NCBI RefSeq assembly: GCF_052425735.1
Contig: NC_135758.1
Location: forward strand, 12,648,001 to 12,712,000
Direction: 5' to 3'
Length of the DNA stretch: 64,000 bases
From: Oculina patagonica
Lineage: Eukaryota
This document shows, piece by piece, positions 1 to 64,000 of this stretch. The notes below the pieces were generated by a model. That model was not told the origin of the DNA and did not search any database. It was given only the letters and a program-made list of their open reading frames with translations. Numbering within the stretch: the stretch's first letter is position 1; each line of letters opens with the position of its first letter. The position numbers were made by a program, and so were the translations under genes.

Positions 1-996
1 TAGGAGGCATGTCTTACTTTATAAATGGAATATAAACATATGGCGGGATGCGGTTCAGCAACCCTCAAGCTAAAATTAGGTGCTTTAAAATTTGTTTTTC
101 ATCGCGGTGTTTAGAACACATATTTTCCATATTTCTGTCGAGTTATAGAAACTCGATCGCCTATCGTCTCGTGTTACCACAGCATTTCTCGTTCTCCCAA
201 ACTTCCACTCGTGTTCCTATAGCTCGATAGATATTTTTTATTTCTTAAATACAATGGGGTCAGGAGCTAACCATTTTTAAGCGATGACGTCATCGCTTAT
301 TGCCATGGCACGACGGGCGCTTTTATTCTGTCGCGATCGAACAGAAATCAAGTTTTAAAACTTAAAACAAGAAAACGCCGCGTAGAACACAAAATCAAAA
401 TACTCCCGTGCAGTTAGAATGGAACACTACAATGAATAAACGAACGAGATAAATTATAAATGATGGGATCTATTAGATTAAGTAGACAGAAATTTTTTAA
501 TGCTTATAATATAAAGGGCCGCTGTGAGCAAGAGACCGTTTGACCTTTCTTTAAAAGCTTGCTAGCGCGTATCGTATGTCGTTCATCAGATGTCACACTA
601 TAATATAACGCAATCTCTGTTGAGACAACATAGGGAAATCTAAAAAAAATAGAATATAAAATAAAATATAACTGTTGTTCAATTGAGCAAATCTACAAAG
701 AAAATGTATTAATTGCATCTTTTGCCTGTGAATTTATAAGTACTGTATTTATTTAAATTCAATCAGATCCTAACTATGCTATGCTATTTATACAATCACT
801 TACATTGCTTCTTATGTTTGAAAAATGTAAGCTGCAGTTGGATAACAGTCTTTTTCACGCACAAAGTGTCAGCTACTTTTATTTACGATACGATTTTGAC
901 AAATTTCCTCAAAATTATGTAAGACCCCTTGTGAAACGTCATCGCTTCTGCATGCATTGCGTGCCATTTATTCTATATTTATCATGAAATTGTTAG

Positions 997-3900
997 AATC
1001 ATCCAAGCCTTCCATTTATGGTAGTGGATCGCCTAAGACGATAGAAGCTCAAGATCGAAGTCCAATCACCTTGAACATTGGTGATAACGTGACAGCACTC
1101 ACCAATACAAGGATAGCTATTCACTGTCCGGCCAGCGGTGTACCAATACCTACTGTAACGTGGACAAAAGATGGTCAAGAAATCATCAGCGATGGCAGGT
1201 ACACCGTTCAGGATGATGGTCCGTTGTTGATCCGTGAAGCTGATGAAGAGGACACTGCTCGATACACGTGCACTGCAAACAATGTTGCTGGTAAAGATAG
1301 TGCATCAAGCACGGTGACGACTGTCAGTAAGTAGGCTAAACCCTCTCAAAATACTGTGTGGTAGTATCCATGTAATAAATATTGTAAAATTCATTAAATA
1401 TTCATGCGGGTGCAAACCAATCCGAGTACCATATTCAGATCACATGTACACAACTGTAAACCCCAATACAAATCATACAATAGAATTAACTTTTGATACA
1501 AACTTCTGCTCAGCTAATTAGTATTTATTAACTTTTGATACAGATCTGTACTGATTCGCATAACAATACTTTGTATTCAATTTATTGGTTTCATTTCACA
1601 AGTAGAATAAAATATTCGCGTCCGATCAGTATGGGCGTTTACAATCTCCCGCTCATATTTTATCTACTACATAAAGATGGTCAATTTTAAGCTCGGTAAA
1701 AAATAAAAATGAATTGTTCAATAATGACACGAGCATGGTACAAAGAAAAATCTGAGTCCGCAACGGGAATCGAACCCATGACCTCCCAGATACCGGTTTG
1801 GCGCTCTTACCAGCTGTGCTACGAGACTAGCCCAAATGGCCCAGCTCACAACGAGTCTCTTGTAGCTCAGTTGATTAGAGCGCCCAACCGGTATCTGTGG
1901 GAGGCCATGAGTTCGATTTCCGTCGGGGACTCAGATTTTTCTTTGTCCCATGCTCGTGTCATTGTTGAAGAATTCATCTTCAGTATCTATATAGTTTAAA
2001 CAGTAACTTTTAACAGTTATTTATATTTAACCTGAGAAAACTTACATTTAAATGTGTTTATCAGTGTTAATAAAGTACGGTGACAAAAAACATCATTAAA
2101 TCTATTTATTTTCACAGAGCCCACCAAACCAAAGATAGAAGTACCTAGGCCTGGACGAGATATTCCCGTTGGCGATGGTAGTCCAGTGACGATGAACGTT
2201 GGTGATAACGTGACAGCAGCTTCAAACACTATCATCACCATCAGGTGTCCAGTTAGTGGAATACCAACACCATCCGTTACCTGGGAGAAAGAAGGAGTGC
2301 TACTTCTAGACCAAGAGAGGGTTTCTGTTAGAGTGGACTCTTTAGTAATAAGAGGAGCAGAAGTAGAAGATAGCGCAAAGTACACTTGTAGGGTCTCAAG
2401 TCTGGCCGGAATGGATAAGCTTTCTTCTGTCATCAAGATAATTGGTTAGTGATACACTGGTTTACTACCTTCCGAACTGTAACCAGACCTTTGCCATAGG
2501 CGGGGCAAGATCTTGCTAGGGGGTTCTGGGGGCATGCCTTCCAGAAAATTTTGGAATCCAGAATCTCCGAAGCTGAAGCATTTTTGATGGCGTATTTCGT
2601 GGGAACAAAATCAATCTTGTTCAACTGGGGATTGTTTCCCAACAAAACATATGAAAACAAATCTAGGCGAGGCAAGCGCCTCGTCTTGCCTCTTGCTAGT
2701 TTCAGCCCTGGTCCTAGCGTTGGAAATAAGTTGTTTAACAGTATTTGTTCACTTCCGTTGAAAGGTCCCTCAAAACCAAAGTTTAACATCTCTGCTACAC
2801 CGAAGACGATAGAAGCTCAAGACCGAAGTCCCATTACTCTGACCATTGGTGATAACGTGACAGCACTCACCAATACAAGCATTACCATTCAGTGTCCCAC
2901 CAGCGGCGTACCAACACCAACTGTCACGTGGACAAAAGATGGTCAAGAAATAACCAATGATGGCAGGTACACCGTTCAGGATGATGGTTCATTGCTGATC
3001 AGTGAAGCTGACGAAGAAGACAGTGCTCGATACACGTGCACTGCAGTCAGTGTTGCTGGTGAAGATAGTGTATCAAGCACGGTACAGGTCGTTGGTAAGT
3101 AGGTGAAAGTCTTATGTGTGAAGACCGGATTAGGAAAATCTAGAATCCTAACCTATACCAAAGTGATGGCAAAATTAATATTTTCAATTTAACATAATTG
3201 TCTACAAGAATAATTAAATCTTGTGTTGGATGATTGGTTTAATCTACGCTTTCGTTAGTTCCAGCTATTGTTCCAGAAATCGTGCTGCTAAAATCCAAGG
3301 TTAAAAAAATTATCACGGTAAAATTATCACGATAGTCTAAAAGCTAGGTACAAAATTTGCGAAAAGCGCAAAAAATATGCGCTAAAGTAACGAAAAATAA
3401 CCCAAACTTATCGTAATGCACACAGAGCCCAAGAAACCAATGATCAAGGTCCCTGATACGAAACGAGAGATTCCCGTTGGTGATGGCAGTCCAGTGGCTA
3501 TGAACGTTGGTGATAACGTGACAGCAGCTTCAAACACCACCATCACCATCAGGTGTCCAGTTAGTGGAGTACCAACACCGTCTGTGTCCTGGAAGATGGA
3601 GGGCGTCCAAATTACTGAAGGAGTCAGGTTTTCCATTACTGCTGATAACAGTCTGGTTCTCAAAGGACCGGGTATAGAAGACAGCGCCAAGTATACTTGT
3701 AGTGTTCAAAGCGAGTTTGGAAAAGATGATACTTCTTCTGTTGTGACGATAGTAGGTAAGTGCTAATTCATAGTCCATTCAAGATACTGGGAGTTGGATT
3801 AAGGTAAAGGGAAAAAAGTTTTAATGTAGACGATTTGGCTTCCTTAATAATCGCTTGGGTATGCTCTCGCAACTCTGAAACAGACACATTTTGTCTGAGA

Positions 3901-6900
3901 AAGCTTTAACTTGGGTCAACATTAAGCTAAGGTACTTAAAAGTAATTCGCGTTGATGTCGAAAATTCAAGGAGATATCCCTCAACCCTCAAGCGTTTGGG
4001 AAACGCTGTGGCCAAATAGTTAGCGCGATGGACCCGGGTCGAGCGATCCGGAGTCGAGCCCCAGCTGTGATCACAACGTTGTGTTCTTAAGCAAAATACT
4101 TTACTCTCTTAGTCTCATAGTCCCTCTTTCCACCCAGGTGTCCGGCGAATGAATTTAATGCTGGGGTTTACCCTGTGATAGACTATATCCCACCCAGCGG
4201 TGGGGGGGGGGGGGGGGGGGGGCAGAAATAACCCTAGTCGCTTAGTACTAAGGAAACTGGGATTAACACCAACCTGATGCGCCACTATGCCCGAACGAAT
4301 ACATTACCAAATGTCGAAAATGGATGTTTGATTAACAACCACCTTTTTCTATGATAGAACCCTCCCCGCCTGCCGTAAATAGTCCTGATAAGCCAAAGAC
4401 GATAGATGCCCAAAACCAAAGTCCAATCACCATGACGATTGGTGATAACGTGACAGGACTTACCAATACAAGCATCACCATTAAGTGTCCTACAAGTGGC
4501 GTACCTACACCTACTATCACGTGGACAAAAGATGGTCAAGTCATCTCTAGTGGTGGCAGGTACACAGTTCAGGATGATGGTTCATTGCTGATCAGTGAAG
4601 CTGACGAAGAAGACAGTGCTCGATACACGTGCACTGCAGTCAGTGTTGCTGGTGAAGATAGTGTATCAAGCACGGTACAGGTCGTTGGTAAGTAGGTGAA
4701 AGTCTTATGTGTGAAGACCGGATTAGGAAAATCTAGAATCCTAACCTATACCAAAGTGATGGCAAAATTAATATTTTCAATTTAACATAATTGTCTACAA
4801 GAATAATTAAATCTTGTGTTGGATGATTGGTTTAATCTACGCTTTCGTTAGTTCCAGCTATTGTTCCAGAAATCGTGCTGCTAAAATCCAAGGTTAAAAA
4901 AATTATCACGGTAAAATTATCACGATAGTCTAAAAGCTAGGTACAAAATTTGCGAAAAGCGCAAAAAATATGCGCTAAAGTAACGAAAAATAACCCAAAC
5001 TCGTAATGCACACAGAGCCCAAGAAACCAATGATCAAGGTCCCTGATACGAAACGAGAGATTCCCGTTGGTGATGGCAGTCCAGTGGCTATGAACGTTGG
5101 TGATAACGTGACAGCAGCTTCAAACACCACCATCACCATCAGGTGTCCAGTTAGTGGAGTACCAACACCGTCTGTGTCCTGGAAGATGGAGGGCGTCCAA
5201 ATTACTGAAGGAGTCAGGTTTTCCATTACTGCTGATAACAGTCTGGTTCTCAAAGGACCGGGTATAGAAGACAGCGCCAAGTATACTTGTAGTGTTCAAA
5301 GCGAGTTTGGAAAAGATGATACTTCTTCTGTTGTGACGATAGTAGGTAAGTGCTAATTCATAGTCCATTCAAGATACTGGGAGTTGGATTAAGGTAAAGG
5401 GAAAAAAAAGTTTTAATGTAGACGATTTGGCTTCCTTAATAATCGCTTGGGTATGCTCTCGCAACTCTGAAACAGACACATTTTGTCTGAGAAAGCTTTA
5501 ACTTGGGTCAACATTAAGCTAAGGTACTTAAAAGTAATTCGCGTTGATGTCGAAAATTCAAGGAGATATCCCTCAACCCTCAAGCGTTTGGGAAACGCTG
5601 TGGCCAAATAGTTAGCGCGATGGACCCGGGTCGAGCGATCCGGAGTCGAGCCCCAGCTGTGATCACAACGTTGTGTTCTTAAGCAAAATACTTTACTCTC
5701 TTAGTCTCATAGTCCCTCTTTCCACCCAGGTGTCCGGCGAATGAATTTAATGCTGGGGTTTACCCTGTGATAGACTATATCCCACCCAGCGGTGGGGGGG
5801 GGGGGGGGGGGGCAGAAATAACCCTAGTCGCTTAGTACTAAGGAAACTGGGATTAACATCAACCTGATGCGCCACTATGCCCGAACGAATACATTACCAA
5901 ATGTCGAAAATGGATGTTTGATTAACAACCACCTTTTTCTATGATAGAACCCTCCCCGCCTGCCGTAAATAGTCCTGATAAGCCAAAGACGATAGATGCC
6001 CAAAACCAAAGTCCAATCACCATGACGATTGGTGATAACGTGACAGGACTTACCAATACAAGCATCACCATTAAGTGTCCTACAAGTGGCGTACCTACAC
6101 CTACTATCACGTGGACAAAAGATGGTCAAGTCATCTCTAGTGGTGGCAGGTACACAGTTCAGGATGATGGTTCATTGCTGATCAGTGAAGCTGATGGAGA
6201 AGACAATGCTCGATACACTTGCACTGCAGATAGTGTTGGTGGTAAAGACAGCGCTTCAAGCACAGTAACGATTATTGGTAAGTAGTGGAACTCATACCAA
6301 GCGAAGAACGTGCCTTACAAATAAACTAATTTACTTGCTCTTTTTTAAATTGTGAACATAAGAACTTTCCTTTTTGTCGATGTTTCACTTGTGAATAGTG
6401 CGCTGCCCTTTAACATTAAAGCATTATCCACTCTCGCCGATTTATAAATAAAAAAATAAATAAAATAAATGGTGTCTATAGTGGTCATGCACTTAGCTTC
6501 ATATCTCTACGAGATAGCTAGTTTACAGGCACGCCACTGAAACAGAGGAAACAAATATTTTTAAATGAACATAACAAGGTTAAAAATCCCAACTGGCAGG
6601 AGGCAGATCAGTTTGGCTTTATAAAAGCGTGGTCGAGGATTTGAACTCGGGACAACCGAGAAACAAATCCAGCTAGTGGCCAAAACAGGTCTTGAACCGG
6701 GGACCTCCGGATTACAACACCAGCGCCCCAAACCACTCGGCCACGTTTGCCACCTTAAACCGGTCTTTTAACAAGACCGGTTTTCCATCTTACGATTTAA
6801 GACAAGGCAGTCAACTGTGCATGATTATTTTTCGCAGACCCCGTCAAGCCGGTGATCGAGGTTCCTAAAACCGGACGAAAGATTCCCGTTGGCGATGGCA

Positions 6901-9900
6901 GTCCAGTGACTATGAACGTTGGTGATAACGTGACAGCAGCATCAAACACTACCATCACCATCAGGTGTCCAGTTAGTGGAGTACCAACACCATCTGTTAC
7001 CTGGGAGAAAGATGGAGCACATATTACTCAAGGAAGGACTCTTTTCGTCACAACTGACAATTCTTTAGTCATAAAAAAGGCAGATGCTGATGGCAGTGCA
7101 AAATACACTTGTAGCATTCAAAGCGAGTTTGGGAAAGATGACATTTCATCCGTTGTCAAGATAATCGGTAAGTGCAGTTAGTGCTTATAACGTTTCATTT
7201 TTGAGGTGGCTCCTGCACCAGGCTACTAGCTACAGAATATTATACTCAGTCCGTTGTCATTTCGTCGCCCGTTACGTGTAGTGCCTGTATTGCTGCTGTT
7301 GATGTACAAAACACAGTTAAATGTCTGTTGGGTAGAAAATTTGCTTCAAGACAAGAAGAGTATATTTTTCATGATTTGCCGCATTTGCTTCCAAAGTGAC
7401 ATAAACTGGCAGCCAGAAATCAAGTTAATATTAAGAGATTTACACATCGAATTCTGCTCATCCTCAGACTTTCAGTGTCTTAGTGTCTCATTTGGCTTTC
7501 TTTAATGTTAATGCGTGGTACGCACGTGGCCCCATGGGGAAATAGGACGACTTTTAACTTTGAACTCTGTTTTCGGCTGGTAATTAATTCATACCACCAC
7601 CTCGCGCGGAGCCAATTCAGTTTTGCAGTTTTATTAATTTTAAGACAAGTATCAACTAAAACAGCGTTAGGTGCCTTTTAGATGACAACAATTTCTTAAA
7701 CGTACTTTAAAAGTTCATCGTTTTACTCATAACTCTCACTGTACGTTATTTTTACAGGGCACAAGAAGCCTGTTATTATAATTTCTGACAGGCCAAAGAC
7801 AATAGAAGCTCAGGATCGAAGTCCCATTACTTTAACCATTGGTGATAACGTGACAGCACTTACAAATACAAGCATTACCATTCAGTGTAACACCAGCGGC
7901 GTACCAACTCCATCTGTTATGTGGACAAAAGATGGCCAGGAAATTCCCCGTGGTGGCAGATATAGAATTCAGGATGATGATTCATTGCTGATCAGTGAAG
8001 CTGAAGATGGAGACTCCGCTCAATACACGTGCACTGCAGACAGTGTTGCTGGTCAAGACAGGGCTTCAAGCACAGTTCAGATTGTCGGTAAGGTTTTCCT
8101 CGTCTTCTGTTTCGGAAACCAAATTGCTTTTGAATCACGCCGTCTTTGAAAACATGGTTTCGCGTTCGCTTCCGTTTTGACAACCTCAATAAATTGAGAA
8201 ACTATTAATACTTGTTCTCCTACGTAGACCCCATTAAGCCAGTTATAAAGCTGCCCGAACCTGCACAAAAGATCCCCGTTGGAGATGGCAGTCCCGTGAC
8301 TATGAACATTGGTGATAACGTGACAGCAGCTTCAAACACTACCATCACCATCAGGTGTGCAGTTAGTGGAGTACCAACACCAGCAGTTACCTGGCAGAAA
8401 GACGGAGTGCCTCTTATTTCCGGAGACAAAATTTCCATCATAAATAAAACCCGGTTGGTTATTCGAGAACCAGTAGGAGACGACAGTGGAAAATACACTT
8501 GCAGTGTTGAAAGCAAGTTCGGGAAGGACAGCTTGTCCTCCATAGTAAAAATACTGGGTAAGTGTCTAATCCCAAATTTTCGATGTTCTTGTAACGTAAT
8601 AAAAACGAGGCATCTGGATTCTTTCTTTTTTATGCGTAAATAGCTGTCTTTATCTTCCGTGGCGTAGCCATCCTTGTTAATTTTCAGTTTATTATTTCTT
8701 TGGTGCTTGTCTACGCTAAGGAAGTATTATTTTGAGGTTTCCTTAAATTTAATAATAATTTTGCACATCATGACAAAGTAACGAACTTAAAATATTGTTA
8801 CTAAGTTACTTAGAATTAATTTTCGTTGAATAGAAGAAAAAGTGACAGTGACACAGTTACGTTTTCAGTGTAAATTTCCAATTTTCTTTTCAAGTCATTC
8901 CCTTTATTTCACGGTAAAATGAACAAAACATTTTTGCATGGTCTTCTCAAATTCTTGGCAAACTACAAAGTTTCAATGTGTACCTTAATTACCTTAATGT
9001 AATGGGCGCCCTGTATTTCATGGTTTTACATAATGTTCTTCGCAGGGCCTTCTAAGCCTAAGGTAGAAACTTCAAAGAAACCAAAGACAGTAGAAGCTCA
9101 AGACCGAAGTCCTATTACCTTGACCATTGGTGATAACGTGACAGCACTAACCAATACAAGCATTACCATTCAGTGTCCCGCCAGCGGCGTACCAACACCG
9201 ACTGTCACGTGGACAAAAGATGGTCAAGAAATCCCTAATGATGGAAGGTACATAGTTCAGGATGATGGGTCATTGCTGATTATTGAAGCTGATGAAGAAG
9301 ACAGTGCTCGATACACGTGCACTGCAGACAATGTTGCTGGTCAAGATAGTGCAACAAGCACGGTGCAGATTGTTGGTAAGTCTTTTTATAGACTACTTTG
9401 ATATTTTTTGAATGCCCCACTCATTAGCAATCTTCACGTGTGGAGTTCACACTTTATGGAATATTGTAGCTCATTATGTCTTCTTGCACGGTGCCTTGAA
9501 TTGGACGCTTTAATCGTCTTATTACAGATGCATCGTATTAATTTCTGTCCCGTCATTTTACTCGCTAAATAAACCGGCATTATTTTGTTAAAAGTGACTA
9601 AATTTGTCGCCGAAACCATTGGCTCATAAATGCGATTTAGGTAGAAGGACAGGACTGGGTAGCCAGCGTAGGAGGCGTAAAACGGGAAGGGGGCAGTAGG
9701 TGGATTGAGGAAATTCGAGGAGTGAAAATATAGTTGGGGCTACCCTGCGACGCTAGGTATTGATGCTGCATGAATGAACACAAATGTGCAGTAAACAGGT
9801 TATTTTTATATCACACAGAGCCCGTTAAACCTGCGGTCGATGTCCCCAAGATTGGACAAAAGATTCCCGTTGGTGATGGCAGTCCAGTGACTATGAACGT

Positions 9901-10151
9901 TGGTGATAACGTGACAGCAGCTTCAAACACTACCATCACCATCAGGTGTCCAGTTAGTGGATTACCAACACCAGCTGTTACCTGGCATAAGGACGGTGTT
10001 CAAGTTATTGAACTGGAGAGAATAAGATTCACTGCCGATAACAACTCGTTAGTTATTGAGGGAGCGACGGCTGTGGACAGCGCAAAGTACACTTGCCGTG
10101 TTCAAAGTGTGTTTGGAGTGGACGAGTTGTCTTCTGCGGTGACTATTATAG
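997..10151 (+). CDS. Ig exons 1-12: first alternating A/B cluster (6 A-B pairs)
   Basis: Odd exons are A type (DRSPITLTIGDNVTALTNTSITIQCP..GVPTPTVTWTKDG). Even exons are B type (IPVGDGSPVTMNVGDNVTAASNTTITIRCPVSGVPTP). Exons are 327-333 nt with phase-1 introns. Confidence 0.92.
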
Positions 10152-13100
10152 GTATGTTTTGTCATCTGCTAACAACATCTACGTCTCTTGTTACCAGCTG
10201 ACAAGTTATATTAGTTTTCGTATAAAATAAAATTTGATGTCAGTAAAAAATTTAAAAAACAAAACAAAATAACTTCAAAATAACAAAGCCAGTTGTATAT
10301 AAAAGGCTGTTAAGAATGAAATGACTTTAAAGAAGAAATGTTTCCATTCAGATTAGCTCCCTCAAATTGTATTAGAAAGTTTGCCATGATTTAAATGCAA
10401 ATTAATAATAATAAAATAATAATAATAAATCTTTATTTCAACACGGTAAAAATCATCAGGACTTAAAATTACTTAATTTAAAATTACTTAATACCTATTT
10501 TACATAATAAATTTAAATTACATTAGTCGTCTACAATTAGTTATAATAAAAGAAATGCCTGCTTTCCATGAATGCCGTGTGATGTTAATATTTACATTGA
10601 TTTTAGCCAAAAATGAAACTGCTGCAGCCGGATTTAAAGCTAGTGAGACCTGCTACGCTTTAGGATGCCAATGCCAGATGCGCAAAGTGTACTTTGCGCA
10701 ATAATCACTGATGTTCGTGCTGGTTCTAACTGCCGACAGACAAACTGGTAAAAGGACGTGTCTATCTTATCATTCTTACCGTACCCAAATTAGCGAGTAG
10801 CCAATCAGAAGCGCGATCTTCTGTCCTGATATCCTACGATATCAAGTCACTGACCTGATATGCCACCATATCACGGTCACTTTGAAGTAAAGTAGTGTTA
10901 CCGTACGATGAATTGAAAAAAGGTTTTACCAATAAAACGGAACCTCGTATTTTAAATTTAGCTGGTGTTTAGTGGTCGTAAAAGGAGAAAAACTTTCCCG
11001 CCAAAACTAAACTTGAACGTGCTCGCCAATTGCGCGATGTTTGCTGTCGAGTACTGAGACATTCAGACTGAAACAATGGAGTCGGAATTTTTCACATTTT
11101 TCGCTAAATTTGGATTTGGAAATTTAGAGAATGAAACTCCAAACAAACAAGTGGGAAAAAAGGCAGAAGAGGAACTTGTTTAAAGTGTTCAAGACTAAAA
11201 ACGTATTAATACAAGTAGGTCAACACAATTTGTACTTCGTACCTGGCAAGCATGGCTTCAACAGAGCGATAAATAGTAACAGGATTTTTGGCTGAATTTG
11301 GGTACGGTAAATACCTAATCGTACCTTTTTGGTACGCTTCGGCTGCATATCAGGCTCGTTTGGTCTCGCCATGGGTATTTTGGCTCGACTGCGTCTCGCC
11401 AAAATACGGACCATGGCTCGACCAAACTTGCCTGATATACAGCCGAAGCGTACCAAAAAGGTACGATTAGGTATAAAAATTATGACAATAATTTGAACAG
11501 ATTTTACATTTATATACACAAATTCTTACTGTCACTGTCAATCCATTCCGACAATCTAAATTTCAATCCATCCTTAACACAAGTAGATGCGCTTAGCAAT
11601 GCAATTAACTGTTGTTATTCTTTCAAAAATTGTTTTAGACCCAGTCACACCTCAAATAACCTCTTTACTTGGGGATATAACTTCATATAGTCAAGATCCA
11701 GTCAACATCACCATCGGACAAAACCTTCTCACAGTAATCGATACTACATTGTCAATTTACTGTGCGGCGACTGGCATACCTGTTCCGAAGATTACTTGGA
11801 CGAGAGGAAATGAGACTCTTCCCTCGGATGGTCGGATGAGCGTAAAAAACAGAACTCTTGTTATAGTCGAGCTGGAGATTTCTGACAGTAGAAACTATAC
11901 ATGCTCCGCAGAGAATACCGCAGGAGCAGCTTCAGTCTCGTCAAACGTGACAGTTGCAGGTTAGCATGTAATTTTTATTGAAGTCTTTGGTAAATCGTAT
12001 ACAACTGATATTTCTCATCATGGAGGAGGGGACTTTTGATGTTTTGAAAACGAAATACCTTGTAGATCAGAATAAAGTGCGATTACTGTCCATTAAACTG
12101 GTGTAGTCGCAAACGAATGCGCTCTTACTAACTATTTATAGCCGGGCCAAAGACATATTTAGCAGATTGTCCCGGAAAAATCTCAATCTTTCTGTCTTGG
12201 AAATGTTTTACTTTCTTTCAGTTCCTACACCGCCAGAAATCATTCGCACAGGGATTAAAGATTTACAAGTCCTTCAACCCAAGTCAATAAAAGCTGTTAT
12301 TGGTAGCACAGTTCTCACGATCAGTGGTAACAATGTGTCAATATCTTGTGATGTGACGGGTTTTCCAACTCCATCCGTTGAATGGACTAAAGATGGCGTT
12401 TCCTTTGGAACAGAGGATTCCATTTTAACTCTCTCTTCTGTAAATGTTGACGACACTGGTTTATATTCGTGTACGGCCACCAGTCCCTTGGGTCCGTTTG
12501 ATTCACAGAGCACAAATTTGACAGTGATAGGTATGTGTTCAACTCACTTTACAAAGAGGCTAACGGTTACCCGATTTAACAAGACATATACGTTTAAAAT
12601 GAATAGAATAATTGATGTGAAAATTCAAAGGAGCTACCTTACTATGAAGTAGGTCCACTGACACTCAACTATATGGCACATGTAAATTTTGAATTTTTTT
12701 TTTACATTTTAGTTGCAAATATTTAAAACAAACAAACAATCTCTGCCTACCAACTAAATAAATTGATGGAAACAAACAACTGACTAATAATTTAGCAATT
12801 ATGATCGATAATACGAGTTATGGATATGCTTGAAATTTGTTGAAATTGTTTGTTGCTTCGCAATGTTCAATGTAGCTAGCTTTAAAAATGCACCAAAGAA
12901 CTTTATTGACTGTGCAGGCTTTTCAGCTTTGGAATGTAAAGAAGCCCTTTCGATTTAAAGGTATACGTATATAGTTATACATACAGTTATAGGTATCGGC
13001 AAAGTGGAGAGACCCGTTGGGTTACGAACCAGATAACGGCTGCGAGAAACATTGACTCAGCATGCAAAATGAAACTACCTGTTATCTCTTACTTTCACTC

Positions 13101-16100
13101 TTCGCATCTCTTCAGCTCGTCAGCTTCCCAAAATAATTACTAACAATGAGAACGTGGAAGTGTTAAAGAACGAGGACGTGTCAGTGACCGTGGGAGGTAC
13201 AGTAACCACTCTGGATGGTAACAAAATAAGTATGCTATGTGAAGTCAGTGGAGTTCCAGCTCCTCAGATCACGTGGGACAGAGATGGAGTCGAGGTACAA
13301 ACAGGCGGCAAGTTCTACTCAATAGACAGTGCTGATCAGGGCGATAGCGGAAACTACACTTGTATTGCTAGTAACGCTGCTGGAGAAGTCAAAGCGACAT
13401 CACAACTTAAAGTGTTTGGTAAGCATTTAGTTTATCTTTCACGTAAAAACCATTAAAAGTCTACGTAAAATGTAATGCTTATCCTGATGCGGATATTCGC
13501 TGTTAGTTCGCGTGGGTAGGAATTTTAACAGGAAGTAGCTGACTAGCTCCCAGTCTTTTACAATGACGGCATTTTATTAGAGTTAACGTTCACCACGAAG
13601 GAAGTTTGACAAACCGGTGTGAAGAGTGCTCAAATATTGGTCCCTCTTGTCACGAGGTCAAACCAATTTTCTCGGTAACAATGCCAAAATTCACTTTAAG
13701 AGTTAGCTTTCGGGAACGATTTCTAACCACCTTTAAGCTATTAGGAAATTGAATTCGTTACCGGAGTTATACATAATACTAAAATTGACGTATTTTTGAT
13801 CATCTTTACATTGTAGCTGGTTCAGTTCCAAAAATCGACGCCTCCCATGAAAGTAAGATTCATCTGACGATTGACTTCTTCGCGATAACAATCGGAACCA
13901 ACCTGACCACACTGGCCAGCTCAGGATTGGAAATTAGTTGTCCTGTCACTGGATTCCCTAAACCTGCTATTCAGTGGTACCGAGAGGGTGTCCCTGTGGA
14001 GCCTGGCATGACGCTTAATGTGGATGAGGTCACAGGAACACTATTTACCTTGAGTATATCGCATCGCAAAGGAGGGACGTTTACGTGTAAAGCCAGTAAT
14101 GCATTGGGAACAGAAAGCGCGTCATCGTTTGTATCTGTACTTGGTAAGAATGGATTTTCAGTAGTTTTTGCTTATAGGTGTGCGTAGATATATAGAATAG
14201 TCAAATCGGGAATTCAAATGCTGCTACTTGGTGAAAACCTCCACTCATCTTATGTGGTCTGTTCAAAAACCACGTCAAGCTATTTTTTTAAGATCTTAAC
14301 AAAAATACATTGTAGTCAAAGAAAACTAAAACAAAACACAAATTGTACTATTTTTTACATTGCCATTGTTTTGACAGCACGCGTTTTCAATTTTGCGGTA
14401 GTTTCCCATCTCTTAGCAAAGCTACTACAAGGAAAGGCACTGCATAGTTTTCTTTTGAAGGAATATCCACGTAGTTATCGACCTCCAGTTGGTTTTGTAT
14501 TGCAACAACTGTCTTGTCCCTCTGAACGACGAAAATATTGCGGGTTATGATCTGCGTTCTAGCCTCGCTCAAGACCAAACTATCACAATCATTTTCTTCA
14601 AGCGTTGATCTGCCTCTAGCAATACTGTCGGTCAAAAGAAAATATAAACTGGAGGAGGGCACGAGGAAAGATCGTTCAAAGCTCTTAGTCGTGGTTCGTT
14701 TTGTTACTCTTAGCTTTAGAGGAGGCAGAGCGTTAACGGAGTTTTTGACCAATACACAGTAACTGCAGCTTAATATCTGCATATTTTTCAATCCTTTAGT
14801 TCCAGGAGCACCACAGATCAACGTATCCCGTGTGACTGTGCGGTCGCTGGATAGTCGGGAACCTGTCTCTATAAGAATTGGACAGGCGCTGTCTGTTCTT
14901 AGCGGAACAAAGGTATCCATTGAATGTCCTGTGAGTGGGGTACCAAAACCAGATGTCACCTGGAGTCGAGAAGATAACAACATGGCCACAGATGGGAGCG
15001 TGCTTGTCAGGGAATCAGTTTTAATCATCACAAACACGACTAGGGCAGATACTGGCGTGTATTTGTGCAAAGCTGTGAATTTTGCTGGGGAAGTTGCTGC
15101 CAGTTCCATGGTGAATGTAACAAGTAAGTCAGTGTGTTGTCCAAAGTATAAATTACATCCCCATTTGTTAAAGGGACACCGTCGCGGGCAAATACAACGT
15201 AGCTCTTCTCATACATGAAATGCACCTAGTACATCAAGATGTAGATATAAAGTAAATTCTTGTTGAAGAAAGAAAAAGAGGCATAATAATTTTTAGGTGT
15301 TTTTCCAGTCCACAAGGACAAAACGTGAAAAAGTCAGCCTGATTTTTTCAACTTGAGATCTAAATTTCCTGATGGCATCACAATAATATAACTTGTATAT
15401 CGCTTCAGTTCACTTGTATGGTTGTTTTTTAAGAAAATTGGACCACTATTCGTAGTTTCCATATGTCTTTAGGTTCTTGAGTTTTTGAAGTGAAACTGGT
15501 GACAGTATCCCTTCTCTGGGTCTTAGCTCATCACGTTTGTCAATAAGTTATTTTATTTATCGACTTCTAACTGTATTTATTACAAATGGAGCTGCCTCTT
15601 TGATATGATGAGGCAATTAACGTTTCCCTTGAAAAAATTAGTCTACCCCTTTTCCCTGGATCGGCACTGGTGATCAATTCTCGATTCATGATTCATGTTT
15701 TCAGAAACTTCCTCGCCAGTAATTTCTACAGCTGACCAGCCTCTACAGATTCTTGAAAGTGGTTCATTCACAGTAGATGTTGGGTCTAGTGTCACGACAG
15801 TCACCGGTAACGCGTTAACCATAAGATGTAACGCAACTGGTGTACCAACACCTCAAATCGCCTGGAGTAAAGACGGCAGTTTATTGGATGCTAAAGGACC
15901 TTTGTACGTTGTAAGCTCACTCACAACATCTGACTCTGGTCGGTACGAGTGCACTGCATCCAACATAGACGGAGCTGATAAACAAGACATACAAGTCAAC
16001 GTCTTAGGTAAATAATATCTTTTAAGCGCTTCGATAATGTAGGTAGCACAAAAAGGTTATACAGTCAACTCCCTTTATAACGGACACCTTCAGGATCACC

Positions 16101-19100
16101 ATTTGGTGTCTGTAATAGAGAAAGTCCGAAGTAGAGAGAGGTTTTTTCAGTAATTCTTTATTTGCCCGGACTTGAACTCCTGTCCGTAATAACGGGGTGT
16201 CCGTTATAGCGAGGTGTGCGCAAGGTTAGAGTTGACTGTGTTATAAAATTAATAACTGGAATTCATAATTATTCATTAAGGTCATTAGTTTTTAAAGAAG
16301 TGTGTATTCTTTCCGGTTAAAACAAGCTACAGGCATGATACAGCTGGAAGAAATGATAATAAATAAATTAGCTTTCATGTATTCGCATTAACTATGACAA
16401 CGGGGAAATGATGTTAAATAAAGCTAGGTCCCCACCCCCCCCCCCCCCCCACCTTTTAAAAAACAAGAAAGGAATGGGGAACGATTAGGGCAAATAAAGA
16501 TTGATTTGATTTAAAAATATCTCAAAAATTACCCGCAACAGAGAGCTGCAAGTTTCTTTTAAAATATATTTAGAAAGCGTAACCAATCGACTTGTCCCTC
16601 AGCGAACTAATAGATAAGAAAGCGTTATGCTGATGTTAGATTGAAATAAGGATGTTTGTTAACAAGCTCACTTTGTGCTCAATGTGTGCTAGTCTATTCT
16701 TGGCGTACGAACAACGTTTCCAATATAAAACAATTCTTCCCTATTTTTTTTTCTAGATGGGAGCGCACCTACAATCACAAGTCCAGAGGAAAACATTGTA
16801 GCCGTTAGTGGAGAAAAGGAAGTCAAGATAGTGATTGGAGGAAACATAACTACTGTCATTGGAACTAGTGTGGAAATCATCTGTCCAGTCACAGCTCTTC
16901 CCAATGCAACAATCACGTGGTTGTTTAACGGCTCAACAGACGAAGAGGGAAATCGTCGGTCAATTGACTTGAAGAATTCAGCATTCACCATTAGTGCTGT
17001 CACACCAGAGGACATTGGGTTTTACACCTGTTTCGCCAACAATTCACTTGGGGAGGACACAAAAACTACATTTTTGTCTCTTATAGGTAAGCGTTTTACC
17101 GTGCGCGAGAGTTTAAATATATCTGCCCGTTAAACATTGTCTTTCAGCAGAACTAAATTATAGACTTGCCTTAAAAGTGATAGCAACAGAAGCTCGTCTG
17201 ATACATGGCTAAATTGCTTCGCACGGCAGAACAATTTTGTGGGTTTATGCCCTCAATTTAAATTTTATTATTGAAGGAGATGAGAAAAAAATTAAAAGTG
17301 TGTTACAGTGTCCACAATATTTTCTCAAAGTCGTTTACTTGCTTACCTTTTTTGAACTTCTTTGTGTTTCCAGCAAAGTCCAAACGGATAGAATTCATCA
17401 GCCGCTCGATACTCTGCATCGAAAATTTAAATGTCTCGTTCAGACTATTTGGGTGTAACAACAAATAAGCAACAAATAAGTACAGCGGAATGTCTAGTCA
17501 GCTTAACATGCTAGAAACAACGAACAATGGTTTGGATCCCTCTGAATATTCTTGTTGTAGAATGTGTTTCGCAAAATTGTCCAGGCAGCTATGATTAAGA
17601 TTGAGCCATTCCAATGAATACCTCTCTTGGTCTATTTATCCACTGACTAAGAGATTTGTTATCGTTTTTTTAGTTCCAGTTGAGCCGAAGATCTTGTCTT
17701 CAAACAAAAAAGTCAAGGACTTTAAATCAGCGAGACACGAGCTCGTCATTGGCGACAATCTGGAGACACTTGAGGGCTCTATAGTGTACATCCGCTGCCC
17801 AGTTACAGGCAACCCTGCTCCCAAAATAGAATGGAAGAAAGCTGATGGTTTGATTTCCACGAGAAGCAGCTTGCAGTTCATGAACAACACGCTTGTACTG
17901 TTCGATAGTACATCGTCAGATACCGGAAGCTACTCCTGCGTCGCTACTAACGGAGCAGGATCCGATGAGAAGTCAACTTACCTTAAGTTCATGGGTAAGC
18001 AATCATGGCTAGAGTTAGGAAACCGGATATAGTCAAAACTGTACAGCGTGCAGAAAAGCTTCCCTCAGTTTATAGTAGGTCAACTTGGTGTACTCTAAAC
18101 AAGAGAAAGGAGATTCAACAGGAACGCTTTGTTGCAACGTTTCTTGTAAATTTTTACGTCATATATCAAACACGAGCGACAGTGTGTCATCGGGATATCC
18201 CAACACCGAGAAAAGAGTGGAAAATATGACGCGCAGCAGAGTTTTTTGGACAAAATTCTAGGTGTTTGGATAAGCCGATAAAACACTGTCTCGAGTGTTA
18301 TCTTCTCAAAACAAAAACCAACGGAGTAAATGGAGAAATAAAGTCGTAAAAATCTATGCTTATTGAGACCGGGTATCCAAACCTCTTTCGCGGTTATGAT
18401 GTTTCTTTGTTTTAACTTGATGAATTGTTAATGAGTTTGAGAATTAACTTTGAGCGTTTACAGGTTTCTCTATATTGTAATCCATTTCCATCCTCGCCAT
18501 CGTTAGTCATCCTTACTTCCTAATGAGTTTCTGTCGTTCCCCAAAATCAAAGCATTATTTCCGGGTTTCTAACGCTCCAGCTTTGTTTTGAGCTTCTCGA
18601 AACCATGCCCAAATAAGAATATATTGCCCCATTAACATGACATTGGAAATGATGTTTTCCACTTTGTAATCAGAGTAAGATAAAGTTACATATCGGGGAA
18701 GTGTTCTGGATGAAAAAAAGTTGTTTTGATGAACCGTGTCATTAATTCTGTCATATGACCATGTAATCTGTTTTTGGAAAGTTAAAATGTATGATACTGA
18801 CTTGAAAGTTTTAGAGATTTGACCTTTTCAGCTGCAGAGTCTTCTTTTTGTATACAAATATTTTGATTTTTTCGCCTTTTTTCACTGTTTTCTGTGAATA
18901 GCACCAGAGAAGCCATCGATCATGGGCGACGCAATCGATGTCGAGTCGTTTGATGGACAACCAATCACAATAGCTGTCGGTGGTACGCTGAAAGTACTAA
19001 TGAAAACCACCGTGAACATCCGCTGTGTAGCATCAGGGATACCTGAGCCTTCAGTTTTTTGGAACAGCAGCAGTAATGACATGCAACCAGCCAACAAATT

Positions 19101-22100
19101 TGACGTGAACCAGGAAGGGCGTTTGTTGACAATTCATGACGTTGACACCAGGGACTCTGGGAAGTACATGTGTAGTGCAGTGAACAAGGCTGGCGAGGAC
19201 ACGAGTGCTGCTGTGTTAGAAGTCGTTGGTAAGAGTTAAAATGTATTGGAATTTGGTTTATTCATTTTTGGGGGGCTAAATGAAATTTAGGCGCGGTTAA
19301 ACTAGAGACAATGCTGGCATTTTGTTCGCGTTGTCGTTCGCGTGCCGTTCTTGCAAACGCTCTTCGCTTCCGTCCCTCCCTTCCCTCTAGTAAAGTTTTG
19401 GTAAGTATTAAAAAAATGCCGAGTTCCTCAGTATGACTGTGTCTGGTGGTTGCCGCGGTTACCGTCCGCGCTCGCTAGTGGCTCCCACAAAGATTTCAGG
19501 CACCTTCTCCATTTTTTTTTTTTTATTAATGAAATCTTTATTACACGCAACACTACTACAGAGAAATACATATTTACAACGGGCTATTTACAAGAGACAT
19601 ACTTTTTACATGAACATTTTCAAAAGGAAAGAAAAAAATTGTTAATTACAAGGATAACTAATTATGACTACCTCTAAAATATACTGAATTCTTACTCACA
19701 ATACAACGCTAAAGTACAATACATTACGCTAATTACATTAATACAACGAGACACATTTTAAATAATGACTTACTAACTTTAAAACATAGATTATTTGTAT
19801 ACGGTTCCTTTCTTATTCTACATATACGTCCCTAATAGCTCGCAATACAAAACACTATTCACACTACGTTACTTACTTACTTACTTTTTACAGAAGACAA
19901 TAAATTAAAATGTTACAATAAAAAAAAAGAGAGTGAAATGCTACCGATGATGTGATAAATATTTAAAAGAAATCTTTTCACTTAAAATTAAAATGAGAGA
20001 GTTTATTTGCACGTAAGGCGATGTACTTTTCGAGATTTATTTTTTCTCGAACGTAGCCGACAAAATCCGCAAATTGATATTTTTTGTCATTTTTAGCGCA
20101 GATAAACAGGAAACACTTGCCAATGAGTATAAGGTGGTTGATGGTTTGAAGCGAAGATGAGCCTTTTAAGACGCCATATATTATTTCATTTTCTGTCAAA
20201 GCTGTCACGCTATGCTCTTTGCATTGTAAGCGGTACCACTCGGTAAATTCGTTCCAGAACGATAACGCCAATGAACAGTGCACAAATAAATGAGAGATAG
20301 ATTGCTCTGTATCAGGCCAAAATGGACAAGTAGGTGAATCGATAATTTGCATTTTGTAGAGAAGGCTGTTGGTGTTAAGAATATTATGTATTAATTTGAA
20401 CTGAAACACGGATAATTTAACTTCTTTTGTTACAGCAAAGGGAAGTGAGTATATTTTGCGACGTTGCGATGGATCAAAACCACACTTGATGAGTCTTTTT
20501 TCTGCCGTAGGTGGAGGTAGATGTTTTCCATTAATCAACAGATGATATATGACTTTACACGTTAGGTTTTCTATAGTTGGCGTCGAGGAGGAGAGGTTTT
20601 CGATTTGTGGCTGTTTTAAAAGCTCTTTCCAAGCACTTGGTATTGCAGATAAAAGCCCGTAGTATTGTAGAAAGTTGCAGTTTATATGGAATTTTTGTTG
20701 GAAGGACTGAAAAGAGATAAAGCGTCTTTTTTGTTCATCTACGAGACTGGATACGTTTTTAATGCCGCCGATGTGCCAGTTCTCCATACTAATGGCGATG
20801 AGTTTAAGTAAGGGAAGGAAAGACCTTATCAAGGAATGTTTTGTCATGCCGATAAAAATTTCAGTAGCTTAGTTCCTTGGTAAATAATTTACCGAACACG
20901 CAAAGGTATCTGTCATATTGGTACTACGTATCTATGTCTAAGTAATTGCCAACGAGACAGCCGAGCCAAGAGGCGAGGCTGTCGAGGCGGCAGAATCATA
21001 GAGCCGTGTGCGTATGATTGTATAGGCAGAGAAAATCTTAAGTTCTGCGTAAGGGACTTTTTTTGACCATATTTGGGTGTAAGTAAACCCCATATTTGGG
21101 TTGTATTGTTATTCCCAACTGGTTCCCAGTCTCTCACTCCTTGCTAGAGAGCAAATGACCAAAGTGGCGTCCACGCGGCTCGCTGTTAAAATTTTCAATG
21201 TGGTCATTCATCCCTTTACCGATAAATACATCTTAGGGAATTATAAATCGAAAGAGAATACCCTACAGAATATTCGACCGCCGAAAAAATGAACATCAAG
21301 GTCTTCAAAGCGATGAAATGATCTTTCGACTTTGGAGTCCTTTGATTTACGATCGAAGAGAGACATGAAAATCAAAAGCGGACTGCTTACTTCAAATATA
21401 GTTTTCTTGACTTATGAGAATGCTGAAGTCGGGTAAATGCTTCCTTTTAGTGTTGATTGTGTTTATAGCAATTGTTTGACCGATGATTTATTCCAAATCA
21501 AATACCGTTTATATTTTATTTGGCACGCATTTTCGCTCCGCGTAAGAATAACATCAATACAAAGCGACGCTCACTAAAATTACTGCATGTCATACACACA
21601 AGAAAGTCAAAAGTTTTTTGCTTCTAACGGCAAATGTAATGTTAACTTGAATAAAAATTTTGTCTCCAAATAATCCTTGACCGTTCAAGTTTTGTTTTCT
21701 GTTCAAATTTTTCAAGTTTTGCGTAACTGAACATGACACTTCGCATGCGAGACTGAAATCTGACCCGTGCATTACTGTCTCTGATTACTGAAAATTATTT
21801 TTAAAAAACTGAGCATCTTAGCAGTTTTGATTTTGGGATTTGATTTATAAGAAGTTCTTGAAATGCAACTATCCCTTTTGTGGACGGAAACATTTTAACC
21901 ATCGCGTGTTGTATTTAAAAAACAGTGATTAAACCTCATTTATTGCCTACATTTTGTGACATTTTAACGTTGAAAAGAATTTAAAGATTTGTCAAGAGTT
22001 ATCAATCTGTCAAACCCGTAGCCTGCGTAGCAGACATCTGTGTACGTTTTTTAGTGTGTTTAAAAGAGTGCGCGATCGCGAGAATACGCGCGCTGGAAAC

Positions 22101-25100
22101 TACGGCGCCTGCTACGCAGGCTATCAAACCTGTGTCATTTATGAACACCAGAGAAATAGCACTTTTTTCGCATATTACCTAAAATACAATTTACCATATT
22201 TTGGTCATTTCAAATATAGTTCTATCAAAAACCATTCAATATCTGTTCCTATGAACAAACATGAGTATTTCGCTCGTTGGCACTTACCGATAGGTACAAC
22301 TAGTATATACGGATTGAATGGTCATGTTGCAACGGATTTATAAGCGCAAGTTGAAGGCTTAGGGAGTTCCTAAATCTGATACACAACATGGTTATTTATT
22401 CTTTATCTGACTTACCAAACGTCAAGCTGCAGAGAGCTATTTTTTCAGTTAAATGATGCAAGTTATTTAGGCGAAAAGCATCGAAGTACGAGTTTATGAC
22501 CGTAAAATGGGACGTTTGATTACTAGCGATCAGGCATATTGTTACAGGTTGTGGCAATAATGGAACATAAAACTAGGCCTTTGGTTTTGTAGCTGTTAAA
22601 TCAAGAACAGTTTATTTACAGGAAGTACTGTTTGAAACGTTTCCTAAAAGTATTTCTGGTTCCCTTTCAGAGCCCAATCTTCCAAAAATAGAATCATCGG
22701 ACGCTACTGTTTCTTGGTATAACAGAGAGCCAAGAGTACTTCCGGTTGGAGGCTCTGTGGAGGTACTGTCGGGAACGGAAGTGACGTTGACTTGCAAGTA
22801 TTCGGCTTTCCCTGAGCCTGACGTCAAGTGGACTGTTCTGGACGAAGAAGGTGATCCACTACCAGACGCCGGATATGAGGTCATTAACGGTTCACTTGTA
22901 CTGAGGGCTTTACAGCCCTCAGATTCAGCTCAGTATGTCTGCTCCGTGAAAAACGTGGCAGGAACAGCCTCGGCATCAACAGTACTTAAAGTTGTTGGTA
23001 AGTATTTCAGTTTTCTTTACTTTTCAAGCAATGGCCGATTCCCTCTATGGCGCGCGCGTACAGGGAATCACGGTAGTTGTATTATCGTTGTAGTTCATGG
23101 TTTGATGAATACAACTACCATGACTCCCTGCAGGCGCGCGCCATAGAGGGAATCGGGCGTTCTTTTTTCATCTCTAAGTCTTGTATTTTTCTTTCTTTGA
23201 AAACAGGATAGCAAATGTGAAAACTCTTGCATGCGACTCCAATATAACAAAAAATGGCTATTTACATTATATGCGAAGCTTGCTGTATGCATGAGAAAAA
23301 CCAGGCTTTGTTATACCTTCCTTAATAACCGGCTTTAATTTAACTGTTCTAGGGACAACTGAGAAAATTAATGCATTTTGTTACTGGAGAGAGAAGCTAG
23401 ACTTTACTCTGTGGGCACAACCTAAGGTCGTGAAATTACAAGACAGTCCGAAAGGCATTCCGATGCATTGCAATAATATCTCTTTAATTTCAGTCGTTTC
23501 AGTTGCCTGTTTCCATCACAAGTTAACGATATAGTGTTTTCGTTTACCAGTCGGTTATTTTGTGTAATATGAAAGCTATAGACTACTGTTTATGACCGCG
23601 GACCATCGATTTAAGAACGACACATAATGGTCTTGCAGTCTGCACTGATTTTACGCTTCTTAAGTTACTACGTTACCGTTAAACAAAGTAAGTAAATGTT
23701 TAACATTATTTTCCCTGTTTTAAAAGATCCACAGCCGCCATCGATCAGGTCTTCACAAGAAAGCATAGTTTCTTTATCGGATCGTTCTCCTGTGGAAGCT
23801 ACAGCCGGAAGTGTCGTCACTGTTCTCTCTGGCACGCGTATTACAGTCACATGTTCTGCTTACGGGACGCCTACTCCGTCCGTGGCCTGGAGCAGAGGGG
23901 AGGAGTTGATTCATACGTCATCGGCAGACAATATGACGTCTGCCCGGACTGGTATCTTAAGAATTGAAAATGCTTCTACGGACGACACGGGAGATTATCT
24001 CTGTACCGCTATGAGTGAAGTTGGTGCTGATCAGGAGTCAACGAAAATTACAGTCATTGGTCAGTCTCTTGCCATTAATTATTAGCTAGACAGTTTAAGT
24101 CTTGTTTGCATTTAGTAGTTTTGCAGTCAAACCCCGCTATAAATCAGAAAGTAGCGAACCTGCAGCGACTATCTACCAACGATAAGTGTCTGTTTCTTGC
24201 ATTTAATGATAAAGGAATGACGTGTGGAGTGTAAATTCCGAGTTCACAGATGAGATCTGAACCCACGACCTTCCGTTAGTCGGTCATTTTTGGGCTGTGC
24301 ATTGCATTGTTCAGAGAAAATGACGGAACTACTGCAGGCTCATCCATGTAATATGTGTGTCCGCCTTAGAGATGTACTGTACTATAAGTATTATTTGCAG
24401 GGGTATAAAATAAAATTATATATAAATTTAAGTTTGTTTTACCACAGAGAAGGCATTTTTTTGCATCCAGTATGGAAAATTACAAGAAGTCGGAAATAGG
24501 GACTAGAGCAGTTTTTTTAAGGAACGTAGCCATGCTATATAGCATTGAATTCTGAGGTAAAGCGTTTTGTTAAAACGTTTCGGTGGAAGATTTACTGACC
24601 AGTACGGAGTACCTTCCATCTCAAAGAAAATGGAAAATAAGCTTGTGTCAAGTGAATACAAGTTTGTGTTTGATCCAATAACAAACTGTCACGAAAAGTT
24701 CAGATTACAGAGCGCTACCCTCAAAGTACAGTTATTCCAACGATTGTGAACATGCAGTTGTAGGAAAGCCAAGCGCCCATCTCTACGTGTCTTTTTAGAG
24801 AAAATGTAATGTAGATATTTATTTGCAGAACCTAGCAAACCGATTATTCAGCAACCGGAAGTGGACAAGATTTCTCTTACCAACGATACTTCAGTGGAGA
24901 TCTTAGCAGGAAGTGACGTTACAGTGCTAACACAGACCCGTTTTAATATCACCTGTGAGGTCAGCGGTGTACCAAAACCGAAAATCACGTGGCTAAAAGA
25001 TGGCAAGCGAGTGGGGTCTGAGGAAGAGAGTTCTTTGGTACTGACCATTAGGGACGTGAAGGATGCTGGTCAGGTCACTTGTCATGCCGGGAATTTGGCG

Positions 25101-28100
25101 GGAAATGCAACAATAAGCTCAAATATTGACGTCATTGGTAAGAAATCATTAATAGGATAAAGAAGCAAACAGCCTCTGAAATAAACTAAGTGTAAAACCT
25201 TCCAGCCCTGTAGACTGGTAAATTGACGAAGAGCCCTGTTTTAGGACAGGGTACTTTACTCTTACTACGCTTCTCTTTAACAAGTATATTAAAGGGGCTA
25301 GGTATTTTAGGTAATTATTTTAATTTTCATTAAAAAAGAGAGGTAAACTTCAAATAGGCAAAGCAAAAGTCATTTATAATTGGCAAAATCACGGCCACAC
25401 AACAAACAAGGGTGATTTTTGAGCATTGCAAATTACACTTTCATACAAATTCTCGATAAACCCCTCTTTTTCCCTTTCTGTGCTTCTTATATGAACCGCT
25501 AAAATTCCACGAGAGTTTAAAGCTGTAATTGTGATATTTCAGTTAATTCGTATGACCAGTTGTGTTAGTCGACCAAAATTGACGGTAAAATTGCGTGACA
25601 TAGCCCCTTTAATAAACACCTAAATTCAGTCCTAGTGTTTAGGCTCTTTTTAACCCATAAGCTGACTGTTGTTTGTGAGCTTGTTTATTTGGTTTTCTAA
25701 GATAATAAAGACCAATCTGGCACGTTTTGGTTGTGTTTCAGAACCAGTCATTCCTCGTATCAAATCGGACACTGGTACAATCAATGCACTGAGCAAGCGA
25801 CAAGCTGTTTCAGCTTCTGTTGGTGTGACTGTGCAGACGTTCACAGCTACCACACTGACTCTGAAATGTCAAACGGAAGGATCTCCCAAGCCGACTGTAT
25901 CCTGGAGCAAGAACGGTCAGCCACTTGAATCTAAGGATAGAGTGTCTATATCTGATGAAGGGACTTTGACCATAAAAAACACTCGGACACAAGACACAGG
26001 ACGCTACAGGTGTTCAGCCAAGAATGCAATCGGAGAGACGTCTGAGGCCTCGTCTGTATACGTTCGCGGTAATTATTACTGTCATGTTTGCAGTAATTAT
26101 AAGTGATAATTACCGGTAATAATTACGGATAACGTTTAGAGTAAGCGTGATTGATCCCGCTTTATTTTGATTGGAGTGTAAGTTACCTTTTGAAACTCCT
26201 TCTCGTTGAGGAAAATTTTTGAGAATGTACGTGTATTTAAGGTATGCCTTGCTATGGTGTTAAACATATTTTTCAGTGTTACAATTTTAAATCTTTGTGT
26301 TCTTCTCTTGTTCACAAAATCTTTTGAGCTTGGATAAACCGTATTGTGGCTCTATACGAGGTATTTTGGGGTAAATTATAGCGATTGTTGCATTGTTTAG
26401 TTAAGTTTAGCTTTGTCGACTGCCTGTCAAAAGTCGACTATCGCTTTCAGAAGGTGGACAATTATTCTGTATGCCAAGAAGACAACAAGAAAACTCTCTG
26501 TTCGAGCCGCAATTCCGAATAAAAGTAGTCGACATTTTATTGTTTGATCTCGATAAAGTGTACTCAAGGACATGTCAAGAGGACAATTGTTTGTAACTTG
26601 TAAAAAAATAATCGTCAAAAGACTTGGGGATATTTATTTTGGGATCAATTCCGTCAGATCGGAGTACAAGTACGACTTCTTTTTAACCAAGTGCTTAAGC
26701 TTTTGATTATCACATTTCACACCAATATGGTACCAATAAGCTCCTTTTCAATGATGAAAGAACGGTAGTCTCCAAACGTCTGCGGATAAGCTGTTCACAA
26801 TTAAATTATTGCGCTTAGAAACAAACCTTTAATTTTCTCACACCCCTATGAGATCATCCGCTATTAAGGCGCAACACAGTTTTCAACAATATTTTGACAA
26901 TATTGCGATCTTGTTATGGCTCCTTTTTAACCGCTCTGCAACGTGGAGGAGTAAGGGCTCTGGGAACGTAATTAGACTAAAATTCGAAAGTCGTACTCGT
27001 ACTTCGATCTGAAGGTCCCTATTGTCTTGAACCAAACCCTCAAGACTAGCATTCAATGTCAGGGAGGAGAACTAACTGGGAATAACTGGTATAACAGACC
27101 TCACTTTCTTTCGCTTGCAGCACCTATGTCTCCAAAAATACGAAAATCCAAGTCGTACATTATCTGGTACGAGAGGCAGCCGTTCAAAGGAAAAGTTGGC
27201 GACAACTTGACAACGTTGAAAGGCAGGAAATTGACGCTGACCTGTCCTGCAGTGGGCTTGCCGAAACCAGCAATCTCATGGTACAGGAGTGGTATGAGGA
27301 TGAAAAGCAGTAAAAACTACCTTTTGATTGGTCAGACACTGATCATGTATAATTTGGATCCAATGGACACTGATCGGTACACATGCGTGGCAAGAAACTT
27401 CGCCGGCGTCAAGACCGCCACCACTACCTTAAAAGTTCACGGTATGGGGTTTTTTTTTACAGTGTTTATTAACAAAATAAATAAATAAATAATTTTACAT
27501 TATTTTGTGTTTATTATTTTCCTCTTTGTCTCTATCGGAAAGTATATTCAATCGAATCTCGATAATAAAGTCTCCTATAGAGTCGTTTCCAAAGGCCCTA
27601 AGTGCCAAGAGGCACAAGAAGGACAAGTGAAGGCAAAGGTGATAGAATCGTTTTACATGACTTCATACTAGTGTTTTCCCCGTTAGGATATTACGAGTTC
27701 TAATTTATTCAAAAAGCTCTATCGGTTGTTCAAAAGGAAGATAACGTTTTTGCACTCCGATAAATCACTATGCTGAGGAAAGGCGTTTTCCAAACAAACG
27801 TTATCTTTTGTTTAGCGATAAAATAAACTGTTGTTGCTGCTGCTGTTAGCCGGTGAATAGGGTTTTTCCCCTTTGAACAACCGGGCCCTGAGTTTTAGAC
27901 GGCAAATCTTGTTCAACAGAACAGCCTTGCTTAGGCCGCAATTTGTTATAGGATGTCGATCTCTCACTTTGTGGGACCCTTTTCACGCGCCATCCTGTTT
28001 CCAACAATCAAGATATGTCCTGTTAAAACAATGTTAATCTTTAGCGATACTACAATAAATATGGTCCCACGTCACGTTGCTGCCTGCTCTGCCAGCTATT

Positions 28101-31100
28101 TCTATAATTCTTGCGTGGCTTGGATTTCCTTTACAGAGCCCAAGGCACCAGACATCATGTCCGCGTACGGCAGTGAAGAATCCTTACAAGACCGCAGACA
28201 TTTTAACGTTACAATTGGAAAGGATATCTCCATCTTGCGAGGAAGTCCCCTAACCATCAAGTGCCCAGTGGTTGGCGTACCAGAGCCTAAGATAACGTGG
28301 ATAAAAGATCGCAAGATGCTTTCTACTAATGATCGCATGGATATGGACTGCACTGGCATACTGAACATCTTCAAGGTGGAACTGGAAGATTCTGGGGATT
28401 ACGTGTGTTCCGCTCAAAGCTTTCTCGGAATGGATATTGCGTTTAGTTCTGTTACAGTTATTGGTAAGAATCTATCAGCCAGCTTCTCTATTGCTACATA
28501 GATAACCTTTTGCGATGGTTAGATAATGTGTTATTTTATTTATTTGTTTGATTCTTTTTTTTTTTTTATAGATTGTTTTATTTCAAAACTTCCGTTTCTC
28601 ATTATTGTCAAGTTCAACACTATAACAGTGCCTTATGTCCACGGCGTCTTTGTTTCTAATGCGTGACAAGTAAGGCGAAACAGAAAACGAGGTTATGACT
28701 GATGCTCCAAACAAGATTTTGTTTTTTTAATAGAGCTACATGTACAACTTTGGACTCTTCCGGTTCTTACACAGACATTTTTCAGGCATTGAGCGTAAGG
28801 GGTAGAGGTCGTGATGGATTAAACCTGTTATAGAGTTGATCCAAAGCGCTGGTTCCCTTTTAACACACGAACACTACACCACACAATGAAACAGGAAACC
28901 CCATTAAAGAGTCACTTATACCCCGTTCACACCAAAGCTAAAACACCTTTAAAAGCTGTTTAGTTTAATTTTTTTCTTTATAAAAGTTGCTAACTGATGT
29001 TTGTCGACTTTAAATTTGACACAATGAAAACACAAATAAGAGCTTCCTTTAAAGTAAGCCTATGTAAAATTCCGTTTCACAGTGTTTTGTTGCTGATTCT
29101 CGTTTTGTTAAAGCTTGGGGTATTAAAAAAGTTTCCGTTAGAATCTGTTTACGAAAAGCACGATTATGTTATTGTTGTTGTTGTTTACTGATGTTTGCTT
29201 GTATGTTTACTTCTTATTCCTGACTAATACAAGAAAACTTTTTTCTACAGATGCTGTTAAGCCGTCAGTTGAAATTTCCGGTAGAGTGTACATCAGCGGT
29301 GGCGATCTTGTAGACATGCGTGTCGGAGACAACTTGACTGCCATTGTCAGAACTCCTGTCAACATAAACTGCACCGCTAAAGGAATCCCTAAACCGAGAA
29401 TGACTTGGAAAATGAACGGACAACAACTAGGCAATGGGGGAAATTACAAAACTGATAATAATGGAACACTGGCTATTAAGGGAATCGAAGATCCTGGGGA
29501 ATTTAGATGTATTGCAGAGAACTTTGTTGGCCAAGACGATGCATCAAGCTTTATAGCACTCTTAGGTTTGTGACGATCTTCTTATTTTAAAAAGAAGTGA
29601 TCACAGACGCAAAAAGTTTAATAAGATAACTTTGGATCACTAGTGTGATCATCAATCTGTAATTACTGTTTGTCACACTTGATTATGTAAACATGTTATT
29701 TAAGATCGACGTTCAAAAGTATCGCGCAAGGATATCAGCTGCCAAATAACATAATGTATGCAACCCTTGCACAATTATGCAAAATACATTCCTCCAGTAA
29801 ATTAAAATGACAGGGAACTACCCAGTAATCTATCTCCCGAAATGACAAGAAAACGCAGGTCAACAGTGTAATTATTGTTAGCAGGAATTTGTAGAGCACT
29901 ACTTACTTTAAATCTACAGGAGGTGGAAGCAAACCCGGCTGCATAAATAATTAAACGTTTGCGTTTGGTTACAGCACTTGATACCTGCTCCTTTCCTAGG
30001 ATAGGTTTCTGGTTGACTTGACGATTAATTAAGAGCGAATATTTAACAAGGCTTTTTTCAAAAAAGGAATAAATATTAATGAAAACATGCTTATATCGTG
30101 TGCAACATACATTCGATAGATCCTAAGAAACCTGTGGTTATCACTCATGAGAAGACATCCATGAAAGAGGCCAAAGACCGAAGTCCCATCACCTTGACTA
30201 TTGGTGATAACGTGACAGCACTTACCAATACAAGTATTACCATTCGGTGTCCTACCAGCGGCGTACCAACACCAACTGTGACGTGGGCAAAAGATGGCCA
30301 AGAAATCCCTGATGATGGCAGGTACACAGTTGACATTAATGGGTCATTGGTGATTGATGGAGCCCTTCAATATGACAGTGCTCGATACACGTGCACTGCA
30401 AACAGTGTTGCTGGTAAAGACAGCGCATCGACCACAGTGAAGATTGTGGGTGAGTTTTTCTGTGTTCTTGACGTCGCACGACTTTCTTCACTTCTCTTTA
30501 CATTTCAACTAAAACGTTCTGCTGCTAAAATAATTCTGCACGGTTAACAAATACACGGTTGACAAATCCCAGTTAATATAACATGTGATTACTTGACTGA
30601 CTTCGTCTAAACGTTCAAAAAATCATTGCAGAGCCCGTCAAACCTGTTATCGAGGTTCCCAAACCTGGCCAAAAGATTCCAATTGGTGATGGCAGTCCAG
30701 TGACTGTGAACGTTGGTGACAACGTGACAGCAGCTTCAAACACTACTATCACCATCAGGTGTCCAGTTAGTGGAGTACCAACACCAGCGGTTACATGGGA
30801 GAAAGATGAAGTCCTAATTACTGCTGAAGGAAAGTTTTCGATCAGTAGTGACAACTCTCTGGTAATTGAAGGTGGCGCCGAAGATGACAGCGCAGATTAC
30901 ACATGTAGTGTTAAAAGTGTGGCTGGAACAGACAGGGAATCGTCAACAGTTACGATAATCGGTGAGTTGAAACTCATTGCCTTTTATTGCTATTCCATTT
31001 TAAAAAACTTGAGAACCACAGGCAATGACGATCTTTTATCTCATAGGTTCAGATCCGTTAGGAAATTTTTATGTCATAATGACAATTTCCGTAAGTATTG

Positions 31101-32212
31101 CCCCCCCCCCCCCCCTCCCAAACCCAAGAAAAAGGTGATGATCTTAACATCATAAAACAGTCAACTCTCGTTATAGCGGACACCCTCAGGACACCGTTTA
31201 GTGTCCGTAATAGCGAGAGTCCGTAAAAGCGGGGTGTGAGGAATAGATAATGACGAGCTTATCAGCAGTAGTGAAACTGCTAAGCAGTCGTTGGGAAGGG
31301 AGAACGGTGCTTCATCTCTGTCTAAGTGTCGGGAAGGAAAAGTCGCAAGCTGAGGTGAAAAAGTAGAGTCTGTTGTACAGCTACTGAAGGAATTGATGAA
31401 AAAATAATTGTTCCAGAAGTCTTTTGAGTTGTGTTTTGACAAGTTATGAACAGTTATGCTACATGCAAAGTTAATTGTGACCGCTTTATCGAGGGTCAAA
31501 ACAATAAAAAATATTGTTATTTTGGAACCACAAAAGTGTCTGTAATTCAGCAATAGCGAGAGTTCGTAATAGCGGGAGGCATTTCCAGTCAAACCTCTAT
31601 AGCTTTCGCTGGGGATCTGAATTTGGAAGTTTTAGCGAGTGTCCGTAATAGCAGGTGTCCGCAAGGCAAGAGTTGACTGTACTAATAAATTCGAAAAACA
31701 TCGTCGCTAGTAATTTATATAACAAATTAAAAAATAATTAAGGGTTAATTGGGATTTACAAGAGTGTAATACTTTGTAACAAAGACGTTGTCTCAATCCA
31801 ATTGACAAATGGTTTTGAACAGAACCTTTCGCACCTGTGATAAAGACTTCTGACAAACCAAAGACGGTAGAAGCCAAAGACCGAAGTCCCATCACCATGA
31901 CCATTGGTGATAACGTGACAGCAATTACCAATACAAGCATTACCATTCAGTGTCACGCCAGCGGCGTACCAACACCAACTGTCACGTGGACAAAAGATGG
32001 TCAAGAGATTGGTGGTGGTGACACGTTCACAATTCAACAAGATGGATCTTTGCTGATACGTGGAGCAAACGTAGGGGACAGCTCTCGCTACACGTGTACA
32101 GCAAAGAGTGATTCTGGTGAAGATAGTGCCTCAAGCGTTGTACAGATTGTTGGTGAGCCTTTAACAAGTCTTAAATGATTGATTGATTGACTGATTTATT
32201 GATTGATTGATA

Positions 32213-32279
<67 letters not shown>

Positions 32280-35200
32280 TTGATACTTGGACTCACCTTT
32301 TTCATAGAAGATTAAAGGAATCCCACATAGGCATAAAAACCGTATTGAATTTCTTCTTGTTATTGTGGCCTGTAAGAATCTGATTTTCGCTCCTAAACGG
32401 TGAAAAGGGCGGTAAATGTGTCTGAAGCAAGGGTTGCGAACAGCAGTACCAACCACTTATGCTTTTTGTTTTTCAGAATCTACCAAACCTGTTGTTGAAG
32501 TTCCCGAAACTGGCCAAAAGATTCCCGTTGGCGATGGCAGTCCAGTGACTATGAACGTTGGTGATAACGTGACAGCAGCTTCAAACACTACCATCACCAT
32601 CAGGTGTCCAGTTAGTGGAGTACCAACACCATCCGTCACCTGGCAGAAAGACGGATTACAGATTACACCTGGAGATAAGTTCACAATCACAAGTGATAAC
32701 TCTTTGGTGATCAAAGCAGCAGCATCCCAAGATAGTGCAACATACACGTGCAGTGTTCGAAGCATGACTGGTACCGACAGTGCATCTTCAACAGTCCAAA
32801 TTGAAGGTCAGAGCTGTTAAGTAGTTCTTTCTTAGTTGACCTTAGATTAACACTTTATGTAACTTATTTTAGAAAAGAAAGAAAGAGACAGGAGGTAGGT
32901 GATATGTTGAAGCATATCAGAAAATCTGGAAACCTTTGAGGAGTATCTATCGCGAAAACAGGTCTTGATGACAAAGTTAGCTTCAGTTTTTCATAAATTG
33001 ACGATGTGAATAGAGTACTCTTGGCTGTTTGTTAACCTCTTCCATAACGTGCATAGTATTTTATCGTTTTCTTGTCCTCTTTTTATCCTGCTTTTTGTGA
33101 ACATTGGGCCTTCAAAGACAACATTCAGTAGAAAGATCGATACGTATGACAAGGTAGTCCATAACGCTGAAAAAGTGTACATTTCTTATACAACGGAGAG
33201 TTTGGCCATGGATGGAAACTTCAGGCCTCCACCTTAGATGTGCTATTCATCTTCGGTGTTATTTTCACTCCAAAACATTCACCCTTAATTAAGTTATTTA
33301 AAAGACCTCAACCATTCCTTTACCTTGACAGAACCTTCTAAACCAAACATCAATATCACTGACAAACCAATGACGATAAAAGCCAAAGACCAAAGTCCTA
33401 TCATCATGAACATTGGTGATAACGTGACGGCGTTTAGCAATACAAGTATTTCCATTCAGTGTCCTACCAGCGGCGTACCAACACCAACTGTCACGTGGAC
33501 AAAAGATGGACAGGAAATCCCCCCTGGGGGCAAGTATACAGTTCAGGATGATGGTTCATTGGTTATCCACGAGTCTAATGAGGAAGACACTGCTCGATAC
33601 ACGTGCACTGCAGACAGTGTTGCTGGTAAAGACAGCGCATCAAGTATGGTGCAGATTGCTGGTAAGCTGTGTTATGACCGGTTAACGATAATCGCAAACT
33701 CCATGAAAGAAAAAGCTCAAACCAAAGCAATTACCTTTAGTTTCGTGTCGGTTTGTACAAGTTTTAATTCTTATCGTTTTGTAAAGGATATCTATATTAA
33801 GCTGAAAGTCGCGTTATTGTTACAATTTGTGCACGAAGGAATTGTATTTTGATGGCAATTATTACATGTACAATTTTGCAACGAGAAACGTGTTTTCAAC
33901 CTTGTTTGTAGATTTGAAGAAGCCATCAATTCTAGTCCCAAAGCCAGGTCCAAAGCTACCAATTGGAGATGGCAGCACGGTCGTTACACCCGTCGGTAGC
34001 CAAATCACTGAGATTGCCTATGTCAGGATCTCGCTGACCTGTCCTACTGAAGGATCACCTCCTCCAAAAATCACTTGGAAAAAAGACGGCGAGGAGCTGC
34101 TATCCGGTGGTCAATATGAGATTGATGATGAAGGGACGTTGACGATACTAGAGGCAATAACAGAAGATACGGGCAAGTACACTTGTTCGGCTCAGAATGT
34201 AGCCGGTCTAGAGGAAGTGACGTCAACCATTGATATTCTAGGTATGTAACAGAGTAACCCGCTCATGCTCAAGACTTGTTAAGAACAATCCATGAGAACA
34301 CAGACACTTTTTAAAGATATCTTTGCTTAAAAAGACCAAACAATGTCATCTTTGACTTCAAATGTCCTGCAAAAACTGCACGTGCCCCAACAGTTTTGTC
34401 CAAGATAGTGGTTTGTGTAAAAAATATTACGCTGCGTCAAACTTTCCTGAATTTCCTGATAAAATGCGAAGCCACGAAAGGCCAAAACGTTCAAAGGAAA
34501 CTGTTTTAATTTAGTGTAATCTAACACTAGCTTTAATGAACCTTGGTCGATTTCCGCTAATTGTGGCATCGTTTGAGACCAATTAACACACACGAATTTA
34601 GCGTAACTAAAACTAAGGACTAGGATAACGTGGAAGTTTAACAATGAAAAAATAGGAAAAATTGAAGCTATTCCGCATAACTTAACCCAGTAGATAATTT
34701 CTCACCCAGGGAAGCCACGATTCTTTAGAAATAATTACCAGCTACTGAAACATCATTATGAATAATAGTTACTACTACAGGATAACAAGTCATGATAACC
34801 AGTTGTATTTAGGAATTTACTTTTTATATAGAAAATAAATACTAAGCCTTATTCCGTCTTTATACTAAACAACCCGGGTAAATAAGTATCATTCCTTTTT
34901 CAGAACCTCTGGAACCAATTATTCTACCACCAAAAGGTTCGATCATCTCAGATGACCAAAAGCGAATAACAGCAGGAGTGGGCTCAAAGATTGACACAGT
35001 AAAAGGTGTTACAATTATAATAACATGCAACGTGAATGGTGTTCCAATACCTGTGTTAAACTGGACCAAAGATGGTCAGGACATTTCACCAGACGAACGA
35101 GTGGTACTGCTGGAATCTAACGGAAGACTTGTTATCCGAGACTCTGTTGTTGAAGACAGTGGTAATTACACGTGTACTGCAAGCAGCAGGGCTGGACAGG

Positions 35201-38200
35201 CTAGCAGCACATCACCCGTGACAGTCTCAGGTAAGCCCGTAAGATTAGTGAACATTCCATTTTTGAGATACTCGAGACCGCGTCGAAAGGCGCCTACATG
35301 CCCACGCGAGGAGACATGTTGTAGGGATATGTCGCAGGGACAAAATCACACAAGGGCATGTTGCAGCAAAGGCATGTTGCAGCAATACGTCCCATTGTGA
35401 CAAAATGGGACGTATTGCTACAACGTGTCTCTGCTACAGTTTCTTGTGCGTACACGTTGTGATTTTGTCCCTGCTATATGTCCCTACAACATGTCCCCTG
35501 GGGTGTAGGCACCTTACGGTTAATTTCACAAACACCAGCAGGAAAGTGCCGAAGCATTAAATTAACCGACGCACAGTTGTAATCAGTTTATGGTCTTACT
35601 GCTGTTTGTGAATATTTTACTTCAGATTGAAGTAAACATTTTCCAGATGCATCTTTGTGTTTGTTTAAGAATACGTCCTTAGATGATTATTTGAAATGTT
35701 CGGGAGTTCTTGTCCTTCAGAAATGCAACTGAGGAAGGCTTGTTGTCTCGTCAAAGTGTTACACTCAGCGCAATAGAAAGGTTTTCAATTGAGAGTTGAA
35801 AGTAATCCGGAATTGCTTTACTTCTACAGTGCCCTGTTCTGTGATTGGTTTAACTTACTTAACCACTCAGATGCAAAACCCAAACCAATCGCTTATTGGC
35901 GTTGTGCGTTTTCCGACCGGAGTCAAGCGGGGAAAACGCACAACGCCAAAAGCGATTGGTTTGGGTTTTGCATCTGAGTGGTTAAGTAAGCGCTTGACTC
36001 CGGTCGCGTGTGTTTGCTTTGTGTTTGCGCAGATGCAAACCAGAAACCCTTATGGGTTTCTGGTTTGTATTAGTTAATCGGGATGTTTACGGTTGCTGTG
36101 CTTGTTTTGGTTGTACGAGACCCACGTAAAAACTGCTCTAATTGAAAGTCTAAAGCAGATTTTCTTTTAGCTCATAGCAAGCCCTCAATAGAGCGGTCCA
36201 CGAAGGCGGTGTCCTGGGATAAAGTAAGTCCTTTGACAGTCGCGGTCGGCAGCAGAGTGGAGATCATAAATGGCTCGTCAGTAACCTTGAGATGTAATTC
36301 CAGCGGTTTTCCTTCACCTAAGCTTACATGGACGCGTGGAATTGAAGCTATACCAGTTAATGACAAGTATGAGATCGGTGAACAGACGCTGACCATCCGC
36401 AATGTTCAGCATGCGGACGTGGATGAGTACACGTGTACGGCCACTAACCAGGCAGGACAAGATGCTGCCACTACTGAACTTGTTGTCAAAGGTGCGTCCC
36501 GTCTTTAAGAATACCTTACAGGACCTATATCTGAGTATGACACAGTATATAAAGTCATTCATCATCAGTCCTTCAGACACAGGCACATTTAATGTCACTG
36601 TAGGGCGATATTTGTCTACTTTGGTCTTGGTTCATTTTCTTATAGGCATACGGAAAATTTTGATCCGAAATTAAATTTAACCAGGCAAACTTGTAGAAAC
36701 AATAAATTGATAGCTATTGTACATTTGAGCATTTGTTGCTAGGTTAAAGAGGAATGTGCTGAATTTTGGGTGAGATGAGTATAAAAGGGTGGAATCGCGC
36801 TTATTACGTAAAGTGCAGTCAGGATTTATAGTTGATCCGTCGTACTCCGGATCAAGTAGTTTGCGATCAAGGACCTCCATTGTTATGAGGTATCCCCGCA
36901 TATTGTTTTCATTTAAGGTAGTGTTCTCTGAGCAGCTTCTTCGCTAGTCGTCCGCGGGGTGAATTACGCGTCAAGTCCACAACGAGAAAGAATGCCCCCA
37001 ACGCAAGACAGGAAGAAATGACAGATTGTCCCCGGCGAACACCACCCAAACAACTTGTCAGCGGGAGAAAAGGAGCGGTCACCAGCAAAGGCCCGCGACG
37101 GAGGGGGCCCGAATGGGAGGGCCGACCGAAAACAGAGAGATGTGTGTGCGAGAGACGAGCTCGGAGAGCGCCAGCACACGGCCCGGACCCGAAGGGGGAG
37201 GGGAGACGAGCCGAGGGACAAACCCCCCCCGCCGGAGACGGCCCGCCCGGAGAAGAGGTGGAGGAGGGAGAGAAGGGGGAGAGCAAGGAGAGAGGGAGAG
37301 GAGGAGAAGAGGGGCGAGCGGAGAAGAACCGGGGGGGAACCCCTCATACATTGTGCCCTTGCTGCTTTCTTGTGCAAGGCTTTACTCTCACGATGATCTC
37401 GACGACCCAGTTGTGTAAACAGGTACTAGCCAACTGTTTGTGTAATATTGACAAAATACTGAAAGGTGACTTGCGATTGACTAGAATACCATCCAAGTAG
37501 GATTTCCGTACTCTTAGTCACTTCACTGTACAGAAACTGGAGTTACGTACCAGCAGTGACGGTCACCTGACCTGTACGTAGACGTTCTCGTATTGATAGC
37601 CTTTCCATACTTTACCACAGGACCAGGAGGACCAGTTATCGTATCGCACAGCATAAACATCATCGACGTGGACAGCAGTAAACCTGTCGTTATCCCAATA
37701 GGTTCCAACTTGACCACTATAGTCAATGCAACTGTGATCATGACCTGCCCCACCAAGGGCTCCCCTCAACCTACCGTCACGTGGAAACATGAGGGGCGGT
37801 TTATAGTGCCAGGAGGGCACCAAAGGTACCAAATGAATGAGACAGCACTGATGATCAGAGGAGTACGGCTGGACGATGCAGGGCGATATGAGTGCACGGC
37901 ATTGAACATCTTTGGTCGTGATGCTGAGTCACTGTTACTCGCTGTCACAGGTAATATAGGCACATTCCGCTCGACAGTATTTCTTATACTGATTGACCTT
38001 AAGTTCGGGTCAAAATACCGTAATAACGAGGCAGTGTGTAAAGGAAATGAGTCGTGGCAGATTTTAAGGACGCTCACAGCGGTTTCCAGCACTTTTTAGA
38101 TCTTAAAGTGTATATGACGTGATGCACATTTGTGGTGCCAAGTTCCAAGAGCACTGCTTTAATAGTTTTAGAGATATTGTTTATTCAGTATTTTACCATT

Positions 38201-41200
38201 TTTTAGAGTCATATCTTATGACATCATCACTGATCTAATTTGCATAATACAAAAACGTCAATATCTCTGAAACGAAAAAAGATATTTCGAAAAGAAAAAC
38301 GCCATTCTTCTGTATTTCGAAAGGCCTTTCAAATAAGCAGAGAATATTTTTCATGTCATATACACTTTAAACTTTGTTAGGTTAGTTCAACGAATCTTAA
38401 AGAGTTGCTTCTATAATAATGATATCAACCAAATGTCCAATCATCGCTGAACAAGCTCGAGTTATCTTCATGACGTGACTGGTTGCCATGGCAACAGTAC
38501 AACCTGCTAAAAACGTCCCTTATTTTCCCTTTTAGCGCTTATACCTCAAAAACGAGTCCAGTGACTCCCATTTTTTATCACTGAATAATGATCAGCATAT
38601 TAAGATAGAGCTTTCTGCAAATTTAAAAAAAGATTCTCTTGAGCCGTTTCAGAGCCACCTTAAACTTTCGAAAAAAGCGTATTTCAAGCGTCTCTCCCCA
38701 TCTAAAGGTGTTCAAATAATTTCTTGAAATGAATGGTTGAAGTAAAGCAACTGAGTTTCGAGTGTCGTAAACTAGGTTACAGACAGGAATTTGGTTGTTT
38801 GGTTGTTCGTGTCGAGAAATGCCCATATAAAACAACAGAGCTATCCATTTCAACCCTGAAAAGCCCTTTACCATAGACACAGTTTCGTTCACTGTCACGC
38901 AAACCGAAGTTTAATTTCATGGCTGTCACACAAAATGCCAATGCATTTCTTTTTTTCAGTGCCTCCACTGATCAGCAATGTCAAAGGCACGTTTGAGATA
39001 ACAGACATCAGGGATCTTGTTTCCATAACAACCGGTGCCGTGGTCACCATTCCTAGGGGCGTGGCTGTCAGGATAAAGTGCATAGCAACGGGCGTCCCGC
39101 CCCCGAATATAACTTGGTATAGACAAGGAGAGAATTCCAAGGAAAGATCTTTACTAGTGCCCAATGGAAATCTGAAAGTAATGAAAGATAATTCACTCCA
39201 GATAACACGTACATTAGTGGTTGATGCTGCCTACTACACTTGTGTGGCAACTAACATCGCCGGCCAACATGAAGGAACAACGCATTTGAATATTGGAAGT
39301 AAGGAAATACAGAAACGTAATGTACTGTTTATGTGTGTGCTCTGTATTTTGCGTTTCTTGTAGATAAAACCAGTCTATCTAGTCTTTCTCGTTGTCTCGT
39401 TATTCAACAAAAGAAGGAACGAGCGAACAGAAGAGCAAAAGTATCACGGAGACAATGGAAAAAACGAAAGAGCCGAATAAGCTACCAACGAACGAACGAA
39501 CAAATGAACGAACGAACGAGTGAGTTATTCAATAAACGAACGAACGAGCGAACAGAAGAGCGAACGTTTCAGGAGACAACGGAAAAAAGAAAGAGCGAAT
39601 AAGTAATAAGAACGAAGAAGAAAGAAGAGAAGACAAACGAACGAACGAACGAATGAGTGAGCGAACGAAAGACAAACAGATTGTGCTGACCGACCGACCG
39701 ATCGACCGACCGACCGACTGTGCGACTTCAATTTTTTTGTTCACTAATTAATACATGAATTTAATAGATCATTTATTCATTTTACTTATCACATACGTTC
39801 CTCTCGTCTTAACTAAAGCTCCTCCAGAGATTCCGAGTTATTGGCGAGGAGTGAAATCTCGATTTAGTGACCACGCTCGGGACTTAAGAACAACAGTTGG
39901 TGCCCTGGCTACAGTCGTTAAAGGAGCAACCTTGAACATCAAATGTGCTGCCGTCGGTAACCCTAAACCAACGATCAAGTGGATTGTAGCTACTACAGGC
40001 CGACAGACACGTCACACTGTCTTGAATGACGGCACATTAGAAATACCAAACGCTGACCTTGATGATGAAGGAGAATACACTTGTATTGCTAACAACTCGT
40101 ATGGAACGCTCAATAGGACTACAACTGTCAGCATTTTAGGTAACAAGAGATAAGCTATTGCACAGTGAGTTCTGTACTACCATTCTTGTCCAAACCATAT
40201 TTAATTAAATTATTTTATTCGCGATAAAAGTGTTCGTCAATTACGGTATCCATTGGCTTACATATCAAACTTGGAACCAGAAATGAACTTCTTAAAAATA
40301 AATAAATCGATATTATTTAACGAGGGTTGCACATAACAGTCTTGCGACTGACAAACCTGTGGCCCCCGGATTCCCAAACGAATTGGAATTAAGAAGTGTT
40401 GGTTTTTGTGTAGGAAGGAAAACCGGAGAACCTGGAGAAAAACCCTCGAAGCAAGGACGAGAACCAACAATAAACTAAACCCACGTATGATGCCAGGACC
40501 CATGCCACATTGGTCGGAGGCGAGCGCTCTCAACACTGCGCCATCCCTGCTCCTCACCCCTTCACCTTTAAATTATGTGATATTCTTCTAGTTCAAACAA
40601 TAAACAAGTTTTTTTGTTAGGAAAATGGGGTGTGGCATATTGGTTATCGCGCTAAGTATTGACGTCAACATTTTTTTAATTTCTTTGCAGTTCCTCCCGA
40701 AATCCTAGAACGCCATTTTAGACATCTTTACAATAAAGAACAAATTGCGGGCCATGCAATGGCCCAGATGGAGGTAAAAAGAAGAACAATTTCTTCCATC
40801 ACCGTAGAAGAAGGTTATAATCTTATATTGATATGTACAGTGAGTGGAAAACCCAGACCGCATGTCACGTGGTCAAGAAACAGAGTTTTGATCAGGAATG
40901 ACACCAGACATTTGTTATTGCCGAACGGTGTGCTATTAGTGCGACATGTCCTCGTCAAGGAGTCGGGTCAGTACAAGTGTGTCGCTACAAACCTTGTTGG
41001 CAAAGATCAAGGAATTGTACAGGTTACTGTTAAAGATCAGGCAAAGGGTGAGTAGGTAACAAATTTTTGTGCATTCAAAGCCGCAGTGCCGGTGTCACCA
41101 TGTGCTTCTCTTTAGAATGGCAATTTGAAAAATAAATGGCATCAGAGCTCCACACGCACGAAACATTAGGGCAATCAGACAGACAGACGGACGGTTGTAT

Positions 41201-43235
41201 GGGAGGGACTTAAGGGATTTGCGGTATGGCAGTATTGGCCTTTTTTTTTTGTAAATAGGGTTTCGTTAATTATTTTTCAGCCGCCCCCACTTTTCAGATG
41301 TGAGTTCGTTATGAAATTTTCTAATATCAGGATAGACGGAGGCGGAAAATTTATACTTGCCTCAGTTGCTAAACTAAGATCAGCTAATAAATGATTTGAA
41401 GACTGTTAACCCCTCGTTATTATTTACTTACAGGTTATTGGAAAGTAACGGATTGGAGCAAGGCAAGTTTTTTTCTACTTTAAATCCATCGGTGACTGAT
41501 CAGTTATAAACTAAAACACGACAAAAAGCAACAGCAATTGTCTAGATAAGGAGCAGGAGTTAAAGATATCAACAAGTACCTTAAAATACTAACAAAACGT
41601 TTTTTTATTCAAATGACAACTCAGTCAAAGAAGTTTAAAAATCTCAACTAGTAGAGGGCTGGCCAGATAGCTATATACAAGACAACCAAACACAAATCCC
41701 TCCAGTGGCAGGAAGGAGGATTTTGAACCCGGGTCCGGGTTACAAGTCCAGCGTCCTAACCACTAGGCCACGCTGCCTTCACATTCAAACAGAACGTTTT
41801 GACACAATAGCAAGCACTTGCTCAATCTACTATCCTGTGATAAAATCAATACACAGACATGTTCAACTGTCATGTGACTGTTGTTTTTTTAGTGTGGTAA
41901 CTGCGTGACGCATCTCCGTGGATGGCAGGAACGACATATCAGCTGTATTGGTCCGGGTGGTATCGTTGTTAGTGACCTGCACTGTATCCACAAGCCTAAA
42001 CCAATCAAACGGCAGCGCTGTACTCACAGAGACTGTCACGTGATTTGGTCGCCTTCTGTTTGGTCAGCGGTAAGTAGAAACAAACAGAATTCGNNNNNNN
42101 NNNNNNNNNNNNNNNNNNNNNNNNNNNNNNNNNNNNNNNNNNNNNNNNNNNNNNNNNNNNNNNNNNNNNNNNNNNNNNNNNNNNNNNNNNNNNNNNNNNN
42201 NNNNNNNNNNNNNNNNNNNNNNNNNNNNNNNNNNNNNNNNNNNNNNNNNNNNNNNNNNNNNNNNNNNNNNNNNNNNNNNNNNNNNNNNNNNNNNNNNNNN
42301 NTGACTGACTGGCTGGCTGATTGATTGATTGATATTTTTCCTATTCTTAGTGTTCTCGATCGTGTGGGTTACATGGAATTAAACTACGGAATGTGAAATG
42401 CGTATTTGCAAAAAGCTTGAAACCGGCAAAAGGACAGTGTGGATGGCAGGAACCGCCTTCCTTACAGGAACCCTGTAACAGAAAATCGTGTACTAGAGGT
42501 TAGTAATTGTCAGTGATTTTGATTTCGGTCACATAAATTTTAGTTATTGTGTTAGTTTATGTCAGTCCACTGTATAATAAACCTTTATGCCAATATGCCA
42601 ATACGCTCTGTACTGCGCCTTTCTGCCAAAAGCTTAGGGGCGTACCATTATAAAGTAAATAAAGGTACCAAGCAAAACAATTCGTAAATTTGCGTTGAAA
42701 GTAAACCTTTGCTCCCTTTTCCCTGGGCGGGGACTTCCATGTGAAAGATCCCCAGGGGTACTCAGGTATATTTTGGGTGGGTATGTGCCGCCCGGGTCTC
42801 CAAAGTAGCACCCCGTTTTAGAAAGAATTTTCATTGAAAATGATACCCCGTTCTAGAAAAAGGTCAACCTTTTAACACCCGGTTTAGGCTGCTAGTAATT
42901 TTAAACTTTCATACGTTCGAAATGCTATACCCCGTTATAGAAATTGTCTCTAAAATGGATACCCCGTTCTAGATCGGGAGCCCAAAATCACGACCCCGTT
43001 TGGGCGGTACATACCTGGATAGGCATTTTGGGGGAGTATCCCCCAAGTTGTTTTTGAGGGATTTCACAAAACACCAGATTTACTAAGCTATTTTGCTGTT
43101 GCATCATTGTAAAACTTCTTTCTTTCTTTCTTCTCTCCAGCTAACTGCGTAGACAAAGTCAAATACTGCGATAAAGTCAAGAAAATTGGAATGTGTTCCG
43201 TCTATTCTCGCTGGTGTTGCAACACATGCCACTGA
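997..43235 (+). CDS. Giant multi-Ig ADAMTS-like (ADAMTSL1/3, punctin/MADD-4-type) extracellular protein, 5'-partial: 40 Ig(I-set) exons + 2 TSP1 + PLAC
   Basis: Exons read from AG/GT sites: 997-1326, 2118-2444, 2765-3094, 3426-3755, 4358-4687, 5016-5345, 5948-6277, 6838-7167, 7758-8087, 8228-8557, 9046-9375, 9819-10151, 11639-11959, 12222-12530, 13116-13418, 13817-14143, 14800-15123, 15705-16007, 16757-17086, 17674-17994, 18902-19228, 22671-22997, 23727-24059, 24829-25137, 25742-26068, 27121-27441, 28137-28463, 29251-29565, 30120-30449, 30632-30961, 31823-32152, 32477-32806, 33332-33661, 33912-34241, 34904-35230, 36171-36491, 37621-37950, 38960-39298, 39819-40139, 40691-41047, 41434-41462, 41893-42069, 42351-42498, 43141-43235. 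Each Ig exon has C-x3-G-x-P-x-P-x3-W...L-x-I...D-x-[GA]-x-Y-x-C or a close variant, and the frame is continuous to TGA at 43233-43235. An Ig-TSP1-TSP1-PLAC C-terminus is the ADAMTSL1/3 architecture. Confidence 0.88.
1709..1977. mobile_element. Palindromic element made of two head-to-head tRNA-derived units
   Basis: 1709-1828 is the imperfect reverse complement of 1854-1977. The right arm has a GAGTCTC/GGGACTC stem, an A-box-like TAGCTCAGTTGATTAGAGC and a B-box-like GAGTTCGATTTC. Confidence 0.75.
3998..4294 (+). mobile_element. tRNA-derived SINE family 1 (CORE-like central domain)
   Basis: tRNA-like head GTGGCC..AGTTAGCGCG...GAGTCGAGCCC, then TGTGTTCTT..GCAA.ATACTTTACTCTC...TCCACCCAGGTGT. Five related copies occur in the window. 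Confidence 0.75.
5590..5884 (+). mobile_element. SINE family 1 copy (duplicated with the tandem unit)
   Basis: Near identical to 3998-4294. Confidence 0.75.
6563..6752 (-). mobile_element. tRNA-derived SINE family 2
   Basis: Reverse tRNA-like head (CTTGAACCGGGGACCTCCGGATTACAA..CCAGCGCCC.AACCACTCGGCCACG). A related copy lies at 41630-41778. Confidence 0.7.
11311..11474. repeat. ~164-nt near-perfect hairpin
   Basis: ATACCTAATCGTACCTTTTTGGTACGCTTCGGCTG ... CAGCCGAAGCGTACCAAAAAGGTACGATTAGGTAT (35-bp perfect outer stem). Confidence 0.85.
11639..29565 (+). CDS. Ig exons 13-28: 16 mutually divergent Ig domains
   Basis: Exons of 303-333 nt with I-set motifs and canonical AG/GT phase-1 boundaries. 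The ORF-track peptides match. Confidence 0.92.
16062..16238. mobile_element. Tc1/pogo-type MITE
   Basis: TIR CAGTCAACTC...GAGTTGACTG, TA on the left, internal (T)GTCCGT.ATA repeats. A second copy lies at 31158-31679. Confidence 0.75.
18169..18299. repeat. Imperfect hairpin element
   Basis: AACAC...GACAGTGT..ATCGG..TATCC.AACACC.AGAA ... TTCTAGGTGTTTGGATA..CCGAT...ACACTGTC...GTGTT. Confidence 0.65.
19513..20779 (-). mobile_element. 5'-truncated L1/Tx1-like non-LTR retrotransposon (ORF2 C-terminus with zf-RVT, 3' UTR, poly-A)
   Basis: The ORF at 19978-20847 gives FQFKLIHNILNTN...TCPFWPDTEQSISHLFVHC...FW. AATAAA plus poly-A lies at 19513-19545 on the minus strand. TSD TTCTCCAT at 19505-19512 and 20780-20787. 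Confidence 0.85.
22019..22123. mobile_element. Short MITE
   Basis: 15-bp perfect TIR TAGCCTGCGTAGCAG/CTGCTACGCAGGCTA. Flanks TCAAACCCG / TCAAACCTG look like a TSD. Confidence 0.75.
23035..23156. mobile_element. Palindromic MITE
   Basis: 23-bp perfect TIR CCGATTCCCTCTATGGCGCGCGC plus further internal pairing. Confidence 0.75.
25293..25608. mobile_element. TTAA-targeting (Kolobok-like) MITE
   Basis: TTAA|AGGGGCTA...TAGCCCCT|TTAA. Confidence 0.65.
26654..27011. mobile_element. MITE-like inverted repeat
   Basis: TCAGATCGGAGTACAAGTACGACTT ... AAGTCGTACTCGTACTTCGATCTGA. Confidence 0.6.
27723..27890. mobile_element. MITE-like inverted repeat
   Basis: CGGTTGTTCAAA ... TTTGAACAACCG. Confidence 0.5.
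30120..34241 (+). CDS. Ig exons 29-34: second A/B cluster (A-B-A-B-A plus a divergent B-like exon)
   Basis: Same A and B cores as exons 1-12. Exon 34 keeps only LPIGDGS of the B signature. All are 330 nt. Confidence 0.92.
31158..31679. mobile_element. Tc1/pogo-type MITE (longer copy of the same family)
   Basis: TIR CAGTCAACTCT...AGAGTTGACTG followed by TA, with GTCCGTAATAGC repeats. Confidence 0.75.
32176..32276. repeat. (TGAT)n microsatellite
   Basis: About 25 tandem TGAT units with a few variants. Confidence 0.95.
34904..41047 (+). CDS. Ig exons 35-40: divergent C-terminal Ig domains
   Basis: Phase-1 exons of 321-357 nt with I-set motifs. Confidence 0.9.
35289..35513. mobile_element. Fold-back MITE (Harbinger-like ends)
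   Basis: GG.GCCTACA...TGTAGGC.CC termini. The arms pair along the whole length, with centre GCAATACGTCCCATT/AATGGGACGTATTGC. Confidence 0.7.
38107..38366. mobile_element. TTAA-targeting (Kolobok-like) MITE
   Basis: TTAA|AGTGTATATGAC.TGA...TCATGTCATATACACT|TTAA. Confidence 0.7.
39488..39719. repeat. Compound (GAAC)n / (GACC)n microsatellite
   Basis: Interrupted AACG runs followed by a GACC run. Confidence 0.85.
40310..40551 (-). mobile_element. V-SINE-like element
   Basis: Contains AAAACCGGAGAACCTGGAGAAAAACCC (reverse complement of the V-domain-like GGGTTTTTCTCC.GGTTCTCCGGTTT) and a tRNA-like head at 40510-40551. Confidence 0.65.
41434..43235 (+). CDS. Terminal exons: TSP1 - TSP1 - PLAC - stop
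   Basis: Spliced peptide GYWKVTDWSK|CGNC...GWQERHISC...C...KPIKRQRC...CHVIWSPSVWSA|CSRSCGLHGIKLRNVKC...PCNRKSCTR|ANCVDKVKYCDKVKKIGMCSVYSRWCCNTCH*. It has WxxxxW-S-x-C TSP1 motifs and a 6-Cys PLAC pattern ending CCxxC. Confidence 0.88.
41630..41778 (-). mobile_element. SINE family 2 copy
   Basis: TTTGAACCCGGGTCCGGGTTACAAGTCCAGCGTCCTAACCACTAGGCCACGCTGCCT, similar to 6563-6752. Confidence 0.7.
42094..42301. other. Assembly gap (208 N) inside a TSP1 intron
   Basis: Run of N bordered on the right by TGAC/TGAT repeats. Confidence 1.
42751..43043. mobile_element. MITE with GGGGTACTC...GAGTA.CCCCC termini
   Basis: Terminal inverted motif plus internal ACCCCGTT.TAGA repeats. A relative lies at 52251-52652. 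Confidence 0.6.
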
Positions 43236-43279
43236 AAATATATGCTGAATAATAAGACTACCTATTAAGAATTCACACA

Positions 43280-43285
43280 AATAAA
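43280..43285 (+). terminator. Candidate polyadenylation signal of the Ig/TSP1/PLAC gene
   Basis: AATAAA 45 nt after the stop codon, followed by a T-rich tract. Confidence 0.5.
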
Positions 43286-44361
43286 TATTCTATTTATTAA
43301 ACAAAAACGCTTAGAGAATTTTTTTTTATTTTTGTTTGCCGACTCAATTTAACGGCATTCAAAGCTTTAGTGAAGACACAAAACATCGAAGGCAGAAAGG
43401 AAATTTGAGACACTGGGAAAACTTAATTAAAATACATTTTCCTAACGACCTCAAATTTATTGTCTCAATTTGAAATAAATTTGGAAAACCCGTTCCCGTT
43501 CGTGCTGCCAAGAAAAGAATCTTAGCTAGCAAAGGAGAAATTTTGTCATGGAAATAATAAGGGCAGTTGAATAGTACAATAAAGTTAGTATAATGTAAAA
43601 AGAACGCCTCAGCTTCAAGTAAAAATAGAATGAATATAGGTTATTTTTTAATGTTCGCCAGCTTTACAGTAATGGGAAATGGATACAAATTTGTATAATG
43701 TCTGAGATATTTTAAAAAATAAAACAGTCGACCCGTGTTGGTTTGCCATGTGTTTGTTTTAACAGTTATCGAGGGCGTCCAGGGGCTTTTGGGCACAAGG
43801 GTCACTTATTTCAAGGGAACAAATAAAGGAAGTCGAGGTTATTAATTGGGAACAAGGGGAGTTCTCATTCCGGTGTCTCTTGTTTGAATTTTAAAACATC
43901 CCATGTGACTGTTTATGAACACCTCATGCCCGCTGTCGGAAATTGTAAGAAAATTGTCGACAGAATGCGATTTACTTCACTTATTCCTTTCCAATCTCTG
44001 TGGAGCATAGGTCCATGAAAACCGTCCGCCATCTTTATGTGTTTTGGGCTTTTCGAGACCTTTCCATGTGGGCAAAGAGGGAAGCTGAAATAGCGTTGTT
44101 CTGATGCACGAGTTAATGTAACGTGATAATTAAATGATTTTGTTTTATGGCTAAACATGTTTCCCCAACAGCGCGCGCTCTTATTGGCTAATTTGAGGTC
44201 ACTTGACATCTAACAATAACTGTTTCCCGCCAAAAGTCTCTGAGCGGGCAACATTGCAAAATCTGTGACGTCAGAGGATAACATTGCAATGTTGCCCGCG
44301 AATGTTGACCGACGACCGTTTTTTTTTTATCAAAGTCTCCGTCGTGCTACCTTATAACACA

Positions 44362-44493
44362 ACACTTAATGACTGATCCCTCGGGAAAACAGTTTATTTT
44401 GTTTCCCTCGAATCTCAATGTTTCCTTCGGCGAAACATTGAAATTCTCGGAAAACAAAATTAACTGTTTTCGTCAGGAACAGTCATTCAGTGT
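44362..44493. repeat. Hairpin element
   Basis: ACACT.AATGACTG...AAAACAGTT.ATTTTGTTT...TCAATGTTTC / GAAACATTGA...AAACAAAATTAACTGTTTT...CAGTCATT.AGTGT. Confidence 0.75.
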
Positions 44494-45478
44494 ATATAAA
44501 GTAGTTCTAGTTAATCTACACTGTGTTTGTTTTAGCATCCAATAAAAAGTCCTGACGTAATTGTTTTCACGGTCCCGCCGCTCGTTTTTGCCTCCTTTTT
44601 GCCCTCGCGACAACAAAACCACCGGCAATGCAAGCTCATGGCATCGCAGAATTTCCGGAAATTGTTTTGCGATATCGCAGTATTTGCCGAATTTTTGTAC
44701 GGTGTTACAGCGCTCTCCAACATTGTCCCCGTCAATAAAACCAAATAGAATTATTATACAAGCATATTAGTGAGACATTATTCGAAAAAAAAATAAGGAA
44801 GCACGATCCCAATCAATTATTTATAGCTCAAAAACGCCGAAAGACGGGAATTTGGATGCTGTTAATGTAGCTATTTGGAACGATGCCTGGATGTAATTAT
44901 ACACTGAAAGCAAGACATTACCACGACTCACGCCATTAAAAATTTATTATGAAAAACAAATTAAGTCCCCAATATCAACATAGAAATTCTCCTTGCCTGT
45001 CTCCTTGCCTTTAGCATGGCAATAATTGGGAGAATTTCAACATTTCTCATCTCTAATAACCTGTATGCTTGAATTTGTATCCATATTTTTAAAATAAAGA
45101 TGTTGGCGCACACTCTGGGAACGGAGACTTTAGTAAGATAACTCTTTGCAAGAAAAAAAAAAAAACGCTTGCATCGTAAAACTTAACAATCGATTTCCTA
45201 TTCAGAAAGTTCGATCAATAATAAGAAGCAAACTGTTTTTCTCAGTTTTCAACAACTCGAAATGCAAAACGAACAAGCAATTACTAGGCTAATGGATGTT
45301 GTGAGCTGTGATCAAATAACATGAGTTCTCTTATTGGATAAAACCGACATGAAAATAGTTTACTGGTACAGAAGAAAGTCATAATAACTTCAAAGTTCCA
45401 CTCAGTTAAGTTTGCTCGCATGAGCTCCGAGGCATGAGCTTCGCATTGGCAACGTCGCAGTAAAAATTTTCTTTTACC

Positions 45479-48400
45479 ATGTTTTCCGTTTTCGTTTGGC
45501 CCGTTCTATTCCTTGCTTTTACTCTGATCTCTGAGGAAACTCAAGGTAAGTTATGTTGTGTTGTGCACACGAGACCACCCTTGTTTTCTCTGTTTGTGTT
45601 ATACCTCATTCAGTTAATATCAAAATACGCTGCACTAGAAGCAATCTGTTAGAAAGTTAGTTCGCTTCCATTGGAACATTCTTTGTTTGCTTGTTTTCCT
45701 TATATATTGTATTTCAATAACGCAAAAGCTGGTTAGTTGATATATTATGGGTGTAAATTAAACTATTAAAATAGAAAATAAATCTACGAAAATTAAAAAA
45801 GCCAGCTAGTGACTATTATGTAAGTTAGCTGTAATAAATAATGGATCCTGTAATCTTATTCTTTGGTTATTCCATTGAGGTACAGTTAAACCACAAACTG
45901 TCTATAAACAGGAGTCGAAGAAACATCGATGAAGTTGGATATAAAATTGACAAAAATTGGGGTTTAAAATTTAAAACACAGAATAAAAAATGATATGGCG
46001 CTTTTATCACTTTCGTAAGAAAAGTTGAAACGATCACTTGTAAAAACGGTAAAAATTCCGAAGAACTTCTTTGTCAACAATTTTCGTTTCCGTTCTAATG
46101 TGTTGAAAAAGCTTTGTGACAAGAAACAATTTTAAGCTGCAGGTGGCTTGATAAAATATTCCCTTTTAATTTATATGAAATGCTGTAAAATGCAAGAACC
46201 TTCTAATATGAAAGTCTGCGCCATATAAACTAATTAACTAATTATTTTTAAATGACGTTCTTATTTTTATATCATAATTTGCATGTCAAAAGGATGTTTT
46301 TTTTACTCTGGAGAAGTTTAATAGCGTTTTCTGTTTCATCTATTGTGTTTTAAATTTGCCTTTTCTACCACCAAAAATATAAAATACGCAACTTTTATAA
46401 TTAACTTTCGTTAGAAAAGTTCAAAAAGGACGAATTGAAAGGACTTGTTAAGTTACTACAGAAGCATATCACCTGTTACTAACATAATGTTTTAGCAGGT
46501 GGCTCACGACTAAATATCGTTGCAATCCTTTCTGTTGTAATCTGTTGTGTTTTATCTGTGTTTTTCTTCTTGGTACCCAAAGCAAGCTGCTCAGTATACG
46601 TACTTTATAGCATGTAAAAAAACTACTGAATATCTCTTGCAATGTACTTGAAATAAAAAAACAAATATTTGTCTACCAGTGAGACAAAAAAAGAAGCAAC
46701 TCAGTGATAGGATTAGGTTTCCCGTGACGTCACATAGATGTGAATCATCATCGAATTCTGTTTCATTCTCGATTTTCAAACCTACATGAAGTGGCCGTGC
46801 TTTATTTAAAATGCATAAGTACTTTAGTTTTGTTTTCTCAAAAAAGTCACATCCAGTTTGCAGTTTTGTGCGCCGTATTGAGCAGAGCCGCAGAAGCAAA
46901 AATGTGCCCTCGATGCCTGAAGACATCACTGTTTTAATAGTGTATGCATTTATGAAAGATTGTAAATTTGATGAGACAGGTAGTGTTGTAAACATTTTTC
47001 TAAAACAGTAATTGATTTTTTTTTTAAATATTATAAGTTAAAAAGTTTATTCTTGTTGTTTCATCCCAGAAACAAACATTTTGCCACATGACGATACCTC
47101 CTTCAGTCAGACTTTTAAACAGCACCAGTTCTTGAAAGACGAGTTCCATTACCTGAATATGCCGAGAGTTGGAATATTATCTGTGTACGATGTCTTTGAT
47201 TGCACCTTCGAATGCCTTACCAATCCTTTGTGCTTTTCTGTGAACCTGGCCGCCTCCAAAGGAGCTGATGGCAAACTTTGGTGTGAGTTGCTGTCTTATG
47301 ATAAGTACAGAAACTTTACGGAGTATAAAGGAAACAAGACTTCGCATCATTTTGCCATAAAGGTGAGGTTTGATTACAAGATCAAAATAAAGCCAGCTAT
47401 TTAAAAAAAAAAACGGTAGAGCCTGCTGTCGAGCTAAGTGGCTCATCACCGAGGCCGGAGCTTATCTCGGTTTCTGGAGCATTAAGCGGCTAGGAGTATT
47501 TCTTCTTCCACTGGTGGGATGGTAGTCCATCGCAGGGAACCTCCAGCAGTAAATTTGCCGGTACCCATTTATACGCCTGGGTGGAGAGAGGCACTACATA
47601 TGAGAGTAAAGTTTCGTGCCTAATATCATAACGAAGTGGCCCAACCAGGGCTCGAACCAGGACCGCTTGATCCGGAGTCCGGCGCACTAACAATTAGGCC
47701 ACCGCGCCTCCGACAAAGCCAGCTGTTACCAGCAATTTTTTTTCCTGCCTTAAGTTGTGCTCTGCTTCCAATCACAAGTAGTTCATGCTTTGCTCAATTG
47801 ACGAACAATGTTATCTTCTTATTTCAGTCGCCCTGTTCTTCCACGCCATGTCAAAACGGTGGTGCATGTGTGACGAACTATGAAGATGGAACGTTTGAAT
47901 GCCTTTGTGACAAAGGGTTTATCGGCGAATATTGCGAGCAGGGTAAAGTCATTATTATTATTATTATTATTTTTTAAAAAAAGTTTGCAATTTTAATCTA
48001 GCACAGCTCGGCTGTCGAAATTTATTCGAGTTTTTTATATCCGAATTTCCTTTAATTTGTTGTATTTTCCTTGTTTGCACTTCGCTGTTTGCATCAATCT
48101 ATAGGCCAAGTAAAAAAACAATGTTTTTCGTCCGGATTTCTATAAAAAAGAGAGCGGGTGGGCGGGTTTTTTTTTTGTTATTTATTATTCTTTTCCATCG
48201 TCGAATTCTCCAGAAGCGAACTTGTAAAATAAAACCTGCAAGGTAATTGACCGGTCCAGTACGGACCTAGCGTGCCGAGGCTTTAAAATTATGAACTGAA
48301 TTCGTATTAAAGCGCAGACAAAAGCCATGTCTTACAGAATTTTCTTTGTCCTTAATTGAGGAGAACTAGATACAACGTGAAAGTAACGCCCGCTGGTTTT

Positions 48401-50199
48401 TGTTCGTTCCAACTTTTCCAATAACAAATAATAAAAAAAGAATCAGGCGGGGACGAGAAACATTTGCTTTTTTTTTGCTTGGCCTAAGCTATAGTAAAAA
48501 GCTGGACTTTGATCATTCGGCCATAGAGGAAATAAAGGGAAAACAATTAATAAATTTGTAGCAAAACTTTTTTTTCTACAAGAGCGCTATAAATTAATAT
48601 GTTAATTTGTTTCTATCTCTTTCAGCGGTGAAATCGTGCAAGGACCTGGATAACGTATTCAAGTAAGTCAGAGTTCTACTGATAAAATAAGCTTTAGCTG
48701 TCCTATTCGAAGTCATTCGGGTCAAGCAATACTTTCATTGCTCTCTATATATATCCCGGCATAATATATCGTCAAACCGCTTCAGGGACAGCGTTTTGTT
48801 TGTTTTGTTTTTTGTTTGTTTAATTTGTTTATTTTTACAGTAAAACCAGACGTTTGCCAAGATCATACTTGCTTTTATATTACTTCTAGCATTGTAGACT
48901 TCTGAAAGTGTTTAATCCTCTTTATAAATCCTTTTATTACAATTCATTGTGGCGTATTAGTAGTAAATCTCTAGCTCCTTATATTTAACAGGTCAAACGC
49001 GAGTCAGCTGGTTACTCTACACTTAGACTCAAAACCAACTGCCGTTCTCTGTCACTTTGGAGATTTTGGATGTGGAGATGGGGGATGGACACCGGTTATG
49101 AAGATTGACGGCAACAAGGTAAAACATTCAAGCTTAATTTCATCTAATGTCGAAATCATGAATGCAAGTTTCGATGTTTGAAAAAGAAATTGTAACTTTT
49201 TCTTCATCTAACACTATTTATCCGGATCGATTTAGACCAGAAAACTGTTTACACCAAAACTATTTTTTTATCACATGGTCAAACATTTGGTTGTAAGGAA
49301 TTAGATAAAAAAGAGTAAAAAAGTGATGTTAAATAAAGGACTTGTGTGCCATGTCGTTGTATGTACAAGACTTTTACGGGGAACCAGACTCACAAATAAA
49401 AAATAAAAGGAAGCAGATACTAAGTCACCGAAGAGTAATTCACGATTACCAGAACTGATTTGGGAAACCAGAAGAATTCAAACAAACTCAGGCTGTTGCT
49501 CAGTTCTGGCGCAGAATTGAACAGAAGATATTCGGTTGATTTTAAAACGGAAAGTGGTGTATGATCATGAGTACAATGTCCAAGGACTGGGTGGGAATGA
49601 CCTTCATTGAAAAAATTAAAAAAATTGGATCGATGACGTTTGTTCAAGTGGTGAATCGATTAATTTTTTCTATTCTTCCGCAGACTACCTTTCATTATAA
49701 CTCGACATACTGGAGTGATAAAAATAAGTACAATCTTCCTGGAGGAAAGACTGGGTTTGACACACAAGAGACCAAGTTGCCAACCTACTGGAACACATCC
49801 TTCTACAAGATATGTCTCGGTATGAAGGTTGGCCAACAGCTCAACTTCATGGTCATCAACAAGCAGGCCGACTCTCTGTACTCACTGATCGCTGACGGGC
49901 AATACCGCGCCACCTCACTGGGTCGTAACACGTGGAAGACGCTGATTGGTTCAAATGCTTCCTTACAGCACTACTGTAACAAGGAAGGGTTTAATGCCGT
50001 TGGTAATAGGAGTGAACTATCCAAGGCAAGAATAGGTATAATTGGTAACGAACAAGATGACTGCTACTCTTGTGATTCCAGAATCGGGTTTGGTACAGGT
50101 GGAGACCCGGATGACAACACGTGTGGAAACGAGGCTTTATTTTCACCAGATAATGGCGTTCAACACATCAAAGCCATGGGTTATATCTTGGTGCAATGA
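45479..50199 (+). CDS. Secreted PAN/Apple - EGF - fibrinogen-related protein, uncharacterized skeletal organic matrix protein 5 (USOMP-5)-like
   Basis: Exons 45479-45545 (signal peptide [22 protein letters not shown]), 47070-47362 (PAN: CTFEC...CFSVN...CEL), 47828-47942 (EGF: [13 protein letters not shown]...[11 protein letters not shown]), 48626-48662 (AVKSCKD), 48992-49118 ([23 protein letters not shown]) and 49684-50199 (QETKLPTYW...KICLGMK...SCDSRIGFG...MGYILVQ*). Phases 1,0,1,2,0 all join in frame. The family name is from recall of coral proteins. Confidence 0.85.
47430..47711 (-). mobile_element. SINE family 1 copy
   Basis: Reverse complement of the same head and core (GGTACCCATTTATACGCCTGGGTGGAGAGAGGCACT...GCTCGAACC...TAGGCCACCGCGCCTCC). 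Confidence 0.8.
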
Positions 50200-51421
50200 C
50201 AGCTACCAGTAATAATTGCAGATATCAGATCTTAGCCATCAGTTAGAAAACTCGTCATTGCTTAGCTGACAATTAAAATTTTGTCCAATTCTCAGTTATC
50301 ATGTCAAACCCTATCCTACAGAACGTCCCTTATTTCAAGCCATTCTAATACAACCTGTGCGTAACTGTGATTAATCGCAGCGCAGTCACGTGAACTGCAG
50401 GCGCACTTGTGCGAGGATTACGGCGCGGAAAAATGGAATTAAAACTCATTTTCTTGGATCTCTACTATTTTCTTTCCACTTTTTCAATTCTTCATTATTC
50501 TTAGTAATGAGGACTGTTTTTTATTATTAATACACTTGCAAACAAGCCATAAAAAAAGTGGCTAAAACACAGCGGATCGTTCGAACATTGTTTAAGAATC
50601 CTATAACTAGATTGATTGATTGATTGATTTATGTGTAATACAGACCCTACCTCCAAGAATTTTTAACCGAAAATGTGTACTTGGCTCACTGTAGCTTGTG
50701 CGAAAACCGATTATATCAGTGGAGAAGTCGGTTGCTTATGAACGTGGACCTGTTTCGAAAATGTAAATTTTTATACAAATTGTCAAGAACATTGCGGCTT
50801 AAAAACTTGTTGTATATTTGATAAATGCTTTCGACTCTCAATTTGTAGTATATTTCTGTTATTGCCTTTGAGCTGATTTTGTAGCTTACTATAATTTTAA
50901 CAACACATAAGCTTATATTTATAATAGTATATAATAATAATTTAAAATAAATGAAAGACTTTTATTTACCCTGAATGGCCAATCAGTGATCACTAGAACA
51001 CTGGTGTTAACTGGCGATCAGCATTTACAATATTTATATTATTATACAGAATTATTATAATATTTATATATTTCTTGACACGACTGCATCAAATTTTCTG
51101 TACTATCGTTATTACAAGAGGGATCAGAATAAGTAACATACAAGTTATTGCATAGTCTGTACATCTTAGTGGAAACGGCTGATTGATGGATCAGTATCAA
51201 GTATTCCAAACACCAATAAAAGCACGAAGTAACTTGACGATCATTTTGAAGTCTTAGTTGACATTATTGACATGGGTGTATGGTTAGTATGTGTTTTGCA
51301 TAAGCGAGATCTTGGGTAAACGCTGTGACAGAATCTATTCGAATTGTTTTTTGGTTGAAACAGTGAAAACGCTTCATCATGCATACAGCGGACATACGCA
51401 CATTGTTCAGGCAACCTTTAA

Positions 51422-51827
51422 TTAGCCATGTTCTAAACGAGCAGGAAACTGGGTACAAACATATTTTCTCTTCGGTACAAACATTCAATATCGATTGAAT
51501 TGAAAAATGGGGCATGTCATCTGAAAGAGCTTCCAAAAAGTAGTAGATTCACCAAATTTGACGGTAATTTGTTTAAACCCAACGGCATGGTACGCTTAGT
51601 ATGGATTGGAGGGACAGGCGTCCTCCAATCCATACTAAGCTCTCTTATTTTAAAAGTGTACCATACCATTGTGTTTAAATCAATAACCATCAAATTTGGT
51701 AAATTTACTAATTTTTGGATGCTCTTTCAGATGACGTGCCCCATTTTCAATTCAATCAATATTGAATATTCGTACCAAGAAAAAATATGTTCGTACCCAG
51801 TCCCCTGCTCGTTTAGAACATGGCCAA
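51422..51827. mobile_element. Long fold-back element (~175-bp arms)
   Basis: GCCATGTTCTAAACGAGCAGG.ACTGGGTAC... pairs with ...GTACCCAGT.CCCTGCTCGTTTAGAACATGGC. Confidence 0.8.
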
Positions 51828-52250
51828 TTCAATCTCAATTTTAAAATGTCAGAATTTTTGGGTCCAAAATTCGGAAAGTCTAGAAAATTTTGGGCGCATT
51901 TTTAAACTATTTTGGGAACAACAATTTAAAATGTCAAAAAATAGTTGGTCAATAGTGTTATTTCCAAAAGGTACTTTACTGTTCGGAACTGGATATGTTC
52001 ACATCAAGGTGTAAGGCATTAAGGAAATCTTGCCAACTACAGCTTCATTTCTGCCCAAATTTTAAAGGAAGATCACTGTCTTTGTAGTCGCAGTTTCCCA
52101 GTGCTTTTGACCTTGTGCAGTAAAGGAAAAAGGTTGTGGGTTTGAGAATGCCATATGCGCAAGAAATATTTAGCTCAGCAACCTTTTTTTGTGTTTGCGC
52201 ACGCTCCGTATCCAAGCACCGCTATGAAGTTCGCCCCAGGCTCTATTTTC

Positions 52251-52652
52251 GGGGGGGGGGGGGGTACTCACCATAATGGCCTATACGGGGAGGTTCGAAA
52301 GGGGTACCCTTTTCAGGCTCCAAGTATATAAAAGGGTAGGGATTTCACAAATTTAGGTGTATGAAAGGGTAGGGAAATCTGCCATAATAATATTTTAAAA
52401 GGCCTTTACATTAAATATTTCGAGCAGACGCAACTTTTGGCTGTTTCGTTTTAATTAATTAGGCGCTACATAAAAAATGACAAGTTTTAGGTAAATGTGA
52501 TGTCGTGTAGGTATATGAAAGGGGTGCCTTTTTGCAATAAAATGTATACAAAAGGGGTACATTTTCTATCAAAATGGTATATAAAAGGGTAAGGGGTTGG
52601 ATCTCCGGGCGGAGCCTCCCCGTACAAAACTTTTTCGAGTACCCCCCCGGGG
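52251..52652. mobile_element. MITE with GGGGGGGTACTC...GAGTACCCCCCC termini
   Basis: TIR plus internal TAT.AAAGGG(G)TA repeats. An inverted partial copy lies at ~52730-52880. Confidence 0.7.
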
Positions 52653-53706
52653 GCTCTATTGAAAAAAAGCTTGGCTGCTTTATACTTAATCGAATCGACC
52701 TTGCCGTGGGTCTGTTCAAGATATTTTGAAAGGCCCTTGTAATAACTAAAATAAGTTTTTCCTATCCTTTCGTAAACTCCGACTCGTGAAATCCCAACCC
52801 TTTTATATGCTTACAGTCTGAAAAAGGTACCACTTTCGCGCGGAGCCTCCCGTCCAGTACCTTATAGGGGTACCACGCGGGGCCTTCCTTCCCAAGGGCT
52901 CAGAATACAACTCTTTTATACACGTGCGCCAAACAACAGTACAGTAAAGACAACAGTAAGCATCATTGTTAAAATATTTGTACCGGTAATTATACAAAAC
53001 AGTTTCTAAATTCAAATTACAAATGCTGCACCAAAATGTGGTCAATTTCAATAATTTACAAAACTGCAAAGAAAGTTCAACAGATGTACACAAGAATGCC
53101 ATGCTTCACAAAACAATATACAATACACTGCGATCATTCGATTGACGGCAATCTTCGAAATAACGAATAACCTACATTTATGTATTTAAACTTAATTACG
53201 ATAGATGAATCTGAATAAACACCTTTCAAGTGTCCTAATACTTTAAAACTTGTGAAAGCAGCTACTGTACGGCTTTTAATTCGATATCAATTCTCAAATG
53301 GACATTTCATTCGAAATAAATAAATACTGGTCAGAAAATCAGGTATGGCGTACGTCCTCTATCTGTAGATCAGTTAGTTTGCTTTCAGATGGAACTCAAA
53401 GGTGCATCAAAAAAAAGGTGTCTCAAAGAATTTTCTTAGATGACGACTTGCAGGAAGAGTAGTGCGCTTTTTCATGCACTGTAACTTGTAGAAATCTTTA
53501 GTTTTCTTATTGCTCAAAAATGAAAGTATTCAGTGACGAAAAAGCGCTTAACTGGAACTAACTACACGAATTCTTTCTTGCTACAACACTGTGTCATTAA
53601 TCAACGGCTACAATTACGCGAGTTCTAAAATCGTTTTCACTTCAAAATTCTTCTTGAGAATTGTGTTATTAAAAAATTCCTTAATTCAATTTACTAATAG
53701 CCCTAT

Positions 53707-56700
53707 TTAAGAAACTGCTATATCGGTACTAAACGCATTTTCAGGTATAGTCTGAAACATTTTATGCCCTGTTTCGGTCTCATGATCGAACACAAATGTT
53801 CCTTTTCCCTTCATGAGCGCATCAGAGGGACAACTGACTCGGGGCCACACGTAGTCATCGTCGTACACGGTATCCTTGGCGAGTCCCTGGGAGGTCTTGA
53901 ACAGGGAGCTCCGATCACGGAACATTTTGGGAGGAACAACGTTAAATCTCTTGTACTTATCCAAAAATTCCGACTTCTCCGGGCTCTTTTCATGAACTGG
54001 AGGGAAAATTTCATTTTTGATCCCTGGGCCTTTTGAGTGGACGACCGGTTCGTAGGACCATTTAAAACTGAGGCCATAGTTGGTCTTGTCGTCAAGCGCG
54101 TCTTCTCTTCCAAATCGCAGCTTTGTGCGTGGTCTGGCGTTCCTAGCTGGGACAGCTTTCTTTCCAAAATGGGCGTAGTCCATATGTGTGGTCTGACAGT
54201 CCATGGCCCCATCTGGTGTTTTGTACTTCTCGGGTTCTTTTTGCTTGCGTGGCGAAACTTCCCAGCTCTTGAAATCTTCATTTTTCGTGGTCTCCCTTTG
54301 CATGGGATCAGCACTCTTAAACAGATCGCTGACAGGATTAAAGATTGGAGCTTTGGGCGCGCCACGGAGGTCCACAAAATCTTCCTTGAAAACCGAGTTG
54401 CTGCTGAAAGGCTCTTCGGGAGGCACACGTTCCTCTCTCTTCCGCTCGTATCGCTGTGGAATCTCTTTGTTTGTGAAATCTGTCCTGTAGTGCGTGACAG
54501 ATGACACTGGACCATCGTACCTTATCTTGTCGGGCTGGCGCGCGGTGGGGCGCGGTGGCTGGTTAAACCTTTGAAAATCTTGTCGGTGGATTGACGTTTC
54601 TTTAAAACGATCGGCAGGCGGCGCGTAAGAGTTGCTTCGCGTCACACGGTGAAATTGCGGAGTCCAGCCTTTGTAGTCGTCATGTGAGATTGACTTGTAG
54701 ACTACCTTAGCTGAAGGAGCTCGCATGGTCTCTCCACGGAGGTATGGGGGCATTTTAGCGGGTATTGCACGCACTCCACGGTAATGCTCACGGTGCTCTG
54801 ACACAGTTTCAAACGGGTTTGGATTCGGCACATATTTCTCCGGCTCCTTCTGCTTGGGAGGACTAACCTCAAACGGTACGAAGTCTACCTTATGCGTGGT
54901 GTCTTTATCAATGTCGCCTTTGCTATGAAGTAGATCTGCTGGACGGTGAAACGGTCCCCTGGTACGCTGCCCTGGCTGATAATTTGTCCGGTACTCCGAC
55001 CTCACGTGACAGCGATCTTGATTGGATTTGTTGACAATCCTGTTTGGACTGGCACCCTCATGTGGGCAACGATGGCGTCTGTGGAAGAAAAATGTAATTT
55101 CAGGATGGGATGTTTTAGAGTTCTTATGAAATAACGAGCCAGTAACTATTCATAAGGGGCGCTTTTTAAAATGGTGCGACAGCAACGCTCTGTAGCGTTC
55201 CCAAAAGGCCACTTCCGAGTTACACTTTGCCTCTGTTTCAAAACGAGTCTACGTGCGAAACCGTTCAAATGAAAATGAGTTTGATTTGCATGAAAATGGA
55301 CCTGTAGATGAAACTCATTTTCATATGAATGGTTTCGCACTTAGACTCGTTTTGAAGCAGAATCAAAGGATAACTCGGAAATGGCCTATTGTATTTTACG
55401 TACAATGCATTTGCTAAAACATGTTTAAGTTTCTTTTCATACAGACAAAAGAGTCAAAAGACAAACAAGTTCTTAAACAAAAGTGAATTAAGTTAAAAGA
55501 TTGATCAGAAATTTTTTACTAGTTTTCAATACAGAACAAGCCACCTACAATGTACATTTGCAATGCACATGTATGAAAAGTTGATTAGAGACTTTTTTGC
55601 TACGTATTTAACAACATTTTCAAATCACATGCAATAACCAGGCATCTGACTTTATAAAGCACTGCCTAAAAGTACTCAAGATTCTGCAAAAAGACAACTT
55701 TCAATCAAAAATACTGGAAGCTGTTGCATATATACACTGTAAATACTGGAACCAGTAGTGCGATCGGTAGAAGACATTTAAAGAAGATTTTTTAAGCCGA
55801 TCTGTTTTTCATTTCATTTTTGACCAGAACGGCTTAAAAAATCTTCTTTAAATATACACTGTAATGCATTACTAAGCAGTGGGCAGGGAGGGGGATACTA
55901 TCAAATGCAGGAAAGCCTTACAGGCAAGTGTCATTAGATAACAAGTTACCGTAAAAGCTCTTTTAAGCCCCCATTCTCTTTTAAGCCTCGCTCTGTAAAT
56001 AAGCCCCCATCAGAAAGTTCAATAGTTTTGTTAATAAGTCCTCCTCTCTATTAACCCCCCCCCCCCCACTTCCCTACAACAATTTATTTACATGTATCCA
56101 CCACTGTTACTATTTGTGAAGACAAAAACAACACTAAAACTAAAAAGCCATCTTTATTGCAGTTTTCAGTGATAATATAAACTCTGAAATTCAAAATCCA
56201 ACTAATGATTGTGTTATCGCTGCTGTCAATCATAATAAAGGCGACAGCCACTGAACCATGAAAAACAGAAACAAACAAAATGAATTGAGATCTCCCAATC
56301 ACAATTGAAAAACGTGACTTTTTGACCCAGTTGAAGTGCACTTCTGTTTCTCGAGAAGTCCCCAAAGCTGATTAATAGCAGCAAAATGCGCAAACCGTTG
56401 GTTGAGGATTGAATTTCAGAGTTTGCATATCACTGAAAACCGCAATAATGCTTTTTCATGACGCTAACTGATATACATGTATGATTTGAAATAAGTCCCC
56501 CTGTCACTAATAAGCCTCCCTCCCTACTCCCCCCCCCCCACACACACACACACACACACACACCTCAAATGATCTTATCTCTAGCTTTTATAAGTTATCA
56601 GGTTTTGGCAGTTTCCTAAACAATGCCTTTATTTTCACTCTCAAAGTGTAGTTTTTGCATAACAAAAAGAACATTCCATGCAGTGTAGGATGGAATGCCA

Positions 56701-59032
56701 AATCTAACTGTCTGAGATGAGGTCGGGGTCCTAAATTTCCACAGGAGTTAAATATTCCCACCTAAAGCCAGCACGATTCCAATATTTACAGCTGTAGGCC
56801 AAAATAGAACTTAGTAACAGGACAGGACTTGGGTGGAATAAAAATCAGGGGACTTAATTTATATCCAGGAATGGGGGGGGGGGCATTTTAAACTTGACAA
56901 TAATGCCCCTCCCCACAAGATTAAAAGGTAACCCCCTTTCTCTTCTTCATACTCACTGGAAAAATTAAATGGCTCTTACAATCACATTTTGCTTAACAAA
57001 AGCGTACTGTGGAATATAAAGGGGGAAAAAGGGCAACCTTGAGCCAGCAGCTCATATTGCCGGAGCTTTTCCCAGTTTCTGCAGCAATAAGTCGCTAGGA
57101 ATCTTTCTACTCCCCCCTGAATGGGATGCTAGTCCATTGCAGGGTACCCCCCCCCCCCCAGCATTATGTCGCCAGTACCCAATTTATACACCTTGAGAGA
57201 GGGACTATGGGAGTAAAGTATCTTGCCCAAGAACACAACACAGTGACTTTGGCCAGGGCTCTAAACCCCGCTCGATCCAGAGTCCGGCGCACTAACCATT
57301 TGGCCTCCGCACCTCCCCCCGGTTGCATCCCAGTTGCATATGAAAGGGAAGCCCTGAGCCAAGTGGCCCATACTTGCCAGAGCTTATCCTGGTTTCTGTA
57401 GCATTATGCAGCTAGGAATATTTCTACTCCCCCTGAATGGGATGCTAGTCCATCGCAGGGAACCCCCCAGCATTATGTCGCTGGCACTCATTTATACATC
57501 TGGGTGGAGAGAGGCACTATGAGAGTAAAGTGCCCAAGAACACAACACATTGACCTAGACCGCTGGATCCAGAGTCCAGCGCACCAGCCATTTGGCCATC
57601 ACTCTTCCCACAGGCTCCCAAAACATAAAAATCTGCATTGAAAGCAGTTAATAAAAAAAGTAACTGTTTTAATTAACCTTTCTAATTTGGGGTTTTGAAG
57701 TTATTGTTTGACTGCATGATAGACATAGCACTACAGTATAGCATATTATAAAAATAAATTCAAAAAATGAATTTAAACTTATGGGATATTTTGCGATGTT
57801 TTACTGGCTTCTTAAAACAAATATTAAAGGAAATACATGTATATAATTGGCAGCTTCATAATGGAGGCGCAATCGATTATACATGTTTGAAGTGTTTTTC
57901 TATCAATAAATTCACCTGTCTTGGCCACTATATTCTAATTTCTTTTGTATTGGGGTAAAAAGGAGTATTATTAATTAATTTAACCACCAGAAATCACAAA
58001 TACATGTAATATAATCATCCCGCTGGTTTCAATCATTTTTTTAAACAATTAAAAGTTGTCCATTTTCTGACACGAACAAGTTAAGAGAAACAAATTTTGC
58101 CATCTCAGATAATCGGATATGCAAACTTTCTGTTTGCTAAAAAATTATTTTTTTCCTAACCATTACTATACCCTAGCTAGAATACTTGAAGAAAAATTCA
58201 CTGCAATAAAATAATCTAAAATTCAAAGGGCACTTTTTAATTTAAAAGACTGCACGTCGATTTCGAAATTTACATAATGTATTTTAACCCGCTTTCGAGC
58301 ATTTTGTATTCATGAATGATACATTTTAACGTGTCTCGGTTGAATCGAATTTTTGCTTGTAACTTAACACACGAATACAATGTTCATTAATATCACGCAG
58401 GCTTTAAAACGGAAAAATAACGGGCGAGATTTACTCCATAACGCCCAATAAACACAATAGCGACATGTTATTCTCGACACTTCCGAAATCGAATACAAGT
58501 GCTAGCGTAATTAGAAGCACAGCACAATCGAAGCATTACTCCGCGGCAATAAAGTTTATGAAATACGCGCGTTCGAAATTGATTCAAATTGGAGGAAATA
58601 TCACGTAGAAAATTTAATATATTGACTCAGTGGTTCTTGTGTGCTTTGTGAAGAACGATCAGGGGTTTATGAAGTGGTTTTCGAAGAGAATAAATACAAT
58701 GTCTTCGATGGTTCTCGTGAACTAAACATCTGCTACAGCTGATGAACATAAAGATTCCTTGAATGGGTTCCGAGTCTCTTATAATCGAATAAAAGGCGTA
58801 TAGATTACAAAACAATTTCTTGTAATTTCATAACAAAGAACGCCTCCTATCAAATAGAAGTAAAATTCTTCTCCTAGTGATTTCTCGACATGGTAACGTA
58901 GCGATCACATCGATTAAGCGGTGGAATTTGAGAAGAACGATTTGAATCGTTTAGCTCAAAATTGTCTCAATCAAAGTTAGCTTATGACACTTACCCGCAA
59001 GTACAGATCTGGCAAATACACTTCTTCGTCAT
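53707..59032 (-). CDS. SAXO: Stabilizer of axonemal microtubules (SAXO1/2, FAM154 family), 469 aa
   Basis: Exon 1 59032-58995 (MTKKCICQICTCG, GG|GTAAGT) joined in phase 2 to exon 2 55078-53707 (RHRCPH...). The N-terminal CICxICxCGRHRCPH and repeated Mn-like motifs (TTHKVDF, SEHREHY, THYRTDF, TTKNEDF) are diagnostic of the family. Confidence 0.9.
55207..55388. mobile_element. Palindromic MITE
   Basis: AGGCCA.TTCCGAGTTA ... TAACTCGGAAATGGCCT, with arms pairing through to GAAAATGAGTTT/AAACTCATTTTC. Confidence 0.75.
56539..56562. repeat. (CA)n microsatellite
   Basis: About 12 CA units after a poly-C. Confidence 0.9.
57040..57610 (-). mobile_element. Two tandem SINE family 1 copies (~57040-57318 and ~57354-57610) in the SAXO intron
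   Basis: Two diverged direct repeats sharing TCTACTCCCCCTGAATGGGATGCTAGTCCAT..CAGGG, GCCCAAGAACACAACAC and GATCCAGAGTCC.GCGCAC. Confidence 0.8.
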
Positions 59033-59143
59033 CTTGAGAATATCCTAGCTTTTCTTTAAGGTGAAAGTTGCTTCATCTTCTTGCCTAAAGCATTCAGGAC
59101 CGCATGAAGTTGATTTACGATACACAAAACCTATTTTCGCTTA

Positions 59144-59157
59144 GTTGCTATGACAAC
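59144..59157. promoter_or_regulatory. RFX X-box upstream of SAXO
   Basis: GTTGCTATGACAAC, two changes from the palindrome GTTGCCATGGCAAC, about 110 nt upstream of the ATG of a ciliary gene. Confidence 0.65.
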
Positions 59158-60081
59158 TGACTGCAGTCTGATTTCATACTCTCAAGGGATTTGTCACGCC
59201 GGATGAACAATTGCGCACAAGTGTCGGCAGGTCCATAAAGATTCATAAAGTATATAACTCTTTTTGTCTGCAGGAATTCGATGTTTTTTTTTAGAAAACT
59301 AAGAGAGAAATTGATAAAATACTAAATCAACTATTTCTTGATGTTTCGATTTGTTTTGTTTGACTTTTGAAAGAGTCAGTTTCGTAGTCATAACTTTTGT
59401 CTGAATTCTTGAAGGAAACAACTTCGGCGGACTTCGATGCTCATAAACAGATATAGAAAGAATAATGGGGAGTTAAGAATGCTTAATATTTTCCTCTCTT
59501 CCATTTTTGCCCCCGCCACATACAACTGTCCACGTCGAGTAGACCTCGCGCACGGAATCAACGGGAACAGTCGGCGGGGCTGTTTAATTTTGGTCAGAAG
59601 ATTTTGGTAACGTAACACTTATAAACACTCGAAAGTTTATAAGTATTGAATAGAAAGTTAAATTGTTAGATTATTTTAGTATTGCAAACTTTAAGATAAC
59701 ATGAGACTGCTCGGCATCTGAAAAATTAAACATCAAAACTAAGAAGTTCCCATCTTAGAATTTAGGCGAAGCGGCTGGTGGCGGAGGCGCGAAGAAGGAA
59801 GAAGCGCGTTGACTTTCGCCCGCTTGCTTTCGACTCAACTCGTTCCCGCCACTCGCGCGGGTATTCCAAGACGTGAGCCTGCTCGATCGATGCTCGAAGG
59901 CTGACACCGCAGACAAGCCGCAGTACACTATCCGTTGTAACAAGTGGCGTCTGGGGAGAATAGTTGGGAGGAAAGAGAGTTACACACTCTCTGGCACTAG
60001 GAAAATTTATCGACAGTCTACTGAGGAAAACCAAGTGAGTTTTTTATGTCAATTTCCGACAATTTCCAGTTTAGAACTTAA

Positions 60082-60310
60082 AGGAGCTTCGTCACAGACA
60101 ACGCATCTTGAAAAAATTGGCAAGTTTTTTCAAGTTTCTCATTCTTAATCCGTCTTAATCTTTGTCCGTCGAAACCATCCTTGGTTATTTTGGGGTTTTT
60201 TTTACTCCTTTGGCGATTTTTTTACGTTAGAAAACAGGCTGCTGTTTTGAGGTTTCCTTTAATTTGAAAGTAATCAGAAAAATGACTGTAAATATCATGA
60301 CATTGCTCCT
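60082..60310. mobile_element. TTAA-targeting (Kolobok-like) MITE
   Basis: TTAA|AGGAGC...GTCA ... TGAC...GCTCCT|TTAA. Confidence 0.65.
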
Positions 60311-63300
60311 TTAACAGGAAAAAGTGTTTTAATTCCGGCAAAACAACAAGGGATGAAAAAATTCAAGTCAACTTGTTTCTAAGTGGAACACGAAAAACTG
60401 CCTAGAGAACACTGGCATTTTTGCCAAAACAGGTGCGAAAACTATACAACTATACAAGGTTCTGTACATAAAAAGAACAGCGCTATTTATTGCTAAGAAA
60501 TAATATAACCTTCTGCCGTATTTATTGACTAACTATAATTCTAAGCCGTTAACTGGGGTGCGATCGTTAGACTCGTTAGATTCCAAAGTTCCAATATCAC
60601 TGTAATAATAAGTGATGGGAGGGATTTTATGAGTGACTTAAGATTGCCAAACAATAACGAGCAATGTAAGCATGACTAGGCAACAAGTGCCTTTTGAGTT
60701 ACATAACGGTGCATTGAAAATGACAATTTCAGTCCAATATCCATGCAAGCTCAAGATATCAACTCTCCTTAATGAACCACTTACATTTTGCTTAATATCA
60801 GTTTCAAGAATTCAGTGGTACATCAAGAAAAAAAAGTTCCTTAGTTGACGAATCTCTTTCTTCTCAATACCAGCCTGTATGACCATATATTGATATTTGT
60901 AAGGAGAAACTGGACGTTGGGATCTGTTTTGGGAATCAAGGATTAAGTGCATACAATTGTTGTATTATTTGATAAGATTGTATGTTTTTCTTTTAATTGA
61001 ACTCGCTGGAATTAATTCAGAACAAAGGTTTAATTACGGGGACGGATTTCAATGTGATATTCATGTCAACAACACAAGATTTTGCGACGGTATTGGTCTA
61101 ACGGGCGTGGATTTCGCAGTGAAACGTGGGTATAAAGGGAATGTGGGGAAGAGATTTAAATTTGTAAACTAAGGACTATCGACGTAGTTCGTCTGTTGAT
61201 CTCTGTTGTGATCGTCCGGACGAGAAGAGCACAGCCTTGACAAAGACTGTTACCAGTGCGGCAGTCATCTTTAGAGTCTTTAAAATCAAGTGGGCTGTTT
61301 GTGAAGCGAACAGAATGCGAGTTAGTTCGTGTAATCTTTCGGCGCTTTTTTTCAACTCGCGCGTAAGGTTCCTAAACTCGTACACAAGTTAGCAAACAAC
61401 ATCATTCACCGACAATAACAATCGTTAACGGACACTAGGCCCTCAGCCGGACGATAACATAAGACGAACTACCGATACTCCTAGGCTAAAAACCATTTAC
61501 TATGTTGCGCAAATTCATTTTAAGCAAAGACACCGCTAGGTAGTCGGTGTCTGCTTGACAGTTCCGTGTTAATCTAGAGCGTAAAAGAATGTGTTAACAG
61601 ACTTACGTGCTTATCACGGTAGCATTGCGGTATAGTATTGAAGCGGCACTGTTAAAAGTGAAAGGAACTCTGGTGCATGAATAGATATCTGATTAATTCC
61701 ACCCACGTGAAAAACAAAATATCGGTCAATAACAATGAACGTATTAATGAGTCCTTGCAACGCGAACGATGGACGCTGGAACTGTGAACAGTGAGCAAGA
61801 ATTAAAACTAATTAAAAAGACTAACTACTGAGAAATTTAGTAACTGAGAACTTAACTTACTGAAATAAGCTCATCTTGAATAGATTTCGAACGATTCACG
61901 GCAAGTGCAATTGTTTTAGCCTGAACCCGGTTTTATAATCACATGACAACTTGAACTTGCCAACTAGCGCATATCTGGCTAAACTTATATATATCAAAGT
62001 TTGCTCACGAAAATAAACAATATTTTTAATGTTTATATAATGTATTTCAGATTACCAGAGAGAAAAATGAACAGAGTTTCCTTCGCTTTTGTATAACGAT
62101 ATTTGTATAGGTTTCATGTGCAGAACTTTCGTTGTTAAGTTGTGTAGAGGATACAATTTAAAACTAAAACGTTAACTTAGTGCGGAAAGGATAGAATCGA
62201 AATTTTCTCGTGTCGCCATAGCGACAGAGATACTCACACTATGAGATTAATAAGATGGCACACTTAGTAAATTAGCCGCTTTTATCAATTAATTGCGTTA
62301 ATTTGCGCCGCAGAGCCTCGATGGAAGGCAAAGACAGACGTAATAGAACAAGCCCGCCATCTTCTCACTGACTTCTGTGAAAAGAGTTGTCCGCCACGAC
62401 GCAAACTGCAAATCACGACTCTGACAACACCGAGTTGACCTTCACCGGACGTTTTTCAAGTGGTTTTAGAATATTTCAAGTCAGCACGGTGTTGAAAGTA
62501 AGTACTAAGTATTGGGAACTTTTTCACCTTCAAACGAAAACTCTTAGCACTTGTGCATGTGTTGTATAATGCGTCGACGTTATTACAGCATCGGCTTGTC
62601 AAAAAGGAGCTGAACTGAGCTCGCCGGCTCTTTCAGACTGATTGCATGCATATACCGTGGTATCATTGCCTGCAATGGTTAATTTTATCGAGCCAAGTAA
62701 ACAGCTGTCCGTCTGTCTTATGGTGGACGGCGGCGAAGAGACAATGTGAACGGCTGCGTACGTGACGCGCCGATGTCACGCGAAAAGCGTCAGTGGAAAT
62801 CCACCATTATTCTGTTTAAATTCTGCGCACGTAATCGGTCAAGGTTTCGTTCTGTAATGGACGAATCTACACTAAGATGGTTGCACCCGTATCTCACAGT
62901 TGCTTAGAACTTCTGAACGAGTCCTAAACTGTACGGGTGTGCATGTCACGATACAGCTAAAAAAAAGCTTGATTAGCGCAATTTACTATTGATCTGCATT
63001 GTTTTCCATGAATATAAATCAGCAAAAACAAACGAGTACTCTATTGGACTCTGGAGACGGTTCCGCTTGCTTTGTCAAGCATATGGGCCCTTTTCGTTTA
63101 AACGTACCAGAACCTCCTATGCAGAGCTTTAGCACTCATAACTTGCCCACTAGAGCTAAAGTATAGTCAGTGCACGGACACGAGGGGGAACACTGACCGG
63201 ACATGGAAACCGAGAAGGGAGCGCAGCACCCACGGAAGGCGACCAAGGAGGAGCGAGGGGTGGGGCGAGAGATGAGACTCCGAAAACCTGTATAGTGTGA

Positions 63301-64000
63301 GCCAAGTGATGGAGGAGTGCGGGCGAACCACCAGGGAAGCCAAGTATAGTTCTAGGCCACGATTCACTTATTACGGATATTCAATTAAGCTCTACATAAC
63401 CTTAAAAAATATGAGAGTTAGAATGATTAAATATAATCGTCCTTAGACTTTCTGGCGGTTGAGCTTAAGACTTTCCATTCATTGACATTCTTCGCATAGT
63501 TTGTCGAGTGTTATATATAGTTTAAGACAAGTGCTTTGTTTTCGATGTGTTTAAAATATCGTTTGAACGAATATTTGCTAATATTACTTGCTCACACTAG
63601 GCCAAGTTGTGTACCACCTGCTATCTCAGTCACACTGCTCACCTTGACAGCGGTGAGCGCCGCGCTGCGCGCCGCCTGGCCCCGTGTGGGGGGCGGCGCG
63701 GGGGGGAGACGCAGGGGGCCGTGGAGCTGCGCGCTTGCGTCGGTCGACAGCACAGCCCCCCCCCCCCACCCGCGAAGACGAGCGCGAAGCCACACTCGCG
63801 CCACGCCAGAGGGGGAGGAGGAGGGGGGCCGGCGTATGTTGTTTGTTTGTTGATTTTGTTTTTCTTTTTTTGTTTGCCGTAAGCTTTGCGAAATGGTGGG
63901 GGGGCCTCCCCGCTGTACGCTAGATATGGGGCGTACTTGGTCACTCGAAGATGTCACAGAGTGGAGCCACAAGGGGTGCGAGCCTGGAAGCAAGTATTTA

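Follow-up and report, generated by a model that had tools for sequence, protein, structure and literature searches.

Seventeen immunoglobulin (Ig) exons of two types, A and B, in one gene of the coral Oculina patagonica carry segments whose silent sites are nearly identical between copies and frozen in consensus between corals. The near-identity of these cores, silent sites included, likely reflects copy-correction between exons together with selection. In the reading that we consider probably correct, segments smaller than an exon form gene-conversion domains, and the coupling of 17–22 copies amplifies weak purifying selection.

Results

The window, the whole 64,000-nt stretch of DNA that was analyzed, holds the 3′ part of the gene; the 5′ part lies upstream of it. 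Pfam matches describe an Ig array, then TSP1 repeats, then a C-terminal PLAC domain. The gene tail (41893–43232, + strand) contains two TSP1_ADAMTS pieces (41893–42090 and 42351–42500; E = 1.7e-5 and 8.6e-8) and a PLAC domain (43113–43232; E = 5e-5, 24.3 bits, just below the cut-off of 26.4). A gap of Ns occupies positions 42094–42301 within the tail. Because it ends in TSP1 and PLAC domains, the gene is, by predicted architecture, a giant secreted papilin/ADAMTSL-like matrix-protein gene.

In the array, exons and I-set Ig domains correspond one to one, and the two clusters are built of alternating A and B types. Nine A exons of 330 nt (from 997–1326 to 33332–33661) and eight B exons of 327–333 nt were placed by borders and reading frame, all on the + strand, and all are phase 1-1 with AG/GT borders (17/17). 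Cluster 1 consists of A1 (997–1326; I-set in Pfam for the A type), B1 (2118–2444, 327 nt; positional orthologue of L003_B7 and L004_B5), A2 (2765–3094; Pfam I-set, E = 5.6e-20), B2 (3426–3755; orthologue of L003_B8 and L004_B6), A3 (4358–4687), B3 (5016–5345; a recent duplicate of B2 by self-BLAST), A4 (5948–6277), B4 (6838–7167; Pfam I-set), A5 (7758–8087), B5 (8228–8557; orthologue of L003_B10 and L004_B8, support 0.996), A6 (9046–9375), and, as its last unit, B6 (9819–10151, 333 nt; orthologue of L003_B11 and L004_B9, support 1.0). Cluster 2, also covered by RNA, consists of A7 (30120–30449; RNA joints 29565>30120 and 30449>30632), B7 (30632–30961; groups with L005_B1), A8 (31823–32152), B8 (32477–32806), and A9 (33332–33661). 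It is followed by a diverged B-like Ig exon outside the conserved family (33912–34241, + strand; orthologue at L005 11694–12023). Between the clusters, an exon finder placed about 18 single-copy I-set Ig exons (11639–29565, + strand), which served as the internal neutral control. The comparison set comprised five orthologous arrays from independent assemblies of other corals, including L001, L003, L004, and L005.

The original prediction described constant cores with variable flanks, and its measurements were reproduced closely. Positions 6882–6994 of B4 and 32521–32633 of B8, its exons 8 and 32, differ at 1 of 113 nt, as it had said. After the core Trp, these two domains share 28 of 54 residues (29 of 55 had been counted) and 95 of 162 nt. 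Flanking introns could not be aligned, as claimed, either by MAFFT with 150-nt flanks or by self-BLAST, which aligned exons alone except for a 1.9-kb tandem duplication. The identical run shared by A8 and A2 (exons 31 and 3) is 49 nt long rather than 48, and the C-terminal half of A9 matches those of A2, A5, and A6 at 78–80% identity, versus 66% for A8. Core and flank do not share one silent-site rate: sliding-window pS in B exons is 0.06–0.12 at codons 21–52 and 0.60–0.80 at codons 57–108, a contrast far beyond chance. The conserved B tract is about 100 nt long and runs from strand A′ to the core Trp (6891–6992 in B4, 32530–32631 in B8); in A, nearly the whole exon is conserved. At codons 15–55 of the unique Ig exons pS is normal, and a low silent-site rate was found only in the repeated exons.

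It is barely conceivable that mis-mapped reads made the cores identical during assembly or polishing, and this candidate, in whose favor nothing was found, was rejected. RNA contigs from three public runs with three organism labels carry the window's exons and junctions, and the tracts recur in five independent coral assemblies, every one of which has differences of its own.

The C-terminal halves of the B exons are, as far as sequence comparison goes, stable collinear positional orthologues that evolve at the neutral synonymous rate. They form cross-species positional clades (support 0.80 for p1, 0.98 for p2, 0.98 for p4, 1.0 for p5, and 1.0 for p6); p4 with L001 has support of 0.94, and the main positional groups apart from p1 have 0.88–1.0. 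Orthologous pS is 0.40 in these halves, equal to the 0.39 of unique exons, and dN/dS is 0.26–0.28 versus 0.16–0.20 in unique exons. Collinear positional orthology, neutral pS, and this dN/dS indicate that the halves are not reshuffled, contrary to what had been proposed, and neither diversifying selection nor shuffling was found in them across the compared corals.

The cores behave differently from the flanks in trees. It had been suggested that cores would cluster by species and flanks by position; the flanks do, but the tree of the tight core recovers neither species groups nor positional groups. Core distances within and between species are 0.102 and 0.094 for B (permutation p = 0.97) and 0.153 and 0.153 for A (permutation p = 0.56). 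Between the window and L003 or L004, core pS is the same for orthologous and non-orthologous exons, and an orthology signal in the cores is partly kept only in the close pair L003–L004 (0.23 vs 0.35).

The clade consensus has hardly moved at silent sites. The B tract shows 0 changes at its 26.3 synonymous sites, where neutrality would predict 13–15 (binomial p = 9e-9), and A exons show 7.5 changes at 69.5 sites, where it would predict 35–41 (binomial p = 4e-13). Single-copy Ig exons of this gene reach a dS of 0.9–1.2 over the same comparison, and the range for the exons between the clusters against other corals is 0.54–1.17. Tight-core dS between the window and L001 is 0.11, compared with 0.87 in unique exons; across comparisons the ranges are 0.11–0.23 and 0.87–1.17. 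Single copies do vary. Of the 34 third positions of the B tract, 31 vary in one or more of 41 exons, singletons are the commonest variant class, and the deviation load per 102 nt ranges fourfold among genomes, from 2.1 to 8.2. Consensus codons for one residue differ by position (Thr as ACT, ACA, or ACC; Gly as GGT, GGC, or GGA), and so plain codon preference is not the agent.

These data do not fit the idea that neutral, recurrent conversion alone freezes silent sites. Neutral conversion leaves a between-species divergence of 2 × mutation rate × time; the observed net divergence is zero, which requires selection on nucleotides. Cores are no closer within species than between them, and their consensus stands unchanged across a dS of about 1.

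Conversion among copies does occur, judging from shared sequence states, and spans both clusters. Lineage-specific states common to non-orthologous copies bear out the proposed exchange between the clusters. At seven A-exon sites, almost every paralogue in either cluster carries a state specific to its clade; at A codon 99, position 3, T occurs in 25 of 28 copies versus G in 13 of 16 (Fisher p = 2e-9). B codon 16 is Lys in B4–B8 of the window, in both clusters, while the exons of L003 and L004 that are orthologous by position to B4 and B5 retain Glu. Codon 18 is CCG in 5 of 7 L001 B exons versus 0 of 34 elsewhere (p = 3e-5). The PHI test gave p = 0.0125 for A exons of the window, 0.04 for those of L001, and 0.68 for B exons of the window. 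For B exons, the core tree, with no positional groups, differs from the C-terminal-half tree, with positional clades. Overall, the A and B cores lack the feature classically taken to mark conversion, namely a closer resemblance of paralogues within a species than across species.

Unit number has also changed, as predicted. Self-BLAST revealed a 1.9-kb tandem duplication (2800–4695 vs 4393–6285, 97% identity). By self-BLAST and MAFFT, exon A3 is a crossover chimera created by this duplication: its 5′ part matches A4, its 3′ part matches A2, and all three exons are identical over the 38 nt that contain the breakpoint. Array length varies between coral species, with at least 22 copies in one cluster of another coral.

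The A and B exons are spliced constitutively and in order. Contigs from the three RNA runs join C17>A7>B7>A8>B8>A9>B-like, in order, at GT..AG borders. No exon-skipping or hybrid joints occur in these contigs, which can miss rare forms. Self-BLAST of the window found no inverted repeats involving the array. No sign was seen that the array diversifies a secreted Ig protein or generates immune-type diversity; the splicing order and the matrix-protein architecture both speak against one. As a whole, the original prediction, in which neutral conversion freezes the silent sites and the core is an anchor for reshuffling halves, is therefore highly improbable, although the copies do convert one another, A3 arose by crossover, and the species do differ in how many units they have.

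An exact 22-nt block, CATTGGTGATAACGTGACAGCA, is common to A and B exons; it matches 17 times, each time on the + strand, against an expectation of 0. It reads ATT G|GTGATAACGTGACAG|CA, and its GT and AG cuts are both phase 1, so block-to-block joining between exons would keep the frame. Regulated core-to-core splicing, or programmed rearrangement at this block, could in principle build hybrid Ig domains and would account for the exact nucleotides at the center of every A and B exon. We regard it as extremely improbable. No such joint appears among the contigs of the three RNA data sets, a weak test given that these short-word contigs break at repeats and lose rare forms. The model also explains about 22 nt, versus 100–300 nt under constraint.

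A dedicated RNA or DNA element in each A and B exon, under direct selection at every position and with conversion as a bystander, is an unlikely but more substantial alternative. Such an element might be where an RNA-binding protein or a small RNA lands, or it might act in splicing. In one small-RNA run, no reads fell on the window. In favor of an element, constraint covers every codon position along an uninterrupted tract whose consensus does not change across a dS of about 1, and codon choice is site-specific with no general preference; the shared 22-nt block is a further point in favor. The acceptor pyrimidine tracts of A and B exons are slightly weaker than those of unique exons (0.63–0.67 vs 0.73, p = 1e-5). 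However, local RNA folds are no better than shuffled controls (z −0.6 to +0.4), and duplex signals are weak. No Rfam family matches, the other frames all contain stops, and the window holds no antisense copy. The 5′ end of the exons, the usual place of splicing enhancers, is the least constrained part, and no such element occurs in the transcript's 30-odd unique Ig exons. Strong direct selection also predicts a slow short-term rate, yet L003–L004 orthologous cores differ by 0.21–0.23 against a neutral 0.16–0.22, a near-neutral value that rests on this one species pair, for which relaxed constraint is an alternative. It is quite unlikely that the A exon body and the B tract of roughly 100 nt are functional nucleic-acid elements, repeated at least 17 times in a single very long mRNA and kept unchanged among stony corals over a dS of about 1, such as putative small-RNA or RNA-binding-protein landing pads, or that the 22-nt block allows core-to-core joining of hybrid Ig domains.

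Discussion

We infer that amplified weak selection, not a dedicated element, caused the frozen consensus. The two kinds of tract, near-whole in A exons and about 100 nt in each B exon, would be sub-exon gene-conversion domains. Within them, the 17 copies in the window would continually overwrite one another by non-allelic gene conversion; linkers, introns, and the B C-terminal halves would lie outside conversion and evolve as single-copy orthologues. Private changes would arise in single copies near the neutral rate and later be wiped out by conversion. With this coupling, a change in the family consensus would have to spread through every copy, and weak purifying selection, acting site by site and also on silent sites, would be scaled up by about the copy number. 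The consensus could thus hold still over the time in which uncoupled exons of the gene reach a dS of about 1. Occasional unequal crossing-over, for which the identical tracts would be substrates, may also raise or lower the number of A-B units.

In a toy random walk with 17–22 copies and a per-copy S of 0.2–0.3, change proceeds at 1–13% of the neutral rate, while a single copy retains 86–90%. Several points count against amplified weak selection. Not one of the 26 silent sites of the B tract has moved, so weak selection is needed at essentially every silent site. Further points are the position-dependent consensus codons, the missing within-species resemblance of the cores, the PHI result for B exons of the window, the fourfold spread in deviation load, and a near-neutral short-term rate taken from one species pair. 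In theory, conversion makes selection more effective, slowing constrained sites while the rate at neutral sites does not change (Mano & Innan 2008, Genetics 180:493, as summarized in PMC3924837). The coral array resembles such concerted evolution in that its copies are coupled, constrained sites are slower than in single-copy sequence, and private mutations are erased. Unlike in those cases, the units are exon parts within one gene and not whole genes, and the effect is at silent sites, over 17–22 copies, with a single-copy control inside the same exon.

Several other systems share features with the array. The usual examples of concerted evolution with enhanced efficacy of selection are Y-chromosome ampliconic genes and rDNA. 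In clustered protocadherins, region-restricted gene conversion reportedly acts on the variable exons; there too, tandem paralogous exons have segments homogenized at silent sites and others that are diverse, with boundaries inside exons. The protocadherin exons cluster by species and serve as alternative first exons under separate promoters, whereas the coral exons are constitutive and internal, their cores do not group by species, and their consensus is frozen between distant species. Synonymous constraint elements and ultraconserved coding segments likewise have a cross-species silent-site rate far below that of neighboring coding sequence. Each of the known ones occupies a single locus and is linked to RNA structure, to splicing, to a microRNA site, or to dual coding; the coral tract, unlike them, is repeated at least 17 times, and no structure or second frame was found in it.

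Arthropod Dscam1 also has arrays of duplicated exons that each code for an Ig domain or half of one. Its exons are mutually exclusive and chosen by pairing of intronic docking and selector sequences, while in the coral array all exons are included in order, introns are not conserved, and there are no inverted matches. Titin Ig/Fn3 super-repeats and papilin/ADAMTSL proteins are similar in having one domain per symmetric exon, alternating types, and growth by tandem duplication, and papilin/ADAMTSL matrix proteins share the order in which TSP1 and PLAC come after the Ig domains. To our knowledge, silent sites frozen along sub-exon tracts in all repeats have not been reported for titin or papilin/ADAMTSL, and literature searches returned no such case.

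Neither neutral homogenization nor a generator of diversity can be inferred just from paralogous exons being nearly identical at silent sites; comparison across species is needed. The C-terminal half of a 330-nt B exon behaves as single-copy DNA, providing a built-in control for the coupled, frozen half, and the array is an unusually clean natural test of the interplay between gene conversion and selection. A dedicated element, if one is hidden there, would make this giant mRNA for a matrix protein the carrier of a novel type of repeated signal within exons. Amplified weak selection, if it is the cause, would mean empirically that the majority of silent changes in a coral gene are harmful to a very slight degree.

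A very large gene has its 3′ part on the + strand of the window; each exon of ~300–340 nt encodes one I-set immunoglobulin (Ig) domain (Pfam), and every intron is in phase 1. Acceptors of the Ig exons lie 119–128 nt 5′ of the first Cys codon, and donors typically lie 57 nt 3′ of the second. Two alternating exon types, A and B, are repeated on the + strand in two clusters, A1 to B6 (cluster 1) and A7–A9 with B7 and B8 (cluster 2). A exons are 330 nt each and start at 997, 2765, 4358, 5948, 7758, 9046, 30120, 31823, and 33332. B exons are 327–333 nt in length and start at 2118, 3426, 5016, 6838, 8228, 9819, 30632, and 32477. The clusters are separated by about 18 single-copy Ig exons, and further ones are found 3′ of cluster 2. 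The gene product is a papilin/ADAMTSL-like secreted matrix protein, as the gene ends in two TSP1_ADAMTS pieces and a PLAC domain; the name hemicentin was abandoned once the PLAC domain was detected. Comparison with a protein atlas gave a generic I-set Ig and nothing more specific. An N gap at 42094–42301 was kept unaltered.

Several other features were recorded in the window. The intron between B7 and A8 contains a pile-up of RNA contigs at 31014–31709 (three runs, word depth ~560–8000) in which loose ends and odd joints are frequent; it looks like an expressed dispersed repeat outside the Ig gene exons. A (GATT)n microsatellite occupies 32169–32286 in the A8–B8 intron. Intronic positions 36900–37500 are GC-rich (0.49), and each of the three + frames there contains open frames rich in Arg/Glu/Gly. 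A second gene downstream (47042–50196, + strand) encodes a Cys-rich PAN-like piece and an EGF domain (Pfam); its 217-residue open frame at 49546–50196 has no Pfam match.

When the open frame surrounding B4 was used as query in a protein search, ~300 single-exon frames were recovered from long contigs in other assemblies, and five coral loci (L001–L005) were retrieved for comparison. Each of the five carries this gene and shares its flanking single-copy exons. The dS of single-copy Ig exons in this gene served as the neutral scale. Values relative to the window were 0.54 for L004, 0.61 for L003, 0.87 for L001, 1.14 for L002, and 1.17 for L005, and dS between L003 and L004 was 0.18. L002 and L005 have an identical A-exon consensus and a nearly equal dS to the window, and may represent clusters 1 and 2 from a single species or from close relatives. 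In L002 and L004, A exons adjoin A exons, indicating that B exons were lost; an open frame in L002 (P0001, 200 aa, 9809–10600) spans an A exon and a B-core remnant.

The original prediction described near-identical exon cores with divergent surroundings, and this description held. B4 and B8 are identical at all but 1 of 113 nt, and after the Trp that ends the conserved core they have 28 of 54 residues in common. A8 and A2 contain an identical run of 49 nt. Silent-site rates in B exons differ sharply between core and C-terminal half, with sliding-window pS of 0.06–0.12 at codons 21–52 and 0.60–0.80 (saturated) at codons 57–108. A exons have pS of 0.2–0.5 along the whole exon. Introns do not align, with the sole exception of a 1.9-kb tandem duplication (2800–6285, 97% identity) that produced the chimeric exon A3 (4358–4687). 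In A3, the 5′ part of A4 is followed by the 3′ part of A2, and the breakpoint lies within a 38-nt stretch identical in A2, A3, and A4. A3 is thus a crossover chimera, and cluster 1 has ~6 to 11 A-B pairs depending on the genome. Unit number changes over evolutionary time, as had been proposed.

The B C-terminal halves are collinear positional orthologues: B1, B2, B4, B5, and B6 of the window correspond to B5–B9 of L004 and B7–B11 of L003. Positional groups in a tree of these halves were supported at 0.80–1.0 and reached the distant clade, with group p4 joining L001 (0.94) and group p5 joining L001/L002 (0.88). Orthologous pS was 0.40 in the B C-terminal halves versus 0.39 in single-copy exons, and dN/dS was 0.26–0.28 versus 0.16–0.20. 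Purifying selection of an ordinary kind acts on these halves, whose positions are old and fixed. Their collinear orthology, neutral pS, and positional clades contradict the proposed reshuffling of variable halves.

Across species, the cores are frozen. At third positions of the tight B tract (alignment codons 20–53; 6891–6992 in B4), 66–100% (mostly ≥85%) of 41 exons from six genomes matched one consensus. Core dS was 0.12 inside the window, 0.11 between the window and L001 (0.87 in single-copy exons), and 0.21–0.23 to L002 and L005 (1.14–1.17 in single-copy exons). Core distances were the same within and between species (permutation p = 0.97 for B, 0.56 for A). Flanks were predicted to cluster by position and cores by species; the flanks do so, and the core tree has neither species groups nor positional groups. 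Between the two coral clades, none of the 26 silent sites of the B tract consensus differs (neutral expectation 13–15), and the A exon consensus differs at 7.5 of 69.5 (neutral expectation 35–41).

Freezing of the cores had been attributed to conversion at neutral sites. Under conversion, copies at such sites are homogenized and net divergence between species stays neutral (PMC3924837). The consensus is unchanged across species where neutral divergence is expected, and this attribution fails; selection on the nucleotide sequence of the cores is therefore required. A two-class model with few free sites and the rest invariant was ruled out, as 65 of 102 tract sites, including 31 of 34 third positions, differ in at least one exon. 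Singletons are the largest variant class in the B tract, and exons carry a deviation load of 2–8 per 102 nt. GC-biased conversion as an attractor was ruled out because the consensus has A or T at 19 of 34 third positions. The weak selection proposed for the cores is not a general codon preference, because the same residue has different fixed codons at different positions.

Conversion among copies is real, as the original prediction held. At seven A-exon sites (four silent), nearly all paralogues of a clade have one state and the other clade has a different one, and these clade-specific states are present in copies of both clusters. At B codon 16, Lys is the ancestral residue for the final position of cluster 1; the window additionally has it in B4, B5, B7, and B8, and the positional orthologues of B4 and B5 retain Glu. 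At B codon 18, 5 of 7 L001 copies have a silent G, compared with 0 of 34 others. Private changes are partly still common to orthologous cores at dS 0.18 (0.23 vs 0.35), and none remain shared at dS 0.55, a loss that fits repeated overwriting. The PHI test gave weak significance for A exons and none for the B exons of the window.

A role in diversification of the secreted protein had also been proposed. In RNA contigs from three runs, each cluster 2 exon is joined to the next at the exact predicted GT..AG sites, and neither skipping nor hybrid joints occur, although contigs can miss rare forms; this in-order joining argues against such a role. Exon A9 of the window disagrees with the contigs of all three RNA runs at three sites within 5 nt (33447, 33450, and 33451), a discrepancy explained by a clustered change or by micro-conversion in the lineage of the sequenced individual.

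The A/B exons may contain a dedicated RNA or DNA element. They have an exact 22-nt block in common, with a GT and an AG that each fall in phase 1, and joining one core to another there would preserve the frame. Their acceptors have slightly weaker pyrimidine tracts, the only usable difference in a splice-site PWM comparison biased by the many similar A/B exons in the matrix. Searches for such an element, however, found no RNA fold, second frame, Rfam family, or antisense copy. Local structure in cores and C-terminal halves was not significant (z −1.5 to +0.8), and duplexes of B core with A exon and similar pairs had z of −1.3 to −2.4, the self-duplex value not being a fair test. Stops interrupt all five other frames of A exons and nearly all of those of B exons. 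In small-RNA run X21, no read mapped to a 5.2-kb stretch, and this run therefore does not bear on small-RNA binding. The whole window had no Rfam match and no antisense copies of A/B tracts, and 14-nt fragments of the shared block were absent from the literature in either orientation.

Most likely, conversion couples the copies within core tracts. In theory, selection acts more efficiently on copies coupled in this way (Mano and Innan 2008, as summarized in PMC3924837). The effect of coupled copy number on consensus rate was calculated with a simple biased walk. Per-copy scaled selection of 0.2–0.3 slowed a single-copy exon by 10–14%; with the same selection and 17–22 coupled copies, the consensus rate was 1–13% of neutral. 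Coupling of 17–22 copies would thus amplify weak per-copy selection into a frozen consensus. Coupled weak selection would confine the freeze to repeated exons, let single copies drift near-neutrally in the short term, hold pS at a plateau of 0.1–0.3 regardless of the relationship between two copies, and leave a sharp boundary where the B C-terminal halves escaped conversion.

A literature search found no report on the Oculina array or on frozen tracts in coral Ig-exon arrays. The array combines concerted evolution and synonymous constraint, both of known kinds; its freeze of silent sites is unusually complete, and it contains a built-in control.

Follow-up and report, generated by a model that had tools for sequence, protein, structure and literature searches.

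A 71-exon coral gene for a predicted giant secreted protein of 64 Ig domains with a TSR-TSR-PLAC end, probably a hemicentin-like matrix tether

Results

Gene model and predicted product

The window analysed here is a 64,000-nucleotide stretch of the Oculina patagonica genome (NC_135758.1, positions 12,648,001 to 12,712,000); coordinates are window positions, and negative numbers lie upstream of the window start. It holds the last two thirds (exons 28-71) of a + strand gene that spans 76.7 kb, from -33511 to 43235, and has 71 coding exons in the full model (Table 1). The spliced CDS of 21,459 nt contains no internal stops, exon phases are uniform throughout the array, and the predicted product of 7,152 aa (~760 kDa before glycosylation) consists of a signal peptide, a 30-residue acidic linker, 64 I-set Ig domains, two ADAMTS-type TSP1 repeats and a PLAC domain. 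I-set, TSP1 and PLAC are the only domains found in the gene. The full model has a computed pI of 5.1, 122 N-x-S/T sequons and disulfide-type Cys pairs throughout, and none of its 7,152 residues belongs to a hydrophobic segment or a transmembrane segment other than the signal peptide. The original prediction, made from the sequence of the window, of one very large secreted protein without a transmembrane segment, with ~4,500 aa encoded in the window (13,508 nt of CDS) and its 5′ end outside, thus describes the locus well: 24 more Ig exons and a three-exon N-terminus lie upstream.

The Ig array

All Ig exons, 40 in the window and 24 upstream, are phase 1-1 and encode one Ig each. Those in the window appear as open frames with the Ig C...W...Y.C signature on the + strand between 997 and 41047, and our recomputation returns exactly the 13,059 nt given earlier, all phase-1 and stop-free, using acceptors 12222, 14800, 15705, 17674 and 39819. 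These acceptors retain the invariant P..P.I start of the module (alignment A1) and 39819 is also used in the RNA-like contigs; on both grounds the downstream acceptors 12237, 14806, 15720, 17680 and 39828, which give 13,008 nt, were dropped.

Sampled Ig exons match Pfam I-set with E values of 1e-13 to 4e-18. P4, C43, W55 and C91 are invariant in the alignment and G28 is nearly so, and the module exceeds a standard I-set by 10-20 residues, which lie between strand A and strand B. The extended N-terminal segment that had been pointed out in each Ig is thereby confirmed, and in an AlphaFold model of the Ig27 exon (pLDDT 94.7 over all 109 residues) it is predicted to be ordered and not a loose linker. 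The solved structures closest to this model are I-set domains of Robo, Sidekick and titin.

Fifteen unique domains open the array; they are followed by a 21-domain A/B array, 16 unique domains, a six-domain A/B cluster, also present in another coral, and six unique domains. Signs of amplification are confined to the 27 A/B-type domains, of which Ig58 is a diverged B. The Ig28 and Ig30 proteins are identical, Ig30 lying within a 1.6-kb tandem duplicate, and a B-type pseudo-exon at -5501 to -5135 carries a frameshift, so that it has to be skipped unless it is an assembly error. At 4 nm per domain, 64 domains would reach an extended length of ~0.26-0.28 µm; the Ig filament proposed earlier is kept, at a larger size than the 160 nm or more estimated from the window.

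Table 1. Features of the gene and its 3′ end in the window
Feature	Position	Strand	Evidence
Ig25 exon, type A, phase 1-1	997..1326	+	Pfam I-set E 4e-18
Ig26 exon, type B	2118..2444	+	Pfam I-set
Ig27 exon, type A, exon that was folded	2765..3094	+	AlphaFold pLDDT 94.7, I-set fold
Ig28 exon, type B	3426..3755	+	protein identical to Ig30
Ig29 exon, type A	4358..4687	+	
Ig30 exon, type B	5016..5345	+	in 1.6-kb tandem duplicate, 97% identical
Ig31 exon, type A	5948..6277	+	
Ig32 exon, type B	6838..7167	+	
Ig33 exon, type A	7758..8087	+	
Ig34 exon, type B	8228..8557	+	
Ig35 exon, type A	9046..9375	+	
Ig36 exon, type B, ends first A/B array	9819..10151	+	
Ig37 exon, unique	11639..11959	+	Pfam
Ig38 exon, unique	12222..12530	+	acceptor 12222 retains P..P.I start
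Ig39 exon	13116..13418	+	
Ig40 exon	13817..14143	+	
Ig41 exon	14800..15123	+	
Ig42 exon	15705..16007	+	
Ig43 exon	16757..17086	+	
Ig44 exon	17674..17994	+	
Ig45 exon	18902..19228	+	
Ig46 exon	22671..22997	+	
Ig47 exon	23727..24059	+	
Ig48 exon	24829..25137	+	
Ig49 exon	25742..26068	+	
Ig50 exon	27121..27441	+	
Ig51 exon	28137..28463	+	
Ig52 exon	29251..29565	+	
Ig53 exon, type A, opens second A/B cluster	30120..30449	+	
Ig54 exon, type B	30632..30961	+	
Ig55 exon, type A	31823..32152	+	orthologue in Tara scaffold L025
Ig56 exon, type B	32477..32806	+	75% orthologue in L025
Ig57 exon, type A	33332..33661	+	cross-species orthologue
Ig58 exon, diverged type B	33912..34241	+	74% orthologue in L025
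Ig59 exon	34904..35230	+	cross-species orthologue
Ig60 exon	36171..36491	+	cross-species orthologue
Ig61 exon	37621..37950	+	orthologue; 3′ end = loose end of contigs reaching 38957
Ig62 exon	38960..39298	+	contig joint 39298>39819, 3 runs
Ig63 exon	39819..40139	+	joints 39298>39819, 40139>40691
Ig64 exon, last Ig	40691..41047	+	Pfam I-set, contig joints, 79-81% orthologue in L023/L025
29-nt micro-exon (G-YWKVTDWSK), W...WS start of TSP1 repeat 1	41434..41462	+	joints 41047>41434, 41462>41893, 3 runs
Remainder of TSP1 repeat 1 and W...WS start of repeat 2, phase 0-0	41893..42069	+	PF19030 25.7 bits
Assembly gap, intronic	42094..42301	.	GACT/GATT simple repeat on 3′ flank
Remainder of TSP1 repeat 2, ends phase 1	42351..42498	+	PF19030 32.9 bits; contig joints; single copy
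PLAC exon and stop codon	43141..43235	+	PF08686 27.9 bits; joint 42498>43141; 84% orthologue
3′ UTR, at least this extent	43236..43626	+	841-nt X1 contig unspliced 43139 to 43626

The N-terminus

Three exons precede Ig1: a predicted signal peptide is split over two of them and is followed by the acidic linker, which carries a conserved RERR. This putative furin-type site, like the signal peptide read from sequence alone, may allow cleavage of a propeptide. Conservation across species extends to the ATG, the hydrophobic core, the GT donor after QQE and the RERR motif, and the N-terminal exon phases are identical across species (L020 and L022 for exons 1-2, L022 for exon 3), exon 3 having been found in two of three species. 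A weak candidate for a signal peptide encoded by a single exon with a phase-1 end (MCSYLS...) was rejected, as the cross-species alignment showed it to be a wrong frame of the real exon 2.

It had been proposed that an extension upstream be searched for a signal peptide and for TSP1, Cys-rich and ADAM-spacer domains. The signal peptide was found, but no TSP1, Cys-rich, spacer cassette or VWA domain lies ahead of the Ig array, and neither strand shows a TSP1 motif in 100 kb of upstream sequence. The stretch from the upstream galactosyltransferase gene to Ig1 holds no hemicentin-like coding sequence, and blastx of -37k to -27.7k against hemicentin representatives gave no match.

The C-terminus and its splicing

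The micro-exon that opens the C-terminal region is conserved as GYWEASEWSQ in L023/L025 and is followed by a GC-AG intron. Once it is counted, both TSP1 repeats hold six Cys. Both match only the ADAMTS-type model PF19030, the stop codon comes directly after PLAC, and all three C-terminal matches exceed the Pfam cut-offs (23.8 bits for PF19030, 26.4 bits for PF08686), so that the TSP1-TSP1-PLAC end originally predicted is present and, moreover, joined by contigs. The exon starting at 41893 is single copy in the genome and has a 74-75% orthologue in other corals.

Spliced contigs from three runs of three studies connect Ig62, Ig63, Ig64, the micro-exon, TSP1, TSP1 and PLAC in this order. One contig of 704 nt covers Ig64 to the 3′ UTR, and another of 2,031 nt extends 1.5 kb further upstream, into Ig61 and beyond. 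These contigs show that the gene is expressed and that its 3′ end is spliced as modelled. This check of RNA-like contigs covered the last three Ig exons and the C-terminus of the gene, and intron depth in these contigs is ~zero apart from repeats. The runs are presumed to be RNA, as the spliced contigs argue strongly. In the polyA raw-read run X23, the only matches are to an intronic tRNA-like repeat and are uninformative for the gene.

The splice sites flanking the assembly gap lie outside it (donor GTAAGT after 42069, acceptor TTAG before 42351). Since contigs of three runs join 42069 directly to 42351, the reading frame is continuous and no constitutive exon is hidden in the gap.

Conservation and related genes

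Colinear, domain-by-domain orthology is found in four other coral assemblies, and the domain combination is conserved among stony corals. In other coral assemblies, Ig1-9 and Ig55-64 are matched one-to-one and in colinear order by orthologues of 46-82% identity, versus 30-40% to paralogous domains. From Ig64 to PLAC the sequence is under purifying selection (dN/dS ~0.07), with synonymous sites saturated (dS 1.7). Positional orthologues and saturated dS together indicate that the array is old and not a recent ADAMTSL expansion, which runs counter to the lineage-specific, tenfold Ig expansion put forward earlier. Every domain has retained its positional orthologue in other species, which suggests that all of them are used. 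The same gene thus combines deep positional Ig conservation with ongoing tandem amplification.

A whole-genome scan for the ADAMTS spacer (PF05986) gave seven matches, none of them inside the gene; the closest one (window coordinate 84.9k) is part of a separate, canonical ADAMTSL gene ~35 kb downstream. The TSP1-PLAC exons occur once in the genome and share only 33% identity with those of this neighbour, which argues against a recent duplication of the TSP1-PLAC end from it and makes any shared origin ancient. The TSP1 exon has two weak paralogue matches in the genome, one of which is an exon of the neighbouring ADAMTSL gene. On C13 lies a separate punctin/papilin-like gene with a spacer, TSP1 repeats, two Ig domains and PLAC. 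GBD_Hemicentin matches occur on C10, on C2 and at C1:41.8 Mb, and G2F only at C1:41.76-41.83 Mb and on C13; the hemicentin-type GBD/G2F domains at C1:41.83-41.85 Mb are 29 Mb from the gene.

In databases, the Ig modules match bona fide hemicentins best, with identities of 25-36% across 40 or more domains. One type-A Ig exon, used without a profile as the query against 1.84 billion representative proteins, matched only hemicentin-/titin-like ones (27-39% identity). The TSP1-TSP1-PLAC C-terminus is absent from the best 150 representatives, and this search gave no full-length orthologue. As far as could be found, with this one exon as the query at the protein level, the domain combination is undescribed, though a named homologue or an automatic annotation may already exist.

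Discussion

The observations are best explained as a whole, with a probability of roughly 75%, by a single + strand gene that encodes a secreted Ig-array/TSR-TSR-PLAC matrix protein and resembles hemicentin in mechanism. By analogy, the protein probably acts as a hemicentin-like extracellular tether. It would be laid down in the extracellular matrix, either the mesoglea or a basement membrane, where its extended shape would be that of a beads-on-a-string filament of ~0.26-0.28 µm, in which the Ig domains, conserved by position, would provide spacing and a surface for binding. TSR/PLAC modules serve as matrix anchors in ADAMTSL proteins and papilin, and the conserved TSR-TSR-PLAC end may likewise anchor the coral protein to partners in the matrix.

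To which family does such a gene belong? Hemicentin-1 (fibulin-6; HIM-4 in C. elegans) is also a giant secreted protein in which a long, uninterrupted I-set run is followed by thrombospondin repeats, and this order, together with the hemicentin matches of the Ig modules, could mean that we are looking at a coral hemicentin orthologue or a truncated hemicentin paralogue. However, the coral gene has no VWA_4 or GBD_Hemicentin head, its N-terminal exons encoding signal peptide and linker only; its TSP1 repeats are of the PF19030 type, whereas those of hemicentin are PF00090 (TSP_1); and it ends on PLAC, without G2F, EGF or fibulin modules. Its Ig domains number 64 versus ~40-48 in hemicentin, GBD_Hemicentin and G2F loci exist elsewhere in the genome (C1:41.83-41.85 Mb, C10, C2), and the database relatives of its Ig domains lack its C-terminus among the best 150 representatives. 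Orthology or truncation therefore seems very improbable to us, and hemicentin is instead most likely the closest analogue in function, as an extracellular tether. The original prediction placed the gene elsewhere, as a true ADAMTS-like (punctin-type) member whose Ig region had expanded ~tenfold in its lineage. ADAMTSL1 and ADAMTSL3 (punctins) and C. elegans MADD-4 are indeed secreted and combine ADAMTS-type TSP1, Ig and a C-terminal PLAC; the coral TSP1 repeats match PF19030 exclusively, their exons are cut after W...WSx in phase 0 exactly as in the ADAMTSL gene downstream, and an exon of that neighbour is one of the two weak paralogue matches. Yet the N-terminal TSP1, Cys-rich and spacer cassette that defines the family is replaced by a conserved signal peptide, linker and Ig1, spacers occur only in other genes, and no TSP1 motif is seen in 100 kb upstream. 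ADAMTSL1/ADAMTSL3 and MADD-4 have a handful of Ig domains, against 64 here; a punctin/papilin-like gene with two Ig domains and PLAC is found separately on C13; and an array that is colinear between distant corals does not fit a recent lineage-specific expansion. We consider membership quite improbable; in all likelihood the gene acquired its 3′ end in the distant past from a gene of the ADAMTSL type. The basement-membrane protein papilin/lacunin shares Ig domains and a C-terminal PLAC, but the coral gene has no papilin cassette and none of its 71 modelled exons is Kunitz-like (the Kunitz motif scans covered the downstream flank, window 64-124k, and the two other PLAC loci). As had been expected, the upstream domains place it neither with papilin nor with hemicentin. 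Titin, twitchin and obscurin are similar in size, fold (I-set), one-Ig-per-module layout and retention of positional identity; they are, in contrast, intracellular proteins without a signal peptide and with FN3 and kinase domains, whereas the coral protein has a predicted signal peptide, 122 sequons and Cys pairs. The gene is outside the ADAMTSL, papilin and hemicentin families.

Is the locus read as one message? Exon skipping, internal promoters or a division into separate genes could instead yield mostly shorter products, and because 64 of 64 Ig exons are symmetrical, any subset could be skipped in frame and much shorter isoforms could result. The B-type pseudo-exon, if not an assembly error, has to be skipped in any case, the RNA-like contigs were checked over the last three Ig exons and the C-terminus, and the 21.5-kb message is covered whole by no single read or contig. 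On the other hand, there is no in-frame stop or divergent exon phase in the array, no exon is skipped in contigs of 1.7-2.0 kb, which join consecutive ones, and the positional orthologue kept for every domain suggests that each is used. Predominantly short products therefore appear unlikely.

A broader reading is tentative, and we lean against it in its full form: the gene may be the first member to be recognised of a coral-wide, perhaps anthozoan-wide, class of giant matrix proteins. In this class, a positionally conserved 64-Ig array would be anchored by an ADAMTS-type TSR-TSR-PLAC end captured from an ADAMTSL gene, and the protein would be an analogue of hemicentin that evolved independently. 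If so, it could serve the mesoglea or basement-membrane junctions as a principal long-range tether or elastic element, and, with A/B sub-array copy number still changing, its length may be polymorphic.

For the one-gene matrix protein that we favour, the exon-level model is complete, with 71 exons, a gap placed in an intron and a GC-AG intron behind the 29-nt micro-exon. Such a model is difficult to obtain with automatic gene callers, and it offers a concrete target for work on cnidarian matrix mechanics through localisation and knock-down. A hemicentin label on large coral Ig-array genes is routine, and such genes are used as markers of calicoblast, adhesion and biomineralisation states (PMC13581030). 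At least one such coral giant is not a hemicentin and differs from it at both head and tail; annotation by name would mis-assign it. For the role at the skeleton that had been suggested, the Oculina/Stylophora skeletal proteome supplement offers weak negative evidence, as it lists no I-set, PLAC or PF19030 protein; the ‘hemicentin-1’ in that supplement is a VWA/TSP_1/F5-8C protein.

Results

The window (GC ~40%, in a 529-Mb eukaryotic assembly) carries the larger part of a gene for a giant Ig protein, and its features are collected in the table below. Stop-to-stop frames scanned for C...W...Y.C gave 40 true Ig frames on the + strand between 900 and 41052, plus one chance match. In each, the AG acceptor lies 107–143 nt ahead of the first Cys, the GT donor lies past the last strand, and both splice sites are in phase 1; the joined exons contain zero stops. 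With upstream acceptor alternatives, which retain the module's invariant "P..P.I" start, taken at five exons, the 40 exons total 13,059 nt, exactly the sum in the original prediction; RNA-like contigs confirm one of these acceptors, 39819. In Pfam, the five exons sampled hit I-set at E 1e-13 to 4e-18.

The extended N-terminal motif ascribed to each Ig is real: the module measures ~109 residues, with 39 residues from the invariant P4 to the first Cys and a G28 that is nearly invariant in the exon alignment. AlphaFold2, given a 39-exon alignment, modelled one module at a pLDDT of 94.7, with no disordered stretch and with extra strands at residues 2–6, 14–16, 23–27, and 29–33, and Foldseek matched this model to I-set domains of Robo, Sidekick, neurofascin, and titin (TM 0.70–0.77 by query, 0.84 by target). 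The predicted structure and its matches thus argue for an enlarged I-set domain rather than an Ig with a floppy linker.

Features of the giant gene and its surroundings (window coordinates; negative values lie upstream of the window, values above 64,000 downstream)
Feature	Position	Strand	Description
Galactosyltransferase gene	-37645 to -36656	+	Single exon, GT31; Pfam Galactosyl_T E 2e-39, weaker Fringe match
Conserved block	-34075 to -33724		Non-coding; likely promoter or 5' UTR
Exon 1	-33511 to -33474	+	MRQYLRISPTVF; ends phase 2; conserved in alignment
Exon 2	-33324 to -33255	+	R-IPTCVLIYLVVFSCVISCSGQQE; ends phase 0; conserved in alignment
Exon 3	-30009 to -29919	+	TEDPHSFTTLLQVLEDDDVRERRAITSEQD; ends phase 1; conserved in alignment
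Ig1-24	-27624 to -64		24 intact phase-1 exons
Frameshifted Ig exon	-5501 to -5135		Halves in different frames
Ig25-64	997-41047	+	40 in-window Ig exons
Ig64	40691-41047	+	Last Ig exon; frame thereafter needs a phase-1 to phase-0 exon
Micro-exon	41434-41462	+	29 nt; encodes G-YWKVTDWSK; phase 1 to phase 0
TSP1 exon	41893-42069	+	Remainder of TSP1 repeat 1, then "WSPSVWSA", which opens repeat 2
N gap	42094-42301		Single N run in the window
TSP1 exon	42351-42498	+	Completes TSP1 repeat 2
PLAC exon	43141-43235	+	PLAC domain, then stop codon
Intervening gene	47042-50196	+	EGF-domain exon at 47624-47974 (Pfam EGF E 4e-8)
ADAMTSL gene	78.0-90.6k	+	TSP_1, weak Cys-rich match, ADAMTS spacer, about six PF19030 repeats, PLAC
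Separate spacer gene	C13:36,186,001-36,216,000	-	TSP1, spacer, five further TSP1 repeats, two Ig domains, PLAC

The 5′ end was expected outside the window and indeed lies there. In 100 kb of upstream DNA we found 24 further intact Ig exons, giving 64 in total. The frameshifted Ig exon sits between Ig16 and Ig17, adjacent exons of type A, where the alternation of the two amplified exon types, A and B, calls for a B exon; it is probably a broken B. Either the exon is dead and has to be skipped, or the assembly contains an indel error at this point. Beyond Ig1, the 100 kb held no TSP1 motif on either strand, and the upstream DNA gave no blastx match to hemicentin-like proteins.

The start was located by a protein-collection search with the Ig1 exon, whose orthologues in other assemblies are 60–79% identical at the exon level, followed by alignment of the upstream DNA of three orthologous loci. 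Phases and lengths modulo 3 of exons 1 and 2 are identical in two other coral loci, L020 and L022, and a counterpart of exon 3 was located in L022. In our reading, exons 1–3 encode a signal peptide and, after it, a short acidic linker that carries a conserved R-E-R-R site. In the full model, 71 coding exons spread across 76,747 bp make up a CDS of 21,459 nt, which predicts a protein of 7,152 aa (~762 kDa, pI 5.1) with 122 N-x-S/T sequons. Apart from the signal peptide it has no strongly hydrophobic stretch, in line with the secreted protein without a transmembrane segment that had been proposed. RERR at residue 56, its only R-x-[KR]-R site, suggests that a short propeptide is removed there.

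At the 3′ end, both TSP1 repeats match PF19030 (TSP1_ADAMTS) and PLAC matches PF08686, all over curated Pfam cut-offs; the classical TSP_1 model of Pfam matches neither repeat. Logan contigs of three runs from three studies, presumed to be RNA, were placed on 38900–44500 and join, intron-less, 39298 to 39819, 40139 to 40691, 41047 to 41434, 41462 to 41893, 42069 to 42351, and 42498 to 43141. One 704-nt contig runs from Ig64 through the micro-exon and both TSP1 exons to PLAC and the 3′ UTR, an 841-nt contig reaches 43626, and one of 2,031 nt continues 1.5 kb beyond 38957 on the upstream side, into Ig61 and further. Depth over introns is approximately zero, repeats excepted, and the differences in two of the three runs are mostly spaced by multiples of three. 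The gene is therefore transcribed, with the predicted TSP1-TSP1-PLAC end joined to the Ig array. The N gap falls inside the intron 42069–42351, with donor and acceptor both outside it; as this intron is spliced, the reading frame is unbroken across the gap, which hides no constitutive exon. GACT/GATT repeats adjoin the gap on its 3′ side and are probably the cause of the assembly break. The intron after the micro-exon (41463–41892) is GC-AG, with donor AAG/GCAAGT, and its splicing is confirmed by contigs; in a Tara coral orthologue the codons past the micro-exon read V-S, suggesting an ordinary GT donor there.

Several repeats lie in or near the gene. The intronic repeat at 40209–40582 is covered very deeply by every RNA-like run and is the only landing place of polyA raw reads; its loose ends read GGAATCGAACCCGG, resembling a tRNA-derived SINE. 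A ~630-bp repeat at 274–900 lies in the intron that directly precedes Ig25, the first Ig exon of the window; its copies across the chromosomes number at least 40 and are 87–99% identical, which marks it as a young interspersed element. Simple repeats translating as (TNER)n occupy introns at 39321–39748 and −28373 to −28046, and GC-rich stretches (local GC 0.46–0.49) at 36922–37497, within the intron between Ig60 and Ig61, and at 63521–63920 are open in all three frames, with Arg/Gly/Glu/Pro-rich low-complexity translations.

Discussion

How old is the array? By sequence it divides into five blocks: Ig1–15, unique, with best paralogues 28–43% identical; Ig16–36, in which types A and B alternate with a within-type identity of mostly 68–85%; Ig37–52, unique; Ig53–58, a second A/B cluster in which Ig58 is a diverged B; and Ig59–64, unique. 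A lineage-specific, roughly tenfold expansion had been proposed. In a BLAST comparison of every Ig ORF from the foreign loci with the 64 domains, Ig1–9 (three loci) and Ig55–64 (a Tara scaffold) had colinear one-to-one orthologues at 46–82% identity, against 27–46% for unique-type paralogous domains. This argues against a recent expansion of that kind and places the array, including the second A/B cluster, before a deep split among stony corals. Each Ig domain retains its positional identity, as in titin or hemicentin. A search with the TSP1 exon gave orthologues at 71–89% identity, and the whole 3′ end is present exon for exon, after at least 10 Ig exons, on two Tara coral-metagenome scaffolds. 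Identity to the Tara orthologues is 79% for Ig64, 74–75% for TSP1 repeat 1, 78% for repeat 2, and 84% for PLAC, the micro-exon is conserved as GYWEASEWSQ, and from Ig64 to PLAC dN is 0.11 and dS 1.7 (dN/dS 0.07). Within the first A/B cluster, the Ig28 and Ig30 proteins are identical, and 2800–4695 and 4393–6285 are 97.2% identical over 1,898 bp, introns included. The repeated unit of ~1.59 kb, one A and one B exon with their introns, marks a recent tandem duplication, whose copy number may vary between colonies or may have been mis-counted in the assembly.

To which family does the protein belong? The proposed ADAMTS-like identity stands as C-terminal kinship, through PF19030 and PLAC, but not as membership: the signal peptide is present upstream, whereas the TSP1, Cys-rich, and spacer cassette that defines ADAMTSL is absent, and genomic PF05986 matches fall in other genes. 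The nearest spacer gene is the canonical ADAMTSL gene downstream, in the same orientation. Its TSP1 exons are cut where those of the giant gene are, after W...WSx in phase 0, and one of its exons is among just two weak paralogue matches to the giant gene's TSP1 exon genome-wide, at 33% identity; this would fit a capture of ADAMTSL-type 3′ exons long ago and does not fit a recent one. The separate spacer gene, in which both Ig domains lie in one open frame followed by PLAC, is the better candidate for the coral's punctin/papilin-type gene and probably its true ADAMTSL gene with Ig domains. Hemicentin is suggested by the Ig module itself, whose four best database matches are all true hemicentins: these open with VWA_4 and GBD_Hemicentin and close with G2F and EGF_CA, and the single tail in which TSP_1 showed has six such repeats. 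The giant gene, in contrast, has neither this head nor this tail, and GBD_Hemicentin and G2F matches lie elsewhere in the genome, including C1:41.83–41.85 Mb, which argues against hemicentin identity. Its product belongs with the giant secreted Ig-array matrix proteins.

We commit to reading this protein as a matrix filament or tether. Its 64 rigid modules, with heavy N-glycosylation, would form a secreted filament, ~0.26–0.28 µm long at the ~4 nm that an Ig domain spans, which would be placed in the mesoglea or at basement membranes. The TSR-TSR-PLAC end, which is under strong constraint, would anchor it to the matrix, as such ends are taken to do in ADAMTSL and papilin, and the Ig array would be a spacer and interaction surface, much as hemicentin links tissues. 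The suggested role in tissue-skeleton attachment is unsupported: the supplementary text of the O. patagonica and S. pistillata skeletal proteome has no I-set, PLAC, or PF19030 entry, a weak negative, and its "hemicentin-1" entry is a VWA/TSP_1/F5-8C protein (PMC9532382).

The original observation is thus confirmed and extended beyond the window, to 64 Ig domains and a signal-peptide start. In the literature searched, we came across no account of a protein that combines a signal peptide with an Ig array, an ADAMTS-type TSR pair, and PLAC. One survey of TSR proteins in cnidarians notes novel architectures that include immunoglobulin domains and describes no such giant (PMC5446238), and the main text of a Nematostella matrisome paper does not mention one (PMC12549020). 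An automatic annotation of the gene likely exists already, and annotated proteomes may hold a named homologue. Coral expression studies go by the name alone when they use many "hemicentin" paralogues as markers of adhesion or of calicoblasts (PMC13581030).

Two further genes adjoin the giant gene. The intervening gene, between it and the downstream ADAMTSL gene, has Cys-containing open frames at 47042–47401 and 49546–50196 that have no Pfam match. The galactosyltransferase gene lies a short way upstream of the promoter region of the giant gene; the enzyme that extends O-fucose on TSP1 repeats is also of the GT31 family.
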